From: Dicyema japonicum
Lineage: Eukaryota; Animalia; Dicyemida
Length of the DNA stretch: 64,000 nucleotides
Reading direction: 5' to 3'
Assembly (NCBI GenBank): GCA_011109175.1
Contig: RDEW01000069.1
Coordinates: 117,758 to 181,757, forward strand
Of this stretch, positions 1 through 64,000 are shown in pieces. Positions within the stretch are counted from its first letter, which is position 1. The number at the start of each line of letters is the position of its first letter. The translations under genes were made by a program, and so were the position numbers. Under the pieces are notes generated by a model. It was not told the origin of the DNA. It saw only the letters and a program-made list of their open reading frames with translations, and ran no database searches.

Positions 1-998
1 AGTCAAGTCCGCTAACGAAATTACGGACTTGACTTTTTTCCGCTTTGGTATAATCGCTTTGACTAAATCAATTTAAGAACTTCAAGGTAATAATAAAAAA
101 AATATTTTTTATTATAAAATGAATAAAAATTAAATTAGGGCATCTGAATGGCCATGCTATTTCCCCTAACAATAGCCAACGAGATACGTTCTCGGAACCA
201 ACTAGTCTCTCGCAGATCCTTGGTCACAGCTTGAATCATGGAGCCGATCTTACGAACCAACTCATCTGCTTGGGGGCCAAGGATTCATAATATAATAAAA
301 TTGACTTAACTTTTTTCGCTTTGGTTTAATCTTTTTGACCTTGACTTTTTTCGCTTTGGTTTAATCTTTTTGACTTAATCAATATACGGATTTTAATTCC
401 TTTGGAAAAAGAATTTCAACAAGAACAAATAAAAAACGATTGATACAAAAAAAAAACTTTTAAATATATTTCTGGATCGCCAGGACGGAAAAAAACAGTA
501 GGAGAGGCCCTAAAACCAATTGCATGGAATATTAAATATTCTTTTGATTCACATTAAATAATCCCTTGATTCACGTTAAATAAAAATCATATGTTTATTT
601 TTTTTAAAGCCTTTTCATGAGAGCCATAGTATTTTATAGCTCCGCATAGGCAGGACACACACTTTATTTAAGTAAAGAACAGTTAATTTTAACTAATCGT
701 AGAACCAAGGAATTATCTTCACTTCTTTTTTTCTTTTTCTTGTGTGAGTGTCCTTTCTAGACAATTTAGTTAAAAGTAGAAAAAATCATTTTTAGAATTT
801 ATTTCCACCACGTGTAGTTTTAGTTGTGGCGAGACATTGTAATTCATTAACATTAGCCAAAATTAACTATTTAAATAATTTGTTATTCTAAACTCGCTTA
901 CTTTAAAATGAAACGATCATGAATAAAAATCTTAATTTATAAACGGAAAAAAAGTCAAGTCCGTAATTTCGTTAACGGACTTAACTTTTTTTCCGTTT
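1..998. repeat. Pair of inverted hairpin repeats (1-43 and 941-998), foldback/MITE-like
   Basis: 941-964 aaacggaaaaaaagtcaagtccgt pairs 23/24 with 975-998 around a 10-nt loop; 1-43 is a near reverse complement of 943-985. Confidence 0.7.
134..285 (-). mobile_element. 3' remnant of a CRE-like (restriction-like endonuclease) retrotransposon
   Basis: Minus strand reads PQADELVRKIGSMIQAVTKDLRETSWFRERISLAIVRGNS, the typical RLE C-terminal RE..rislAi.RGN motif. Confidence 0.65.
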
Positions 999-1148
999 TG
1001 CGCTAAATTTCGAAAATTTATAAGGGAAAAATTTTCAAAAATGGAAAAAAAGTCAAGCGGAAAAAAAGTAAAGTATTGAAAAAATTTTTAAAAATTAAAA
1101 GATGCTAGTAGTATCACAAAAATGCGATATAAACTAAAAAAAGACAAC

Positions 1149-1212
1149 TTGACTTTTTTTCCGCTTGACTTTTTTTCCGCTTGACCTTTTTTCCCCTTGA
1201 CTTTTTTTCCGC
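1149..1212. repeat. 4 x 16-bp tandem repeat TTGACTTTTTTTCCGC
   Basis: Read directly; same motif as the hairpin arms, with related copies at about 300-375 and 1052-1075. Confidence 0.85.
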
Positions 1213-1217
1213 ACTCC

Positions 1218-3049
1218 ACTCTGGCTACCTATGCGAAAGGAAGGATCGTCAGACGAGGAGAATCCCACTTGTTGGTGGGATTCAGAAATGACGTGGACGC
1301 CTCAGCTTTTGAAGCTGAGGTGAATAAGAAGGTTCCTTTTGGGCCCGGGGCACATAACATGTCTCGGGTCATCCCCAAGGTACACGACTCGATTGTACTA
1401 GTCTTCGGAGTCCCTCTGGACTTTGTTGATGAGGATGTACTCGAGTACATCAAAAAGGACTACCCCACGGCGCACAAGATCGAGCGCTTCAAGAGTGGGA
1501 GTCAGAGACTAAGGACTCTCAAGGTCTGGATCAGGTCCGGAGCAGAAGCTGAGAGGATCTGCCTTGAGAAGTTAAAGATAGGTTACTTTAGATTTGGTGT
1601 GGCCCGAGAGCGACCGGTAGCAATCCAGTGCTACAGATGCCAGGGATTCGGCCACACCAGCTCCCGCTGCACTTATAAAGAGAAGTGCCTAAATTGCGGG
1701 GGTCCACATTCACGGAAGGCCTGTCAATCCAGAGTCAGGTCTCTCAAGTGCGTGAACTGTGGCTTGGAGGGACACAGGGCGAGCCATACCAAGTGCCCCC
1801 TGTATCAGGAGGCGACGGAGAAGGTACCACAGGGGAGAAGGCAGGCGCCCTCCTCTGGAGTGGTCAGTGATGTAAGCGCTGTCCACCGCGTGGTAAGTCG
1901 ATACTGTAGCAGCACAGGTTCAACGTTCCCTAATGCGCTTAGGGACATTGCGCTCTGCGATAGGAAGGTAAGTGCGGCGAAGTGATGTTACGCATCATTT
2001 CAGTTAATGTTAGGTCCCTCCGGAGAAGAAGGAAGGCCATCGAGGATCTTCTGGACTCTTTGGAGGTGGACATCTTGGTCCTTAACGAGACCAAGAGTAA
2101 GGATACGGCTGCTGCAGGCTTTAAAGGCTATACTAGTTGTCATCTCTTGTGGAATGACACACATAGAGGTTCGGGCACTAGTATCTATTGGAGGACGAGT
2201 CTAGCAGCAGTCGTCCAAGGTATTTCAAATTGTCCTCATTGCGAGTTAATATTATTACGAATCAGATTATCTAGCTTTAGCGTTGTTATAGGGGCAATGT
2301 ATGCCAAGCAGTTGTGGTTGTGTAAGGACCACATTAAAACTGTATTTGACATTCATCCCCATTGCGTTATTTTTGGTGATCTGAATGCTAAGCATTCAGA
2401 TTTTGGCTGTTTTGTTAATAATAGGGCTGGATCAGCACTCCGGGAATTAGCTTGGAATCTTGGGCTCTCAGTCACTACATCGACGGACCCCAATCACAAA
2501 GATACACGAGGAGGAGAGGACTTCTTGGGTATGGCCGTAGCCTCCCCTTCATTAATTGGTATGCTCTCTGTACCTCGTGTTCTTAGGGACATCGGAAGCG
2601 ATCACCGTCCCCTACTCACCGAGCTTCACGAACCTGTTCGACCTCAGGCCCCAATTGGCTATGACTTGGGCTCTGGCACTTGGGATAACCTGGAGTCGTT
2701 CATGGATAGAAAACTCCCTTCTCTCAAAGGGCAAGTTTGTAGTGAAGCGGACGTGGAGGAATTGGATGCCACCCTGGGTGGTATCCTCGAGGAATACATG
2801 CGGACTAACTTCCGGTTACGTCCGCAAGGTGGAGGCTCCGCACGAATTCCAGGCCTGATTTTAAGTAAGATAACACTTAGAAAGAGGTACCTGCGGTTCA
2901 AAGCGAGGAGCACGTATGAAGAGAACCGGATCTTCTACCAGAAGAAGGTAACACCTTACGAAGGGAAATCCGGAAGGCGCTCGTCGACTATCAGAGCAAC
3001 AAATGGAGGAGGGCCTGCGAGAGGGTGAACCCCGCATGGCCGGACTTCT
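1218..3049 (+). mobile_element. Family A LINE fragment truncated at both ends (ORF1 3' half with CCHC knuckles; ORF2 APE domain)
   Basis: Near-identical to about 25597-27429; ends abruptly at ggacttct and joins the histone H3-H2A spacer. Confidence 0.93.
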
Positions 3050-4233
3050 AAGATAATCCAATCCTTTTCGCCTAATTGAAAATGTTTTTCGAGACGCAAT
3101 GTCGTTTTAAATTGTTAATTCACGGGAATTTCTAATCATATGCAGTTTCTATCAACTAGCTAAAAATACCTTTAGCCCATAAAACCCAACTTTAATGTAA
3201 CAAACTAACCAAATAAATCTCAAGTACAAAAATAAGACAAATTTTTAATTTTGACACTGTTTAAAAAACAAAAAAACTATATCATTTTCTTTTAATGTAA
3301 CAAATTTTTAATTTTTGACACTGTTTAAAAAACAAAAAAACTATTTCAATTTGATTTTAATATAAAAAATTAAATAAATCGCTGTCGAAAAAATTGGGGT
3401 CAAAAATCCAGGTTTTTGCGGCTGATTGAACTCAAACCAAGTTCATTCAACGCGTCTTGCTTTTGCGCGTTAAAATATGAAATCAGATTGAAAATTGGAC
3501 GCACGTGGGCGGAGATTTGATAATTGATTATTTTTTAGTTTTTAGAAATTAAATTTGTCTATTATTCTTGTTTATGTAAGCCTTGTTAACCTTTAACTAA
3601 ATTATTTATTTTTTTGATTACCTAAATGCTACATTCTAAGATAGTTCTAGATATTGACTTAGTCAGCTAGGCTTACAGTTGGTTAGTAATAATGTAACTT
3701 TTTTTTCAAAATAACTCTTGTAAGTGACTGATTATTGTATTTAAGAGACTGAATCGGTATATAGAGGGGAGCAACTTTCTACGACCTAATCAATTTGGAT
3801 TCCGTCCGGGAAGATCATGTGGAGATTGTATCCACTCACTAAACTACGAAATTATAAATACATTGGAGAAGAAATTGATTTGTCTAATTAAATTTGTCTA
3901 CTATTCTTGTTTATGTAAGTCTTGTTATCCTTTAACTAAATTAATTTAGTTTTTTGATTATCCAATTGCAAATCCATTCCAAGATAGTTCTTGACTTGTC
4001 AGCTAGGGTTACAATAGGTTAGTAATAACCTAACTTTTTTCATGATAACTTTTGTAAGTAATTAAGATTTAATTATATCAATAGGGTTTTACTCCTTTGG
4101 AGTAATTTTCCGATAGATATCTTGACAAAATAAAGGCAGATGTCTTAATACTAAGGGATCAAATGGATTTTCTGGTTAGCAAGTACTATAGTTATAAAAG
4201 TCAATTAAAGTAAAGGTTTATTTAATAAAATTG

Positions 4234-4596
4234 TTAAGTGGATGCAGGTTTTGCGGGTTCAGCACTTTTGCGACAGATGTATCTTCCACAAGAGATTATT
4301 GCATTTTGTGTAAGTTCTTTTAATTCGTCATCGGCATTGATTGCGACAGACAGGTGACAAGGTTTGATCCTTCGCTTTGCAGCCTTGAGTGCAGTATTAC
4401 CACAAAGTTCCAGCACTTCAGCACATAGATACTCCATTACAGCTCCAACATAGATAGCAGCACCAACTGCAACTCGCATTCTGGTCTCACTTCTCAAGCA
4501 TCTATGAATTCGACCAACTGGAAATTGCAAGCCTGCTCTAACTGATTTGCTTTTCGCTTTTGTACGTACTTTTCCACCTTTACCGCGAGTAGACAT
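4234..4596 (-). CDS. H2A: Divergent histone H2A, 120 aa
   Basis: SKSVRAGLQFPVGRIHR...EYLCAEVLELCGN...ADDEL histone-fold motifs. Confidence 0.95.
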   Translation of the reverse strand: MSTRGKGGKVRTKAKSKSVRAGLQFPVGRIHRCLRSETRMRVAVGAAIYVGAVMEYLCAEVLELCGNTALKAAKRRIKPCHLSVAINADDELKELTQNAIISCGRYICRKSAEPAKPAST

Positions 4597-4609
4597 TTTA
4601 TTGAAAATT

Positions 4610-7382
4610 CAAATCAAATCAAATCAAATTTATTCCAAAGTAAGTAAGGAGTCAATTAAAGGGATTTTAACGTGTCCGCCTTTGCGGCCTGGACACTTCA
4701 CACGTATCCCATCTCCATTGTAGTCGTCCATTTAGTACGTATTGAGAAGCTGGTTTCCCAACCTTACTTCGATATCTATTTTACCGGCCTGACAAGGCTA
4801 TTCTCTTCCTCGGAGAGGCTTTCATGTAATTTCCTCCCCAGAGATATTTTTATCGCCGCTCGCCTTGTTTTCTCCAGGCGAGCGAGAATCCTTTCTCTCG
4901 AGGGAGTATAATACCATCCCTCGCATCCATATATCAGTCTTGGGAGAATCACAGTTTGGAAGATATAGAGCATTGTATCGGCGTCCAGCATAAGTTTTCT
5001 GGAGCAGAACATCGCTTGAACGGCCTTCTTTCTCCGCTCCTCGATGTCCTTCCGGTACGATCCTCTTCCATCCACTGCAATCCCCAGGTATTTCAGGCTA
5101 GAGACTCTCGGTATCCGTAGCGTATACATCTCTCTCTGGTGTCGATCCAGCCTGCATATTCGCAAGTAACTGGATTTTTCTGTGGATAGTTTCATCCCTC
5201 TCCTATCGCACCATGTCCGAACTCTGTCGACAAAAGCCCCGATTCGTCGCTCAGAGATGTAGGCCTTCAGAGATGAGTCTAGGATTAAGATGTCATCCGC
5301 ATAAATCATCAGCTTGGTCCTAACGTTTTGTGGAGAAGGAAAATCTTCCATAAATACGTTGAATAATAGAGGGCTTAGAATAGACCCTGCGGCACTCCCT
5401 TTTAAACAATATATCTTCGGAATATCTTCCACCAACCACCACGTTTGATATTCCTCCCAGTCAACAGGTTCTTCAGCCATAGGAACATTTGTCTTGAATT
5501 TTTGATCGAACCAGTTGACAGAATAGGCCTCGTGCCATACACTGTCGAAAGCCTTAGATGTCAAGGCAGACAAGGCTCAACTGGCTCCTCTTCTCAAAAG
5601 CATTTGCAATCTCATAGTTTAGAGAGTAATGCAATTACCACACGATCTCCCTGGCCGAAAACCCCATTGGTAACACTGTAGAAAATTAATATTTTCTATG
5701 TACTGGTTCAATTTCTTGAAAATAATCCGTTCCATAATCTTCGATGTAGAACAGATAAGGCTTATAGGCCTATAACTAAGAGGATCTTTCCTCGACTTTC
5801 CAGGTTTAGGAATCATCTTTACAATTGAGTGCTTCCATAGTGAAGGGGAATGTCCGAGCTTGAAACTTGCGTTATACATCTTTTGTAGAACAGACAGAAA
5901 TTCATCGGATCCTTCTTTAAACATAGTCATCGGAATGCTATCAAAACCAGGAGCCTTGTTTTTGCACTCCCGTATAGCAGTCTTGACTTCTGCCAATGTG
6001 ATTTCCTCTACCATACTATTCAGATCGTCTATGGAGTAATCCATAGAGCTAGATATATCTTCTGAGAATTTTTCGGATATAATACTGACTGGGTCTACTC
6101 CCTGTATGTTTTCTAATTGTTTCCTGAATACTGACGGTACTCTGTCCAGGGGAATTGTTCTTCCATCTTGATCCGCCAGTACAATGTTCTTTGCTCTCAT
6201 GTTTTTGTTAGTCAGTCTGGAGTACAATTTCCACAAGCAAGGATTCTTAAGTGCACTTTCAAGGCTGCTTTCCTAACTTGGTTTTCTGAATACTACTTCC
6301 AAGCTCTCTGTAGAACTTTTTGGATAGCATCAATATTATTTTTCAAAGTTATACTGTCCCACATGTCCACACATCGTCTGTGCTTCGCCTTCAGAGTATT
6401 CCTCTCGCGAATAAGTCCCGAATAGAAGGAGGGCAGGACTGATTCGTTTTCGGAAGGATTTTTGAGTAAATCTTCTTTGCATATAATCGCAGATACATCG
6501 TAATAGTATTGGATAAATCTTGGTTGAAAGAATCCAACTCATTATGTGTAGAAAAGGAATAATTAATCTTCATTAACATACTCTTCGATAAATAATGACG
6601 ATAATGTTCCCAGTCTACCGACGAGGTATCATAATACAGAAAAATGTCTTCAATAATATCCGGTTCAAGATTTATAGTCATCTCCATAGGGATATGGTCA
6701 CTCCCTATATCCCAGAGTAACCTTGGCCTGTTTACATGGTCTAGTAGTTGTGGAGATACTAAGGCCAATCCCAGCATATCACCCCCGTAGTATGAGAAAT
6801 GGTTAGGTTCTTCGGTCGTTAAGACTTCGACTCCAATTTCCCCGACCAAATCTGCTAGTAGTTGACCGTCCCTGTTGTTTCCATAACATCCATAGGTCCT
6901 GTTCTTGGCGTTCAAATATCCCACCAGGATCGACATTGGGTTTCTTTCGAAGAACTCGACAATTTTCACAGAGGACCAGGCCAAGTCCTTAGAATATAGC
7001 CCTCCCACGGTTATCCACGTTCCACCACATTGCACGTCGACAGACACGAATTCCGAATCGTCGGCCGATATAATGCAGTCGTTTCGAGTTTGCAATAGTT
7101 TATGAAAGAAGATTGAGGTTCCTGTTCCAGCAACTGCTCCATCTTTCCATGGAATGTCCACTGAGTCATATCCTTCCAGAATATAATGCCTTCCTTCTCG
7201 AATCTTCGTCTCGTTGACTACCAAGACATCTGCCTTGGCAGTCCTCATAAGTAGTGCTAGTTCATCATGCCTTTTCACCAAGGAGCGAGCATTCACCAGC
7301 ACTAACTTTAGGATTCTTTTCAGATTTCTTTTTGGTGGCCCGGGCTCTCCATGGCCAGGTCCACCATTTCCCGTAAATCCAC
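4610..7382 (-). mobile_element. Family B LINE (APE-RT), 5'-truncated and frameshifted, with (TTTGA)n tail, inserted 13 nt upstream of the H2A ATG
   Basis: APE motifs VLVNARSL, VNETK, YLNAKN, SDH; RT motifs KAPGFDSI, YRPISL, GSILSPLLFN, YADD, YLG; AATAAA then (tttga)4 at the 3' end. Confidence 0.93.
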
Positions 7383-7498
7383 TCCGGAAAAAAACTTTTA
7401 GAATTAGCATAAGAAAATCAATACTTTCTAAAGTTTATTCTGGAAGCACAATTTGAAAACATAAGTACGAAAAAATTCAAAATTTTCGATTTCAGAAA

Positions 7499-7866
7499 AT
7501 GGTTCAAAAAGTGAGTACTAAAGGATCTAAACGGGCGGCAGTTAAAGTTAGCAGCACCACACGTGCCTTACGAAAAAAGAAAAAGCGATCCCAAACTATC
7601 ATTTGTACATTCTGAGGATTTTGAAATCTGTCCACACTGATTTGGGGATGTCAAAGAAAGCTATGATGGCTATGGACAGCTTTACTTTTGACATTTACGA
7701 AAAAATCAAGAACGAAGCTTGCATCTAGTCCAGCATAATAGCAAAGCTACTATCACATCGAGAGAAATTCAAACAGCAGTACGCTTGATTTTGCCTGGAG
7801 GAATTAGCAAAGCATGCTATTACCGAAGGGGCAAAGGCGGTCACCAAATATACCAATACTAAGTGA
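7499..7866 (+). CDS. H2B: Histone H2B with single-base indels (probable sequencing errors)
   Basis: Aligns to the intact H2B at 10981-11349; net 1 nt short. Confidence 0.85.
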
Positions 7867-8164
7867 TTTTTTACTTGATATAATAAAGAAAACTTGTTTT
7901 CTAACTATTTTTTTCCTTACATAAAAATAGCCCACGTGTCATAATCTTAACAAAAGAATGTTTTTTATTAATTTTAACGCAATAAGAACGTTTTTTATTA
8001 ATTTTAACGCTATTTAAAAAGTCCGTTTTAGTGTGGTTTTCCAATTTTCACTTTAATTATCGATTTGTGCTTCCGTGAAAAACTTTTAATATTATCGATT
8101 TGTGCTTCGGCGAAAAAGTTTTTGCGTCGTCAATTTATAAACGCCAAATTTGGAGCGCAAAGCA

Positions 8165-8473
8165 ATGTCTGGACGTGGGAAAGGTGGAAAAGGAGGAAAG
8201 TCAGGTGCAAAGCGATTCAAAAAGATCCTGATCGATAACATTCAGGGGATCACAAAGCCTGCAATTAGGAGACTGTGTCGTAGAGGAGGTGTGAGAAGGA
8301 TCTCAGGAAAAATTTATGAGGAGACAAGATGTGTCCTCAGGATCTTTATTGAGAGAACTATAAGAGATTGCATTTCCTATTGTGAACACGCTAAAAGAAA
8401 AACTGTGATTGCTATGGATGTGGTCTATGCCTTGAAGAGACAAGGGAGAACAATATATGGATTTGGTGGATGA
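8165..8473 (+). CDS. H4: Divergent histone H4, 102 aa
   Basis: [10 protein letters not shown]...[14 protein letters not shown]...[15 protein letters not shown]. Confidence 0.97.
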
Positions 8474-8852
8474 CATATCTTTTTAATAAAAAAATAAATT
8501 TTTATCTATATTAAATTCTGAGATATAAATTAAGTCGTTTTAGGTTTACAAGAAGCATTTCTGTAAATAGTGTTTTTTATGAATTCTAATCACACAGTGG
8601 TAATTTTAAAATTTTGTAAAATAGCTTTTTTCACTTTGATGTGGTAAAATTTTGCTTAAAATAATGCTTTGATAATTTAAAAAAAATTGTGTTTTGATAA
8701 TTTTCCAAATTGTGCTTCCGGAAAAAAATTAGTTGCTCTCTCGTATTGTTGCAAAATTGCGTGTGCTTCCGCGAAAAATTTAAGCGTACGTTAGTATTAA
8801 TACATCGCAAAAAAATCGATAATTTTCATTATCATTCATTCATCGATAAATA

Positions 8853-9263
8853 ATGGCACGAACAAAACAAACTGCTAGAAAATCAACTGGAGCAAAAGTT
8901 CCAAGGAAACAGCTTTCTGCTAAATCTGCACGCAAGTCAGTTTCTCAATTGGGTGGTGTAAAGAAGCCACATCGCTTTCGTCCTGGTGTCGTGGCAATGA
9001 GGGAGATCAGAAGATATCAAAAGAGTACTGACCTTCTATTGCGAAAGACACCGTTCCAAAGGGTTGTTAGAGAAGCAGCACAATTTATGAAGACAGATTT
9101 ACGTTTCCAATCATCGGCCATTGTTGCTCTTCAGGAGGCTGCAGAGACTTATTTGGTCGGGATTTTTGAGGATAGTAATTTGTGTGCAATACATGGAAAA
9201 CGAGTAACAATAATGCCACAGGATATGCACCTAGCAAGGAGAATTCGTGGTGAAAAAACATAA
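8853..9263 (+). CDS. H3: Divergent histone H3, 136 aa
   Basis: [13 protein letters not shown]...KKPHRFRPG...[12 protein letters not shown]. Confidence 0.97.
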
Positions 9264-10451
9264 CTTTTCGATAAATCAAATAAATATAATTTGTCTCTTT
9301 TTTTTAAATTAACCTAATCCCGACAAAATTTAGGAAAAAGTAAGATAATCCAATCCTTTCGCCTAATTGATAATGTTTTTCGAGACGCAATGTCGTTTTA
9401 AATTGTTAATTCACGGGAATTTCTAATCATACGCAGTTTCTATCAACTAGCTAAAAATAGCCTATATAAAACCCAATGTAACAAACTAACCATATCAAAT
9501 CTCCCTTTAATTACATAAATAAGACAAATTTTTAATTTTGACACTGTTAAAAAAACAAAAAACTATTTCAATTTGATTTTAATATAAAAAATTAAATTAA
9601 TCGCTGTCGAAAAATTGGGGTCAAAAATCCAGGGTTTTGCGGCTGTTTGATCTCAAACCAAGTTCTTTCCACGCGTCTTGCTTTTACGCGTTAAAATATG
9701 AAATCAGATTGAAAATTGGACGCACGTGTGCGGAGATTTGATAATTGATTATTTTTTAGTTTTTAGAAATTAAATTTGTCTATTATTCTTGTTTATGTAA
9801 GCCTTGTTAACCTTTAACTAAATTAATTTATTTTTTTGATTATCCAATTGCTACATTCTAAGATAGTTCTAGATATTGACTTAGTCAGCTAGGCTTACAG
9901 TTGGTTAGTAATAATGTAACTTTTTTCAAAATAACTTTTGTAAGTGACTGATTATTGTATTTAGGAGACTGAATCGGTATATAGATTGGAGCAACTTTCT
10001 ACGACCTAATCAATTTGGATTCCGTCCGGGAAGATCATGTGGAGATTGTATCCAATCACTAAACTACGAAATTATAAATACATTGGAGAAGAAATTGATT
10101 TGTCTAATTAAATTTGTCTACTATTCTTGTTTATGTAAGTCTTGTTATTCTTTAACTAAATTAATTTATTTTTTTTCATTATCCAATTGCTACAAGATAG
10201 TTCTAGATATTGACTTGTCAGCTAGGGTTACAGTTGGTTAGTAATAATGTAACTTTTTGCAAGATAACTTTTGTAAGTAATTAAGTTTCAATTTTATCAA
10301 TAGGGTTTTACTCCTTTGGAGTAATTTTCCGATAGATATCTTGACAAAATGAAGGCAGATGTCTTATTACTTAGGGATCAAATAGATTTCTGGCTAGCAA
10401 GTACTATAGTGATAAGAGTCAATTAAAGTAAAGGTTTATTTAATAAAATTG

Positions 10452-10814
10452 TTAAGTGGATGCAGGTTTTGCGGGTTCAGCACTTTTGCGACAGATGTAT
10501 CTTCCGCAAGAGATTATTGCATTTTGGGTAAGTTCTTTTAATTCGTCATCGGCATTGATTGCGACAGACAGGTGACAAGGTTTGATCCTTCGCTTTGCAG
10601 CCTTGAGTGCAGTATTACCACAAAGTTCCAGCACTTCAGCACATAGATACTCCATTACAGCTCCAACGTAGATGGCAGCACCAACTGCAACTCGCATTCT
10701 GGTCTCACTTCTCAAGCATCTATGAATTCGACCAACTGGAAATTGCAAGCCTGCTCTAACTGATTTGCTTTTCGCTTTTGTACGTACTTTTCCACCTTTA
10801 CCGCGAGTAGACAT
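10452..10814 (-). CDS. H2A: Histone H2A
   Basis: Same protein as 4234-4596; start taken at MSTRG. Confidence 0.95.
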   Translation of the reverse strand: MSTRGKGGKVRTKAKSKSVRAGLQFPVGRIHRCLRSETRMRVAVGAAIYVGAVMEYLCAEVLELCGNTALKAAKRRIKPCHLSVAINADDELKELTQNAIISCGRYICRKSAEPAKPAST

Positions 10815-10843
10815 TTTATTGAAAATTTTCAATTTTTTCGTAC

Positions 10844-10962
10844 TTATGTTTTTAAATTGTGCTTCCGGAAAAAACTTTTAGAATTAGCATAAGAAAATCA
10901 ATACTTTCTAAAGTTTATTCTGGAAGCACAATTTGAAAACATAAGTACGAAAAAATTCAAAA
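10844..10962. promoter_or_regulatory. Divergent H2A/H2B promoter built from a ~50-bp inverted repeat (example unit; full span about 10830-10962)
   Basis: H2A-side reverse complement aaagttttttccggaagcacaatttaaaaacataagtacgaaaaaatt versus H2B-side aaagtttattctggaagcacaatttgaaaacataagtacgaaaaaatt. Confidence 0.7.
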
Positions 10963-10980
10963 ATTTCGATTCTCGGCTAA

Positions 10981-11349
10981 ATGGTTCAAAAAGTGAGTAC
11001 TAAAGGATCTAAACGGGCGGCGGTTAAAGTTAGTACCACAACACGTGCCTTACGAAAAAAGAAAAAGCGATCCCAAAACTATCATTTGTACATTCTCAGG
11101 ATTTTGAAATCTGTCCACACTGATTTGGGGATGTCAAAGAAAGCTATGATGGCTATGGACAGCTTTACTTTTGACATTTACGAAAAAATCAAGAACGAAG
11201 CTTGCAATTTAGTTCAGCATAATAGCAAAGCTACTATCACATCGAGAGAAATTCAAACAGCAGTACGCTTGATTTTGCCTGGAGAATTGGCAAAGCATGC
11301 TATTACCGAAGGGGCAAAGGCGGTCACCAAGTATACCAATACTAAGTGA
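10981..11349 (+). CDS. H2B: Divergent histone H2B, 122 aa
   Basis: [20 protein letters not shown]...[23 protein letters not shown]. Confidence 0.97.
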
Positions 11350-11613
11350 TTTTTACTTGATATAATAAAGAAAACTTGTTTTCTAACCATTTTTTTCTTA
11401 CATAAAAATAGCCCACGTGTCATAATCTTAACAAAAGAACGTTTTTTATTAATTTTAACGCTATTTAAAAAGTCCGTTTTAGTGTGTTTTCCAATTTTCA
11501 CTTTAATATCGATTTGTGCTTCCGTGAAAAACTTTTAATATTATCGATTTGTGCTTCGGCGAAAAAGTTTTTGCGTCGTCAATTTATAAACGCCAAATTT
11601 GGAGCGCAAAGCA

Positions 11614-13153
11614 ATGTCAGGACGTGGTAAAGGTGGAAAAGGAGGAAAGTCAGTGCAAAGCGATTTAAAAAGATCCTGATCGATAACGTAAGAAGTTTGG
11701 ACGATTATGAGGACATCTCACGTGTGGTCTGCGACACAGCGGCCCACGTGGTACAAGGACTCTTCGAAAATAAGCCCTCTATTGGATTATATTTTAGAGG
11801 AGTCCGAGGAGTCGAGAAGCTCAGAAGGGTCGTTCGCGACTCGATCCTTCTGTCGTTCAGAGTCAATATGGGGATCGATGGCAGGGCTGCTTTCCACACT
11901 GCAGCGGACATCCCCACACAGCAAGCGGTTGATCAAGCTGTGCCTGCACCGAGGAGGATGGAGGTTGAGAGCAAGACTCAGCCTCTTGAAATGAATCAAG
12001 GACCGAGAACCGAGGGCAGGGCTGAATCCGTCACACAGCCGCGGTCCAACAGGCTGTGCCTGCCCTCGACGAAGGAAGACAAGAGGACCGTCTCCCAATG
12101 ACTGTAGGCTGGACTACAGTAGGGAGAAAGAGGAAGTCTGCGGTTTCTGCCAAACCGCAGAACGTGCGTGATTCGGGTCCAGAAACCGCAAAGTGCCCTA
12201 AAAAGCATTTTGCAGGCTCGAATCAATCCAGAGCGCACGTGCCGAAAGAAAAGAAGAAAGAACAGGTATTCGGAGGACTAACTACACTAGTTCGGCTAGA
12301 GGTGCCGAAGATGGGAGTGGTTAAACTCCTAAGTGGCATAGGTACTCTGGCTACCTATGCGAAAGGAAGGATCGTCAGACGAGGAGAATCCCACTTGTTG
12401 GTGGGATTCAGAAATGACGTGGACGCCTCAGCTTTTGAAGCTGAGGTGAATAAGAAGGTTCCTTTTGGGCCCGGGGCACATAACATGTCTCGGGTCATCC
12501 CCAAGGTACACGACTCGATTGTACTAGTCTTCGGAGTCCTCTGGACTTTGTTGATGAGGATGTACTCGAGTACATCAAAAAGGACTACCCCACGGCGCAC
12601 AAGATCGAGCGCTTCAAGAGTGGGAGTCAGAGATTAAGGACTCTCAAGGTCTGGATCAGGTCCGGAGCAGAAGCTGAAAGGATCTGCCTTGAGAAGTTAA
12701 AGATAGGTTACTTTAGATTTGGTGTGGCCCGAGAGCGACCGGTAGCAATCCAGTGCTACAGATGCCAGGGATTCGGCCACACCAGCTCCCGCTGCACTTA
12801 ATAAAGAGAAGTGCCTAAATTGCGGGGGTCCACATTCGCGGAAGGCTTGCCAAACAAGTGGCAAGTCTCTCAAGTGCGTGAACTGTGGCGCAAAAGGACA
12901 CAGGGCGAGCCATACCAAGTGCCCCCTGTATCAGGAGGCGACGGAGAAGGTACCACAGGGGAGAAGGCAGGCGCCCTCCTCTGGAATGGTCAGTGATGTA
13001 GGCACTATCCATCGGATGGTGAGTAACTATTGCAATGCCACTGGGGCTTCGCTCCAAACGGCACTTAGGGATATCGCGTTATCTCATAGGTTAAATAATG
13101 CGTCGAAGGGATGCTCAACATCGTCTTCGAAACAGGAGGACTTTAGAATATGA
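11614..13153 (+). CDS. H4(1-25)::LINE ORF1 fusion with several single-base indels
   Basis: Junction ATC GAT AAC | GTA AGA AGT TTG GAC GAT is in frame ([20 protein letters not shown]). Confidence 0.7.
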
Positions 13154-13303
13154 CGAAGACTTTTATAAAACGAAGGAGGCACGGGGAAGACGAATGTGAT
13201 GGCACGAAAACGCTGCCGCAAGGCGGTGAAAGGGCCTTTAGTTAGTTCTTCCCTAACTTAACATTTGTTTTTTTGCCTAATAAAGATTTTTCCGTTTTTC
13301 TTC
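11688..13303 (+). mobile_element. ORF1-only family A derivative in the H4 5' end
   Basis: ORF1 with 3 CCHC knuckles joined directly to the family A 3' UTR, AATAAA and TTCCG tail; no ORF2. Confidence 0.92.
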
Positions 13304-13312
13304 CGCAAATCA

Positions 13313-13620
13313 ATGTCTGGACGTGGAAAGGTGGAAAAGGAGGAAAGTCAGGTGCAAAGCGATTTAAAAAGATCCTGATCGATAACATTCAGGGGATCAC
13401 AAAGCCTGCAATTAGGAGACTGTGTCGTAGAGGAGGTGTGAGAAGGATCTCAGGCAAAATTTATGAGGAGACAAGATGTGTCCTCAGGATCTTTATTGAG
13501 AGAACTATAAGAGATTGCATTTCCTATTGTGAACACGCTAAAAGAAAAACTGTGATTGCTATGGATGTGGTCTATGCCTTGAAGAGACAAGGGAGAACAA
13601 TATATGGATTTGGTGGATGA
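13313..13620 (+). CDS. H4: Histone H4 regenerated downstream of the insertion (1-nt indel near start)
   Basis: Full H4 sequence restarting at cgcaaa-caATG. Confidence 0.88.
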
Positions 13621-13997
13621 CATATCTTTTTAATAAAAAAATAAATTTTTATCTATATTAAATTCTGAGATATAATTTAAGTCGTTTAGGGTTACAAGAA
13701 GCATTTCTATAAATAGTGTTTTTTATGAATTCTAATTACACAGTGATAATTTTAAAATTTTGTAAAATAGCTTTTTCTACTTTAATGTGGTAAAATTTTG
13801 CTTAAAATAATGCTTTGATAATTTTAAAAAAAATTGTGTTTTGATAATTTTCCAAATTGTGCTTCCGGAAAAAAATTACTTGCTCTCTCGTATTGTTGCA
13901 AAATTGCGTGTGCTTCGCGAAAAATTTAAGCGTACGTTAGTATTAGTACATCGAAAAAAAATCGATAATTTTAATTTCATTCATTCGTCGATAAATA

Positions 13998-14405
13998 ATG
14001 GCACGAACAAAACAAACTGCTAGAAAATCAACTGGAGCAAAAGTTCCAAGGAAACAGCTTTCTGCTAAATCTGCACGCAAGTCAGTTTCTCAATTGGGTG
14101 GTGTAAAGAAACCACATCGCTTTCGTCCTGGTGTCGTGGCAATGAGGGAGATCAGAAGATATCAAAAGAGTACTGACCTTCTATTGCGAAAGACACCGTT
14201 CCAAAGGGTTGTTAGAGAAGCAGCACAATTTATGAAGACAGATTTACGTTTCCAATCATCGGCCATTGTTGCTCTTCAGGAGGCTGCAGAGACTTATTTG
14301 GTCGGGATTTTGAGATAGTATTTGTGTGCAATACATGGAAAACGAGTAACAATAATGCCACAGGATATGCACCTAGCAAGGAGAATTCGTGGTGAAAAAA
14401 CATAA
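13998..14405 (+). CDS. H3: Histone H3 with probable sequencing indels near 14310
   Basis: Matches H3 consensus apart from three single-base deletions. Confidence 0.88.
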
Positions 14406-15671
14406 CTTTTCGATAAATCAAATAAATATAATTTGTCTCTTTTTTTTAAATTAACCTAATCCCGACAAAATTTAGGAAAAAGTAAATAATCCTATCCTTA
14501 TAGCCTAATTGATAATGTTTTTCGAGATGCAATGTCGTTTTAAATTGTTAATTCACGGGAATTTCTAGTCATACGCAGTTTCTATCAACTAGCTAAAAAT
14601 ACCTATATAAAACCCAACTTCAATGTAACAAACTAAACAAATAAATCTCAAGTACAAAAATAAGACAAATTTTTAATTTTGACACAGTTTAAAAAACAAA
14701 AAAACTATATCATTTTTTTTAATGTAACAAACTAACCATATAAAATCTGCCTTTAATTACATAAATAAGACAAATTTTTAATTTTAACGCTGTTAAATAA
14801 CAATTTGACTATTATATAAAAATTAAATTAATCGCTGTCGAAAAATTGGGGTCAAAAATCCAGGTTTTTGCGGCTGATTGATCTCAAACCAAGTTCATTC
14901 AACGCGTCTTGCTTTTGCGCGTTAAAATGTGAAATCAGATTGAAAATTGGACGCACGTGGGCGGAGATTTGATAATTGATTATTTTTTAGTTTTTAGAAA
15001 TTAAATTTGTCTATTATTCTTGTTTATATAAGCCTTGTTAACCTTTAACTAAATTAATTTATTTTTTTGATTACCTAAATGCTACATTCTAAGATAGTTC
15101 TAGATATTGACTTAGTCAGCTAGGCTTACAGTTGGGTAGTAATAATGTAACTTTTTTCTAAATAACTCTTGTAAGTGACTGATTATTCTATTTAAGAGAC
15201 TGAAACGGTATATAGAGGGGAGCAACTTTCTACGACCTAATCAATTTGGATTCCGTCTGGGAAGATCATGTGGAGATTTTATCCACTCACTAAACTACGA
15301 AATTATAAATACATTGGAGAAGAAATTGATTTGTCTAATTAAATTTGTCTATTATTCTTGTTTATGTAAGACTTGTTTTCCTTTTAAACTAATTTTTTTT
15401 GATTATCCAATTGCTACATTCCAAGATAGTTCTTGACTTGTCAGCTAGGGTTACAGTTGGTTAGTAATAATGTAACTTTTTGCAATATAACTTTTGTAAG
15501 TAATTAAGTTTCAATTTTATTTATAGGGTTTTACTCCTTTGGAGTAATTTTCCGATAGATATCTTGACAAAATAAAGGCACATGTCTTATTACTAAGGGA
15601 TCAAATGGATTTCTGGCTAGCAAGTACTATTGATAAAGTCAATTAAAGTAAAGGTTTATTTAATAAAATTG

Positions 15672-16034
15672 TTAAGTGGATGCTGGTTTTGCGGGCTCAG
15701 CACTTTTGCGACAGATGTATCTTCCGCAAGAGATTATTGCATTTTGGGTAAGTTCTTTTAATTCGTCATCGGCATTGATTGCGACAGACAGGTGACAAGG
15801 TTTGATCCTTCGCTTTGCAGCCTTGAGTGCAGTATTACCACAAAGTTCCAGCACTTCAGCACATAGATACTCCATTACAGCTCCAACGTAGATGGCAGCA
15901 CCAACTGCAACTCGCATTCTGGTCTCACTTCTCAAGCATCTATGAATTCGACCAACTGGAAATTGCAAGCCTGCTCTAACTGATTTGCTTTTCGCTTTTG
16001 TACGTACTTTTCCACCTTTGCCGCGAGTAGACAT
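15672..16034 (-). CDS. H2A: Histone H2A
   Basis: Intact 120-aa ORF. Confidence 0.95.
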   Translation of the reverse strand: MSTRGKGGKVRTKAKSKSVRAGLQFPVGRIHRCLRSETRMRVAVGAAIYVGAVMEYLCAEVLELCGNTALKAAKRRIKPCHLSVAINADDELKELTQNAIISCGRYICRKSAEPAKPAST

Positions 16035-16205
16035 TTTATTGAAAATTTTGAATTTTTTCGTACTTATGTTTTTAAATTGTGCTTCCGGAAAAAACTTTTA
16101 AATTAGCATAAGAAAATCAATACTTTCTAAAGTTTATTCTGGAAGCACAATTTGAAAACATAAGTACGAAAAAATTCAAAATTTTTCAAAATTTAGATTT
16201 AGACT

Positions 16206-16574
16206 ATGGTTCAAAAAGTTAGCACAAAAGGATCTAAACGGGCTGCAGTTAAAGTTAGTAGCACAACACGTGCCTTACGAAAAAAGAAAAAGCGATCCCA
16301 AAACTATCATTTGTACATTCTGAGGATTTTGAAATCTGTCCACACTGATTTGGGGATGTCAAAGAAAGCTATGATGGCTATGGACAGCTTTACTTTTGAC
16401 ATTTACGAAAAAATCAAGAACGAAGCTTGCAATTTAGTTCAGCATAATAGCAAAGCTACTATCACATCAAGAGAAATTCAAACAGCAGTACGCTTGATTT
16501 TGCCTGGAGAATTGGCAAAGCATGCTATTACCGAAGGGGCAAAGGCGGTCACCAAGTATACCAATACTAAGTGA
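16206..16574 (+). CDS. H2B: Histone H2B
   Basis: Intact 122-aa ORF. Confidence 0.97.
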
Positions 16575-16868
16575 TTTTTACTTGATATAATAAAGAAAAC
16601 TTGTTTTCTAACATTTTTTTCCTTACATAAAAATAGCCCACGTGTCATAATCTTAACAAAAGAACGTTTTTTATTAAATTTAACGTAATAAGAACGTTTT
16701 TTATTATTTTTAACGCTATTTAAAAAGTCCGTTTTAGTGTGTTTTCCAATTTTCACTTTAATATCGATTTGTGCTTCCGTGAAAAACTTTTAATATTATC
16801 GATTTGTGCTTCGGCGAAAAACTTTTTGCGTCGTCAATTTATAAACGCCAAATTTGGAGCGCAAAGCA

Positions 16869-18542
16869 ATGTCTGGACGTGGTAAAGGTGGAAAAGGAGG
16901 AAAGTCAGGTGCAAAGCGATTCAAAAAGATCCTGATCGATAACATTCAGGGATCACAACACATTCCGTACGAAATCTTGAGGATTATCAGGACATCTCAC
17001 GTGTGGTCTGTGATACAGCGGCCCACGTGGTACAAGGACTCTTCGAAAAATAAGCCCTCTATTGGATTATATTTTAGAGGAGTCCGAGGAGTAGAGAAGC
17101 TCAGAAGGGTCGTTCGCGACTCGATCCTTCTGTCGTTCAGAGTCAATATGGGGATCGATGGCAGGGCTGCTTTCCACACTGCAGCGGACATCCCACACAG
17201 CAAGCGGTTGATCAAGCTGTGCCTGCACCAAGGAGGATGGAGGTTGAGAGCAAGACTCAGCCTCCTGTAATGGATCAAAGGACCGAGGAAAAACATCCCA
17301 GCAAAGCTAGCGGTGAACAAGCTGTGCCTGGGACAAGGAGGATGGAGGTTGAGGGCAAGACTCAGCCTCTTGAAATGAATCAAGGACGAGAACCGAGGGC
17401 AAGGGCTGAATCCGTCACACAGCCAAGCGGTCCAAACAGGCTGTGCCTGCCCTCGACGAAGTGCGACAAGAGGACCATCTCCCAATGACTGTAGGCTGGA
17501 CTACAGTAGGGAGAAAGAGGAAGTCTGCGGTTTCTGCCAAACCGCAGAACGTGCGTGATTCGGGTCCAGAAAACCGCAAAGTGCCCTAAAAGCATTTTTG
17601 CAGGCTCGAATCAATCCAGAGCGCACGTGCCGAAAGAAAAGAAGAAAGAACAGGTATTCGGAGGACTAACTACACTAGTTCGGCTAGAGGTGCCGAAGAT
17701 GGGAGTGGTTAAACTCCTAAGTGGCATAGGTACTCTGGCTACCTATGCGAAAGAAGGATCGTCAGACGAGGAGAATCCCACTTGTTGGTGGGATTCAGAA
17801 ATGACGTGGACGCCTCAGCTTTTGAAGCTGAGGTGAATAAGAAGGTTCCTTTTGGGCCCGGGGCACATAACATGTCTCGGGTCATCCCCAAGGTACACGA
17901 CTCGATTGTACTAGTCTTCCGGAGTCCCTCTGGACTTTGTTGATGAGGATGTACTCGGAGTACATCAAAAGGACTACCCCACGGCGCACAAGATCGAGCG
18001 CTTCAAGAGTGGAGTCAGAGACTAAGGACTCTCAAGGTCTGGATCAGGTCCGGAGCGGAAGCTGAGAGGATCTGCCTTGAGAAGTTTAAGATAGGTTACT
18101 TTAGATTTGGTGTGGCCCGAGAGCGACCGGTAGCAATCCAGTGCTACAGATGCCAGGGATTCGGCCACACCAGCTCCCGCTGCACTTATAAAGAGAAGTG
18201 CCTAAATTGCGGGGTCCACATTCGCGAAGGCTTGCCAAACAAGTGGCAAGTCTCTTCAAGTGCGTGAACTGTGGCGCAGAAGGACACAGGGCGAGCCATA
18301 CCAAGTGCCCCCCTGTATCAGGAGGCGACGGAGAAGGTACCACAGGGGAGAAGGCAGGCGCCCTCCTCTGGAATGGCCAGTGATGTAGGCACTATCCATC
18401 GGATGGTGAGTAACTATTGCAATGCCACTGGGGCTTCGCTCCAAACGGCACTTAGGGATATCGCGTTTATCTCATAGGTTAAATAATGCGTCGAAGGGAT
18501 GCTCAACAATCGTCTTCGAAACAGGAGGACTTTAGAATATGA
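16869..18542 (+). CDS. H4(1-30)::LINE ORF1 fusion with many single-base indels
   Basis: Same junction as 32002 (gatcacaa|cacattccgtacgaaatc); in frame if one homopolymer G is restored. Confidence 0.65.
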
Positions 18543-18693
18543 CGAAGACTTTTATAAAACGAAGGAGGCACGGGGAAGACGAATGTGATGGCACGAAACG
18601 CTGCCGCAAGGCGGTGAAAGGGCCTTTAGTTAGTTCTTCCCTGATTACTTAACATTTGTTTTTTGCCTAATAAAGATTTTTCCGTTCCGATCC
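16959..18693 (+). mobile_element. ORF1-only family A derivative in the H4 5' end
   Basis: ORF1 plus 3' UTR plus ttccgttccga tail, followed by cgcaaagcaATG of H4. Confidence 0.92.
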
Positions 18694-18702
18694 CGCAAAG
18701 CA

Positions 18703-19011
18703 ATGTCAGGACGTGGGAAAGGTGGAAAAGGAGGAAAGTCAGGTGCAAAGCGATTCAAAAAGATCCTGATCGATAACATTCAGGGGATCACAAAGCCTGC
18801 AATTAGGAGACTGTGTCGTAGAGGAGGTGTGAGAAGGATCTCAGGCAAAATTTATGAGGAGACAAGATGTGTCCTCAGGATCTTTATTGAGAGAACTATA
18901 AGAGATTGCATTTCCTATTGTGAACACGCTAAAAGAAAAACTGTGATTGCTATGGATGTGGTCTATGCCTTGAAGAGACAAGGGAGAACAATATATGGAT
19001 TTGGTGGATGA
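18703..19011 (+). CDS. H4: Histone H4 regenerated downstream of the insertion
   Basis: Intact 102-aa ORF. Confidence 0.95.
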
Positions 19012-19385
19012 CTTTTTTTTAAATAAAAAAAATAAATTTTTATCTATATTAAATTCTGAGATATAAATTAAGTCGTTTTAGGGTTACAAGAAGCTTTCTA
19101 TAAATAGTGTTTTTTATGAATTCTAATTACACAGTGATAATTTTAAAATTTTGTAAAATAGCTTTTTTCTACTTTAATGTGGTAAAATTTTGCGTAAATA
19201 ATGCATTTGATAATTTTAAAAAAAATTGTGTTTTGATAATTTTCCAAATTGTGCTTCCGGAAAAAAATTACTTGCTCTCTCGTATTGTTGCAAAATTGCG
19301 TGTGCTTCCGCGAAAAATTTAAGCGTACGTTAGTATTAATACATCGCAGAAAAAAATCGATAATTTTCATTTTCATCGATAAATA

Positions 19386-19796
19386 ATGGCACGAACAAAA
19401 CAAACTGCTAGAAAATCAACTGGAGCAAAAGTTCCAAGGAAACAGCTTTCTGCTAAATCTGCACGCAAGTCAGTTTCTCAATTGGGTGGTGTAAAGAAAC
19501 CACATCGCTTTCGTCCTGGTGTCGTGGCAATGAGGGAGATCAGAAGATATCAAAAGAGTACTGACCTTCTATTGCGAAAGACACCGTTCCAAAGGGTTGT
19601 TAGAGAAGCAGCACAATTTATGAAGACAGATTTACGTTTCCAATCATCGGCCATTGTTGCTCTTCAGGAGGCTGCAGAGACTTATTTGGTCGGGATTTTT
19701 GAGGATAGTAATTTGTGTGCAATACATGGAAAACGAGTAACAATAATGCCACAGGATATGCACCTAGCAAGGAGAATTCGTGGTGAAAAAACATAA
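19386..19796 (+). CDS. H3: Histone H3
   Basis: Intact 136-aa ORF. Confidence 0.97.
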
Positions 19797-21062
19797 CTTT
19801 TCGATAAATCAAATAAATATAATTTGTCTCTTTTTTTTAAATTAACCTAATCCCGACAAAATTTAAGAAAAATTAAAAGTCCAATCCTTTCGCCTAATTG
19901 ATAATGTTTTTCGAGACGCAATGTCGTTTTAAATTGTTAATTCACGGAATTTCTAATCATACGCAGTTTCTATCAACTAGCTAAAAATAGCCTATATAAA
20001 ACCCAACTTCAATGTAACAAACTAACCAAATAAATCTCAAGTACAAAAATAAGACAAATTTTTAATTTTGAGACTGTTTAAAAAACAAAAAAACTATATC
20101 ATTTTGGTTTAATGTAACAAACTAACCATATAAAATCTCCCTTTAATTACATAAATAAGACAAATTTTTAATTTTAACGCTGTTAAATAACAATTTGATT
20201 ATAATATAAAAATTAAATAAATCGCTGTCGAAAAATTGGGGTCAAAAATCCAGGTTTTTGCGGCTGATTGATCTCAAACCAAGTTCATTCAACGCGTCTT
20301 GCTTTTGCGCGTTAAAATGTGAAATCAGATTGATAATTGGACGCACGTGGGCGGAGATTTGATAATTGATTAATTTTAGTTTTTAGAAATTAAATTTGTC
20401 TATTATTCTTGTTTATGTAAGCCTTGTTAACCTTTAACTAAATTAATTTATTTTTTTGATTACCTAAATGCTCATTCTAAGATAGTTCTAGATATTGACT
20501 TAGTCAGCTAGGCTTACAGTTGGGTAGTATTAATGTAACTTTTTTCTAAATAACTTTTGTAAGTGACTGATTATTCTATTTAAGAGACTGAAACGGTATA
20601 TAGAGGGGAGCAACTTTCTACGACCTAATCAATTTGGATTCCGTCTGGGAAGATCATGTGGAGATTGTATCCACTCACTAAACTACGAAATTATAAATAC
20701 ATTGGAGAAGAAATTGATTTGTCTAATTAAATTTGTCTACTATTCTTGTTTATGTAAGTCTTGTTATCCTTTAACTAAATTAATTTAGTTTTTTGATTAT
20801 CCAATTGCTACAAGATAGTTCTTGACTTGTCAGCTAGGGTTACAGTTGGTTAGTAATAATGTAACTTTTTGCAATATAACTTTTGTAAGTAATTAAGTTT
20901 CAATTTTATTTATAGGGTTTTACTCCTTTGGATAATTTTCCGATAGATATCTTGACAAAATAAAGGCAGATGTCTTATTACTTAGGGATCAAATAGATTT
21001 CTGGCTAGCAAGTACTATATTGATAAGAGTCAATTAAAGTAAAGGTTTATTTAATAAAATTG

Positions 21063-21425
21063 TTAAGTGGATGCTGGTTTTGCGGGCTCAGCACTTTTGC
21101 GACAGATGTATCTTCCGCAAGAGATTATTGCATTTTGGGTAAGTTCTTTTAATTCGTCATCGGCATTGATTGCGACAGACAGGTGACAAGGTTTGATCCT
21201 TCGCTTTGCAGCCTTGAGTGCAGTATTACCACAAAGTTCCAGCACTTCAGCACATAGATACTCCATTACAGCTCCAACGTAGATGGCAGCACCAACTGCA
21301 ACTCGCATTCTGGTCTCACTTCTCAAGCATCTATGAATTCGACCAACTGGAAATTGCAAGCCTGCTCTAACTGATTTGCTTTTCGCTTTTGTACGTACTT
21401 TTCCACCTTTGCCGCGAGTAGACAT
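21063..21425 (-). CDS. H2A: Histone H2A
   Basis: Intact 120-aa ORF. Confidence 0.95.
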   Translation of the reverse strand: MSTRGKGGKVRTKAKSKSVRAGLQFPVGRIHRCLRSETRMRVAVGAAIYVGAVMEYLCAEVLELCGNTALKAAKRRIKPCHLSVAINADDELKELTQNAIISCGRYICRKSAEPAKPAST

Positions 21426-21587
21426 TTTATTGAAAATTTTGAATTTTTTCGTACTTATGTTTTTAAATTGTGCTTCCGGAAAAAACTTTTAAATTAGCAT
21501 AAGAAAATCAATACTTTCTAAAGTTTATTCTGGAAGCACAATTTGAAAACATAAGTACGAAAAAATTCAAAATTTTTGATTTAGACT

Positions 21588-21955
21588 ATGGTTCAAAAAG
21601 TTAGCACAAAAGGATCTAAAAGGCTGCAGTTAAAGTTAGTAGCACAACACGTGCCTTACGAAAAAAGAAAAAGCGATCCCAAAACTATCATTTGTACATT
21701 CTGAGGATTTTGAAATCTGTCCACACTGATTTGGGGATGTCAAAGAAAGCTATGATGGCTATGGACAGCTTTACTTTTGACATTTACGAAAAAATCAAGA
21801 ACGAAGCTTGCAATCTAGTTCAGCATAATAGCAAAGCTACTATCACATCAAGAGAAATTCAAACAGCAGTACGCTTGATTTTGCCTGGAGAATTGGCAAA
21901 GCATGCTATTACCGAAGGGGCAAAGGCGGTCACCAAGTATACCAATACTAAGTGA
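21588..21955 (+). CDS. H2B: Histone H2B (1-nt indel near the 5' end)
   Basis: Aligns to intact copies. Confidence 0.88.
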
Positions 21956-22248
21956 TTTTTACTTGATATAATAAAGAAAACTTGTTTTCTAACCATTTTT
22001 TTCCTTACATAAAAATAGCCCACGTGTCATAATCTTAACAAAAGAATGTTTTTTATTAATTTTAACGCAATAAGAACGTTTTTTATTATTTTAACGCTAT
22101 TTAAAAAGTCCGTTTTAGTGTGTTTTCCAATTTTCACTTTAATATCGATTTGTGCTTCCGTGAAAAACTTTTAATATTATCGATTTGTGCTTCGGCGAAA
22201 AATTTTTGCGTCGTCAATTTATAAACGCCAAATTTGGAGCGCAAAGCA

Positions 22249-22557
22249 ATGTCTGGACGTGGTAAAGGTGGAAAAGGAGGAAAGTCAGGTGCAAAGCGAT
22301 TCAAAAAGATCCTGATCGATAACATTCAGGGGATCACAAAGCCTGCAATTAGGAGACTGTGTCGTAGAGGAGGTGTGAGAAGGATCTCAGGCAAAATTTA
22401 TGAGGAGACAAGATGTGTCCTCAGGATCTTTATTGAGAGAACTATAAGAGATTGCATTTCCTATTGTGAACACGCTAAAAGAAAAACTGTGATTGCTATG
22501 GATGTGGTCTATGCCTTGAAGAGACAAGGGAGAACAATATATGGATTTGGTGGATGA
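22249..22557 (+). CDS. H4: Histone H4, uninterrupted
   Basis: Intact 102-aa ORF. Confidence 0.97.
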
Positions 22558-22904
22558 CTTTTTTTAATAAAAAAATAAATTTTTATCTATATTAAATTCT
22601 GAGATATAAATTAAGTCGTTTTAGGGTTACAAGAAGCTTTCTATAAATAGTGTTTTTTATGAATTCTAAATACACAGTGATAATTTTAAAATTTTGTAAA
22701 ATAGCTTTTTTCTACTTTAATGTGGTAAAATTTTGCTTAAAATAATGCTTTGATAATTTTAAAAAAAATTGTGTTTTGATAATTTTCCAAATTGTGCTTC
22801 CGGAAAAAAATTACTTGCTCTCTCGTATTGTTGCAAAATTGCGTGTGCTTCCGCGAAAAATTTAAGCGTACGTTAGTATTAATACAAAATTTTTGATTTA
22901 GACT

Positions 22905-24574
22905 ATGGTTCAAAAAGTTAGCACTAAAGGATCTAAACGGGCTGCAGTTAAAGTTAGTAGCACAACAAGTTCCGTAAGAAGTTTGGACGATTACCAGGAC
23001 ATCTCACGTGTGGTCTGTGATACAGCGGCCCACGTGGTAAATGGACTCTTCGAAAATAAGCCCTCTATTGGATTATATTTTAGAGGAGTCCGAGGAGTCG
23101 AGAAGCTCAGAAGGGTCGTTCGCGACTCGATCCTTCTGTCGTTCAGAGTCAATATGGGGATCGATGGCAGGGCTGCTTTCCACGCTGCAGCGGACATCCC
23201 CACACAGCAAGCGGTTGATCAAGCTGTGCCTGCACCGAGGAGGATGGAGGTTGAGAGCAAGACTCAGCCTCCTATAATGGATCAAGGGACATGGAAAAAG
23301 ACCAGGCCTACTTCATACACATCAGAGGACATCCCCACACAGCAAGCGGTTGAACAAGCTGTGCCTGCACCGAGGAGGATGGAGGTTGAGAGCAAGACTC
23401 AGCCTCTTGAAATGAATCAAGGACCGAGAACCGAGGGCAGGGCTGAATCCGTCACACAGCCAGCGGTCCAACAGGCTGTGCCTGCCCTCGACGAAGTGCG
23501 ACAAGAGGACCATCTCCCAATGACTGTAGGCTGGACTACAGTAGGGAGAAAGAGGAAGTCTGCGGTTTCTGCCAAACCGCAGAACGTGCGTGATTCGGGT
23601 CCAGAAACCGCAAAGTGCCCTAAAAAGCATTTTGCAGGCTCGAATCAATCCAGAGCGCACGTGCCGAAAGAAAAGAAGAAAGAACAGGTATTCGGAGGAC
23701 TAACTACACTAGTTCGGCTAGAGGTGCCGAAGATGGGAGTGGTTAAACTCCTAAGTGGCATAGGTACACTGGCTACCTATGCGAAAGGAAGGATCGTCAG
23801 ACGAGGAGAATCCCACTTGTTGGTGGGATTCAGAAATGACGTGGACGCCTCAGCTTTTGAAGCTGAGGTGAATAAGAAGGTTCCTTTTGGGCCCGGGGCA
23901 CATAACATGTCTCGGGTCATCCCCAAGGTACACGACTCGATTGTACTAGTCTTCGGAGTCCCTCTGGACTTTGTTGATGAGGATGTACTCGAGTACATCA
24001 AAAAGGACTACCCACGGCGCACAAGATCGAGCGCTTCAAGAGTGGGAGTCAGAGACTAAGGACTCTCAAGGTCTGGATCAGGTCCGGAGCAGAAGCTGAA
24101 AGGATCTGCCTTGAGAAGTTAAAGATAGGTTACTTTAGATTTGGTGTGGCCCGAGAGCGACCGGTAGCAATCCAGTGCTACAGATGCCAGGGATTCGGCC
24201 ACACCAGCTCCCGCTGCACTTATAAAGAGAAGTGCCTAAATTGCGGGGGTCCACATTCGCGGAAGACTTGCCAAACAAGTGGCAAGTCTCTCAAGTGCGT
24301 GAACTGTGGCGCGGAGGGACACAGGGCGAGCCATACCAAGTGCCCCCTGTATCAGGAGGCGACGGAGAAGGTACCACAGGGGAGAAGGCAGGCGCCCTCC
24401 TCTGGAGTGGTCAGTGATGTAGGCACTATCCATCGGATGGTGAGTAACTATTGCAATGCCACTGGGGCTTCGCTCCAAACGGCACTTAGGGATATAGCGT
24501 TATCTCATAGGTTAAATAATGCGTCGAAGGGATGCTCAACATCGTCTTCGGAACAGGAGGACTTTAGAATATGA
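22905..24574 (+). CDS. H2B(1-21)::LINE ORF1 fusion, ORF1-only type, one indel near 24012
   Basis: [32 protein letters not shown]...; C-terminus ...[23 protein letters not shown]. Confidence 0.82.
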
Positions 24575-24730
24575 CGAAGACTTTTATAAAACGAAGGAGG
24601 CACGGGGAAGACGAATGTGATGGCACGAAAACGCTGCCGCAAGGCGGTGAAAGGGCCTTTAGTTAGTTCTTCCCTGATTACTTAACATTTGTTTTTTTGC
24701 CTAATAAAGATTTTTCCGTTCCGTTCCGTT
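22968..24730 (+). mobile_element. ORF1-only family A derivative preceded by an H2B leader (22886-22967)
   Basis: Ends AATAAAGATTTTTCCGTTCCGTTCCGTT followed by a second H2B leader. Confidence 0.92.
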
Positions 24731-24735
24731 AGACT

Positions 24736-26364
24736 ATGGTTCAAAAAGTTAGCACAAAAGGATCTAAACGGGCTGCAGTTAAAGTTAGTAGCACAAAAAG
24801 TTCCGTAAGAAGTTTGGACGATTACCAGGACATCTCACGTGTGGTCTGTGATACAGCGGCCCACGTGGTAAATGGACTCTTCGAAAATAAGCCCTCTATT
24901 GGATTATATTTTAGAGGAGTCCGAGGAGTCGAGAAGCTCAGAAGGGTCGTTCGCGACTCGATCCTTCTGTCCTTCCGAATAAACATGGGGATCGATGGCA
25001 GGGCTGCTTTCCACGCTGCAGCGGACATCCCCACACAGCAAGCGGTTGATCAAGCTGTGCCTGCACCGAGGAGGATGGAGGTTGAGAGCAAGACTCAGCC
25101 TCCTATAATGGATCAAGGGAAATGGAAAAAGACCAGGCCTACTTCATACACATCAGAGGACATCCCCGCACAGCTAGCGGTTGAACAAGCTGTGCCTGGG
25201 ACGAGGAGGATGGAGGTTGAGAGCAAGACTCAGCCTCTTGAAATGAATCAAGGACCGAGAACAGAGGGCAGGGTTGAATCCGTCACACAGCCAGCGGTCC
25301 AACAGGCTGTGCCTGCCCTCGACGAAGGAAAACAAGAGGACCGTCTCCCGATGACTGTAGGCTGGACTACAGTAGGGAGAAAGAGGAAGTCTGCGGTTTC
25401 TGCCAAACCGCAGAACGTGCGTGATTCGGGTCCAGAAACCGCAAAGTGCCCTAAAAAGCATTTTGCAGGCTCGAATCAATCCAGAGCGCACGTGCCGAAA
25501 GAAAAGAAGAAAGAACAGGTATTCGGAGGGCTAACTACACTAGTTCGGCTAGAGGTGCCGAAGATGGGAGTGGTTAAACTCCTAAGTGGCATAAGTAGTC
25601 TGGCTACCTATGCGAAAGGAAGGGTCGTCAGACGAGGAGAATCCCACTTGTTGGTGGGATTCAGAAATGACGTGGACGCCTCAGCTTTTGAAGCTGAGGT
25701 GAATAAGAAGGTTCCTTTGGGCCCGGGGCACATAACATGTCTCGGGGTCATCCCCAAGGTACACGACTCGATTGTACTAGTCTTCGGAGTCCCTCTGGAC
25801 TTTGTTGATGAGGATGTACTCGAGTACATCAAAAAGGACTACCCCACGGCGCACAAGATCGAGCGCTTCAAGAGTGGGAGTCAGAGACTAAGGACTCTCA
25901 AGGTCTGGATCAGGTCCGGAGCAGAAGCTGAGAGGATCTGCCTTGAGAAGTTAAAGATAGGTTACTTTAGATTTGGTGTGGCCCGAGAGCGACCGGTAGC
26001 AATCCAGTGCTACAGATGCCAGGGATTCGGCCACACCAGCTCCCGCTGCACTTATAAAGAGAAGTGCCTAAATTGCGGGGGTCCACATTCACGGAAGGCC
26101 TGTCAATCCAGAGTCAGGTCTCTCAAGTGCGTGAACTGTGGCTTGGAGGGACACAGGGCGAGCCATACCAAGTGCCCCCTGTATCAGGAGGCGACGGAGA
26201 AGGTACCACAGGGGAGAAGGCAGGCGCCCTCCTCTGGAGTGGTCAGTGATGTAAGCGCTGTCCACCGCGTGGTAAGTCGATACTGTAGCAGCACAGGTTC
26301 AACGTTCCCTAATGCGCTTAGGGACATTGCGCTCTGCGATAGGAAGGTAAGTGCGGCGAAGTGA
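24736..26364 (+). CDS. H2B(1-20)::LINE ORF1 fusion protein, 542 aa, intact (Gag-like, three CCHC zinc knuckles)
   Basis: H2B N-terminus in frame with ORF1; [43 protein letters not shown]. Confidence 0.9.
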   Translation: MVQKVSTKGSKRAAVKVSSTKSSVRSLDDYQDISRVVCDTAAHVVNGLFENKPSIGLYFRGVRGVEKLRRVVRDSILLSFRINMGIDGRAAFHAAADIPTQQAVDQAVPAPRRMEVESKTQPPIMDQGKWKKTRPTSYTSEDIPAQLAVEQAVPGTRRMEVESKTQPLEMNQGPRTEGRVESVTQPAVQQAVPALDEGKQEDRLPMTVGWTTVGRKRKSAVSAKPQNVRDSGPETAKCPKKHFAGSNQSRAHVPKEKKKEQVFGGLTTLVRLEVPKMGVVKLLSGISSLATYAKGRVVRRGESHLLVGFRNDVDASAFEAEVNKKVPLGPGHITCLGVIPKVHDSIVLVFGVPLDFVDEDVLEYIKKDYPTAHKIERFKSGSQRLRTLKVWIRSGAEAERICLEKLKIGYFRFGVARERPVAIQCYRCQGFGHTSSRCTYKEKCLNCGGPHSRKACQSRVRSLKCVNCGLEGHRASHTKCPLYQEATEKVPQGRRQAPSSGVVSDVSAVHRVVSRYCSSTGSTFPNALRDIALCDRKVSAAK

Positions 26365-29074
26365 TGTTACGCATCATTTCAGTTAATGTTAGGTCCCTCC
26401 GGAGAAGAAGGAAGGCCATCGAGGATCTTCTGGACTCTTTGGAGGTGGACATCTTGGTCCTTAACGAGACCAAGAGTAAGGATACGGCTGCTGCAGGCTT
26501 TAAAGGCTATACTAGTTGTCATCTCTTGTGGAATGACACACATAGAGGTTCGGGCACTAGTATCTATTGGAGGACGAGTCTAGCAGCAGTCGTCCAAGGT
26601 ATTGCAAATTGTCCTCATTGCGAGCTAATATTATTACGAATCAGGTTATCTGGCTTTAGCGTTGTTATAGGGGCAATGTATGCCAAGCAGTTGTGGTTGT
26701 GTAAGGACCACATTAAAACTGTATTTGACATTCATCCCCATTGCGTTATTTTTGGTGATCTGAATGCTAAGCATTCAGATTTTGGCTGTTTTGTTAATAA
26801 TAGGGCTGGATCAGCACTCCGGGAATTAGCTTGGAATCTTGGGCTCTCAGTCACTACATCGACGGACCCCAATCACAAAGATACACGAGGAGGAGAGGAC
26901 TTCTTGGGTATGGCCGTAGCCTCCCCTTCATTAATTGGTATGCTCTCTGTACCTCGTGTTCTTAGGGACATCGGAAGCGATCACCGTCCCCTACTCACTG
27001 AGCTTCACGAACCTGTTCGACCTCAGGCCCCAATTGGCTATGACTTGGGCTCTGGCACTTGGGATAACCTGGAGTCGTTCATGGATAGAAAACTCCCTTC
27101 TCTCAAAGGGCAAGTTTGTAGTGAAGCGGACGTGGAGGAATTGGATGCCACCCTGGGTGGTATCCTCGAGGAATACATGCGGACTAACTTCCGGTTACGT
27201 CCGCAAGGTGGAGGCTCCGCACGAATTCCAGGCCTGATTTTAAGTAAGATAACACTTAGAAAGAGGTACCTGCGGTTCAAAGCGAGGAGCACGTATGAAG
27301 AGAACCGGATCTTCTACCAGAAGAAGGTAAACACCTTACGAAGGGAAATCCGGAAGGCGCTTGTTGACTATCAGAGCAACAAATGGAGGAGGGCCTGCGA
27401 GAGGGTGAACCCCGCATGGCCGGACTTCTGGAGTCAGCTGAAGCGCCTGTCGGGCAGAGGGGAAGAGTCATCTGCGCGTACCCTGTGTCGTGCGGACGGT
27501 TCTAAAACCTCTGACCCGACTGAAATAGCGAGCATCTTTGCAGGTAGCTTTAGGGCAGTTACTGCAGTTCGACCAGAGAACTTTGTCGAGTTAACAGCTC
27601 GACAAAGTATAGAGGACGTCATCTCTGCGGAGAGACGGAAGTTGAGCCACTCTCGGGAGATCCCGAAGGTGGCATGCATCACCGAGGAGGAGGTCCGGGC
27701 CGCGATAAGTAAATCGAAGAACAACGCACCGGGCCAAGACAAGATCCCCATGGCCCTTTTCAAGAAAGGACCTGGAAGTCTCGTGAACACCTTGGTAAGA
27801 TTGTACAACGGTAGTACAGGTTGGGTTACGTTCCTAGGCGTTGGAAGGAAGCGGAACTGGTTTTTGTAAGGAAACCAGGAAAACCTCCTGAAGACCCTAG
27901 TAGCTACCGCCCTATAAGCTTGTTACCTGCCGTTGCTAAAATCTTAGAGAGAGTGATACACCAGAGGTTAACCCAGGAATGCATAATAAAAGACACCCTC
28001 TCGGACCTTCAGATGGGATTCCGTGAGGGGCGTTCCTGTGGGGACTGCCTCTGGAGGTTGAGCTCTCAGATTCGTGAAAGGAGCAAGAAGCAATGCACAG
28101 CCGCGTTGTTCCTGGATGTGGAGAGGGCGTTCGACTCGGTCTGGCATGACGGCCTCCGTTGCGCCCTCGCAGAAGGAGGAATATCTCTGGAGCTAAGGAG
28201 CTGGTTATCAAGCTTCTTAGAGGATCGGATGAACTATGTAAGGCATAAAGGTTGCCGATCTAGTTTGTTTAGATCTAACCGGGGAGTTCCACAAGGGTCG
28301 GTTTTGAGCCCCACCCTTTTCAACGTTTACATGTCTACACTTCCCCACCCAGCCAATGTGAGGACGGAGATGGCTATCTATGCGGACGACATAGTACTCT
28401 GGGATCACTCGTGGAAACCAGATGTAGCGTGTCGGAGGATTCAAGTAGCTGTCAATGAAATCATACGCTGGTGTGGGAGCAGAGGACTTAGGCTGAGACC
28501 TGAGAAATGTAAGTTATTAGTTTTTGGCCGCCCTAAGCGGTCTAATAATTTAATACCTAGAGTAACCATCTATGGGGTACCTATAGAGGTTACTGGGCGG
28601 ACGAGCTACCTTGGAGTGACATTCAACTCCAAGTGTAGTTTCCAGGAGCACACCGCCCTCGTTAAGAGGCGGGCTGTGCAAAGATTAGGAGCGTTGAGGG
28701 CTTTTCAGCTGAGTCGCGATGCCTGGGCCAAAGTGTTCAACGCCATGGTGCTGCCTATGCTCACCTATGGTGCGCACTCCTGGTATTGTAGTGAGGAACG
28801 CGAAAAGTGCCTCACCAACTTGAGGAAGGTTCGGCGGCGGGCAATACGGTATTCTATAGGATTGTCTTATAGAGCGCCGCTGCCCGAAAGAGGATATCCG
28901 ATTTCAGGACCCGAGGAAGTGATTAAAAAGATCTTAAAAAATTAAAGAAGGAGGCACGGGGAAGACGAATGGATGCACGAAAACGCTGCCGCAAGGCGGT
29001 GAAAGGGCCTTAGTTAGTTCTTCCCTATTACTTAACATTTGTTTTTTGCCTAATAAAGATTTTTCCTTCCTTTC
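24797..29074 (+). mobile_element. Near-intact autonomous family A LINE (ORF1 + ORF2 + 3' UTR), probably I/Jockey/R1-group, 3' end 27 nt upstream of the H3 ATG
   Basis: Two ORFs, AATAAA and ttccttcc tail, then aatcgataattttc of the H3 leader. Confidence 0.95.
26364..28945 (+). CDS. LINE ORF2: APE endonuclease + reverse transcriptase, ~860 aa, with single-base indels near 27815 and 28900
   Basis: ISVNVRSL, LNETK, GDLNAKH, SDH; APGQDKI, YRPISLL, FLDVERAFDSV, GVPQGSVLSPTLF, YADD, YLGV. Confidence 0.92.
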
Positions 29075-29101
29075 AATCGATAATTTTCATTTTCATTAAT
29101 A

Positions 29102-29512
29102 ATGGCACGAACAAAACAAACTGCTAGAAAATCAACTGGAGCAAAAGTTCCAAGGAAACAGCTTTCTGCTAAATCTGCACGCAAGTCAGTTTCTCAATTG
29201 GGTGGTGTAAAGAAACCACATCGCTTTCGTCCTGGTGTCGTGGCAATGAGGGAGATCAGAAGATATCAAAAGAGTACTGACCTTCTATTGCGAAAGACAC
29301 CGTTCCAAAGGGTTGTTAGAGAAGCAGCACAATTTATGAAGACAGATTTACGTTTCCAATCATCGGCCATTGTTGCTCTTCAGGAGGCTGCAGAGACTTA
29401 TTTGGTCGGGATTTTTGAGGATAGTAATTTGTGTGCAATACATGGAAAACGAGTAACAATAATGCCACAGGATATGCACCTAGCAAGGAGAATTCGTGGT
29501 GAAAAAACATAA
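29102..29512 (+). CDS. H3: Histone H3
   Basis: Intact 136-aa ORF. Confidence 0.97.
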
Positions 29513-30784
29513 CTTTTCGATAAATCAAATAAATATAATTTGTCTCTTTTTTTTAAATTAACCTAATCCCGACAAAATTTAGGAAAAATAAAAATCCAAT
29601 CCTTATAGCCTAATTGATAATGTTTTTCGAGACGCAATGTCGTTTTAAATTGTTAATTCACGGGAATTTCTAATCATACGCAGTTTCTATCAACTAGCTA
29701 AAAATAGCCTATATAAACCCAACTTCAATGTAACAAACTAACCAAATAAATCTCAAGTACAAAAATAAGACAAATTTTTAATTTTGACACTGTTTAAAAA
29801 ACAAAAAAACTATATCATTTTCTTTTAATGTAACAAACTAACCATATAAAATCTCCCTTTAATTACAAAAATAAGACAAATTTTTAATTTTGACACTGTT
29901 AAATAACAATTTGAATATTATATATAAAATTAAATTAATCGCTGTCGAAAAATTGGGGTCAAAAATCCAGGTTTTTGCGGCTGATTGATCTCAAACCAAG
30001 TTCATTCCACGCGTCTTGCTTTTAGGCGTTAAAATATGAAATCAGATTAAAAATTGGACGCACGTTTGCGGAGATTTGATAATTGATTATTTTTTAGTTT
30101 TTATAAATTAAATTTGTCTATTATTCTTGTTTATGTAAGCCTTGTTAACCTTTAACTAAATTAATTTATTTTTTTGATTACCTAAATGCTACATTCTAAG
30201 ATAGTTCTAGATATTGACTTAGTCGGCTAGGCTTACAGTTGGTTAGTAATAATGTAACTTTTTTCAAAATAACTTTTGTAAGTGACTGATTATTGTATTT
30301 AAGAGACTGAATCGGTATATAGAGGGGAGCAACTTTCTACGACCTAATCAATTTGGATTCCGTCCGGGAAGATCATGTGGAGATTGTATCCACTCACTAA
30401 ACTACGAAATTATAAATACATTGGAGAAGAAATTAATTTGTCTAATTAAATTTGTCTACTATTCTTGTTTATGTAAGTCTTGTTATCCTTTAACTAAATT
30501 AATTTTTTTTTGATTATCCAATTGCTACATTCCAGATAGTTCTTGACTTGTCAGCTAGGGTTACAGTTGGTTAGTAATAATGTAACTTTTTGCAAGATAA
30601 CTTTTGTAAGTAATTAAGTTTCAATTTTATTAATAGGGTTTTACTCCTTTGGAGTAATTTTCCGATAGATATCTTGACAAAATAAAGGCAGATGTCTTAT
30701 TACTTAGGGATCAAATGATTTCTGGCTAGCAAGTACTATAGTTGATAAAAGTCAATTAAAGTAAAGGTTTATTTAATAAAATTG

Positions 30785-31147
30785 TTAAGTGGATGCTGGT
30801 TTTGCGGGCTCAGCACTTTTGCGACAGATGTATCTTCCGCAAGAGATTATTGCATTTTGGGTAAGTTCTTTTAATTCGTCATCGGCATTGATTGCGACAG
30901 ACAGGTGACAAGGTTTGATCCTTCGCTTTGCAGCCTTGAGTGCAGTATTACCACAAAGTTCCAGCACTTCAGCACATAGATACTCCATTACAGCTCCAAC
31001 GTAGATGGCAGCACCAACTGCAACTCGCATTCTGGTCTCACTTCTCAAGCATCTATGAATTCGACCAACTGGAAATTGCAAGCCTGCTCTAACTGATTTG
31101 CTTTTCGCTTTTGTACGTACTTTTCCACCTTTGCCGCGAGTAGACAT
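30785..31147 (-). CDS. H2A: Histone H2A
   Basis: Intact 120-aa ORF. Confidence 0.95.
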   Translation of the reverse strand: MSTRGKGGKVRTKAKSKSVRAGLQFPVGRIHRCLRSETRMRVAVGAAIYVGAVMEYLCAEVLELCGNTALKAAKRRIKPCHLSVAINADDELKELTQNAIISCGRYICRKSAEPAKPAST

Positions 31148-31342
31148 TTTATTGAAAATTTTGAATTTTTTCGTACTTATGTTTTTAAATTGTGCTTCCG
31201 GAAAAAACTTTTAGAATTAGCATAAGAAAATCAATACTTTCTAAAGTTTATTCTGGAAGCACAATTTGAAAACATATAAGTACGAAAAAATTCAAAATTT
31301 TCGATTTCAGACTATTTTGATTTGATTGAATTTTCGAAGACT

Positions 31343-31711
31343 ATGGTTCAAAAAGTGAGTACTAAAGGATCTAAAAGAGCTGCAGTTAAAGTTAGTAGCA
31401 CAACACGTGCCTTACGAAAAAAGAAAAAGCGATCCCAAAACTATCATTTGTACATTCTGAGGATTTTGAAATCTGTCCACACTGATTTGGGGATGTCAAA
31501 GAAAGCTATGATGGCTATGGACAGCTTTACTTTTGACATTTACGAAAAAATCAAGAACGAAGCTTGCAATCTAGTTCAGCATAATAGCAAAGCTACTATC
31601 ACATCAAGAGAAATTCAAACAGCTGTACGTTTGATTTTGCCTGGAGAATTGGCAAAGCATGCAATTACCGAAGGGGCAAAGGCGGTCACCAAGTATACCA
31701 ATACTAAGTGA
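31343..31711 (+). CDS. H2B: Histone H2B
   Basis: Intact 122-aa ORF. Confidence 0.97.
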
Positions 31712-32001
31712 TTTTTACTTGATATAATAAAGAAAACTTGTTTTCTAACATTTTTCTTACATAAAAATAGCTCACGTGTCATAGTCTTAACAAAAGAATG
31801 TTTTTTTATTATTTTAGCGCAATAAGAACGTTTTTTATTATTTTTAACGCTATTTAAAAAGTCCGTTTTAGTGTGTTTTCCAATTTTCACTTTAATATCG
31901 ATTTGTGCTTCCGTGAAAAACTTTTAATATTATCGATTTGTGCTTCGGCGAAAAATTTTTGCGTCGTCAATTTATAAACGCCAAATTTGGAGCGCAAAGC
32001 A

Positions 32002-33675
32002 ATGTCAGGACGTGGTAAAGGTGGAAAAGGAGGAAAGTCAGGTGCAAAGCGATTCAAAAAGATCCTGATCGATAACATTCAGGGGATCACAACACATTCC
32101 GTACGAAATCTTGAGGATTATGAGGACATCTCACGTGTGGTCTGCGACACAGCGGCCCACGTGGTACAAGGACTCTTCGAAAATAAGCCCTCTATTGGAT
32201 TATATTTTAGAGGAGTCCGAGGAGTAGAGAAGCTCAGAAGGGTCGTTTCGCGACTCGATCCTTCTGTCATTCAGAGTTAATATGGGGATCGATGGCAGGG
32301 CTGCTTTCCACACTGCAGCGGACATCCCCACACAGCAAGCGGTTGATCAAGCTGTGCCTGCACCGAGGAGGAGGATGGAGGTTGAGAGCAAGACTCAGCC
32401 TCCTGTAATGGATCCAAGGACCGAGGAAAACATCCCAGCACAGCTAGCGGTTGAACAAGCTGTGCCTGGGACGAGGAGGATGGATGTTGAGAGCAAGACT
32501 CAGCCTCTTGAAAAGAATCAAGGACCGAGAACCGAGGGCAGGGCTGAATCCGTCACACAACCAGCGGTCCAACAGGCTGTGCCTGCCCTCGACGAAGTGC
32601 GACAAGAGGACCATCTCCCGATGACTGTAGGCTGGACTACAGTAGGGAGAAAGAGGAAGTCTGCGGTTTCTGCCAAACCGCAGAACGTGCGTGATTCGGG
32701 TCCAGAAACCGCAAAGTGCCCTAAAAGCATTTTTGCAGGCTCGAATCAATCCAGAGCGCACGTGCCGAAAGAAAAGAAGAAAGAACAGGTATTCGGAGGA
32801 CTAACTACACTAGTTCGGCTAGAGGTGCCGAAGATGGGAGTGGTTAAACTCCTAAGTGGCATAGGTACACTGGCTACCTATGCGAAAGAAGGATCGTCAG
32901 ACGAGGAGAATCCCACTTGTTGGTGGGATTCAGAAATGACGTGGACGCCTCAGCTTTTGAAGCTGAGGTGAATAAGAAGGTTCCTTTTGGGCCCGGGGCA
33001 CATAACATGTCTCGGGTCATCCCCAAGGTACACGACTCGATTGTACTAGTCTTCGGAGTCCCTCTGGACTTTGTTGATGAGGATGTACTCGAGTACATCA
33101 AAAAGGACTACCCCACGGCGCACAAGATCGAGCGCTTCAAGAGTGGGAGTCAGAGACTAAGGACTCTCAAGGTCTGGATCAGGTCCGGAGCGGAAGCTGA
33201 GAGGATCTGCCTTGAGAAGTTAAAGATAGGTTACTTTAGATTTGGTGTGGCCCGAGAGCGACCGGTAGCAATCCAGTGCTACAGATGCCAGGGATTCGGC
33301 CACACCAGCTCCCGCTGCACTTATAAAGAGAAGTGCCTAAATTGCGGGGGTCCACATTCGCGGAAGGCTTGCCAAACAAGTGGCAAGTCTCTCAAATGCG
33401 TGAACTGTGGCGCAGAAGGACACAGGGCGAGCCATACCAAGTGCCCCCTGTATCAGGAGGCGACGGAGAAGGTACCACAGGGGAGAAGGCAGGCGCCCTC
33501 CTCTGGAATGGTCAGTGATGTAGGCACTATCCATCGGATGGTGAGTAACTATTGCAATGCCACTGGGGCTTCGCTCCAAACGGCACTTAGGGATATCGCG
33601 TTATCTCATAGGTTAAATAATGCGTCGAAGGGATGCTCAACATCGTCTTCGAAACAGGAGGACTTTAGAATATGA
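32002..33675 (+). CDS. H4(1-30)::LINE ORF1 fusion with a few single-base indels downstream
   Basis: Open across the junction: MSGRG...[27 protein letters not shown]. Confidence 0.8.
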
Positions 33676-33830
33676 CGAAGACTTTTATAAAACGAAGGAG
33701 GCACGGGGAAGACGAATGTGATGGCACGAAAAACGCTGCGCAAGGCGGTGAAAGGGCCTTTAGTTAGTTCTTCCCTGATTACTTAACATTTGTTTTTTGC
33801 CTAATAAAGATTTTTCCATTCCATTTTTCC
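32093..33830 (+). mobile_element. ORF1-only family A derivative in the H4 5' end
   Basis: ORF1 plus 3' UTR plus ttccattcca tail, followed by H4 upstream sequence from -55. Confidence 0.92.
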
Positions 33831-33885
33831 GCGAAAAACCTTTTGCGTCGTCAATTTATAAACGCCAAATTTGGAGCGCAAAGCA

Positions 33886-34193
33886 ATGTCTGGACGTGGT
33901 AAAGGTGGAAAAGGAGGAAAGTCAGGTGCAAAGCGATTCAAAAAGATCCTGATCGATAACATTCAGGGGATCACAAAGCCTGCAATTAGGAGACTGTGTC
34001 GTAGAGGAGGTGTGAGAAGGATCTCAGGAAAATTTATGAGGAGACAAGATGTGTCCTCAGGATCTTTATTGAGAGAACTATAAGAGATTGCATTTCCTAT
34101 TGTGAACACGCTAAAAGAAAAACTGTGATTGCTATGGATGTGGTCTATGCCTTGAAGAGACAAGGGAGAACAATATATGGATTTGGTGGATGA
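33886..34193 (+). CDS. H4: Histone H4 regenerated downstream of the insertion (1-nt homopolymer indel)
   Basis: Aligns to intact H4. Confidence 0.88.
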
Positions 34194-34563
34194 CTTTTTT
34201 TTAATAAAAAAAATAAATTTTTATCTATATTAAATTCTGAGATATAAATTAAGTCGTTTTAGGGTTACAAGAAGCTTTCTGTAAATAGTGTTTTTTATGA
34301 ATTCTAATTACACAGTGATAATTTTAAAATTTTGTAAAATAGCTTTTTTCTACTTTAATGTGGTAAAATTTTGCTTTAAATAATTGATAATTTAAAAAAA
34401 AATTGTGTTTTGATAATTTTCCAAATTGTGCTTCCGGAAAAAAATTACTTGCTCTCTCGTATTGTTGCAAAATTGCGTGTGCTTCAGCGAAAAATTTAAG
34501 CGTACGTTAGTATTAATACATCGCAGAAAAAAATCGATAATTTTCATTTTTCATTGATAAATA

Positions 34564-34974
34564 ATGGCACGAACAAAACAAACTGCTAGAAAATCAACTG
34601 GAGCAAAAGTTCCAAGGAAACAGCTTTCTGCTAAATCTGCACGCAAGTCAGTTTCTCAATTGGGTGGTGTAAAGAAACCACATCGATTTCGTCCTGGTGT
34701 CGTGGCAATGAGGGAGATCAGAAGATATCAAAAGAGTACTGACCTTCTATTGCGAAAGACACCGTTCCAAAGGGTTGTTAGAGAAGCAGCACAATTTATG
34801 AAGACAGATTTACGTTTCCAATCATCGGCCATTGTTGCTCTTCAGGAGGCTGCAGAGACTTATTTGGTCGGGATTTTTGAGGATAGTAATTTGTGTGCAA
34901 TACATGGAAAACGAGTAACAATAATGCCACAGGATATGCACCTAGCAAGGAGAATTCGTGGTGAAAAAACATAA
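34564..34974 (+). CDS. H3: Histone H3
   Basis: Intact 136-aa ORF. Confidence 0.97.
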
Positions 34975-36244
34975 CTTTTCGATAAATCAAATAAATATAA
35001 TTTGTCTCTTTTTTTTAAATTAACCTAATCCCGACAAAATTTAAGAAAAATTAAAAGTCCAATCTTTATAGCCTAATTGAAAATGTTTTTCTAGACGCAA
35101 TGTCGTTTTAAATTGTTAATTCACGGGAATTTCTAATCATACGCAGTTTCTATCAACTAGCTAAAAATAGCCTATAAAACCCAACTTCAATGTAACAAAC
35201 TAACCAAATAAATCTCAAGTACAAAAATAAGACAAATTTTTAATTTTGACACTGTTTAAAAAACAAAAAAACTATATCATTTTTTTTAATGTAACAAACT
35301 AACCATATAAAATCTCCCTTTAATTACATAAATAAGACAAATTTATAATTTTAACGCTGTTAAATAACAATTTGAATTTAATATAAAAATTAAATAAATC
35401 GCTGTAGAAAAATTGGGGTCAAAAATCCAGGTTTTTGCGGCTGATTGACCTCAAACCAAGTTCATTCCACGCGTTTTGCTTTTGCGCGTTAAAATATGAA
35501 ATCAGATTGAAAATTGGACGCACGTGGGCGGAGATTTGATAATTGATTATTTTTTAGTTTTTAGAAATTAAATTTGTCTACTGTTCTTGTTTATGTAAGC
35601 CTTGTTAACCTTTAACTAAATTAATTTATTTTTTTGATTACCTAAATGCTACATTCTAAGATAGTTCTAGATATTGACTTAGTCGGCTATGCTTACAGTT
35701 GGTTAGTAATAATGTAACTTTTTTCAAAATAACTTTTGTAAGTGACTGATTATTGTATTTAAGAGACTGAATCGGTATATAGAGGGGAGCAACTTTCTAC
35801 GACCTAATCAATTTGGATTCCGTCCGGGAAGATCATGTGGAGATTGTATCCACTCACTAAACTACGAAATTATAAATACATTGGAGAAGAAATTGATTTG
35901 TCTAATTAAATTTGTCTACTATTCTTGTTTATGTAAGTCTTGTTATCCTTTAACTAAATTAATTTTTTTTTGATTATCCAATTGCTACATTCCAAGATAG
36001 TTCTTGACTTGTCAGCTAGGGTTACAGTTGGTTAGTAATAATGTAACTTTTTGCAAGATAACTTTTGTAAGTAATTAAGTTTCAATTTTATCAATAGGGT
36101 TTTACTCCTTTGGAGTAATTTTCCGATAGATATCTTGACAAAATAAAGGCAGATGTCTTATTACTAGGGATCAAATGATTTCTGGCTAGCAAGTACTATA
36201 GTTGATAAAAGTCAATTAAAGTAAAGGTTTATTTAATAAAATTG

Positions 36245-36607
36245 TTAAGTGGATGCTGGTTTTGCGGGCTCAGCACTTTTGCGACAGATGTATCTTCCGC
36301 AAGAGATTATTGCATTTTGGGTAAGTTCTTTTAATTCGTCATCGGCATTGATTGCGACAGACAGGTGACAAGGTTTGATCCTTCGCTTTGCAGCCTTGAG
36401 TGCAGTATTACCACAAAGTTCCAGCACTTCAGCACATAGATACTCCATTACAGCTCCAACGTAGATGGCAGCACCAACTGCAACTCGCATTCTGGTCTCA
36501 CTTCTCAAGCATCTATGAATTCGACCAACTGGAAATTGCAAGCCTGCTCTAACTGATTTGCTTTTCGCTTTTGTACGTACTTTTCCACCTTTGCCGCGAG
36601 TAGACAT
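36245..36607 (-). CDS. H2A: Histone H2A
   Basis: Intact 120-aa ORF. Confidence 0.95.
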   Translation of the reverse strand: MSTRGKGGKVRTKAKSKSVRAGLQFPVGRIHRCLRSETRMRVAVGAAIYVGAVMEYLCAEVLELCGNTALKAAKRRIKPCHLSVAINADDELKELTQNAIISCGRYICRKSAEPAKPAST

Positions 36608-36787
36608 TTTATTGAAAATTTTGAATTTTTTCGTACTTATGTTTTTAAATTGTGCTTCCGGAAAAAACTTTTAGAATTAGCATAAGAAAATCAATACTTT
36701 CTAAAGTTTTTTCTGGAAGCACAATTTGAAAACATAAAGTACGAAAAAATTCAAAATTTCGATTTCAGAATTTAGATTGACAAGACT

Positions 36788-37154
36788 ATGGTTCAAAAAG
36801 TGAGTACTAAAGGATCTAAACGGCGGCAGTTAAAGTTAGCAGCACCACACGTGCCTTACGAAAAAAGAAAAAGCGATCCCAAAACTATCATTTGTACATT
36901 CTGAGGATTTTGAAATCTGTCCACACTGATTTGGGGATGTCAAAGAAAGCTATGATGGCTATGGACAGCTTTACTTTTGACATTTACGAAAAAATCAAGA
37001 ACGAAGCTTGCAATCTAGTCCAGCATAATAGCAAAGCTACTATCACATCAGAGAAATTCAAACAGCAGTACGCTTGATTTTGCCTGGAGAATTAGCAAAG
37101 CATGCTATTACCGAAGGGGCAAAGGCGGTCACCAAGTATACCAATACTAAGTGA
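36788..37154 (+). CDS. H2B: Histone H2B (two single-base deletions)
   Basis: Aligns to intact copies. Confidence 0.85.
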
Positions 37155-37445
37155 TTTTTACTTGATATAATAAAGAAAACTTGTTTTCTAACATTTTTTT
37201 TTACATAAAAATAGCCCACGTGTCATAATCTTAACAAAAGAATGTTTTTTATTAATTTTAACGCAATAAGAACGTTTTTTATTAATTTTAACGCTATTTA
37301 AAAAGTTCGTTTTAGTGTGTTTTCCAATTTTCACTTTAATATCGATTTGTGCTTCCGTGAAAAACTTTTAATATTATCGATTTGTGCTTCGGCGAAAAAT
37401 TTTTGCGTCGTCAATTTATAAACGCCAAATTTGGAGCGCAAAGCA

Positions 37446-37809
37446 ATGTCTGGACGTGGTAAAGGTGGAAAAGGAGGAAAGTCAGGTGCAAAGCGATTCA
37501 AAAAGATCCTGATCGATAACATTCAGGGGATCACAAGTAACGAAGTTTGGAGATTATCAGGACATCTCACGTGTGGTCTGTGATACAGCGGCCACGTGGT
37601 AAAGGACTCTTCGAAAATAAGCCTCTATTGGATTATATTTTAGAGGAGTCCGAGGAGTAGAGAAGCTCAGAAGGGTCGTTCGCGACTCGATCCTTCTGTC
37701 GTTCAGAGTCAATATGGGGATCGATGGCAGGGCTGCTTTCCACACTGCAGCGGACATCCCCACACAGCAAGCGGTTGATCAAGCTGTGCCTGCACAGGAG
37801 GATGGAGGT
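37446..37809 (+). mobile_element. H4 5' end (37446-37536) joined to a family A 5' end, cut by the gap
   Basis: gatcacaa|gtaacgaagtttggagattatcaggac; error-rich contig end, so frame and subtype cannot be determined. Confidence 0.85.
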
Positions 37810-38325
37810 NNNNNNNNNNNNNNNNNNNNNNNNNNNNNNNNNNNNNNNNNNNNNNNNNNNNNNNNNNNNNNNNNNNNNNNNNNNNNNNNNNNNNNNNNNN
37901 NNNNNNNNNNNNNNNNNNNNNNNNNNNNNNNNNNNNNNNNNNNNNNNNNNNNNNNNNNNNNNNNNNNNNNNNNNNNNNNNNNNNNNNNNNNNNNNNNNNN
38001 NNNNNNNNNNNNNNNNNNNNNNNNNNNNNNNNNNNNNNNNNNNNNNNNNNNNNNNNNNNNNNNNNNNNNNNNNNNNNNNNNNNNNNNNNNNNNNNNNNNN
38101 NNNNNNNNNNNNNNNNNNNNNNNNNNNNNNNNNNNNNNNNNNNNNNNNNNNNNNNNNNNNNNNNNNNNNNNNNNNNNNNNNNNNNNNNNNNNNNNNNNNN
38201 NNNNNNNNNNNNNNNNNNNNNNNNNNNNNNNNNNNNNNNNNNNNNNNNNNNNNNNNNNNNNNNNNNNNNNNNNNNNNNNNNNNNNNNNNNNNNNNNNNNN
38301 NNNNNNNNNNNNNNNNNNNNNNNNN
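37810..38325. other. Assembly gap, 516 N; further single-N joins at 41088 and 59459
   Basis: N characters in the sequence. Confidence 1.
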
Positions 38326-38599
38326 TCGTGGCAATGAGGGAGATCAGAAGATATCAAAAGAGTACTGACCTTCTATTGCGAAAGACACCGTTCCAAAGGG
38401 TTGTTAGAGAAGCAGCACAATTTATGAAGACAGATTTACGTTTCCAATCATCGGCCATTGTTGCTCTTCAGGAGCTGCAGAGACTTATTTGGTCGGGATT
38501 TTTGAGGATAGTAATTTGTGTGCAATACATGGAAAACGAGTAACAATAATGCCACAGGATATGCACCTAGCAAGGAGAATTCGTGGTGAAAAAACATAG
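38326..38599 (+). CDS. H3: Histone H3, 3' part only, ending in TAG at the junction with unrelated DNA
   Basis: [12 protein letters not shown]...RRIRGEKT; one indel. Confidence 0.85.
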
Positions 38600-39396
38600 C
38601 TGATACTGTGTCGGATAGAAATATAGACTGACTGAAACGGCCCACCTTCGTTCGAAGTCCTCGTCTGTTAGAAGGGGAGAGTTGTAGTGAATCGAGTTAT
38701 TCTCAAGTACATAAGAGAATAATACCATTACAGTGTAAAAAACTACTCTGCTCTCTCCGTTTGAGACCAAATAAATTTCGCTCGTCGAACAAAAACAAAG
38801 GTATGTCTATGTTACATTATATGTGGAACTTGTTTGGATATGTCGTCAGAAAGTTCCGCATAAAAATTGGGAGAATCTTGGTTCAACGTCCACTCCCAAT
38901 AGCGATTTTCTGATTTACTAGTCGTGTTAAAATAACCTGTGGAGTCGAAGCACTGATAGCCGATATAAACTTTGAATTTCTACTAAGGGCACGCTTTGAA
39001 CTCCTCCTCGGAAATGTGGTTTATAAGTCTAACGGGCTCACTTAAATTGCTGAGTACATACAGAATACCATGTTGTAGTATCCCACACTATGAGGGAAAT
39101 TCCTTCTTCGGAGCTATCCCGCTAACCATCCATTTCCGATCATAACTCACAGCAATGCAGTCACTTCTTCAGCTGAAGGATAATATTTTTTTCTGTACAT
39201 GGCCTCGAAGAATTTGTTGTGTTTGCTTATTGTAATCATAGAGAAGACAAATGTTTGACGACGAATATGCCACCAGGCTTCGGCATTTGTCGCTCAGATC
39301 GAAATTCCTGTAGTATGATTTATCCCGTAGGCCATTTAACGTCCTTTGAATAACAAACACTACTGACCAATGCTCCATTCCTCCAGAAATACTCAT
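38600..39396 (-). CDS. CFAP251: Cilia- and flagella-associated WD40 protein CFAP251/WDR66-like, N-terminal part only, with tiny introns and indels
   Basis: YDYNKQTQQILRGH, IAVSYDRKWMVS..DS..EGISLIVWD, WEWTL, VSNGESRVVFY, PLLTDEDF..GRFSQSIF recall human WDR66 LQGH..CVSEDRRWIATAD..IIWD, LVSNS, PLLTEKTF..GKFSQSIF. Confidence 0.75.
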
Positions 39397-39698
39397 TTGT
39401 GCTGTTTCTATGAAACATTAAATATATTCTTATTTATATTACAACAATGTTTAAATAAAATCAAATTAAATAAAAACGATTTGAAAATTTTCAAGTTTTT
39501 CTATCCAAAAAAACAGAATATCGGGACTCTTCGATCAATATTTTTTATTCTTCCGACTTTTGCTAGCTTTATATTAATAATGTATAATTGTTAACTTAAG
39601 ACGTTAATTAATAAATTGTGATACGTTTGAATGGTTGCTGTGGTATACTTGGATTTTTTTAGCCGACGTCTTTAATGGATGCTCCTTTAGAATTTAGC

Positions 39699-40327
39699 AT
39701 GGAATCTAGCCCACCGCGTGGAAAGTAAGATTTATAAACTAAATTAAAGTTCATTTGTAATACCGTTTTTCCACTTCTTCTTTCGAAGTGCAGCTTTTGT
39801 GCTGTATATTATTTTGGATTTTAGATATAATTATACTACTGAATTAGTAATTATCCTGATTCTGCTTGCCATTGATTTTTGGATAGTGAAAAACGTAACA
39901 GGTCGGTTATTGGTCGGTCTACGCTGGTGGAATTTTGTTGATGAAAGTGGAGAGAGCAAATGGTACTATGAGTCGTCTAAGCAATTTCAAGTTACTACTC
40001 TCTGTTGACTTTAGGTCAAAAATGGCAGAGATAAAACAGTTTTTTGGACAGGTCTTTTTCTGTTTCCGTTTTGCTGGTGTTTTTTTGCGTTCTTCCACCT
40101 TATTTCTTTCAGTATTCGTTGGCTGGTTTGTTGTTCTCGTTTAGCAATTTATAGTTCCTTGACGTGGTCGCACTTATCATGTTTGGCTCTAATTTATACG
40201 GCTATTTGCGTTGTTGGTTGGGTGCCAAAGGTGGGTCATTGGCAGAGGCGACCAAAGGATACTTTTCTGCCAAGGTATTTGACTCCGTCTTAAGAGAATG
40301 ACGCCAACCCAGACTGTCGACATTTAG
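39699..40327 (+). CDS. TVP23: Golgi membrane protein TVP23/FAM18; introns 39725-39749, 39991-40014, 40126-40154 (stop at 40301, or 40327 if 40275-40294 is spliced)
   Basis: PFFHFFFR..DFWIVKNVTGRLLVGLRWWN..DESGESKW..VFWTGL..SNLYGYLRC. Confidence 0.9.
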
Positions 40328-40437
40328 AACATTTTAATAAATTAATGAATTGTTTGATTAATGTTACGGCTGTCTAGTTGCCATTTAATGTAATTTCAAA
40401 AATGGGATTCAGATTAAGAATTGAAATAAAGAATGGT

Positions 40438-41076
40438 TTAGTTAGAGTAGTATACTCGGTTGAATGAATCCAAATAAAGTTTAATCACCTGCTGACGTTT
40501 AATTTTCATTGTGGGTGTCAACAGTTCGTTAGCAGTTGTGAACTCGTTGTAGTCCAATACGAGACCTCTTATTTGTTCAAAACCAAACAACTCTGCATCC
40601 TTCCCCAATGCATGTAATTCTTTGATAAATTTCTTTATTAGTTCCTTCGTATAAACACAAGTCAGAAACTTGATTGTTTAATAAATCTGAACTCTCAGAA
40701 GCAATAGACATATTTTTGGCAAATTCCAAGAGGTTTTCTTCGATGACAATGACAAGAGCGATAGGATAATCTTCCGACTGTCTCCATAAACCACGATCTG
40801 ATGGACCAGCGGGTGCCTTGCGTAAATTGTTTCTATTTTGTCAGGAATGATATACTCCCTTCAATGTTAAAGTATATCTACCTGACTGAGCTTGAATATG
40901 TTTTTGCTCCTATCGATGATAGAATAGGTCCCATTCTGTTCATGATCATGCTAAGTTACCTTGTTCAGTCTTGCAATATCTCCAGACCTAAAAAACCCGT
41001 CTTCATCGAAAGCTTCCCGGTCGATGTCAGGGCGCTTGTAATATCCAGGGGTTACATTTGGTCCTCTAATGCAAAG
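40438..41076 (-). CDS. ACSL: Long-chain acyl-CoA synthetase, C-terminal part (upstream lost at the N join); introns 40936-40959 and 40859-40881
   Basis: [60 protein letters not shown]; a few indels. Confidence 0.85.
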
Positions 41077-42065
41077 CTAATCAAATGNAATCGACGAATC
41101 AAATGTAAATTCTTATATCTTATCCAAAGGATAGCCCATCGACATAACTCTTAAAGAATTTATAGACGATACATCCCAGGTCACAACTAACCGAATAATT
41201 TTAATTGACAGCGTATACAACCGAGAGTTCTCCTGCAAGAGGTTTGGAACCGTACGAGATATAAAGAATCGAAATACATTTAATATTCTTGAGCATTTAA
41301 ATGACTTTTTAAAAAATGCTAAACGTGCACAGATGTCGTCTATCTTGTCAATTGGCGTGAGATTCAATGCTAATTTCATAACTTTCAACTTTAATCTTTC
41401 TAGTACTAATACGAGATGTTAGAGATCCAGAGATTGGGGACAATGAAAATTGAGTTAAATAAGTAAAAGTCTGGTTGTGGAGGTCCCAGAAGACTCAGCG
41501 CCGCTTGTCAAATAATCGACCTCGAGACAGGCCTTCCGCAGCTGCTAACTTACTTAGGTATTCCAAAAACTAAATATAAATTGACACGATTAAATATGAA
41601 TTTGAATTTATGTCCATAATGACAAGGCCATTTCAACCTAGCAAGAAGATGAAACTAAAATCAATGGCGCATAGCTTACATTAAAGGAACTCAAAGTTCG
41701 AATATGATATTAGCCGAGTCCTCGGACACGTATATGTCGAAATGCTACCAGTTATATGAATTGAATTAAGATGATAGATATTGCTGAAGCTTGTTCAAAC
41801 TGAAAAGTATGGCAGAATCTATATTCCTGTCTAATATAGAAGACGACCATCGAAGGGGAGTTCTCTCTACTATAATAATAAATAATAATTTTAGCACTAC
41901 CGCGTTGCCATAAGCACGTATGATGCCTAGGGTTTCGCTCGTGCAGACACACACTTTATTTAAATAAAAAACAGTTATAACTAATCGTACAGGGAGAAAT
42001 CAAGGAATGCTCTTTACTTCTTTGTTTTTTTCTTTTTCTTGTGTGATATGTCTTTTGACTATCCA

Positions 42066-44940
42066 GTGGCTTGAGGGACACAGGGCGAGCCATACCAAGT
42101 GCCCCCTGTATCAGGAGGCGACGGAGAAGGTACCACAGGGGAGAAGGCAGGCGCCCTCCTCTGGAGTGGTCAGTGATGTAAGCGCTGTCCACCGCGTGGT
42201 AAGTCGATACTGTAGCAGCACAGGTTCAACGTTCCCTAATGCGCTTAGGGACATTGCGCTCTGCGATAGGAAGGTAAGTGCGGCGAAGTGATGTTACGCA
42301 TCATTTCAGTTAATGTTAGGTCCCTCCGGAGAAGAAGGAAGGCCATCGAGGATCTTCTGGACTCTTTGGAGGTGGACATCTTGGTCCTTAACGAGACCAA
42401 GAGTAAGGATACGGCTGCTGCAGGCTTTAAAGGCTATACTAGTTGTCATCTCTTGTGGAATGACACACATAGAGGTTCGGGCACTAGTATCTATTGGAGG
42501 ACGAGTCTAGCAGCAGTCGTCCAAGGTATTTCAAATTGTCCTCATTGCGAGTTAATATTATTACGAATCAGATTATCTAGCTTTAGCGTTGTTATAGGGG
42601 CAATGTATGCCAAGCAGTTGTGGTTGTGTAAGGACCACATTAAAACTGTATTTGACATTCATCCCCATTGCGTTATTTTTGGTGATCTGAATGCTAAGCA
42701 TTCAGATTTTGGCTGTTTTGTTAATAATAGGGCTGGATCAGCACTCCGGGAATTAGCTTGGAATCTTGGGCTCTCAGTCACTACATCGACGGACCCCAAT
42801 CACAAAGATACACGAGGAGGAGAGGACTTCTTGGGTATGGCCGTAGCCTCCCCTTCATTAATTGGTATGCTCTCTGTACCTCGTGTTCTTAGGGACATCG
42901 GAAGCGATCACCGTCCCCTACTCACCGAGCTTCACGAACCTGTTCGACCTCAGGCCCCAATTGGCTATGACTTGGGCTCTGGCACTTGGGATAACCTGGA
43001 GTCGTTCATGGATAGAAAACTCCCTTCTCTCAAAGGGCAAGTTTGTAGTGAAGCGGACGTGGAGGAATTGGATGCCACCCTGGGTGGTATCCTCGAGGAA
43101 TACATGCGGACTAACTTCCGGTTACGTCCGCAGGTGGAGGCTCCGCACGAATTCCAGGCCTGATTTTAAGTAAGATAACACTTAGAAAGAGGTACCTGCG
43201 GTTCAAAGCGAGGAGCACGTATGAAGAGAACCGGATCTTCTACCAGAAGAAGGTAAACACCTTACGAAGGGAAATCCGGAAGGCGCTCGTCGACTATCAG
43301 AGCAACAAATGGAGGAGGGCCTGCGAGAGGGTGAACCCCGCATGGCCGGACTTCTGGAGTCAGCTGAAGCGCCTGTCGGGCAGAGGGGAAGAGTCATCTG
43401 CGCGTACCCTGTGTCGTGCGGACGGTTCTAAAACCTCTGACCCGACTGAAATAGCGAGCATCTTTGCAGGTAGCTTTAGGGCAGTTACTGCAGTTCGACC
43501 AGAGAACTTTGTCGAGTTAACAGCTCGACAAAGTATAGAGGACGTCATCTCTACGGAGAGACGGAAGTTGAGCCACTCTCGGGGATCCCGAAGGTGGCAT
43601 GCATCACCGAGGAGGAGGTCCGGGCCGCGATAAGTAAATCGAAGAACAACGCACCGGGCCAAGACAAGATCCCCATGGCCCTTTTCAAGAAAGGACCTGG
43701 AAGTCTCGTGAACACCTTGGTAAGATTGTACAACGGTAGCTACAGGTTGGGTTACGTTCCTAGGCGTTGGAAGGAAGCGGAACTGGTTTTTGTAAGGAAA
43801 CCAGGAAAACCTCCTGAAGACCCTAGTAGCTACCGCCCTATAAGCTTGTTACCTGCCGTTGCTAAAATCTTAGAGAGAGTGATACACCAGAGGTTAACCC
43901 AGGAATGCATAATAAAAGACACCCTCTCGGACCTTCAGATGGGATTCCGTGAGGGGCGTTCCTGTGGGGACTGCCTTGGAGGTTGAGCTCTCAGATTCGT
44001 GAAAGGAGTAAAAAGCAATGCACAGCCGCGTTGTTCCTGGATGTGGAGAGGGCGTTCGACTCGGTCTGGCATGACGGCCTCCGTTGCGCCCTCGCAGAAG
44101 GAGGAATATCTCTGGAACTAAGGAGCTGGTTATCAAGCTTCTTAGAGGATCGGATGAACTACGTAAGGCATAAAGGTTGCCGATCTAGTTTGTTTAGATC
44201 TAACCGGGGAGTTCCACAAGGGTCGGTTCTGAGCCCCACCCTTTTTAACATATACATGTCTACACTCCCCCACCCGGCCAATGTGAGGACGGAGATGGCT
44301 GTCTATGCGGACGACATAGTACTCTGGGATCACTCGTGGAAACCAGATGTAGCGTGTCGGAGGATTCAAGTAGCTGTCAATGAAATCATACGCTGGTGTG
44401 GGAGCAGAGGACTCAGGCTGAGACCTGAGAAATGCAAGTTGTTAGTTTTTGGCCGCCCTAAGCGGTCTAATAATTTAATACCTAGAGTAACCATCTATGG
44501 GGTACCTATAGAGGTTACTGGGCGGACGAGCTACCTTGGAGTGACATTCAACTCCAAGTGTAGTTTCCAGGAGCACACCGCCCTCGTTAAGAGGCGGGCT
44601 GTGCAAAGATTAGGAGCGTTGAGGGCTTTTCAGCTGAGTCGCGATGCCTGGGCCAAAGTGTTCAACGCCATGGTGCTGCCTATGCTCACTTATGGTGCGC
44701 ACTCCTGGTATTGCAGTGAGGAACGCGAAAAGTGCCTCACCAACTTGAGGAAGTTTCGGCGGCGGGCAATACGGAATTCCCTAGGATTGTGTTATAGAGC
44801 GCCGCTGCCCGAAAGAGGATATCCGGATTTTAAGGACCCGGAGGAAGTTATTAAAAAGATCTTGAAAATAAATTAAAGAAGGAGGCACGGGGAAGACGAA
44901 AGTGATGGCACGAAAACGCTGCCGCAAGGCGGTGAAAGGG
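42066..44940 (+). mobile_element. Family A LINE fragment (end of ORF1 + ORF2), 5'-truncated, tail missing, frameshifted
   Basis: Near-identical to about 26138-29007; ends at gcggtgaaaggg. Confidence 0.93.
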
Positions 44941-45270
44941 TTTCTACAACTTTAACCTATATACCTACCACATGGTCCAGTTTATAACTTTGAAAAAATG
45001 AACTTTTTGATTATTTTTAGCCGTACTGATGAAATGGATCCTTAGAGAAAGATCCTTCTACATTATAATATGAGAAGCTTCAAGATATCCACATAAAGAG
45101 AAAATATCGAGACTACATCTTTTTGGTTGAACTAGCTGATGTGGTTCTTTCACACATATCGATAAGGATTAAAATAATATCTTTATGGAGACAATGATTT
45201 GAGTTCATTATGTTATAAATGATTTTATCCATAAGAATTATTATTCGTCCTGAGAGAAATAAATATAAGC

Positions 45271-45516
45271 ATTAAAGGAATTGACGAATATGAGGATGTC
45301 TCACGCGTGGTTCAGTGACTCTTCTCAAATAAACCTTCTATTGGAATTTATTTTAGAGATGTCAAAGGCTTGGAAAAACTCAGGCTGGTCGTTCGCGACT
45401 CGGTCCTCCTGGCTTTCCGAGTGAATATGGGGATCGATGGCAGGGCTGCTTTTCACACGGGAGCGGACATTTCCCCACAGTCAGCGGTTGAACATGCTGT
45501 GCCTGCTACGAGGAGG
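45271..45516 (+). mobile_element. Diverged remnant of a family-A-related ORF1 N-terminus
   Basis: [61 protein letters not shown]. Confidence 0.85.
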
Positions 45517-46980
45517 AAGACATTTGAGACATAAGTTTTCAATGGGATAACAGACCGAATTCAAGAATATTCATATTTCAGAATTGTTAAGAATTTATAA
45601 TTAATTTAATGATACAATCAAACTGTCTAAAAAAATTCAAAGAAAAAGAACATCCAGGAACCAGTAGCCATAACTCCATAGAATAATTTTATGGCCATCA
45701 ATATCTTGGATGTCAAAAATGTAATCATCATATACAAAAAAGGCTAACGTTATGAAATATGGAATTCAATATTAACTGAAAGTGTTAAAAAACCGATGTC
45801 TAGAGTATTATTAAGAACTTCAAAAAAAACACACATATCTGAAGAAAATTTATTCAATTATTTTTCTATTTCAGGTAAAAATTTAGTTGATGAGAATCAG
45901 TAAGTAAATATTATAATTGATGAAATCCTCAGACACAGAAAAAAAATTTTCAGGAATTTATGTAACCAAAAGGATGATTTTTCAAATGCAAGTTAATGAA
46001 TCTAAATACGCGTTTTAAATGATTATGGGACGAATCCATGGCTAAAGTTGAACAGATTTGAATCTCCATATGAAGAGATAAGTAAAACTACTCAATTTTT
46101 GTCAAACATCCAATCGAGGTTTATTTAATTTTTTATAACAGATTAAGGCACGTTCAGGTTAGGTTAAAATAGTCAACATGAGTCGAGTCAATTAAATATA
46201 GCTTTAAAAAAATAAATTCTTTGATTCAAAATCAATTAATATTGATTGAATAACAGGAGGTGACATGTCTTTTGAAAGGTGAAATGTTACCAGCACTAGA
46301 TGGGTAACCCGGGCAAGACGCGGCAGACTTTGTAGCTGATTACAATCAAAGGTTATCTCCTTTATAAAAAGTATTTATTATATATATTTTTAGTACAGAA
46401 AAATCGTCGATAATAATTTGTATAAAATCAAAAAGGTAGCCAGGATAAAGATGAAATAGGTTATGCAACGAAACCAATGCTCAAACAATAAAAATCGATA
46501 GTGAAGATTCAATATAGTTCGAATAAAATGAAGTAAATGTTATTTTTCTCTTCGAATTATATATTTTATTGGATTATTGATATAAACCAGGTGAAAAAAA
46601 GCTCAAAACTGCGGACAAGCAGACAATTTGAGATCGATTGCATTCGACAGAGGAGATTAACTCTAAATATTGTTTTGAGTGTTCCCCATGCGGTGCTATA
46701 AACATGTTGGCTTTCGTGAAAGTACCTTAATAATAATAATAAATTGAATTACTGAAAATATTCTTGACATGATGCAGATCATAACAATTCGAACAAACAG
46801 ACTAAAAAGAAATATTAACAAAAGAATATTAATAGGGGGAAATCAAATAGTAAAAAATAATCCATATTCATAGGTTAACAAAATATAAAATATATATTAG
46901 ACATTTTGATAACAACCTTCAACACTATTTGATGAATCCAATTATATAATGTTTGACAATACAACAGACGAATATTGTAA

Positions 46981-47345
46981 AATGGAAAAAGACCTGACAG
47001 GATTACCCTTTTCCCCTTCACGTCTGGAAGATCTTTGGTCTGGGAAGCAACTTGTGTAGACACGTTCTCAAGCAAGAATATTTTCAAATCGGTTCAGACA
47101 CCTGGAACGGCTGCTTCGACTGCGGAGAACCTACAAAATCAAAAATATTCTTGCCTCGGGGATCGCTACCGATTTACTCCTGTTGCGACCGAATCATCGG
47201 GAGCCGTCGGTCCAATGACGGCCGAGTTCTTGCGAGAACTCGGAGGATTGTTTGCCGGAAAGAAAAGGATATACGAGAGTGCTTATGGCTAAGACAAAAG
47301 ATTGGAATAGCCATACTCCGAGGGAACTCGTATACAATAAAATAA
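46981..47345 (+). mobile_element. CRE-like RLE endonuclease 3' fragment
   Basis: NGKRPD..FP..GRSLVWEATCVDT..AAS.AE..K..KY..F.PVA.ESSG..RE..WLRQKIGIAILRGNS. Confidence 0.8.
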
Positions 47346-49356
47346 AAACAAGCAGTACACCACAAGAACGAGGTAAGTGCATGCTGATTAATATATAAGT
47401 GTATTCATAGGTTCGCCATATTATAAAACAATTTTTAAATTATATATGTATTAAATTAATTTAAAATAGTCACAATTTGACTTTAATTAATAATCCTACT
47501 ATAATTTTTGTCGGTTAAGTGGATGATACTCCTAATAGTTTCTAAGTTCAAACATTTTTCTTTTGTGAAAAATTTTGCCTTATTTAAAGTTAAAGCATCT
47601 TAGTTGTTAGATTAATAGTTAGGTTTAGATTCCAGTAAATTACAATAGAACGAACATAATAGTAACCCTGCTAAGTGACTACAAGCTATTAATATTTCTA
47701 TATATAAAATGAGATTTTCTGTGTTCGTGGCCTCTGTATATCACGTTATGTCAACTTATAAACCAGATGATTATTTCATAAGTATTACAGACTCTTCCTT
47801 TTACACAGATCGTATTATGTTTCGGGAATCGTCCAGCAATTCTTCGGAAAGATAGGGCGTGATGTCCATAACAGTACTACCGCTCCGCATTTGAGTCAGC
47901 AAATCTTCAGTCCAGGCCTGCTGGAGATACTGACGCAGAATCTATCGTCGTCAATGTGATTCCCGACACGGGAGGGCATTGATCAAGCACCACTTCATTC
48001 GCAACTTCCAGTGACTAACAGGAATGTCGGTGTTGGTTTATTGGTTCAGAAGCCTCTCATATTTATTTTACATACGACTCTCTGCTCAGCAGCTTGACTT
48101 TCAAATGCTCATATCTCTGATCTCTGACGACTCTGTTGGGAGTTGGAAAATTCCTAAACACACAACATTATTAGCTAACCATCAAAATTGGTGGCAATCA
48201 CTCTCTTCCTTTTACAGGAATGTACCACAGACTGATAATTATCCCTTTGTCTATAGTCAGCCACACATCATTTCCGTAAGTTGATTAGAGATAGAGATTA
48301 GATCTTTATCGGAAACCTTAATCTCATGCATGTTTTTGATAATTATAGTTTCTAAAGTATTTTTAAATCGACGAATCAAATGTAAATTCTTATATCTTCC
48401 AAAGGATAGCCCATCGACATAACTATTAAAGAATTTATAGACGATAAATCCCAGGTCACAACTAACTGAATACTTTTTAATTGACAGGCGTATACAACCG
48501 AGAGTTCTCCTGCAAGAGGTTTGGAACCGTGCGAGATATAAAGAATCGAAATATATTTTAATATTCTTGGAGCATTTAAATGACTTTTTAAAAAATGCTA
48601 AACGTGCACAGATGTTGTCTATCCTGTCAATTGGCGTGAGATTCAATGCTAATTTCATAACTTTCAACTTTAATCTTTCTAGGTACTAATACAAGATGTT
48701 AGAGATCCAGAGATTGGGGACAATGAAAATTGAGTTTAAATAAGTAACAAGTCCGGGTTGTGGAGGTCCCAGAAGACTCAGCACCGCTTGTCAAATAATC
48801 GACCTCGAGACAGGCCTTCCGCAGCTGTCTTACTTACTTAGGTATTCCCAAAACTAAAAATATAAATTGACACGATTAAATATGAATTTGAATTTATGTC
48901 CATAATGACAAGGCCATTTTAACCTAGCCAGAAGATAGAACTAAAATCAATGGAGCATAGCTTACATTAAAGGAACTCAAAGTCCGAATATGACATTAAT
49001 GGAGTCCTCGGACACGTATACTGTCGAAATGCTTCCAGTTAAATGAATTTGATATTAAAGATAATAGATATTGCTGAAGCTTGTTCAAACTGAAAAGTAT
49101 GGCAGAATCTATATTCCTGTCTAATATAGAAGACGACCAGTCGAAGGAGATTTCTCCCTACTATAATAATAAATAATAATTAAGCACTACCGCGTTGCCA
49201 TAAGCACGTATGATGCCTAGGGTTTCGCTCGTGCAGAACACACACTTTATTTAAGTAAAGAACAGTTATAACTAATCGTACAGGGAGAATCAAGGAATGC
49301 TCTTTACTTCTTTGTTTTTTTCTTTTTCTTGTGTGTATATGTCCTTTGACTATCCA

Positions 49357-52232
49357 GTGGCTTGGAGGGACACAGGGCGAGCCATACCAAGTGCCCCCTG
49401 TATCAGGAGGCGACGGAGAAGGTACCACAGGGGAGAAGGCAGGCGCCCTCCTCTGGAGTGGTCAGTGATGTAAGCGCTGTCCACCGCGTGGTAAGTCGAT
49501 ACTGTAGCAGCACAGGTTCAACGTTCCCTAATGCGCTTAGGGACATTGCGCTCTGCGATAGGAAGGTAAGTGCGGCGAAGTGATGTTACGCATCATTTCA
49601 GTTAATGTTAGGTCCCTCCGGAGAAGAAGGAAGGCCATCGAGGATCTTCTGGACTCTTTGGAGGTGGACATCTTGGTCCTTAACGAGACCAAGAGTAAGG
49701 ATACGGCTGCTGCAGGCTTTAAAGGCTATACTAGTTGTCATCTCTTGTGGAATGACACACATAGAGGTTCGGGCACTAGTATCTATTGGAGGACGAGTCT
49801 AGCAGCAGTCGTCCAAGGTATTTCAAATTGTCCTCATTGCGAGTTAATATTATTACGAATCAGATTATCTAGCTTTAGCGTTGTTATAGGGGCAATGTAT
49901 GCCAAGCAGTTGTGGTTGTGTAAGGACCACATTAAAACTGTATTTGACATTCATCCCCATTGCGTTATTTTTGGTGATCTGAATGCTAAGCATTCAGATT
50001 TTGGCTGTTTTGTTAATAATAGGGCTGGATCAGCACTCCGGGAATTAGCTTGGAATCTTGGGCTCTCAGTCACTACATCGACGGACCCCAATCACAAAGA
50101 TACACGAGGAGGAGAGGACTTCTTGGGTATGGCCGTAGCCTCCCCTTCATTAATTGGTATGCTCTCTGTACCTCGTGTTCTTAGGGACATCGGAAGCGAT
50201 CACCGTCCCCTACTCACCGAGCTTCACGAACCTGTTCGACCTCAGGCCCCAATTGGCTATGACTTGGGCTCTGGCACTTGGGATAACCTGGAGTCGTTCA
50301 TGGATAGAAAACTCCCTTCTCTCAAAGGGCAAGTTTGTAGTGAAGCGGACGTGGAGGAATTGGATGCCACCCTGGGTGGTATCCTCGAGGAATACATGCG
50401 GACTAACTTCCGGTTACGTCCGCAAGGTGGAGGCTCCGCACGAATTCCAGGCCTGATTTTAAGTAAGATAACACTTAGAAAGAGGTACCTGCGGTTCAAA
50501 GCGAGGAGCACGTATGAAGAGAACCGGATCTTCTACCAGAAGAAGGTAAACACCTTACGAAGGGAAATCCGGAAGGCGCTCGTCGACTATCAGAGCAACA
50601 AATGGAGGAGGGCCTGCGAGAGGGTGAACCCCGCATGGCCGGACTTCTGGAGTCAGCTGAAGCGCCTGTCGGGCAGAGGGGAAGAGTCATCTGCGCGTAC
50701 CCTGTGTCGTGCGGACGGTTCTAAAACCTCTGACCCGACTGAAATAGCGAGCATCTTTGCAGGTAGCTTTAGGGCAGTTACTGCAGTTCGACCAGAGAAC
50801 TTTGTCGAGTTAACAGCTCGACAAAGTATAGAGGACGTCATCTCTACGGAGAGACGGAAGTTGAGCCACTCTCGGGGATCCCGAAGGTGGCATGCATCAC
50901 CGAGGAGGAGGTCCGGGCCGCGATAAGTAAATCGAAGAACAACGCACCGGGCCAAGACAAGATCCCCATGGCCCTTTTCAAGAAAGGACCTGGAAGTCTC
51001 GTGAACACCTTGGTAAGATTGTACAACGGTAGCTACAGGTTGGGTTACGTTCCTAGGCGTTGGAAGGAAGCGGAACTGGTTTTTGTAAGGAAACCAGGAA
51101 AACCTCCTGAAGACCCTAGTAGCTACCGCCCTATAAGCTTGTTACCTGCCGTTGCTAAAATCTTAGAGAGAGTGATACACCAGAGGTTAACCCAGGAATG
51201 CATAATAAAAGACACCCTCTCGGACCTTCAGATGGGATTCCGTGAGGGGCGTTCCTGTGGGGACTGCCTTGGAGGTTGAGCTCTCAGATTCGTGAAAGGA
51301 GCAAGAAGCAATGCACAGCCGCGTTGTTCCTGGATGTGGAGAGGGCGTTCGACTCGGTCTGGCATGACGGCCTCCGTTGCGCCCTCGCAGAAGGAGGAAT
51401 ATCTCTGGAGCTAAGGAGCTGGTTATCAAGCTTCTTAGAGGATCGGATGAACTATGTAAGGCATAAAGGTTGCCGATCTAGTTTGTTTAGATCTAACCGG
51501 GGAGTTCCACAAGGGTCGGTTTTGAGCCCCACCCTTTTCAACGTTACATGTCTACACTTCCCCACCCAGCCAATGTGAGGACGGAGATGGCTATCTATGC
51601 GGACGACATAGTACTCTGGGATCACTCGTGGAAACCAGATGTAGCGTGTCGGAGGATTCAAGTAGCTGTCAATGAAATCATACGCTGGTGTGGGAGCAGA
51701 GGACTTAGGCTGAGACCTGAGAAATGTAAGTTATTAGTTTTTGGCCGCCCTAAGCGGTCTAATAATTTAATACCTAGAGTAACCATCTATGGGGTACCTA
51801 TAGAGGTTACTGGGCGGACGAGCTACCTTGGAGTGACATTCAACTCCAAGTGTAGTTTCCAGGAGCACACCGCCCTCGTTAAGAGGCGGGCTGTGCAAAG
51901 ATTAGGAGCGTTGAGGGCTTTTCAGCTGAGTCGCGATGCCTGGGCCAAAGTGTTCAACGCCATGGTGCTGCCTATGCTCACCTATGGTGCGCACTCCTGG
52001 TATTGTAGTGAGGAACGCGAAAAGTGCCTCACCAACTTGAGGAAGGTTCGGCGGCGGGCAATACGGTATTCTATAGGATTGTCTTATAGAGCGCCGCTGC
52101 CTGAAAGAGGATATCCGGATTTCAAGGACCCGGAGGAAGTAATTAAAAAGATCTTAAAGATAAATTAAAGAAGGAGGCACGGGGAAGACGAATGTGATGG
52201 CACGAAAACGCTGCCGCAAGGCGGTGAAAGGG
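49357..52232 (+). mobile_element. Family A LINE fragment, copy 2
   Basis: Same boundaries and same two ORF2 frameshifts as 42066-44940. Confidence 0.93.
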
Positions 52233-52560
52233 TTTCTACAACTTTAACCTATATACCTACCACATGTCCAGTTTTATAACTTTGAAAAAATGAACTTTTT
52301 GATTATTTTTAGCCGTACTGATGAAATGGATCCTTAGAGAAAGATCCTTCTACATTATAATATGAGAAGCTTCAAGATATCCACACAAAGAGAAAATATC
52401 GAGACTACATCTTTTGGTTGAACTGCTGATGTGGTTCTTTCACACATATCGATAAAGATTAAAATAATATCTTTATGGAGACAATGATTTGCGTTCATTA
52501 TGTTATAAATGATTTTATCCATAAGAATTATTATTCGTCCTGAGAGAAATAAATATAAAC

Positions 52561-52806
52561 ATTAAGGGAATTGACGAATATGAGGATGTCTCACGCGTGG
52601 TTCAGAGAATCTTCTCAAATAAGCCTTCTATTGGAATTTATTTTAGAGATGTCAAAGGGTTGGAAAAACTCATGCTGGTCGTTCGCGACTCGGTCCTCCT
52701 GGCTTTCCGAGTGAATATGGGGATCGATGGCAGGGCTGCTTTTCACACGGGAGCGGACATTTCTTCACAGTCAGCGGTTGAACATGCTGTGCCTGCTACG
52801 AGGAGG
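52561..52806 (+). mobile_element. Diverged ORF1 N-terminal remnant, copy 2
   Basis: Paralog of 45271-45516. Confidence 0.85.
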
Positions 52807-54268
52807 AACACATTTGAGACATAAGTTTTCAATGGGATAACAGACCGAATTCAAGAATATTCATATTTCAGAATTGTTAAGAATTTATAATTAATTTAAT
52901 GATACAATCAAACTGTCTAAAAAAATTCAAAGAAAAAGAACATCCAGGAACCAGTAGCCATAACTCCATAAAATAATTTTAGGGTCATCAATATCTTGGA
53001 TGTCAAAAATGTAATCATCATATACAAAAAAGGCTAACGTTATGAAATATGGAATTCAGTATTAACTGAAAGTGTTACAAAACCGATGTCTAGAGTATTA
53101 TTAAGAACTTCAAAAAAACACACACACCTGAAAAAAATTTATTCAATTATTTTTCTATTTCAGGTAATAATGTAGTTGAAAATCAGTAAGTAAATATTAT
53201 AATTGATGAAATCCTCAGACACAGAAAAAAAATTTTCACGAATTTATATAACCAAAAGGAAGATTTCTCAAATGCAAGTTAATGAATTTAAATACGCGTT
53301 TTAAATGATTATGGGACTAATCCATGGCTAATGTTGAGAAGATTTGAATCTCCATATGAAGAGATAAGTCAAATTACTCAATTTTTGTCAAACATCCAAT
53401 CGAGGTTTATTTAATTTTTTATAACAGATTAAGGCACGTTCAGGTTAGGTTAAAATAGTCAACATGAGTCGAGTCAATTAAATATAGCTTTAAAAAAATA
53501 AATTCTTTGATTCAAAATCAATTAATATTGATTGAATAACAGGAGGTGACATGTCTTTTGAAAGGTGAAATGTTACCAGCACTAGATGAGTAACCCGGGC
53601 AAGACGCGGCAGACTTTGTAGCTGATTACAATCAAAGGTTATCTCCTTTATAAAAAGTATGAATTATATATATTTTTAGTACAGAAAAATCGTCGATAAT
53701 AATTTGTATAAAATCAAAAAGGTAGCCAGGATAAAGATGAAATAGGTTATGTAACGAAACCAATGCTCAAACAATAAAAATCGATAGTGAAGATTCAATA
53801 TAGTTCGAAAAAAATGAAGTAAATGTTATTTTTCTCTTCGAATTATATATTTTATTAGATTACAGATATAAACCAGGTGAAAAAAAGCTCAAAACTGCGG
53901 ACAAGCAGAAAAATTAAGATCAATTGCATTCGACAGAGGAGATTAACTCTAAATATTGTTTTGAGTGTTCCCCATGCGGTACTATAAACATGTTGGCTTT
54001 CGTGAAACTGCCTTAATAATAATAATAATAATTGAATTACTGAAAATATTCTTGACATGATGCAGACCATAACAATTCGAACAAACAGACTGAAAAGAAA
54101 TATAGCCAAAAGAATATAAATAGGGAGAAATCAAATAGTGAAAAATAATCCATATTCATAGGTTAACAAAATATAAAATATATATTAGACATTTTGATAA
54201 CAACCTTCTACACTATTTGATAAATCCAATTATATAATGTTTGAGAATACAACAGACGAATACAGTAA

Positions 54269-54618
54269 AATGGAAAGAGACCTGACGGGATGACCATTTT
54301 CCCCTTCACGTCTATAAGATCTTTGGTCTCGGAAGCAACTTGTGTGGACACGTTCTCAAGCACTTTCAAATCGGTTCAGACACCTGGAACAGCTGCTTCG
54401 ACTGCGGAGAACCTAAAAATCAAGAAATATTCTTGCCTCGGGGATCGCTACCGATTTACTCCTGTTGCGACCGAATTATCGGGAGCCGTTGGTCCGAGTT
54501 CCTGCGAGAACTCAGAGAATTGTTTGCAAGAAAAAAAAAGGATCAACGAGAAAGCCTATGGCTAAGACAAAAGATTGGAATAGCCATACTCCGTGGAAAC
54601 TCGTATACAGTAAAATGA
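54269..54618 (+). mobile_element. CRE-like RLE endonuclease 3' fragment, copy 2
   Basis: [28 protein letters not shown]. Confidence 0.8.
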
Positions 54619-56586
54619 ACACAAGCAGTCAACCACAAGAACGAGGTAAGCGCATGCCGATTAATATATAAGTGTATTCATAAGTTCGCCATATTATAAA
54701 ACAATTTTTAAAATATATATGTATTAAATTTATTTAAAATAGTCACAATTTGACTTTAATTAATAATCCTACTATAATTTTTGTTAGTTAAGTGGATGAC
54801 ACTCCTCTAATAGTTTCTAAGTTTTAACATTTTTATTTTGTGAAAAATTTTGCCTTATTTAAAGTTAAAGCATCTTAGTTGTTAGATTAATAGTTAGGTT
54901 TTGATTCCAGTAAATTACAATAGAACGTACATAATAGTAACCCAGCTAAGTGACTACAAGCTATTAATTTTTCTATATATAAATTGAGATTTTCTGTGTT
55001 TGTGGCCTATTTATATCACTTTATGTCAACGTATAAACCAGATGATTATTTCATAAGTATTACAGACTCTTCCTTTTACAGTCAGATCGTATTATGTTTC
55101 GGGAATCGTCCAGCAATTCTTCGGAAAGAAAGGGCGTGATGTCCATAACAGTACTTCCGCTCCGCATTTGAGTCAGCAAATCTTCAGTCCAGGCCTGCTG
55201 GAAATACTGATGCAGAATTTATCGCCGTCAATGTGATACCCGCCACGGAAGGGCATTGATCCAAGCACCACTTCATTCGCATCTTCCAGTGACTAACAAG
55301 AATGTCGGTGTTGGTTTATTGGTTCAGAAGCCTCTCATATTTATTTACATACGACTCTCTGCTCAAGCAGCTTGACTTTCAAATGCTCATATCTCTGATC
55401 TCTGACGATTCTGTTGGGAGTTGGAAAATTCCTAAACACACAACATTATTAGCTAACCATCAAAATTGGTGGCAATCACTCTCTTCCTCTTACAGGAATG
55501 TACCACAGACTGATAATTATCCCCTTTGTCTATAGTCAGCCACACATCATTTCCGTAAGTTGATTAGAGATAGAGAGAAGATCTTCATCGGAGACCTTAA
55601 TCTCATGCATGTTTTTGATAATTATAGTTTCTAAAGTTATTTTTAAATCGACGAATCAAATGTAAATTCTTATATCTTATCCAAAGGATAGCCCATCGAC
55701 ATAACTATTAAAGAATTTATATACATAAATCCCAGGTCACAACTAACCGAATACTTTTTAATTGATAGGCGTATACAACCGTGAGTTCTCCTGCAAGAGG
55801 TTGCATTTAAATGACTTTTTAAAAATGCGAAACGTGCACAGGTGTCGTCTATCCTGTCAATTGGCGTGAGATTCAATGCTAATTTCATAACTTTCAACTT
55901 TAATCTTTCTAGGTACTAATACAAGATGTTAGAGATCCAGAGATTGGGGACAATGAACATTGAGTTTAAATAAGTAACAAGTCCGGGTTGTGGAGGTCCC
56001 AGAAGACTCAGCGCCGTTTGTCAAATAATCGACCTCGAGACAGGCCTTCCGCAGCTGTCTAACTTAACTTAGGTATCTCCCAAAACTAAAAATATAAATT
56101 GACACGATTAAATATGAATTTGAATTTATGTCCATAATGACAAGGCCATTTCAACCTAGCAAAAGATGGAACTAAAATCAATGGCGCATAGCTTACATTA
56201 AAGGAACTCAAAGTTCGAATATGATGTTAACAAAGTCTCGGACACGTATACTGTCGAAATGCTACCAGTTAAATGAATTTGATTTTGAAGATGATAGATA
56301 TTGCTGAAGCTTGTTCAAACTGAGAAAGTATGTCAGAATCTATATTCCTGTCTAATATAGAAGACGACCAGTCGAAGGAGATTTCTCTCTACTATAATAA
56401 TAAATAATAATTAAGCACTACCGCGTTGCCATAAGCACGTATGATGCCTAGGGTTTCGCTCGTGCAGAACACACACTTTATTTAAATAAAAAACAGTTAT
56501 AACTAATCGTACAGGGAGAATCAAGGAATGCTCTTTACTTCTTTGTTTTTTTTCTTTTCTTGTGTGTATGTCCTTTTGACTATCCA

Positions 56587-59458
56587 GTGGCCTTGGAGGG
56601 ACACAGGGCGAGCCATACCAAGTGCCCCCTGTATCAGGAGGCGACGGAGAAGGTACCACAGGGGAGAAGGCAGGCGCCCTCCTCTGGAGTGGTCAGTGAT
56701 GTAAGCGCTGTCCACCGCGTGGTAAGTCGATACTGTAGCAGCACAGGTTCAACGTTCCCTAATGCGCTTAGGGACATTGCGCTCTGCGATAGGAAGGTAA
56801 GTGCGGCGAAGTGATGTTACGCATCATTTCAGTTAATGTTAGGTCCCTCCGGAGAAGAAGGAAGCCCATCGAGGATCTTCTGGACTCTTTGGAGGTGGAC
56901 ATCTTGGGCCTTAACGAGACCAAGAGTAAGGATACGGCTGCTGCAGGCTTTAAAGGCTATACTAGTTGTCATCTCTTGTGGAATGACACACATAGAGGTT
57001 CGGGCACTAGTATCTATTGGAGGACGAGTCTAGCAGCAGTCGTCCAAGGTATTTCAAATTGTCCTCATTGCGAGTTAATATTTTTACGAATTAGATTATC
57101 TAGCTTTAGCGTTGTTATAGGGGCAATGTATGCCAAGCAGTTGTGGTTGTGTAAGGACCACATTAAAACTGCCTTTGACATATATCCCCACTGCGTTATT
57201 TTTGGTGATCTGAATGCTAAGTATTCAGATTTTGGCTGTTTTGTTAATAATAGGGCTGGATCAGCACTCCGGGAATTAGCCTGGAATCTTGGGCTCTCAG
57301 TCACTACATCGACTGACCCCAATCACAAAGATACACGAGGAGGAGAGGACTTCTTGGGTATGGCCGTAGCCTCCCCTTCATTAATTGGTATGCTCTCTGT
57401 ACCTTGTGTTCTTAGGGACATCGGAAGCGATCACCGTCCCCTACTCACCGAGCTTCACGAACCTGTTCGACCTCAGGCCCCAATTGGCTATGACTTGGGC
57501 TCTGGCACTTGGGATAACCTGGAGTCGTTCATGGATAGAAAACTCCCTTCTCTCAAAGGGCAAGTTTGTAGTGAAGCGGACGTGGAGGAATTGGATGCCA
57601 CCCTGGGTGGTGTCCTCGAGGAATACATGCGGACTAACTTCCGGTTACGTCCGCATGGTGGAGGCTCCGCACGGATTCCAGGCCTGATTTTAAGTAAGAT
57701 AACACTTAGAAAGAGGTACCTGCGGTTCAAAGCGAGGAGCACGTATGAAGAGAACCGGATCTTCTACCAGAAGAAGGTAAATACCTTAAGAAGGGAAATC
57801 CGGAAGGCGCTCGTTGACTACCAGAGCGACAAATGGAGGAGGGCCTGTGAGAGGGTGAACCCCGCATGGCCGGACTTCTGGAGTCAGCTGAAGCGCCTGT
57901 CGGGCAGAGGGGAAGAGTCATCTGCGCGTACCCTGTGTCGTGCGGACGGTTCTAAAACCTCTGACCCGACTGAAATAGCGAGCATCTTTGCAGGTAGCTT
58001 TAGGGCAGTTACTGCAGTTCGACCAGAGAAATTCGTCGAGTTAACAGCTCGACGAAGTATAGAGGACGTCATCTCTACGGAGAGACGAAAACTGAGCCAC
58101 TCTCGGGGATTCCGAAGATGGCATACATCACCGAGGAGGAGGTCCGGGCCGCGATAAGAAAATCAAAGAACAACGCACCGGGCCAAGACAAGATCCCCAT
58201 GGCCCTTTTCAAGAAAGGACCTGGAAGTCTCGTGAACACCTTGGTAAGATTGTACAACGGTAGCTACAGGTTGGGTTACGTTCCTAGGCGTTGGAAGGAA
58301 GCGGAACTGGTTTTTGTAAGGAAACCAGGAAAACCTCCTGAAGACCCTAGTAGCTACCGCCCTATAAGCTTGTTACCTGCCGTTGCTAAAATCTTAGAGA
58401 GAGTGATACACCAGAGGTTAACCCAGGAATGCATAATAAAAGACACCCTCTCGGACCTTCAGATGGGATTCCGTGAGGGGCGTTCCTGTGGGGACTGCCT
58501 TGGAGGTTGAGCTCTCAGATTCGTGAAAGGAGCAAGAAGCAATGCACAGCCGCGTTGTTCCTGGATGTGGAGAGGGCGTTCGACTCGGTCTGGCATGACG
58601 GCCTCCGTTGCGCCCTCGCAGAAGGAGGAATATCTCTGGAGCTAAGGAGCTGGTTATCAAGCTTCTTAGAGGATCGGATGAACTATGTAAGGCATAAAGG
58701 TTGCCGATCTAGTTTGTTTAGATCTAACCGGGGAGTTCCACAAGGGTCGGTTTTGAGCCCCACCCTTTTCAACGTTTACATGTCTACACTTCCCCACCCA
58801 GCCAATGTGAGGACGGAGATGGCTATCTATGCGGACGACATAGTACTCTGGGATCACTCGTGGAAACCAGATGTAGCGTGTCGGAGGATTCAAGTAGCTG
58901 TCAATGAAATCATACGCTGGTGTGGGAGCAGAGGACTTAGGCTGAGGCCTGAGAAATGTAAGTTATTAGTTTTTGGCCGCCCTAAGCGGTCTAATAATTT
59001 AATACCTAGAGTAACCATCTATGGGGTACCTATAGAGGTTACTGGGCGGACGAGCTACCTTGGAGTGACATTCAACTCCAAGTGTAGTTTCCAGGAGCAC
59101 ACCGCCCTCGTTAAGAGGCGGGCTGTGCAAAGATTAGGAGCGTTGAGGGCTTTTCAGCTGAGTCGCGATGCCTGGGCCAAAGTGTTCAACGCCATGGTGC
59201 TGCCTATGCTCACCTATGGTGCGCACTCCTGGTATTGTAGTGAGGAACGCGAAAAGTGCCTCACCAACTTGAGGAAGGTTCGGCGGCGGGCAATACGGTA
59301 TTCTATAGGATTGTCTTATAGAGCGCCGCTGCCCGAAAGAGGATACCCTGATTTCAGGGAACCCGAGGAAGTAATAAAAAGATCTTATAAATTAAAGAAG
59401 GAGGCACGGGGAAGACGAAAGTGATGGCACGAAAACGCTGCCGCAGGCGGTGAAAGGG
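56587..59458 (+). mobile_element. Family A LINE fragment, copy 3
   Basis: Same boundaries and same two ORF2 frameshifts. Confidence 0.93.
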
Positions 59459-59459
59459 N

Positions 59460-61000
59460 TAAGTATCAACACACGTTGCGTCCCAGATCAGGTTTCGTCC
59501 GTTGGCGAATGGAAAAGTCGTCATCCCATCAGGGCGTTTTCCATCGTTTCGGGAAAGACCAGCAGGTTCTAAACAAGCAATGGTGTCCAGCAGAGGCAAG
59601 GGAATTCTTTAATGTCATGTTAAGACAGGAGTGCCTGGGGAAACGACCCGCACTCATCTTGCATGACAAGGGATGATAACCAAAAAGGATCGATCCAACG
59701 TCCACAGCGGCATTTTTTTTCGGCACACAATTTAAGACCAAAGACGAAGCGAGGTAGCTATTCTCACAGCCTCATCATCCAACACGTTTCCAATTTCGGC
59801 AGATGGATAAGTGTTCATCCAGGCCCCTGTCGAGTGACAACTGGCTGTTTTGAGGCAGGCAAGCCTTCTTACATCTTCCGTCTTTTCAAGGGACTCTTTC
59901 TTCTTTTCGAAGACACAAAACAAATAGGACTTTTGCTTATCACAATTGGCCGGAGCATTCAGGTACAAATTCATCCCAGGCTCCCGAAGGCGTCAGCGGT
60001 ACGTTTAGTCCGGAAGTAGAGTGAAGGACCGTATCCACTAAACGCCTTGACGAGCCGAACGAAGATAAATAGGCGCCCAAAGCAACGTCCGAAGGAAGAG
60101 AAAGACCCAAACCACCGCAGGCTTACAGGGAGTGAGGCCTGTAACCATCCGAAATCATCAAAACGAACATTAAGAATGAACCCTATCGTCGACCGGATAT
60201 CCATATCAATTAACGATAGAAAGTCTTTTTCGGCGTAACATGGGGATCCCCGTAGAATAAAAAGGAGTTTTGGGAGAAGGAGACAATTTTTCAGCATAAA
60301 AAAGGCCACATGACGGTCCAAAAAACTCATCCTGTCGGCATACTGACGTAAATTAGTCCTCTTGCCTTCCAATAACTCCCTCACCCGGTTTACCAAAATC
60401 CCACATCCAAGGAAGTCGAGAGAATCAATATGAGTCTCCCTAACCCCTGGGATGATTTCGCAGAGTTTTCTATGAAAAAGGTAGAATGAATCGGAACTCA
60501 AATTCAGATTAATTGCTTCGCACTTTTCATTGTTAAATTCCAGACCGATTTTTCCACACAAACTTCTGATCGACGCAACTTTGGAGAGAATATCATCGGG
60601 ACTTCCACCGAGAATACAATCGTCCAGATACCAGACGTTCAGTGGAGTGCAACGGTCCTGGGCAATATGGTCGATAGACAAGGAAAATAGAAGAGGACCG
60701 AGTGGGTCCCCCTGTTGAACTCCGGATCCGGACGAAATAATTCCACTGCCAAAAACAAGAGGGGATGGATCCGAATACGCGAGATATACAAAGGGATAAA
60801 TCTGAGGAATCCTCCTCCTACAGGTATCAAGGACGGTGTCCCTTCTGACTGAATTGAAGGCATTCCGGAGGTCCAATTTGAATAAAACTCTGTCCTCAAC
60901 ATTCAATTCAGCTGATTGTGACGCAAATTCTCTCACTGCGTGGATCCCAGCTTCACAGCCGCCATTGATTCTCCAGATAAAGAACATCTGCTTCACAAAA
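59460..61000 (-). mobile_element. CRE-clade non-LTR retrotransposon fragment (RT, zinc finger, RLE), frameshifted
   Basis: [70 protein letters not shown]. Confidence 0.88.
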
Positions 61001-61007
61001 GGGCCTT

Positions 61008-61498
61008 GACATTATAACAAAAACTCGATTATCAACTCGCTAGTGAAACCCATACTACTATATAACGCTGGTACCTGGGGCCTGCTCAAGAAATGAACTG
61101 AAGAGGCTTAATGCGTCATAGAGACCAACTACGGCTTGATGTTCGAAAGAAGTTACGATATATCATCTAATCTTCTTTATAAGAGGACGAAGACCTCAGA
61201 AATTTCTAGTGAGATTCTGGATACACGATGGAGGCTTTTCGGCCACATTCTGCGACTGAAACCTAGATGCCCCCTGCGAACGTAGCCATGGAGGATTACT
61301 TCATTGGAGGCCCCGTTTCCGTGTCCCAAGGACGACACTGCAGTCGTCCTCGACGAGGACCTCAAAGAAATGGGACGGCATCTTGGAAGTGGAGAGGATC
61401 TGGACTGGTTGCTCGCTGCGGCTTTGAATAGGTGGAAGTGGATGAAACTAACTAGTGATTTGCTAACTCGTGTTGCACATGCTTGTCAAGTCCTATGA
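61008..61498 (+). mobile_element. RTE-like LINE 3' fragment, degenerate
   Basis: NSLVKPILLYNAGTW, RWRLFGHILR, ANVAMEDYF, ALNRWKW. Confidence 0.7.
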
Positions 61499-61619
61499 CA
61501 TAGCGATAAGTGCTTATAATAATATATAGGCCAGCTGTTTCAAACGACAGCAGCTAATGATGGACGCTTCCACAAGTCACTGATAGTCAGCAGGGAGAAA
61601 GCTCTGACTAGATTGTCCT

Positions 61620-62720
61620 CCAGTGGAGAATAGTGGATTCGGATTGGTGTGCATGTTGCAACCTATGATTTTTCGCAGAGCTCTATTTTGAACCATTTGG
61701 AGTTTTTGGAGGTCGTCCGGATAGGGTTACAAGTTCCAATCTGTGTCTAATGAATTGTTTTGAAAATTACATTCAGAGCTCTTTTGTTTGGTTGAAGTTA
61801 CTTCCAGCCAAAGCGCGGAGAGTTTCAACTTCGTTTTGCCTTTGCAACCACGTTATCCGCATGTAGGTAATTGCCTGGCATCGGTCTAATGACCCTGGAT
61901 TTCGAGGTTTTTGAGACTGGAAGGACTCTTCGAGGATAACCTTATGTTTAATTATTCAGCATCGTAAGTCGGAGGTGAAAATTATGTACTGGATTTTTGA
62001 GCTTCCTGGTTTGGTTAGCTAATAATAACCATGACTCAAGTGAATTTATTGTTTTTAGAGTCAACTGAATTTGAAGAAATAGCCCTATCCCCAGCCGAGA
62101 GGGCTGAATCATCTACACAGATATCCTCCGTTTCGAGTGTGCTGAACAAATGAAGATTTAATAGAGCGGGCGATAGGGCAGCCTTGCAACACTGTTCCGA
62201 AGGTAGCGCGCAAGAGATTTCTTTGACATCTTCCAGAGTGAATCCCAGTCTTCAGGACAGAAAGGAAGTTAGCCATCTCTGAATGATTGGACAAATGTTC
62301 GATAAGTAATCTTGCTGCGTAGGACATGACGGGTGGTCTTGTCAAAGTCTTTTGCTTATGTCAATAGAGGCCAGGAATGCTAAGAGGAGGATTGTGGTTG
62401 TTGAATCTATCGGAAATAAAGTCAGTTAACTCGATCAGGTGGGTGGAGGTTGAATGTCTTAACCAGATTCTGTATTGTGATTTGGCAAGATATTGGTTTG
62501 TAATCAAGGATTTATGTAATCAAGTACTTGCCATTCCAAAATTTTTGAGGCTGCACAAAAAAGGAGATTAGACAAAATGATCCTGGTCACACGGGTTTTT
62601 GTTGGATTATTGTAGATTGCTTCCAAAGTATAGGAACAAAACCCGAGTTTAATGACTTCCTGAAGATGGTCATGAGGACCTGCAATCCATATGTACAAGA
62701 TTCTTTAGATTAGGCATGTC
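61620..62720 (-). mobile_element. Degenerate LINE reverse transcriptase fragment
   Basis: ASKILEWQVL, HSTSTHLIELTDFI, LQMVQNRALRKIIGCNMHT among many stops and frameshifts. Confidence 0.6.
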
Positions 62721-64000
62721 AACGTGCAGCCAGCGCAGATTTTTATACAGTCGACGACATTGGAGCGGACCGCGTCATTAAAATGAGACCATCAGAGAAA
62801 AGCAGTGGATTTCTGTCAATATCGTTAAATTGACAGGCCGCGATTATGAGCGTTCTAAGTGATCAGAAGACGTCATATGCTTAAACTTTACGCTCTCCCT
62901 TATATACGAACGTTCCCAGAACAAGAATACTGTCCTACAAAGTGCGTGCTTCTACGTGTTTGGTGGAATATTGTGCGCTTAGGTCCATAAAATAATACAG
63001 TCCGACTCCGAAAAAGAGGCAAAATCCAATTTTGAGGTTTCCCCAAAAATGAATATTTATTAAAAAACAAGATAAATCATTAGATTTTTGTATATTGTAC
63101 TTTTAATGGCCTTTTGTACAGGAACTATTCCTCGTGGCGCCAACGTTAGTGTAGTACTTTGGTTACATGAATTGAAGATTATTTGCTTGATCCTCTGTTC
63201 CTCTCTTCCCCTTTGGCTACAGGGAGCTTAAATTGTTAGTGTGCGTCATGTGGTTCACCATCTTTAGTGGCGCGGATATAATCCTAAATTATATCCAAAA
63301 GGACTATTACTCAACTACCATTTTTTTCTATGGACGGCACTTTCTTCAAGTTAGGGTTAGGCTTATGGTTGCATGCTAAGACTGCTGAGGGAAGACGGGA
63401 TCATCTGAATTTTTTCATTCTGGCTATGACTGTGTTTTCTGGTTCAATAATTTTGAATTGATAAAGAAATCTGTCATTTTCATGTTATTTTGTTCTTTTT
63501 ATCTTAGTGAATGCACAATATCTGTTTTAAATCGTTTTTAAGAACATTTTCAGGAGTTTCTTGTTTGACTACATTAAGGCACATTATGAAAGTACGTTCC
63601 GTATCTTTCATGACTTCATACTCTAAATGTCTCGCTGTTATCTTCTTCACATCATCATAAAATGTCTCTAAATTTTCATTTTCCAATTATATCCTGATTA
63701 ACTGGGCTGTTTCGTTACCATGTTGTTTTCTAGTGTCATAAAGTTCATCCTCAAGACTTCAAAACCCGAACCCACAATGGTTTTTATTATTAATACACTT
63801 TCGAAGAACCAAAAATGTAATTTATTTAATTAAGTTCCGCTTGTGCCGTATTTTTCTTCAGGTTATTCTTTCTTCCACAATTCTCTTGACTAACTTCCTC
63901 ATGCTCCGCGGTACAGGCAGTTATTCCGAGCGTATACAGATCATCTCCTGTTTTAGCTTTCGTCCTACATTGGTCAGGGTCCTTGGTAGACCTCTGGCAA

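Follow-up and report, generated by a model that had tools for sequence, protein, structure and literature searches.

Four short retroelement copies (c1 to c4) that retain ORF1 and lack ORF2 lie in the histone gene array of the window, the whole 64,000-nt stretch of Dicyema japonicum DNA analysed here. Together with a fifth copy on another contig (C46), they probably form one non-autonomous, internally deleted lineage of a histone-associated APE/RT non-LTR retrotransposon, whose autonomous partner (A) resides in the same array.

Architecture of the ORF1-only copies and their autonomous partner

All four copies are on the + strand and 1.6-1.85 kb long, and alignment to A confirms the first-pass annotation in that ORF1 is joined to the A 3' end without ORF2; neither APE nor RT is present. 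The c1 body occupies 11688-13303 (11614..13303 with its H4 head), the c2 body 16959-18693 (16869..18693 with its H4 head), c3 22883-24727 (H2B leader and codons included) and the c4 body 32093-33826 (32002..33826 with its H4 head). A sixth histone-headed copy on the same strand (37446..37809), with an H4 head and yet another junction, runs into an N gap at 37810-38325 and may be either ORF1-only or full-length. One 135-nt internal repeat unit is absent from c1, and both c2 and c4 carry a deletion of 30-31 nt plus a 1-bp deletion at ORF1 nt 882.

The diverged ORF1 C-terminus begins at 12995 (c1), 18382 (c2), 24416 (c3) and 33517 (c4), and is followed by an ORF2 remnant of about 10 codons and then by the common deletion junction, ...TTTTATAAAAC|GAAGGAGGCACGGGG, at 13172, 18561, 24593 and 33694, respectively. 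The terminal 125-135 nt of A, beginning at 28947 in A, stand 3' of this junction. The lineage-specific island covers 24416..24592 (+) in c3 and includes the diverged ORF1 C-terminus, a mutated ORF1 stop/ORF2 start, the ORF2 remnant and the deletion junction; the c3 ORF1 stop codon is 24572-24574. It differs by 23-40% from all A copies and by at most 1.5% among c1 to c4. The 3' module common to c3 (24593..24727, +) and A (28947-29070) is about 99% identical apart from 1-nt indels, and contains an GAAGGAGGCACGGGGAAGACG motif, a CCGC-AAG-GCGG hairpin, AATAAA and a variable short-repeat tail. When the 3' end was folded, the hairpin formed, but its energy was no better than that of shuffled sequences (z = -0.93). 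The ORF1 C-terminal peptides quoted earlier match as given, and the block described as identical (24317-24424 versus 26149-26256) is near-identical, with 107/108 positions matching.

The autonomous element A (24729..29070, +) consists of an H2B head, ORF1 and ORF2, followed by H3 position -36. Its ORF1 (24736-26364, 542 aa) has three CCHC knuckles and the same domains and heads as the c ORF1. ORF2 (26361-28945), with one frameshift near 27821-27869, contains the APE and RT domains, represented by PF03372 and PF14529 (endonuclease) and PF00078 (reverse transcriptase, E = 1.4e-40), and by these predicted domains A is classified as an APE-type non-LTR retrotransposon. An Atlas search with the RT of A returned clusters that were generic RT or merely 'jockey-like', with no taxon.

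Histone heads are fused in frame to ORF1 in all five copies of the c lineage. The c1 head extends from the H4 ATG at 11614 through codon 25, ending at 11687, and its junction, CTGATCGATAAC|GTAAGAAG, occurs only once in the assembly. In c2, 30 H4 codons plus Thr precede the ORF1-only body, and the H4 head junction of c4 is identical to that of c2. The c3 head comprises about 20 nt of H2B leader and about 21 H2B codons (ATG 22905), and the H2A head of the C46 copy is unique in the assembly, giving four different heads in the lineage: H4 (two junctions), H2B and H2A. At the other end, the c1 tail (...TTTTTCCGTTTTTCTT) and the c2 tail (CCGTTCCGATC) are each followed by H4 position -9, and the c4 tail (CCATTCCATTTTT) by H4 position -59. 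The (CCGTT)n tail of c3, which is located about 45 nt 5' of an H3 ATG, adjoins the H2B head of the autonomous copy at -8.

Recombination with the autonomous element

Divergence between c and A is mosaic: 1-3% at ORF1 nt 1-1200, about 5-6% at nt 1201-1548, 23-40% in the island of about 150 nt, and about 1% in the last 125 nt. Substitution counts follow the same course, with 1/187 at nt 1013-1200, 18-22/345 at nt 1201-1548 and 16/71 at nt 1549-1626; a multiple alignment gave 37/92 at element nt 1549-1640. The 5' head and ORF1 modules group by head type and not by element type, with divergence increasing toward the junction. For example, the c2/c4 head junction was also found in two full-length A copies on contig C35, the 30-31-nt deletion of c2 and c4 is also present in C35b, and the head and 5' part of c3 match the adjacent A (5/261). 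Because head and 5' modules are common pairwise to c and A copies, the c lineage recombines with A, on either side of the small, old junction island, which agrees with the recombination proposed in the first-pass annotation.

Coding state of ORF1 and selection

No c copy has an uninterrupted ORF1; one frame break was found in c3, two in c4, four to five in c1 and more than 10 in c2. The earlier statement that the lineage keeps a coding ORF1 is not confirmed, as every copy has at least one frameshift; assembly indel noise confounds this result. Its C-terminal part, previously described as open, is so in three of the four array copies. The break in c3 is a 1-bp deletion in a C-run near 24010, and c2 has many 1-bp indels. 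The 1-bp deletion at nt 882 common to c2 and c4, in a GG context, is missing in A copies with the same 5' module, so the common source of c2 and c4 was probably already frameshifted. On the other hand, histone coding sequences in the array contain about 1.4 indels per kb, and thus many of the c frameshifts may be assembly errors.

In the c-specific part, comparison of c1, c3 and c4 with C46 revealed 11.5-13.5 synonymous and 19.5-21.5 nonsynonymous changes (about 35 in total), corresponding to a pN/pS of 0.46-0.49 (p 0.015-0.05), and the changes private to c1 to c4 number seven of each class. The dN/dS of the island versus A is about 0.32. Purifying selection on the c ORF1 after the deletion is weakly indicated by these comparisons. 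A dN/dS below 1 can also enter the c lineage from A through recombination. As the c copies owe their in-frame heads in part to A copies, these heads do not count as separate evidence for the c lineage. The description of the lineage as selected is favoured by the pN/pS of about 0.47, a weak signal, and opposed by the decay of the C46 copy and by the frameshift that c2 and c4 have in common.

These data bear on a less likely explanation, in which a deletion derivative moved via the common 3' end only would travel passively, as a SINE-like passenger, its ORF1 being irrelevant and decaying neutrally and the apparent constraint being imported from A. Frameshifts in every c copy, the nt 882 deletion without a counterpart in related A copies, the decay of C46 and the demonstrable exchange of the 5' 1200 nt with A are all in line with such a passenger. 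However, the synonymous excess between the array copies and C46 falls in a c-specific part that could not be imported from known A; the low dN/dS of the island versus A also argues against it, and the indel rate of the array histone genes weakens the argument from frameshifts. A further reading, that the short form is a long-lived, selected Gag-only partner in a HeT-A/TART-like arrangement, with a histone-headed ORF1 protein expressed from S-phase histone promoters and recombination re-equipping the element with the current head, ORF1 and 3' end of A, is unlikely.

One deletion and several integrations

Since c1 to c4 and C46 have one common internal junction, the c lineage goes back to a single, non-recurrent deletion event that left about the first 10 and about the last 13 codons of ORF2. 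Repeated, independent deletions do not account for the copies, given an identical junction to which the diverged island is linked. An assembly artefact was rejected too, the junction being present on a second contig at 91-94% identity. By eye, no clear splice donor or acceptor (GT...AG) was found at the deletion junction in a comparison from which the parental island sequence is missing; splicing is still a possible origin of the deletion.

Independent integration of the lineage took place at least three to four times, once outside any histone locus. Retrotransposition is documented by four head types, differing tails and sites, and a 7-bp duplication at C46. The C46 copy (C46:529094-530922) is decayed, with a stop codon in frame and about 330 nt of inserted foreign sequence. 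It carries the deletion junction of c1 to c4 and is flanked by the target duplication GAAGAAT in a locus with no histone genes nearby. Moreover, its H2A head in a non-histone locus and the H2B head in an H3 promoter provide independent evidence that histone heads travel with the RNA.

It is very unlikely that no short form retrotransposed within the array and that crossing-over or gene conversion spread one copy there, whose junctions later came to differ as the tails slipped and small deletions occurred. In favour of such spread, the array units resemble one another at 95-98%, c2 and c4 have a common head junction and internal indels, and the array holds an example of threefold amplification at 42-59 kb, where a copy lacking both its 5' and 3' ends (42066..44940, +, and again at 49357-52232 and 56587-59458) has identical flanks each time and is a single insertion amplified by a 7.3-kb tandem duplication, unlike the c copies. 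Spread of this kind is contradicted by c1, which combines a different head junction with a c3-like body; by c3, in which an H2B leader lies inside an H3 promoter next to A; by tails that differ at several positions within 15 nt; and by the C46 copy, with its other contig, H2A head and target-site duplication. In addition, c2 and c4 are about 13 per mille apart, whereas the units flanking them upstream are 23 per mille apart and are not mutual closest relatives, that is, not sisters. Flank identity as a test of unit duplication was uninformative because all units are 1.5-3.4% apart. For the pair c2 and c4, a single insertion that unequal crossing-over duplicated and whose tail changed later is still a possible source. 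Of the earlier alternative of one deletion spread only by array homogenisation, the single deletion stands and the exclusive spread by array duplication does not; likewise, the different junctions attributed to the four copies are real for the heads and 3' ends, and the internal junction is the same in all.

Least credible is a HeT-A-like mutualist or domesticated gene, whose histone-headed ORF1 would be selected for histone-locus guiding or host histone-tail RNA binding: in-frame heads in all five copies, the weak purifying selection and the local excess over A in the array speak for it, but there is no division of labour, since A has a complete ORF1 of its own under the same heads, there are several variable copies instead of one conserved locus, the reading frames are broken, and the 275-aa C-terminal part of the c4 ORF1 has no match at E <= 0.001 in a large protein database, while nothing was found in favour of a host function, including the host-useful histone-tail RNA-binding protein previously proposed.

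Proposed mechanism

As an internally deleted lineage of this retrotransposon, the c copies probably belong to a family that integrates about 9-60 nt 5' of histone start codons. ORF1, which has no start of its own, is probably read with the help of a promoter, a leader and N-terminal codons that are borrowed from a histone gene. In a resident copy, this histone promoter would drive c RNA, and the ORF2 protein of A could reverse-transcribe this RNA in trans by recognising the common 3' end. RT template switching or array gene conversion may then keep the c head, ORF1 and 3' modules matched to current A. The c ORF1 was probably translated and constrained through much of the history of the lineage, and the present copies may be partly dead.

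Age and copy number

The c lineage is rare but, from sequence divergence, fairly old, predating the array copies, which is consistent with its earlier description as an old lineage. In the lineage-specific part, the divergence of the C46 copy is about 8%; the deletion junction is also covered by a C279 fragment, at 73% identity, and c-type C-terminus fragments on C235 and C112 show 82-85% identity. The claim that the short form outnumbers the autonomous element holds within the six-unit array (four ORF1-only copies versus one full-length A), but not across the 67.5-Mb assembly, which contains five junction-bearing copies versus at least four full-length close copies of A and about 20 A-type 3' ends.

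Comparison with known systems

To our knowledge, ORF1-only LINE derivatives are known chiefly from mammals (HAL1) and fly telomeres (HeT-A); the c lineage represents such a derivative in a compact animal genome. A LINE family with histone gene 5' ends as its target and with start codons taken from those genes would be the larger novelty; a histone-gene-specific non-LTR retrotransposon was not found in the literature, the coverage of which was incomplete, so that novelty is unproven.

HAL1 (half-L1) of mammals is a non-autonomous LINE derivative that encodes only ORF1p and relies on the ORF2p of its partner (PMC5753468, citing Bao & Jurka 2010). The c lineage is similarly derived from an autonomous LINE with ORF1 kept and ORF2 gone, and its 3' terminal 125 nt, about 99% identical to A, may be recognised by the RT. 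However, the LINE involved is not an L1, as ORF1 has CCHC knuckles and the tail consists of short repeats instead of poly(A); there are five copies versus thousands of HAL1; the c copies have no promoter or start codon of their own, use histone heads and sit at histone gene 5' ends; and their ORF1 may not be intact.

In Drosophila telomeres, the Gag-only element HeT-A and its RT-encoding relatives TART/TAHRE are arranged head to tail in one niche. The short form and A also lie head to tail in one niche, with the Gag-only form locally commoner. In contrast to HeT-A, the c lineage supplies no function missing from A, which carries its own equivalent ORF1; it has no long 3' UTR, its niche is a histone gene array rather than a chromosome end, and targeting by the protein of the short form finds no support here.

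The jockey derivatives wallaby and sancho 2 are internally deleted, trans-mobilised LINE copies, and LINE/SINE pairs with common 3' tails are also known. Like these, the c lineage has lost internal coding sequence and retains both termini, 5' and 3', that are needed for expression and for recognition by the RT. Unlike them, it is old enough to carry an island diverged by 23-40%, on both sides of which recombination with its present partner has renewed the sequence. This old deletion island between two helper-identical flanks illustrates a way for a non-autonomous element to remain matched to its helper.

The histone array and its autonomous element

Over the initial 41 kb of the window, diverged histone genes are arrayed in six tandem units (order H4+, H3+, H2A-, H2B+; period ~3.55 kb), and non-LTR retrotransposon insertions lie among them head-to-tail, all on the same strand. 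One complete autonomous copy, here called A (24729-29070), carries ORF1 (24736-26364; 542 aa, with CCHC knuckles) and ORF2 (26361-28945), which encodes apurinic-like endonuclease and reverse transcriptase domains and has a single frameshift. At the 3' end of A, AATAAA precedes a short, variable tail of repeats in place of poly(A). ORF1 of this family lacks its own start. The array's H2B gene supplies the ~21 first ORF1 codons and a leader of ~8-20 nt in A and in one ORF1-only copy, c3, and H4 or H2A supplies them in other copies; this histone-derived part is referred to as the head. The apparently intact ORF1 of A contains a compensated -1/+1 pair at nt 980 and 1008 (window 25715-25745), because at both positions the other copies are all alike and differ from A, and ~10 codons between them are read unlike those of all eight other copies compared.

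Around the window start (window 1-1217; 8666-9758 of the further stretch L036), an A-type copy that lies across it is interrupted by ~1.2 kb matching nothing else within the window, and ends at 3049 inside ORF2, where histone unit sequence (the H3-H2A stretch) resumes. In two units (31290-31342 and 36740-36787), variable short-repeat inserts (TTTGATTTGATTGAA..., ending ...AGACTATGG) occupy the 40-50 nt directly before the H2B ATG, the point where insertions usually occur, and resemble remnants of element tails. A second histone array (period 3.25 kb) is present at the end of contig C20 (L037, G000:C20:56000-65114), with protein identities to the window array of 95% for H3, 75% for H2B and 71% for H2A; it seems uninvaded, as no LINE ORF1 or RT matches could be found in three of its units.

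Structure, origin and age of the ORF1-only copies

The four ORF1-only copies proposed in the first-pass annotation are present and have a common internal structure: c1 (11688-13303; with its H4 head from 11614), c2 (16959-18693; with its H4 head from 16869), c3 (22883-24727) and c4 (32093-33826; with its H4 head from 32002). Their ORF1 is like that of A to ~nt 1548, beyond which its C-terminal part is strongly diverged. Next come the ORF1 stop/ORF2 start in mutated form and ~10 ORF2 codons, up to the deletion junction (...TTTTATAAAAC joined to GAAGGAGGCACGGGG); from there, the copies match the 3'-terminal 125 nt of A at ~99% identity. The ~100-bp block described as identical between the two ORF1 types proved nearly, not strictly, so (107/108 positions match). 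A sixth headed copy (37446-37809), whose H4 head has a further junction (…ATCACAAG joined to TAACGAAG), is cut by an N gap (37810-38325), past which the sequence picks up again inside H3.

By searching the whole assembly (G000; 67.5 Mb, 377 contigs) with the junction and the island around it, comprising the diverged C-terminus and the ORF2 remnant (query, window 24440-24660), five full-length matches were obtained, the four in the window and C46:529151-529371 (94% identity). The latter copy, c5, has the same junction as c1-c4, an H2A head in frame, a (TTCA)n tail and a 7-bp duplication (GAAGAAT), with no histone genes around it on C46, and is damaged by ~330 nt of inserted foreign sequence and by a stop codon in frame. 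In addition, a C279 fragment shows homology across the junction (73% identity) yet runs into a different 3' UTR, and fragments of the c-type C-terminus occur on C235 and C112 (82-85% identity). Given c5 and these fragments, the architecture predates the present copies, and the short form (the c lineage) has a single origin, older than the array copies.

The old fragments on C235 and C112 (L034 4040-4660; L035 3610-3830) stop abruptly in an AT-rich minisatellite of ~20-30-nt units, beyond which an A-type ORF2 begins, and the two loci look like duplicates of each other. In the 3' flank of c5 (L029 rc ~2000-2040; GAAGAATGTCTA), ATGTCTA is identical to the opening 7 nt of the H2A CDS in its head, which may reflect chance or microhomology at integration.

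Recombination with the autonomous element

Recombination between the two ORF1 types, a check suggested earlier, was found, in that c-type versus A-type distances (substitutions only) form a gradient along the element and the 5' modules sort by head. The distances are 1/187 in ORF1 nt 1013-1200, 18-22/345 in nt 1201-1548 and 16/71 in nt 1549-1626 (pairwise projection), or 37/92 in element nt 1549-1640 (multiple alignment), with near identity in the 3' terminal 125 nt. In the 5' part, the grouping of copies follows the head, not the element type: c3 is nearest to the adjoining A (5/261), and the exact H4 head junction of c2 and c4 is also found in two full-length A copies on C35, one of which has a 31-nt deletion in common with them. 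Moreover, c5 and c3 are 17-28% apart in the 5' part and only 5-9% in the island. These observations show that the short form is an old island of ~170-350 nt with both flanks renewed from the current autonomous element, either through RT template switching or through gene conversion in the array. Such two-sided renewal around an old junction island is its most instructive feature.

Independent integrations and copy number

Four head types are present among c1-c5. The head junction of c1 lies at H4 codon 25 (unique in the assembly), c2 and c4 have a common one at H4 codon 30 plus Thr, the leader of c3 is from H2B, and the H2A junction of c5 is again unique in the assembly. The tails are CCGTTTTTCTT (c1), CCGTTCCGATC (c2), (CCGTT)n (c3), CCATTCCATTTTT (c4) and (TTCA)n (c5), and the 3' sites lie at H4 -9 (c1 and c2), H4 -59 (c4) and -8 of A's H2B head (c3). 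Because their H2B leaders differ in length, c3 and the adjoining A are separate events. c2 and c4 are sister copies: both lack 30 nt, both lack 1 bp at nt 882, and both have a compensated -1/+1 pair (nt 717/725). Their upstream flanking units are 23 per mille apart, versus 15.5-20.7 for other pairs, and not mutually closest, and the elements themselves differ by ~13 per mille; two insertions are mildly favoured over one unit duplication. The number of separate integrations is thus at least three to four, so the short form is mobilised; the ORF2 protein of A would be the obvious helper, given the shared 3' end.

Unlike the c copies, three truncated A copies at 42-59 kb (5' cut from ORF1 nt ~1400, 3' cut between GAAAGGG and TTTCTAC) have identical flanks and represent one event amplified by segmental tandem duplication; the 7.3-kb unit occurs as three tandem repeats at 41089-59458, outside the histone array. 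Right after the last of them, a 341-aa open frame with reverse-transcriptase-like motifs (59971-60996, - strand) represents a different retroelement.

The claim that the short form outnumbers the autonomous element is true only inside this small array, where a c copy occupies 4 of 6 H4 positions, because five junction-bearing c copies in the assembly compare with at least four full-length close A copies (the window, C35 twice and C13), besides many truncated copies and ~20 A-type 3' ends.

Coding state of ORF1 and selection

By projecting the copies onto A's coordinates (for counting only), an uninterrupted ORF1 was found in none of the four window copies: frameshifts number one in c3 (1 bp deleted within a C-run), two in c4, four to five in c1 and over ten in c2. 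The assembly is noisy, with ~1.4 indels per kb in the array's histone coding sequences and the compensated pair in A's own ORF1. The nt-882 deletion is probably real, because c2 and c4 both have it, its context is GG, and it is missing from the C35 A copies with the same 5' module. Substitutions gave dN/dS values of 0.24-0.45 in every comparison, although within the 5' 1200 nt A could be the source of such values. For the c-specific nt 1201-1626, array copies and c5 differ by 11.5-13.5 synonymous and 19.5-21.5 nonsynonymous changes (pN/pS 0.46-0.49, p 0.015-0.05); among the private changes of c1-c4, synonymous and nonsynonymous ones number 7 each. Of the proposal that the lineage keeps a coding ORF1, past constraint for part of the time since the deletion is thus weakly suggested, short of proof that the present copies function. 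Nothing supports the suggested host function, and no relatives of the ORF1 C-terminal part were found in a large protein database search.

Comparison with known systems

The short form works in the same way as HAL1 (PMC5753468). Together, the short form and A resemble the HeT-A/TART arrangement. There is no division of labour here, because the partner A carries its own full ORF1.

Follow-up and report, generated by a model that had tools for sequence, protein, structure and literature searches.

The window, a 64,000-nt stretch of contig RDEW01000069.1 from the Dicyema japonicum assembly GCA_011109175.1 (positions 117,758 to 181,757), contains a tandem histone array at 4.2–38 kb, with H2A on the minus strand and H2B, H4 and H3 on the plus strand. 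Insertions of a LINE, family A, sit in this array in sense orientation, between a histone promoter and the histone ATG (Table 1). Family A encodes an ORF1 with three CCHC knuckles and an ORF2 in which an N-terminal APE endonuclease is followed by a reverse transcriptase (RT) (Pfam: Exo_endo_phos, 1.4e-13; Exo_endo_phos_2; RVT_1, 1.4e-40), and the best named RT matches of ORF2 are labelled “mobile element jockey”. The ORF1 stop codon overlaps the ORF2 AUG (UGAUG, 26362–26366), which makes a dependence of ORF2 expression on translation of ORF1 plausible. The inserts of family A (five) and of a further family, C (one), are all sense (6/6), and their 3′ ends lie 5–55 nt upstream of an H4, H2B, H3 or H2A ATG; insertion thus recurs at corresponding positions within a single gene family, always in the same orientation. 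Taken as a whole, family A is probably best explained as a histone-locus-specific non-LTR retrotransposon, of Jockey/R1 type by domain layout. The family C insert at H2A (4597–7400) was considered as a further fusion of the kind described below and rejected; it is 5′-truncated and without an H2A head, and therefore adds none.

Two family A copies lie one behind the other in the H3 5′ region, each opening on a short segment of H2B (hereafter, a head). A TATA-like motif of the H3 promoter (tattaataca) ends at 22886 and directly adjoins the first head, in which the H2B leader that follows the H3 TATA box is just ~21 nt long; the second head begins 5 nt before its ATG, right behind the tail of the first copy (aataaagattttt plus (CCGTT)3). 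The ORF of the first copy (22905–24059) opens from the H2B start like that of the second and is broken later, near 24.03 kb. In the second copy the initial annotation had described a fully open 542-aa chimera, and the ORFs confirm it; this is the only copy in the window in which the chimera is intact. Its first 20–21 residues are the start of the array’s H2B, and a CCHC-type LINE ORF1 follows, made up of a 62-codon element-specific N-terminus, 135-nt in-frame repeats, a core and three CCHC zinc knuckles (Pfam zf-CCHC_6). ORF2 of the same copy is in two frames, split near 27.82–27.87 kb, where most read contigs are one base different in length. At this insertion, ~12 nt of the H3 leader are absent.

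Table 1 Features of the window that bear on the histone–ORF1 junctions.
Feature	Position	Strand	Basis
H4–H3 spacer with H3 promoter	22558–22886	+	Alignment of histone upstream regions; sequence
H2B head 1: ~18–21 nt of H2B 5′ leader, ATG at 22905, codons 1–21	22887–22967	+	
Short family A copy, ORF2 deleted: ORF1 and ~130 nt of 3′ UTR	22968–24730	+	
H2B head 2: agact, ATG at 24736, codons 1–21; directly after the short-copy tail	24731–24798	+	
Open 542-aa H2B-tail::ORF1 chimera	24736–26364	+	
Full-length family A LINE proper, junction to tail ...tttttccttcctttc	24799–29074	+	
ORF2 (APE endonuclease and reverse transcriptase)	26364–28945	+	
Rest of the H3 leader (27 nt), then the H3 gene, intact, after the insert	29075–29512	+	
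H4 head to nt +75 (1-nt deletion) and short family A copy, then H4 from -9	11614–13303	+	
H4 head to nt +90 (1-nt deletion) and short family A copy, then H4 from ~-10	16869–18693	+	
H4 head to nt +90 (junction intact, in frame) and short family A copy, then H4 from -55	32002–33830	+	
H4 head to nt +91 and family A start, several 1-nt indels, cut by assembly gap	37446–37809	+	
Family B fragment, 80% identical to family A ORF1 5′ region	45262–45517	+	
Second copy of the family B fragment	52552–52807		

A histone tail is joined to ORF1 in every 5′-intact family A copy. The H2B heads pass into the element at nt +63 (AGTTCCGTAAGAAGT; junction J4), in frame at 22967 and also, with aca changed to aaa, at 24798. 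The H4 heads do so at nt +90 (ACACATTCCGTACGAAAT; J2), in frame at 32092 with a frameshift following at ~32280, and again at 16958 behind a head with a 1-nt deletion in a G run; and at nt +75 (GTAAGAAGT; J1), where the junction at 11687 is in frame and the head has a 1-nt deletion. The fusions therefore fall at H2B codon 21 (22967, 24798) and at H4 codon 25 or 30 (11687, 16958, 32092). The earlier statement that ORF1 runs on in frame from H4 codons 25 and 30 and H2B codon 20/21 thus stands for these junctions but not for the full length of two H4 heads, which carry the 1-nt deletions, nor for a further junction missing from the earlier list (37536; H4 +91, GTAA.GAAGT), which is out of frame as assembled in a copy that has several 1-nt indels and reaches a gap. 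At all junctions the 5′ ends of the element proper lie within 9 nt of one another, which indicates a defined RNA end, not random truncation, and the J1 head–element junction is also a loose end in independent read contigs. These contigs are short, come from public runs of unspecified type on one sample and from one small DNA run, and show no transcript ends. By gene, 3/3 junctions are in frame (H4, H2B and the H3 of a relative described below; (1/3)^3 = 0.037), and by junction type 4/5 (p = 0.045), both on small numbers; because independent junction events are few, and J1 and the 37536 junction (J3) may both derive by deletion from one resembling J2, the frame statistic is modest (p ~0.04).

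Family A is without a start codon of its own: as noted at the outset, it begins without an ATG, and no ORF1-frame ATG occurs from the element 5′ end to Met84 (MGIDG). The 62 codons after the junction are open (P = 0.03 by shuffling), as are all 184 codons before the conserved core (P = 3e-4 by shuffling), and the upstream segment has 0 stops in the ORF1 frame vs 2–6 in the other two. The initial annotation had also seen mainly synonymous or conservative changes between copies in the ~60 codons before this Met; the differences are present, and pN/pS is low in the ORF1 frame only, within family A as well as against family B (0.29–0.50, vs 0.64 to >2 in the other frames). Among family A copies the ratio is 0.08–0.56, and against family B, whose fragments served as the outgroup and which has an in-frame 24-nt deletion in this region, it is 0.41–0.50 in the ORF1 frame and ~0.95 and >2 in the other two. 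Purifying selection specific to this frame acts on the 62 codons ahead of Met84. Some of the conservation could instead stem from the RNA, since the 5′ 260 nt of the element fold better than shuffles (z = -3.2, with little covariation); the region contains two ordinary hairpins only, weakly covarying, and Rfam gave no match at gathering score across the window and none at E ≤ 10 in 24600–25400, be it to an HDV-like self-cleaving ribozyme at the element 5′ end or to another known RNA family. The 62-residue N-terminus was also considered as a diverged piece of H4 or H2B and rejected, BLASTP returning nothing. The alignment with a fish ORF1 homologue begins no earlier than residue 210, and Met206 corresponds to the start of that homologue; the internal Mets at 84 and 206 could act as translation starts.

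A related LINE lies in a contig of an Octopus sinensis assembly (L001), which may be octopus DNA or parasite contamination. Its ORF1 opens, in frame, with residues 1–28 of the unusual H3 of the window. This head begins 4 nt before the ATG and differs from the window H3 at 10/84 nt, all synonymous, and the 11 residues behind it match H4 33–43. The 20.8-kb L001 locus contains no histone genes, and the neighbour of the element, a FAM200/ZBED5 hAT relic, is not informative on octopus vs parasite DNA. At the level of sequence, ORF1 is joined in frame to three histone genes (H4, H2B and H3). No histone-headed proteins beyond these came up when the chimeric ORF1 and the L001 ORF1 served as queries in word-indexed searches, and an exact-protein look-up with the array H3 found nothing. 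An exhaustive profile search found a histone tail on 0 of the best 150 of 12,859 ORF1-like proteins; this result and the alignment of the fish homologue from residue 210 only argue that head and extension are a lineage-specific addition.

The position of the two H2B heads, which are not inside an H2B gene and lie behind an H3 promoter, implies that the head moved with the element. Across the window and L001, heads begin 4–21 nt upstream of the histone ATG, and the captured histone 5′ segment is, by these placements, carried to new loci with the element. Family A is probably also without a promoter of its own. The initial annotation had the element use the histone promoter; this would not always be the promoter belonging to the histone that supplied the tail, as the H2B-headed composite in the H3 5′ region shows. 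Short copies with one common ORF2 deletion carry three different heads, and the copy at 22905 is a mosaic, so that heads are either also exchanged by recombination or newly made at each insertion. At the same H2B site, the flanking duplication of a minimal (TTTGA)n insert measures only 5 bp (AGACT, 31309–31342), so nicks are not generally far apart there.

How the copies are built and framed, the constraint on their codons and the movement of the head are directly observed; from these we infer transcription from histone promoters, translation from histone AUGs and a mode of head gain, as follows. The 3′ end would integrate by target-primed reverse transcription, in sense, from a few to ~55 nt upstream of a histone ATG, which would place the element directly behind a histone promoter. 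Its RNA would open on a brief stretch of histone leader, followed by the AUG of the histone and the initial 21–30 tail codons, and as the tail is in frame with ORF1, the ORF1 protein would be a histone-tail::ORF1 chimera, with ORF2 translated next via the stop/start overlap. The head would belong to the copied RNA and hence move with the element. Where head and target are the same gene, homology would join the 5′ end, leaving a duplication of 68–146 bp with the histone gene intact downstream of the insert; for a head and a target from different genes, microhomology would do so. New heads would probably be picked up from histone sequence, through joining at microhomologies or a template switch (CACA is shared at the H4 and H2B junctions, AAG at H3/H4), and only heads in frame would found lineages. 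We consider it reasonably probable that such a chimera is the expression mode of this LINE. A stronger version, which we regard as doubtful and put forward tentatively, is that a clade of LINEs has turned the tail into an obligatory, exchangeable first “exon” of the ORF1 protein, which supplies the AUG and, through the import signal and modification sites of a true histone N-terminus, brings the RNP into the nucleus and onto histone loci or newly formed chromatin in S phase, closing a loop between targeting and expression; since the donor species can be read from the tail, the octopus-assembly copy with its H3 head would then mark transfer of the element from parasite to host.

The fusion might instead be a by-product of integration, in which a bottom-strand nick in the histone leader and a top-strand nick 70–150 bp downstream yield a very long target-site duplication that happens to abut ORF1, with translation starting at Met84, at Met206 or at a non-AUG codon. 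Each H4 insert is indeed flanked by duplicated H4 sequence (-9 to +75, -10 to +90 and -55 to +90), the variety of heads on the ORF2-deleted short copies looks as if each target had supplied its own, the fish homologue begins near Met206, and rotifer R9 (Gladyshev and Arkhipova 2009, as cited in PMC5035012) sets a precedent among site-specific LINEs for a very long duplication, reportedly of 126 bp. Target duplication cannot, however, give an H2B head in an H3 promoter or an H3 head in a histone-free locus, and both the constraint on the codons upstream of Met84 and the 5-bp duplication at the (TTTGA)n insert count against it, so that we hold this account to be unlikely. Less likely still is a purely integrative role, in which the cDNA of the head anneals to the target for 5′ joining, like upstream 28S sequence on R2 and R1 transcripts, and frame is irrelevant. 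Same-gene inserts do look seamless upstream, and homology-assisted 5′ joining is reportedly established for R2Bm (Fujimoto et al. 2004), but in-frame junctions in three genes, the missing ATG before constrained codons and the synonymous-only changes in a head kept at a non-histone locus would find no explanation. A role of the head in integration can coexist with translation from the histone AUG.

We give about as little credence to a longer master copy elsewhere, with its own 5′ UTR, promoter and ATG, of which the array copies would be slightly 5′-truncated, dead descendants spread by unequal crossing-over, the coding signal reflecting evolution of the master. The family A reading comes from one window only, single insertions do get amplified in tandem arrays, and read depth is lower over the ORF1 5′ region than over ORF2, as is usual for LINEs; against this, the element begins inside one 9-nt interval at no fewer than three to five junctions, those of the listed loose ends that fall at the element 5′ end were histone sequence, and the L001 relative, too, opens with a histone head. 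Finally, collapse or mis-joining of the tandem array could be suspected from the N gaps at 37810–38325 and the many 1-nt homopolymer differences between array units, but the J1 junction and the element were found in read contigs, several distinct junctions exist, and the same architecture appears in an independent assembly of another organism, which makes an assembly artefact extremely improbable.

As a histone-headed LINE, family A resembles R1/R2 and SLACS/CZAR/CRE in its repeated, single-orientation insertion into one tandem, highly transcribed gene family; these elements, too, are probably without their own promoter and have transcripts with upstream target sequence, as the family A transcript would. 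The likeness to R1 extends to the ORF1/ORF2 layout, three CCHC knuckles and APE plus RT. Unlike R1/R2 and SLACS, family A targets a Pol II protein-coding gene family, its upstream target sequence is coding and in frame into ORF1, and the head is retained and moved to other loci; unlike R2, it gave no match to a 5′ self-cleaving ribozyme (Rfam, window). R9 shares a long target duplication around a site-specific LINE, with an intact target copy remaining, but has a restriction-like endonuclease, an rDNA target and no coding fusion, and the variable family A duplication is better explained by an RNA-borne head. SVA-F1 (MAST2 exon 1 at its 5′ end), L1-U6 and Magnaporthe MINE are chimeric retroelements made by 5′ capture or template switching. 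In these as in family A, a host-gene 5′ segment becomes the retroelement 5′ end and propagates, with microhomology at the junction; their captured part is promoter or non-coding, whereas in family A and its L001 relative it is a start codon and N-terminal peptide, taken repeatedly from three histone genes and always from the tail-coding part. Mitochondrial group I/II intron ORFs (yeast COX1 aI1/aI2) are read in frame with the upstream exon, and likewise yield a mobile-element protein without its own start, fused to host N-terminal coding sequence. The introns, however, are spliced out and the protein processed, whereas family A is a LINE and stays in the transcript.

Site-specific LINEs are known for rDNA, telomeres, tRNA, snRNA and spliced-leader genes and microsatellites. 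The novelty of the fusion strategy had been left to a literature check, and our full-text searches returned no precedent for a histone-targeting LINE or a histone::ORF1 fusion. The Dicyema japonicum genome paper mentions only many LINE ORF2 copies (PMC6736024). The data suggest an undescribed way for a mobile element to get expressed, which is probably a new variant of site-specific LINE biology. If so, a family specialised on histone genes would extend the known targets to Pol II protein-coding genes, and translational fusion to a host protein tail would be a new expression strategy, which would tie retrotransposon expression to S-phase histone transcription. Such a family would also show how a multigene family can tolerate a parasite of this kind: each insertion restores a complete histone ORF downstream of itself. 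If the chimera is made, it would be a naturally occurring transposon protein that mimics a histone tail, and the captured tail, as a species-specific tag, would make horizontal transfer between parasite and host directly testable.

Family A, a LINE resident in the histone array, carries at the 5′ end of its ORF1 a histone head, that is, a short histone leader, the histone ATG and the first tail codons of H2B or H4 in the window and of H3 in a relative. The array spans ~4.2-38 kb in BLAST searches of four histone genes against the window; its units have the order H2A(-), H2B(+), H4(+), H3(+), and their genes are 96-100% identical between units. ORF1 and ORF2 of the full-length copy overlap at UGAUG (26362-26366), which holds the stop of the one and the AUG of the other, and the element ends in aataaagattttt plus a short CCGTT-like run. 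ORF2 of this copy is broken into two frames near 27.82-27.87 kb. At that point most read contigs are one base longer or shorter than the assembly, so an assembly error or a change found in this copy alone may explain the break. Five more copies share one internal deletion (26366 to 28944) that removes ORF2 and are non-autonomous derivatives. Further pieces of family A lie at 1220-3049 and, as 5′-truncated ORF2 98-99% identical to 26138-29007, inside a tandem repeat of 7.2-kb period (42066-59458), with a 250-nt family B ORF1 5′ fragment ~360 nt downstream. The published D. japonicum genome is described as 67.5 Mb in size; repeats make up 49% of it, and LINE ORF2 copies are numerous (PMC6736024).

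Head-ORF1 junctions and related features. Positions are those of the window unless prefixed L001 (Octopus sinensis contig VCDQ01012037.1).
Feature	Position	Description
H2B nt +63 joined to AGTTCCGTAAGAAGT	22967 and 24798	In frame
H4 nt +90 joined to ACACATTCCGTACGAAAT	32092	In frame
H4 nt +90 junction, second case	16958	1-nt deletion in head
H4 nt +75 joined to GTAAGAAGT	11687	Junction in frame; head with 1-nt deletion
Extra junction, absent from the initial annotation	37536	Out of frame in the assembly; many 1-nt indels in the copy, which adjoins a gap
Full-length family A copy	24799-29074	ORF1 with three CCHC knuckles; ORF2 with APE endonuclease and reverse transcriptase
Related LINE	L001:6223-10760	H3-headed
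ORF1 of related LINE	L001:6227-7315	362 aa, open; first residues are 1-28 of window H3

The positions and partner genes in the initial annotation held, as did its reading of the 24736 copy as a fully open 542-aa chimera, whereas its in-frame continuation from the histone codons is interrupted as assembled in two of the H4 heads and does not extend to the extra junction. Many of these 1-nt indels fall within homopolymers and may be errors of the assembly. Element starts at all junctions fall within 9 nt of each other. Deletions of 24 nt and 8 nt in a junction like that at H4 +90 could have given rise to the H4 +75 and 37536 junctions, respectively, so the safest count is three genes (H2B, H4 and the L001 H3), all joined in frame (3/3, p=0.037, from few independent junctions). 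In the H4-headed copies (11707-11994), an out-of-frame ATG (gattATGagg) opens a 95-codon ORF overlapping the ORF1 N-terminus; H2B-headed copies have gattaccagg instead, so this ORF is probably insignificant.

No in-frame ATG lies between the element start and the first internal Met of ORF1 (Met84), and the intervening codons had been thought to look translated, a view that a dN/dS-type comparison now strengthens. Among family A copies, pN/pS in this region is 0.08-0.56, similar to or below that of the ORF1 core; against two family B fragments (80% identical), it is 0.41-0.50 in the ORF1 frame vs. ~0.95 and >2 in the other two. Stops before Met84 number zero in the ORF1 frame and three in each other frame, and all 184 codons up to the conserved ORF1 core are open (P=3e-4, shuffling). 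Moreover, family B has an in-frame 24-nt deletion, and the internal repeats are 135 nt long, a multiple of three. Several of these sequence comparisons thus indicate a coding region. A fish ORF1 homologue is alignable only from residue 210, so the first ~200 residues are a lineage-specific extension, and ORF1 could conceivably start at Met206 instead. Folding of the 5′ 260 nt is somewhat more stable than that of shuffled sequences (z = -3.2), covariation is slight, and the element 5′ end matches no known ribozyme family.

The first H2B head has only ~21 nt of H2B leader on its upstream side; what precedes these is H4-H3 spacer that runs through the H3 TATA-like box. On the far side of the full-length copy, the H3 leader is present for the last 27 nt before the H3 ATG, and ~12 nt of it are missing. 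Given these flanks, the composite (head, short copy, head, full copy) lies within the 5′ region of H3 rather than an H2B gene. The second H2B head begins 5 nt before its own ATG, right after the first copy's tail. Judged from this arrangement, the head moves with the element. H4-headed copies occupy the normal place of H4: its own promoter lies upstream, a complete H4 (from -9, -10 or -55) follows downstream, and H4 sequence is duplicated around each copy. Since three heads are found on the ORF2-deleted derivative, and since copy 22905 is mosaic (5′ part like its neighbour, core like other short copies), array recombination or fresh head formation at insertion also occurs.

By eye, a TATA-like box (tttataaa, tattaata or cataagta) has its first base ~19-22 nt upstream of the 3′ junctions at H4 -9, H3 ~-30 and H2A -14 and of the first H2B head start (-21), and no common motif was seen at the insertion sites. 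Given this similar spacing, it may be the promoter or the start of transcription, and not a sequence motif, that fixes the nick site or RNA 5′ end. A second LINE family, C, has a (TTTGA)n tail and is represented by a 5′-truncated copy (4597-7400, minus strand) that begins in the H2A-H2B promoter region; this copy is likewise sense-oriented, its 3′ end stops ~14 nt short of the H2A ATG, and it has no H2A head. Just before the H2B ATG at 31343, a 24-nt (TTTGA)n-like piece between two copies of AGACT (31309-31342) looks like a minimal, tail-only family C insert with a 5-bp duplication, at the same place where a family A tail abuts agactATG at 24731.

The array histones have diverged and contain an unusual amount of cysteine, and the window H3 is only ~80% identical to canonical H3. 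Cysteine gains appear in all four strongly divergent core histones (8165-8473, 10452-10814, 10981-11349 and other histone genes; e.g., DCISYCEH in H4). The histone 3′ stem-loop (Rfam RF00032) has no match anywhere in the window, even at E<=5 over a complete repeat unit (18650-22250), and D. japonicum histone mRNAs may have a different kind of end. The H2A-H2B intergenic promoter (21438-21571) is an inverted duplication, both genes having ...gaagcacaattt.aaaacataagtacgaaaaaattcaaaatttt, and this caused a spurious, sub-threshold Rfam microRNA match there.

The best match of the family A reverse transcriptase is an Octopus sinensis protein (54% identity), which we traced to L001, a 20.8-kb locus on assembly GCA_006345805.1. 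The LINE there is 31-53% identical to family A in ORF1 and 42-55% in ORF2, with homologous 3′ UTR blocks. Its H3 head, whose homology begins 4 nt before the ATG, is identical to window H3 at 28/28 residues, 5 of which depart from canonical H3, and differs in DNA at 10/84 positions in 9 codons, all synonymously. The 11 residues directly after this head match H4 33-43, including Cys38 of the window organism (9/11 identical, E=2e-4), so the ORF1 N-terminus is a composite of two histones. L001 contains no histone gene, and the LINE's neighbour is a hAT (FAM200/ZBED5) relic; a diverged lineage thus has a third histone joined in frame to ORF1, away from histone genes. A histone tail was found on none of the best 150 of 12,859 ORF1-like proteins; by this sampling of sequences, a histone-headed ORF1 is not a general trait.

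We propose that sense-oriented integration of the 3′ end a short way upstream of a histone ATG would place the element under the histone promoter. The resulting RNA would comprise histone leader, AUG and tail codons fused to ORF1 and would be translated from the histone AUG, with ORF2 then expressed through the UGAUG overlap. The head would be reverse transcribed with the rest of the element; where it matches the target gene, 5′ joining would proceed by homology, yielding 68-146 bp duplications and an intact histone ORF behind the insert, and where it differs, by microhomology. The dinucleotide 'ca' is common to both sides of the H3-promoter/H2B-head junction, CACA occurs at H4 +90 and H2B +63, and an AAG Lys codon is shared at the L001 H3/H4 joint. 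New heads seem to arise at such microhomologies, possibly by template switching onto abundant histone mRNA or by end joining.

In this model, which we consider probable, the anatomy, the reading frames, the codon constraint and the mobility of the head are observed, whereas histone-promoter transcription, translation from the histone AUG and the way heads are gained are inferred. That the fusions are by-products of long target duplication, with ORF1 initiated internally, seems improbable, as it accounts for neither the heterologous heads nor the constrained codons. A master copy elsewhere with its own 5′ end is also unlikely, given the 9-nt clustering of element starts and an L001 relative whose start is likewise a histone head. 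The head might also guide 5′ joining by homology, which would fit with the model of histone-AUG translation but leaves the in-frame junctions unexplained.

On this model, family A resembles R1, R2 and SLACS in living off a strongly transcribed tandem gene family and the promoter of that family; it carries along a captured host 5′ segment like SVA-F1/MAST2 and would be read from an upstream host exon like mitochondrial intron ORFs. What sets it apart from all of these is the pairing of a histone (Pol II, protein-coding) target with recurrent in-frame tail capture as the ORF1 start. The initial annotation had left novelty to a Repbase and literature check, and full-text searching of the literature gave no precedent for a histone-targeting LINE or for a histone-tail::ORF1 fusion. 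Either the octopus assembly contains parasite DNA at L001 or the LINE there passed from parasite to host, and the captured histone tail would act as a donor tag.

Follow-up and report, generated by a model that had tools for sequence, protein, structure and literature searches.

The promoter of an H3 gene in a histone gene array of Dicyema japonicum carries a retrotransposon insert that opens with the 5' leader and first codons of an H2B gene. The insert is 6.2 kb long and lies in one histone unit (unit D) of the window that we analysed, a 64,000-nucleotide stretch of contig RDEW01000069.1. H3-promoter DNA flanks both of its ends, and it contains two copies of one LINE, an ORF1-only copy (D1) followed by a full-length copy (D2, 24728-29074, 4347 nt). 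We consider it probable that an RNA with an H2B leader was retrotransposed into the H3 promoter and that the ORF1-only copy was added afterwards.

The left flank is colinear with units A, B, C and E until TATTAATAC(A) at 22885/22886, and the H3 promoter picks up again at 29075 (AATCGATAA...). Relative to the intact units, 11 nt of target are missing, or 13 nt if the shared CA is assigned to the leader. The H3 coding sequence of unit D is intact but is separated from its own TATA box by the insert. The imported leader is unambiguous over 18 nt (22887-22904), or 18-20 nt long with the CA overlap counted, and is identical at 20 of 20 positions to that of the H2B gene in the same unit (ATG at 21588). 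The second H2B piece starts at 24731 (-5), or at 24729 (-7) if two shared T's (24729-24730) are counted. It matches the H2B gene of unit C at 68 of 68 positions from -7 to +61, and the two imported pieces differ from each other at 2 of 68. With a match to H2B over 84-89 nt at 97-100% identity, chance is excluded. The layout proposed in an earlier sequence-only reading (H3-upstream DNA, H2B leader, 21 codons, ORF1-only copy, second leader, longer copy, H3) was found in full, and its estimates of about 19 nt of leader and about 12 nt of missing H3 DNA agree with these measurements. No insert is present at this site in five other units of the window, and the same holds for a contig of a second assembly (L001) and for a run of 'organism B'. 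Assembly GCA_000949405.1, which PMC10591384 lists as Vollenhovia emeryi, has a 2255-nt contig with the exact H2B protein and a 98%-identical histone unit. Among named proteins, the nearest to the H2B of the array is from Octopus sinensis (89% over two thirds of the length).

Table 1 Features of the insert in histone unit D and its surroundings (positions in the window).
Feature	Position	Strand	Basis
H2B gene of unit D; 1-nt deletion around codon 12; leader matches the imported one	21568..21955	+	
TATTAATA box of the H3 promoter; final intact H3-upstream motif 5' of the insert	22877..22884	+	Colinearity with intact units A, B, C, E
D1, ORF1-only non-autonomous copy: leader, broken ORF1, 3' UTR, (TTCCG)n tail	22885..24730	+	
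5' junction: CA common to H3 flank and H2B -20/-19 (2-nt microhomology)	22885..22886	+	
Imported H2B 5' leader, -18 to -1; equals leader of unit-D H2B gene	22887..22904	+	
H2B codons 1-21; sole in-frame ATG for ORF1 of the ORF1-only copy	22905..22967	+	
Diverged extension of H2B homology, about +64 to +77; also in H4-fused copies	22968..22981	+	
Second H2B piece: leader from -5 and codons 1-21, directly 3' of the D1 tail	24731..24798	+	
H2B::ORF1 frame of the full-length copy, intact, 542 aa; three CCHC knuckles near the C-terminus	24736..26364	+	
ORF2 (AP endonuclease and reverse transcriptase), two frames	26361..28945	+	
3' UTR with AATAAA and short TTCC-type tail; 3' junction of the full-length copy	28946..29074	+	
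Remainder of the H3 promoter, 27 nt, then the intact H3 coding sequence (29102-29512)	29075..29512	+	

The H3 promoter on both flanks and a right boundary at the exact 3' end of the element make retrotransposition the best reading of the insert. It starts within the H2B 5' leader, ends at a 3' tail and has cost the target 11-13 nt, which is the signature of target-primed reverse transcription. An ordinary target-site duplication was considered as the source of the H2B piece and rejected, since it would not place H2B at an H3 target, a point on which we agree with the sequence-only reading. No read or contig was seen to bridge 22886, 24730 or 29075, and the structure thus rests on the assembly; the listed short Logan contigs (X1, X3, X5, X6; 21450-27400) included no piece across 22886 or 24730. 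The insert could therefore be ascribed to a DNA-level rearrangement (ectopic recombination or templated repair) or to an assembly error in a high-copy array, with no retrotransposition of the leader. This would be in keeping with the want of a bridging read among the pieces on 21450-27400, with the depth in run X1 (summed contig depth of about 0.7-1.0 million for the histone unit vs 0.01-0.05 million for the element) and with the clear rearrangement of other copies (1220-3049; 42066, 49357, 56587). However, misassembly and homologous recombination join within common repeats, whereas at each of the three junctions here the sequences are unrelated and overlap by 0-2 nt. If a copy resident in H2B had recombined with one resident in H3, the product should carry the H2B promoter, not the H3 promoter up to its TATA box; the H2B promoter was not brought along, so a recombination product does not fit. 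A patch templated during repair would hardly stop precisely at the tail of the element. We regard rearrangement or misassembly as extremely unlikely.

The element is an APE-type non-LTR retrotransposon (LINE), as given by its endonuclease and reverse transcriptase domains, its CCHC knuckles and its constant 3' end. All copies have a common 3' UTR and a short TTCC(G) tail, and their 5' ends vary. ORF2 of the full-length copy is split into a frame with the endonuclease domain (26361-27869; PF03372, E=1.4e-13; PF14529, E=9e-10) and one with the reverse transcriptase domain (27821-28945; PF00078, E=1.4e-40), the best solved relatives of the latter being the R2 and L1 ORF2 proteins. The frame is broken near 27815, where comparison with three other copies shows a 1-nt gap. 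The copy that had been called autonomous from the sequence is thus frameshifted in ORF2, and every copy in the window has at least one broken ORF. ORF1 gave zf-CCHC matches. An exhaustive HMMER search with it matched 8787 library proteins over residues of about 250-500 only, thousands of them C-terminal halves of LINE ORF1, and yielded none that covers the N-terminal 250 residues or bears a histone head. A word-indexed protein search with the fusion protein returned two weak matches. For the endonuclease half of ORF2 there was no match among solved structures or in the word-indexed search, and a protein search with ORF2 found no relatives. A feature search gave no clade beyond a generic 'jockey-like' label.

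Five ORF1-only copies are present in the window, which keep ORF1 and the 3' end of the full-length partner and lack ORF2. They consist of full-length positions 2-1550, about 140 nt, and then positions 4214-4347 at 93-94% identity, with about 135 nt of 3' UTR in common with the full-length copy (93-94% identity). ORF1 of D1 is broken into 22905-24059 and 24146-24574. D1 is a mosaic that resembles the full-length copy until about 23350 and the ORF1-only family from about 23432. Over 22961-23350 it is 97.7% identical to the full-length copy vs 92.5-94.2% to its own family, and over 23432-24445 the values are 96.8% vs 98.7-98.9% (Fisher P = 3e-6 for the switch). This mosaic, the geometry of target-primed reverse transcription and the position of the internal junction 21-23 nt from the H3 TATA box favour the full-length copy as the first arrival, with a later insertion of the ORF1-only copy into the imported leader. 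The RNA import put forward in the sequence-only reading is supported by the structure (H3 flanks, end at the tail, start in the H2B leader). Its proposal that the longer copy arrived second is not, as geometry and mosaic make the upstream ORF1-only copy the most likely later arrival.

We envisage two steps. A full-length RNA, starting at or upstream of H2B -20, would have been reverse-transcribed where the H3 promoter was nicked, 21 nt 3' of the first base of the TATTAATA box. Its cDNA would have lacked homology at H3, and its 5' end would have been joined via the CA microhomology with loss of the 11-13 nt of target, leaving the H2B leader visible before H3. In the second, less certain step, an ORF1-only relative may have been mobilised in trans through the common 3' UTR, with a nick in the same H3 promoter, 21-23 nt from the same TATA box and within the imported leader at H2B -5/-7. 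Its 5' side may have been resolved by homology with the resident copy, which would have duplicated H2B -5..+63 and given the new copy a full-length-like stretch of ~400 nt at its start. Against this step, D1 and D2 differ by 2.3% over the supposedly duplicated part, at the upper limit for a duplication at insertion, and the two H2B pieces differ as stated above.

Alternatively, the block may have entered in a single event, in which the reverse transcriptase jumped from the 5' end of the full-length RNA (H2B -5) onto the 3' terminus of an ORF1-only RNA, or copied a 6.2-kb read-through RNA from a tandem H2B donor. A single pair of target boundaries and a single target deletion go with the block, and end-to-end template jumping is established for LINE reverse transcriptases (R2). 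As a rule, the H4 genes of the array hold copies head to tail with a histone 5' piece duplicated, which makes a tandem H2B donor plausible. A single event would, however, reduce to coincidence both the position of the internal junction (H2B -5/-7) at 21-23 nt from the H3 TATA box, like two other junctions, and the switch in D1 at ~23350-23432, unless the latter had arisen at the donor. Read-through would also have had to ignore the AATAAA and the 3' end of the first copy. On balance we find a single event unlikely and retain the two insertions.

The 542-aa ORF1 begins at the H2B ATG, and its first internal methionine is residue 84. Comparison of the 36 codons preceding Met 84 with those of an 81%-identical relative gave 8, 4 and 13 differences at the three codon positions. 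The excess at third positions indicates that these 36 codons are coding and hence that an upstream start is needed. The element ORF1 has no start codon of its own and would borrow that of the histone gene. The occupied histone gene would supply transcription, the 5' UTR, the ATG and the first 21 (H2B) or 25-30 (H4) codons. With promoter, 5' UTR, ATG and first codons all coming from the host gene, the host piece would belong to the RNA template, and dependence on a protein-coding host gene would make 5' transduction obligatory and selectable.

In copies fused to H4 the first 16 nt agree with native H2B +62..+77 at 13 of 16 positions (empirical P ~1e-4), and this H2B stub is joined to H4 at a common CACAA. 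The H2B-type copies are identical to the same stretch at 11 of 16 positions (empirical P ~4e-3). The H2B homology, which had been taken to end at codon 21, therefore continues in diverged form to about +77. The stub indicates that the H4-fused copies descend from an H2B-fused ancestor that moved into H4, independent support for the earlier suggestion that the element carries its leader along. In one contig H2B +77 is fused to an internal position of the element, implying that H2B-resident copies exist elsewhere; within the window we found no H2B-resident full-length donor. The diverged homology to ~+77, in H4-fused copies too, would also be expected if the element had captured the H2B piece a single time long ago and kept it as its own 5' UTR and start codon, with the donor under any promoter. 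The H2B pieces moreover diverge (2/68) about as much as the element bodies (2-3%). Yet -20..+61 agrees at 97-100% with present-day H2B genes, down to a leader variant that occurs in some units only, and the 16 nt that follow +61 are 19-31% diverged, a step that fits repeated refreshment from H2B targets better. A donor under an H3 TATA box should also start transcription near the ATG and lose the leader. We consider one old capture very unlikely and favour an RNA with a leader from an H2B gene.

The imported leader starts at the CA of TTCAAAATTTT, a motif common to H2A and H2B promoters, and this start may mark the H2B transcription start, as the sequence-only reading suggested; the CA microhomology at the 5' junction also allows a template RNA longer than the leader. 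CATAAG was considered as the TATA box of H2A and H2B and rejected: it lies just 19 nt from the CA start, and AATTT(A/G)AAAA, 28-29 nt upstream, fits better. An Rfam search of 20000-31500 with E up to 1 found no histone 3' stem-loop; its matches, all sub-threshold, were to the palindromic H2A/H2B promoter.

Every copy whose 5' end is intact lies in sense orientation in a histone promoter or 5' coding region, and truncated copies at 1220, 42066, 49357 and 56587 sit in other DNA. The 3' junctions are at H4 -8/-9, H4 -54, H3 -31 (unit-C numbering), the H3 promoter at ~22853 and H2B -5, that is, at at least four different sites and not at one precise nucleotide of one gene. Those at H4 (-8), H3 and D1 (in its present context) are 21, 21 and 23 nt from the start of TATAAA/TATTAA, a position with a background frequency of 0.7%; this rule was noticed post hoc, on three of the five junctions. 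The other two fall between C and GCGAAAAA, with no nearby TATA box. We tentatively raise the possibility that the LINE traps promoters, measuring its nick about 21 nt downstream from the TATA box instead of reading a target sequence. This is where the Pol II pre-initiation complex first opens DNA. If so, the element could settle under any histone promoter, taking its transcription start, 5' UTR, ATG and histone N-terminal tail, and would be a possible case of targeting via promoter architecture rather than sequence. The H2B leader before H3, with a second insertion at an equal distance from that TATA box although the sequence there is foreign, would then record this mechanism directly.

The mismatch between H2B leader and H3 target is a natural experiment that sets a leader copied from the target against one carried in the RNA. 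It offers a way to mark where the template RNA began, and a system for the resolution of 5' junctions with and without homology. An ORF1 with the N-terminal tail of H2B or H4 also raises the question of nuclear import or chromatin binding of the particle.

In the literature searched, a limited library, we found no histone-gene-targeted LINE or ORF1 fused to a histone start. H2B -20/-18..+63 lies between the H3-promoter flank and the element body, with H3 flank after the tail, as in a 5' transduction. Such transductions are known for L1 and SVA, among them SVA_F1 with MAST2 exon 1 and a chimpanzee STK40-SVA subfamily (PMC6139936, PMC10681720). As there, host-promoter-transcribed sequence sits on the 5' end of the RNA, lands at unrelated places and can come to mark a subfamily that propagates. 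The host exon of SVA is spliced on and unneeded for an element protein, whereas here the host piece is contiguous, gives ORF1 its start and N-terminal codons in frame, and stems from the element's own preferred target family. The element also resembles SINEU, in which U1/U2 snRNA-derived heads are recurrently added to the 5' end of a SINE (PMC4494074). In both, a host-gene piece is repeatedly added 5' and travels with the retroposon, and heads are exchangeable. The SINEU heads, however, are non-coding snRNA on a SINE, whereas here a coding start is found on a LINE and its ORF1-only derivative. The latter recalls HAL1 (half-L1), reportedly described by Bao and Jurka in 2010 as ORF1-only L1 derivatives. 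Like HAL1 it is non-autonomous, lacking ORF2 but retaining ORF1 and the 3' end of the autonomous partner, but HAL1 belongs to another LINE lineage, has its own start codon and lacks a host-gene fusion. Other LINEs occupy multicopy genes: R2/R1 in rDNA, Utopia/Keno in U2 snRNA genes and NeSL/SLACS in spliced-leader genes (PMC4640811, PMC5035012). The Dicyema element is like these in its tandem multicopy target family, constant sense orientation, apparent lack of a promoter and tolerance through redundancy. The targets of those LINEs are RNA genes, each hit at a single exact nucleotide and in most cases by restriction-like endonucleases, whereas here an APE-type element occupies protein-coding Pol II histone genes. 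R2 removes its host part by a ribozyme, whereas here it would be kept and translated. LINEs of multicopy genes have thus been known for RNA genes, with a host part that is cut off or non-coding, and 5' transduction has been known as an occasional accident; in this array the two are combined.

Histone units of ~5.4 kb form a tandem array over the first 38 kb of the window, with H2A on the minus strand and H2B, H4 and H3 on the plus strand of each unit. These units have been invaded by a non-LTR retrotransposon whose ORF1 carries CCHC knuckles; its ORF2 has an AP-endonuclease domain, and a reverse-transcriptase domain is also present. This LINE has a full-length form of 4347 nt and a short, ORF1-only form, which consists of element positions 2-1550 and the last ~135 nt (ORF1 plus the 3′ UTR) and is present five times in the window. 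At least one reading frame is broken in every copy within the window. For the N-terminal half of ORF1, the protein libraries searched contained no homologue. ORF1 holds an internal tandem repeat of ~135 nt (DIPTQQAV...; 25019-25253 and 23188-23422), 30 nt of which are absent from the H4-resident copies.

Copies of the histone-fused LINE, parts of the unit-D insert, mosaic segments and 3′ junctions at the TATA distance
Feature	Coordinates	Description
Full-length copy	24728-29074	
ORF1-only copy 1	11687-13296	
ORF1-only copy 2	16954-18693	
ORF1-only copy 3 (D1)	22885-24730	unit D
ORF1-only copy 4	32088-33826	
ORF1-only copy 5	37537 to N gap	
Unit-D insert (6.2 kb), part 1		H2B leader from -20/-18
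Unit-D insert, part 2		H2B codons 1-21
Unit-D insert, part 3		ORF1-only copy and (TTCCG)n tail
Unit-D insert, part 4		second H2B piece, -5/-7 to codon 21
Unit-D insert, part 5		full-length copy and tail
D1 segment	22961-23350	97.7% to full-length copy, 92.5-94.2% to own family
D1 segment	23432-24445	96.8% to full-length copy, 98.7-98.9% to own family
3′ junction	22241	box (TATAAA or TATTAA) at 22220; junctions 21-23 nt downstream of the box's first base
3′ junction	19355	box at 19334
3′ junction	22898-22900	box at 22877

The H3 promoter of unit D stays colinear with its counterparts in the other units as far as TATTAATAC(A) at 22885/6, then starts again at 29075, with 11-13 nt of intact-unit sequence lost in between. 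Both H2B pieces of the insert (positions relative to the H2B ATG) are 97-100% identical to the H2B genes of the window, and units A, B, C and E all have the empty site, as do a contig of another assembly and a run of organism B, a second coded organism. The H3 flanks, the H2B pieces and the empty sites confirm, at the sequence level, the anatomy proposed by the sequence-only reading. Three corrections were made to that reading. Compared with three other copies, the full-length copy, which it had called autonomous, has a 1-nt gap near 27815 that splits its ORF2; the ORF1 of D1, the ORF1-only copy in the insert, is broken; and the H2B homology extends beyond the 21 codons given for it. Only short contigs were obtained from the sequencing runs, none of those listed bridges the insert junctions, and the structure rests on the assembly.

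Since H3 promoter lies on both flanks, 11-13 nt apart in intact units, the event was an insertion into that promoter. On the right, the insert stops precisely at the 3′ end common to every copy of the family, the end at which target-primed reverse transcription begins. On the left, it starts within the H2B 5′ leader, where only CA is common to the target. The H3 flanks and these two boundaries leave standing the earlier proposal that an RNA from an H2B promoter was reverse-transcribed and inserted before H3, and the insert is best read as an RNA-mediated import of the H2B leader. Target-site duplication is ruled out as the source, as had been argued, because it cannot put H2B sequence at an H3 target. 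If copies had recombined homologously, or if the assembly were wrong, sequences would be expected to be joined inside shared repeats and the H2B promoter to be brought along; neither was observed. Contigs of sequencing run X1 (21450-27400) contain two junctions absent from the window, one of an element tail with the H3 promoter near 22848-22853 and one of H2B +77 with element position 23158, indicating further insertions in other units of the array.

The imported leader starts at the CA of TTCAAAATTTT, a motif that occurs in both of the divergent promoters, H2A and H2B, with an AATTT(A/G)AAAA box 28-29 nt upstream of it. A Pol II start would be expected at this position, and it is plausible that the leader start is the H2B transcription start. 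The 2-nt microhomology would allow for a longer RNA, and 5′ truncation is frequent in LINEs.

The second, full-length element had also been proposed to have inserted into the imported leader. Target-primed reverse transcription leaves the incoming element upstream of the target sequence that it duplicates, so that an insertion at -5 predicts the order H3 flank, leader -20..+63, new copy, tail, -5..+63, old copy. The observed order fits this prediction if the ORF1-only copy is the newcomer. D1 is a mosaic of full-length-like and own-family-like parts (Fisher P = 3e-6), and a 30-nt indel is common to its segment 22961-23350 and the full-length copy. An ORF1-only newcomer would have entered the imported leader at -5 and had its 5′ side resolved by homology with the resident copy, for which reason a mosaic would be expected; later gene conversion would look the same. 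For D1, the distance from the first base of the H3 TATTAATA box to the 3′ junction is 21-23 nt. The 3′ junctions at H4 (-8) and at H3 itself are each 21 nt from a TATA-like box, and in the native H2B context a box of this kind is missing at 21-23 nt. Three of five independent 3′ junctions are found at this distance, for which 0.7% of positions in insertion-free array DNA qualify (nominal P = 4e-6, for a rule noticed post hoc), and the other two lie between C and GCGAAAAA, a motif common to the H3 and H4 promoters. Order, mosaic and TATA distance are consistent with insertion into the imported leader, provided that the ORF1-only copy is taken as the newcomer. One-step models, by template jumping or by read-through of an H2B-resident tandem donor, could also have produced the insert.

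The sole intact ORF1 (24736-26364, 542 aa) has the H2B ATG as its start codon, and its next in-frame Met is residue 84. Comparison of the 36 codons before Met 84 with an 81%-identical relative revealed 8 changes at first, 4 at second and 13 at third codon positions, and 8 of the 17 changed codons are synonymous. These changes indicate that the stretch is coding and requires an upstream start. In the H4 genes, the same ORF1 continues the histone frame after H4 codon 30 in units C and E and after codon 25 in unit B. Judged from these sequences, the LINE appears to rely on a histone gene to supply promoter, 5′ UTR, ATG and initial codons.

A CACAA common to both genes marks the two fusion points, within AGCACAA for H2B and ATCACAA for H4. 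Over the 16 nt after CACAA, the H4-fused copies agree with native H2B +62..+77 at 13 positions (11/14 without the first two bases; empirical P ~1e-4) and the H2B-fused copies at 11. The match of the H4-fused copies indicates their descent from an H2B-fused ancestor, with the cDNA joined to H4 at the 5-nt microhomology. At the unit-B junction, H4 +75 is joined to GTAAGAAG, which opens with H2B-type body sequence, and the same junction is the one that run X1 and organism B show at depth. Identity to H2B is ~100% up to +61 and is followed by 19-31% divergence; the likely cause of the step seems to be renewal of the leader's 5′ part from H2B targets whenever an integration is homologous. A second, complete H4 gene follows each H4-resident ORF1-only copy (11605-13320, 16860-18710 and 31990-33890), with a duplicated H4 piece of 83 nt in unit B, 99 nt in unit C and ~145 nt in unit E. 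These copies have a constant, in-frame 5′ junction and a variable 3′ junction, the opposite of an ordinary target-site duplication.

Three tandem 7.4-kb repeats occupy 41089-63300, each with an element copy truncated at both ends (full-length positions 1411-4280) and a 200-nt piece of the 81%-identical relative of the ORF1 5′ region (45317-45517, the piece compared with ORF1, and 52607-52807); single N's lie at 41088 and 59459 in this region. At 1100-3049, a rearranged full-length-type copy begins at element position 872, behind four CTTGACTTTTTTTCCG-like repeat copies, and ends within ORF2 at 3049, where histone spacer DNA starts. A second, unrelated LINE (APE and RT, no ORF1 seen) is located on the minus strand at 4597-7400, just upstream of the H2A ATG of unit A. 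Its 3′ junction lies at about -12 to -14, with ~38 nt of promoter deleted, the CATAAG motif included, and it is not fused to the histone frame. The GCCGCAAAGGCGG hairpin in its 3′ UTR resembles GCCGCAAGGCGG of the histone-fused family.

The histones of the array are divergent, unusually so for an animal, with H3 and H4 roughly 80% identical by eye to the canonical proteins. AATAAA is located after H4, and a search of 20000-31500 detected no histone 3′ stem-loop. The array may consist of variant, polyadenylated histone genes in a very large number of copies. In the run X1 contigs (21450-27400), the summed contig depth of histone DNA is 15-80x that of the element. The same histone unit is found, at ~98% DNA identity, on the 2255-nt contig DF945167.1 (GCA_000949405.1, listed as the ant Vollenhovia emeryi), whose H2B protein is identical to that of the array; the closest named protein comes from Octopus sinensis. 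Contamination has affected one data set, or else the host of the array differs from one of the labels.

The nearest known phenomena to the histone-fused LINE are of four kinds. HAL1 elements are ORF1-only. SVA subfamilies are founded by 5′ transduction (PMC6139936), LINEs are co-transcribed with multicopy RNA genes (PMC4640811, PMC5035012), and SINEs carry exchangeable snRNA heads (PMC4494074). In none of the four is a protein-coding Pol II host found together with a host head translated in frame and with several junction sites within a single gene family, and no description of this combination was found in the literature searched.
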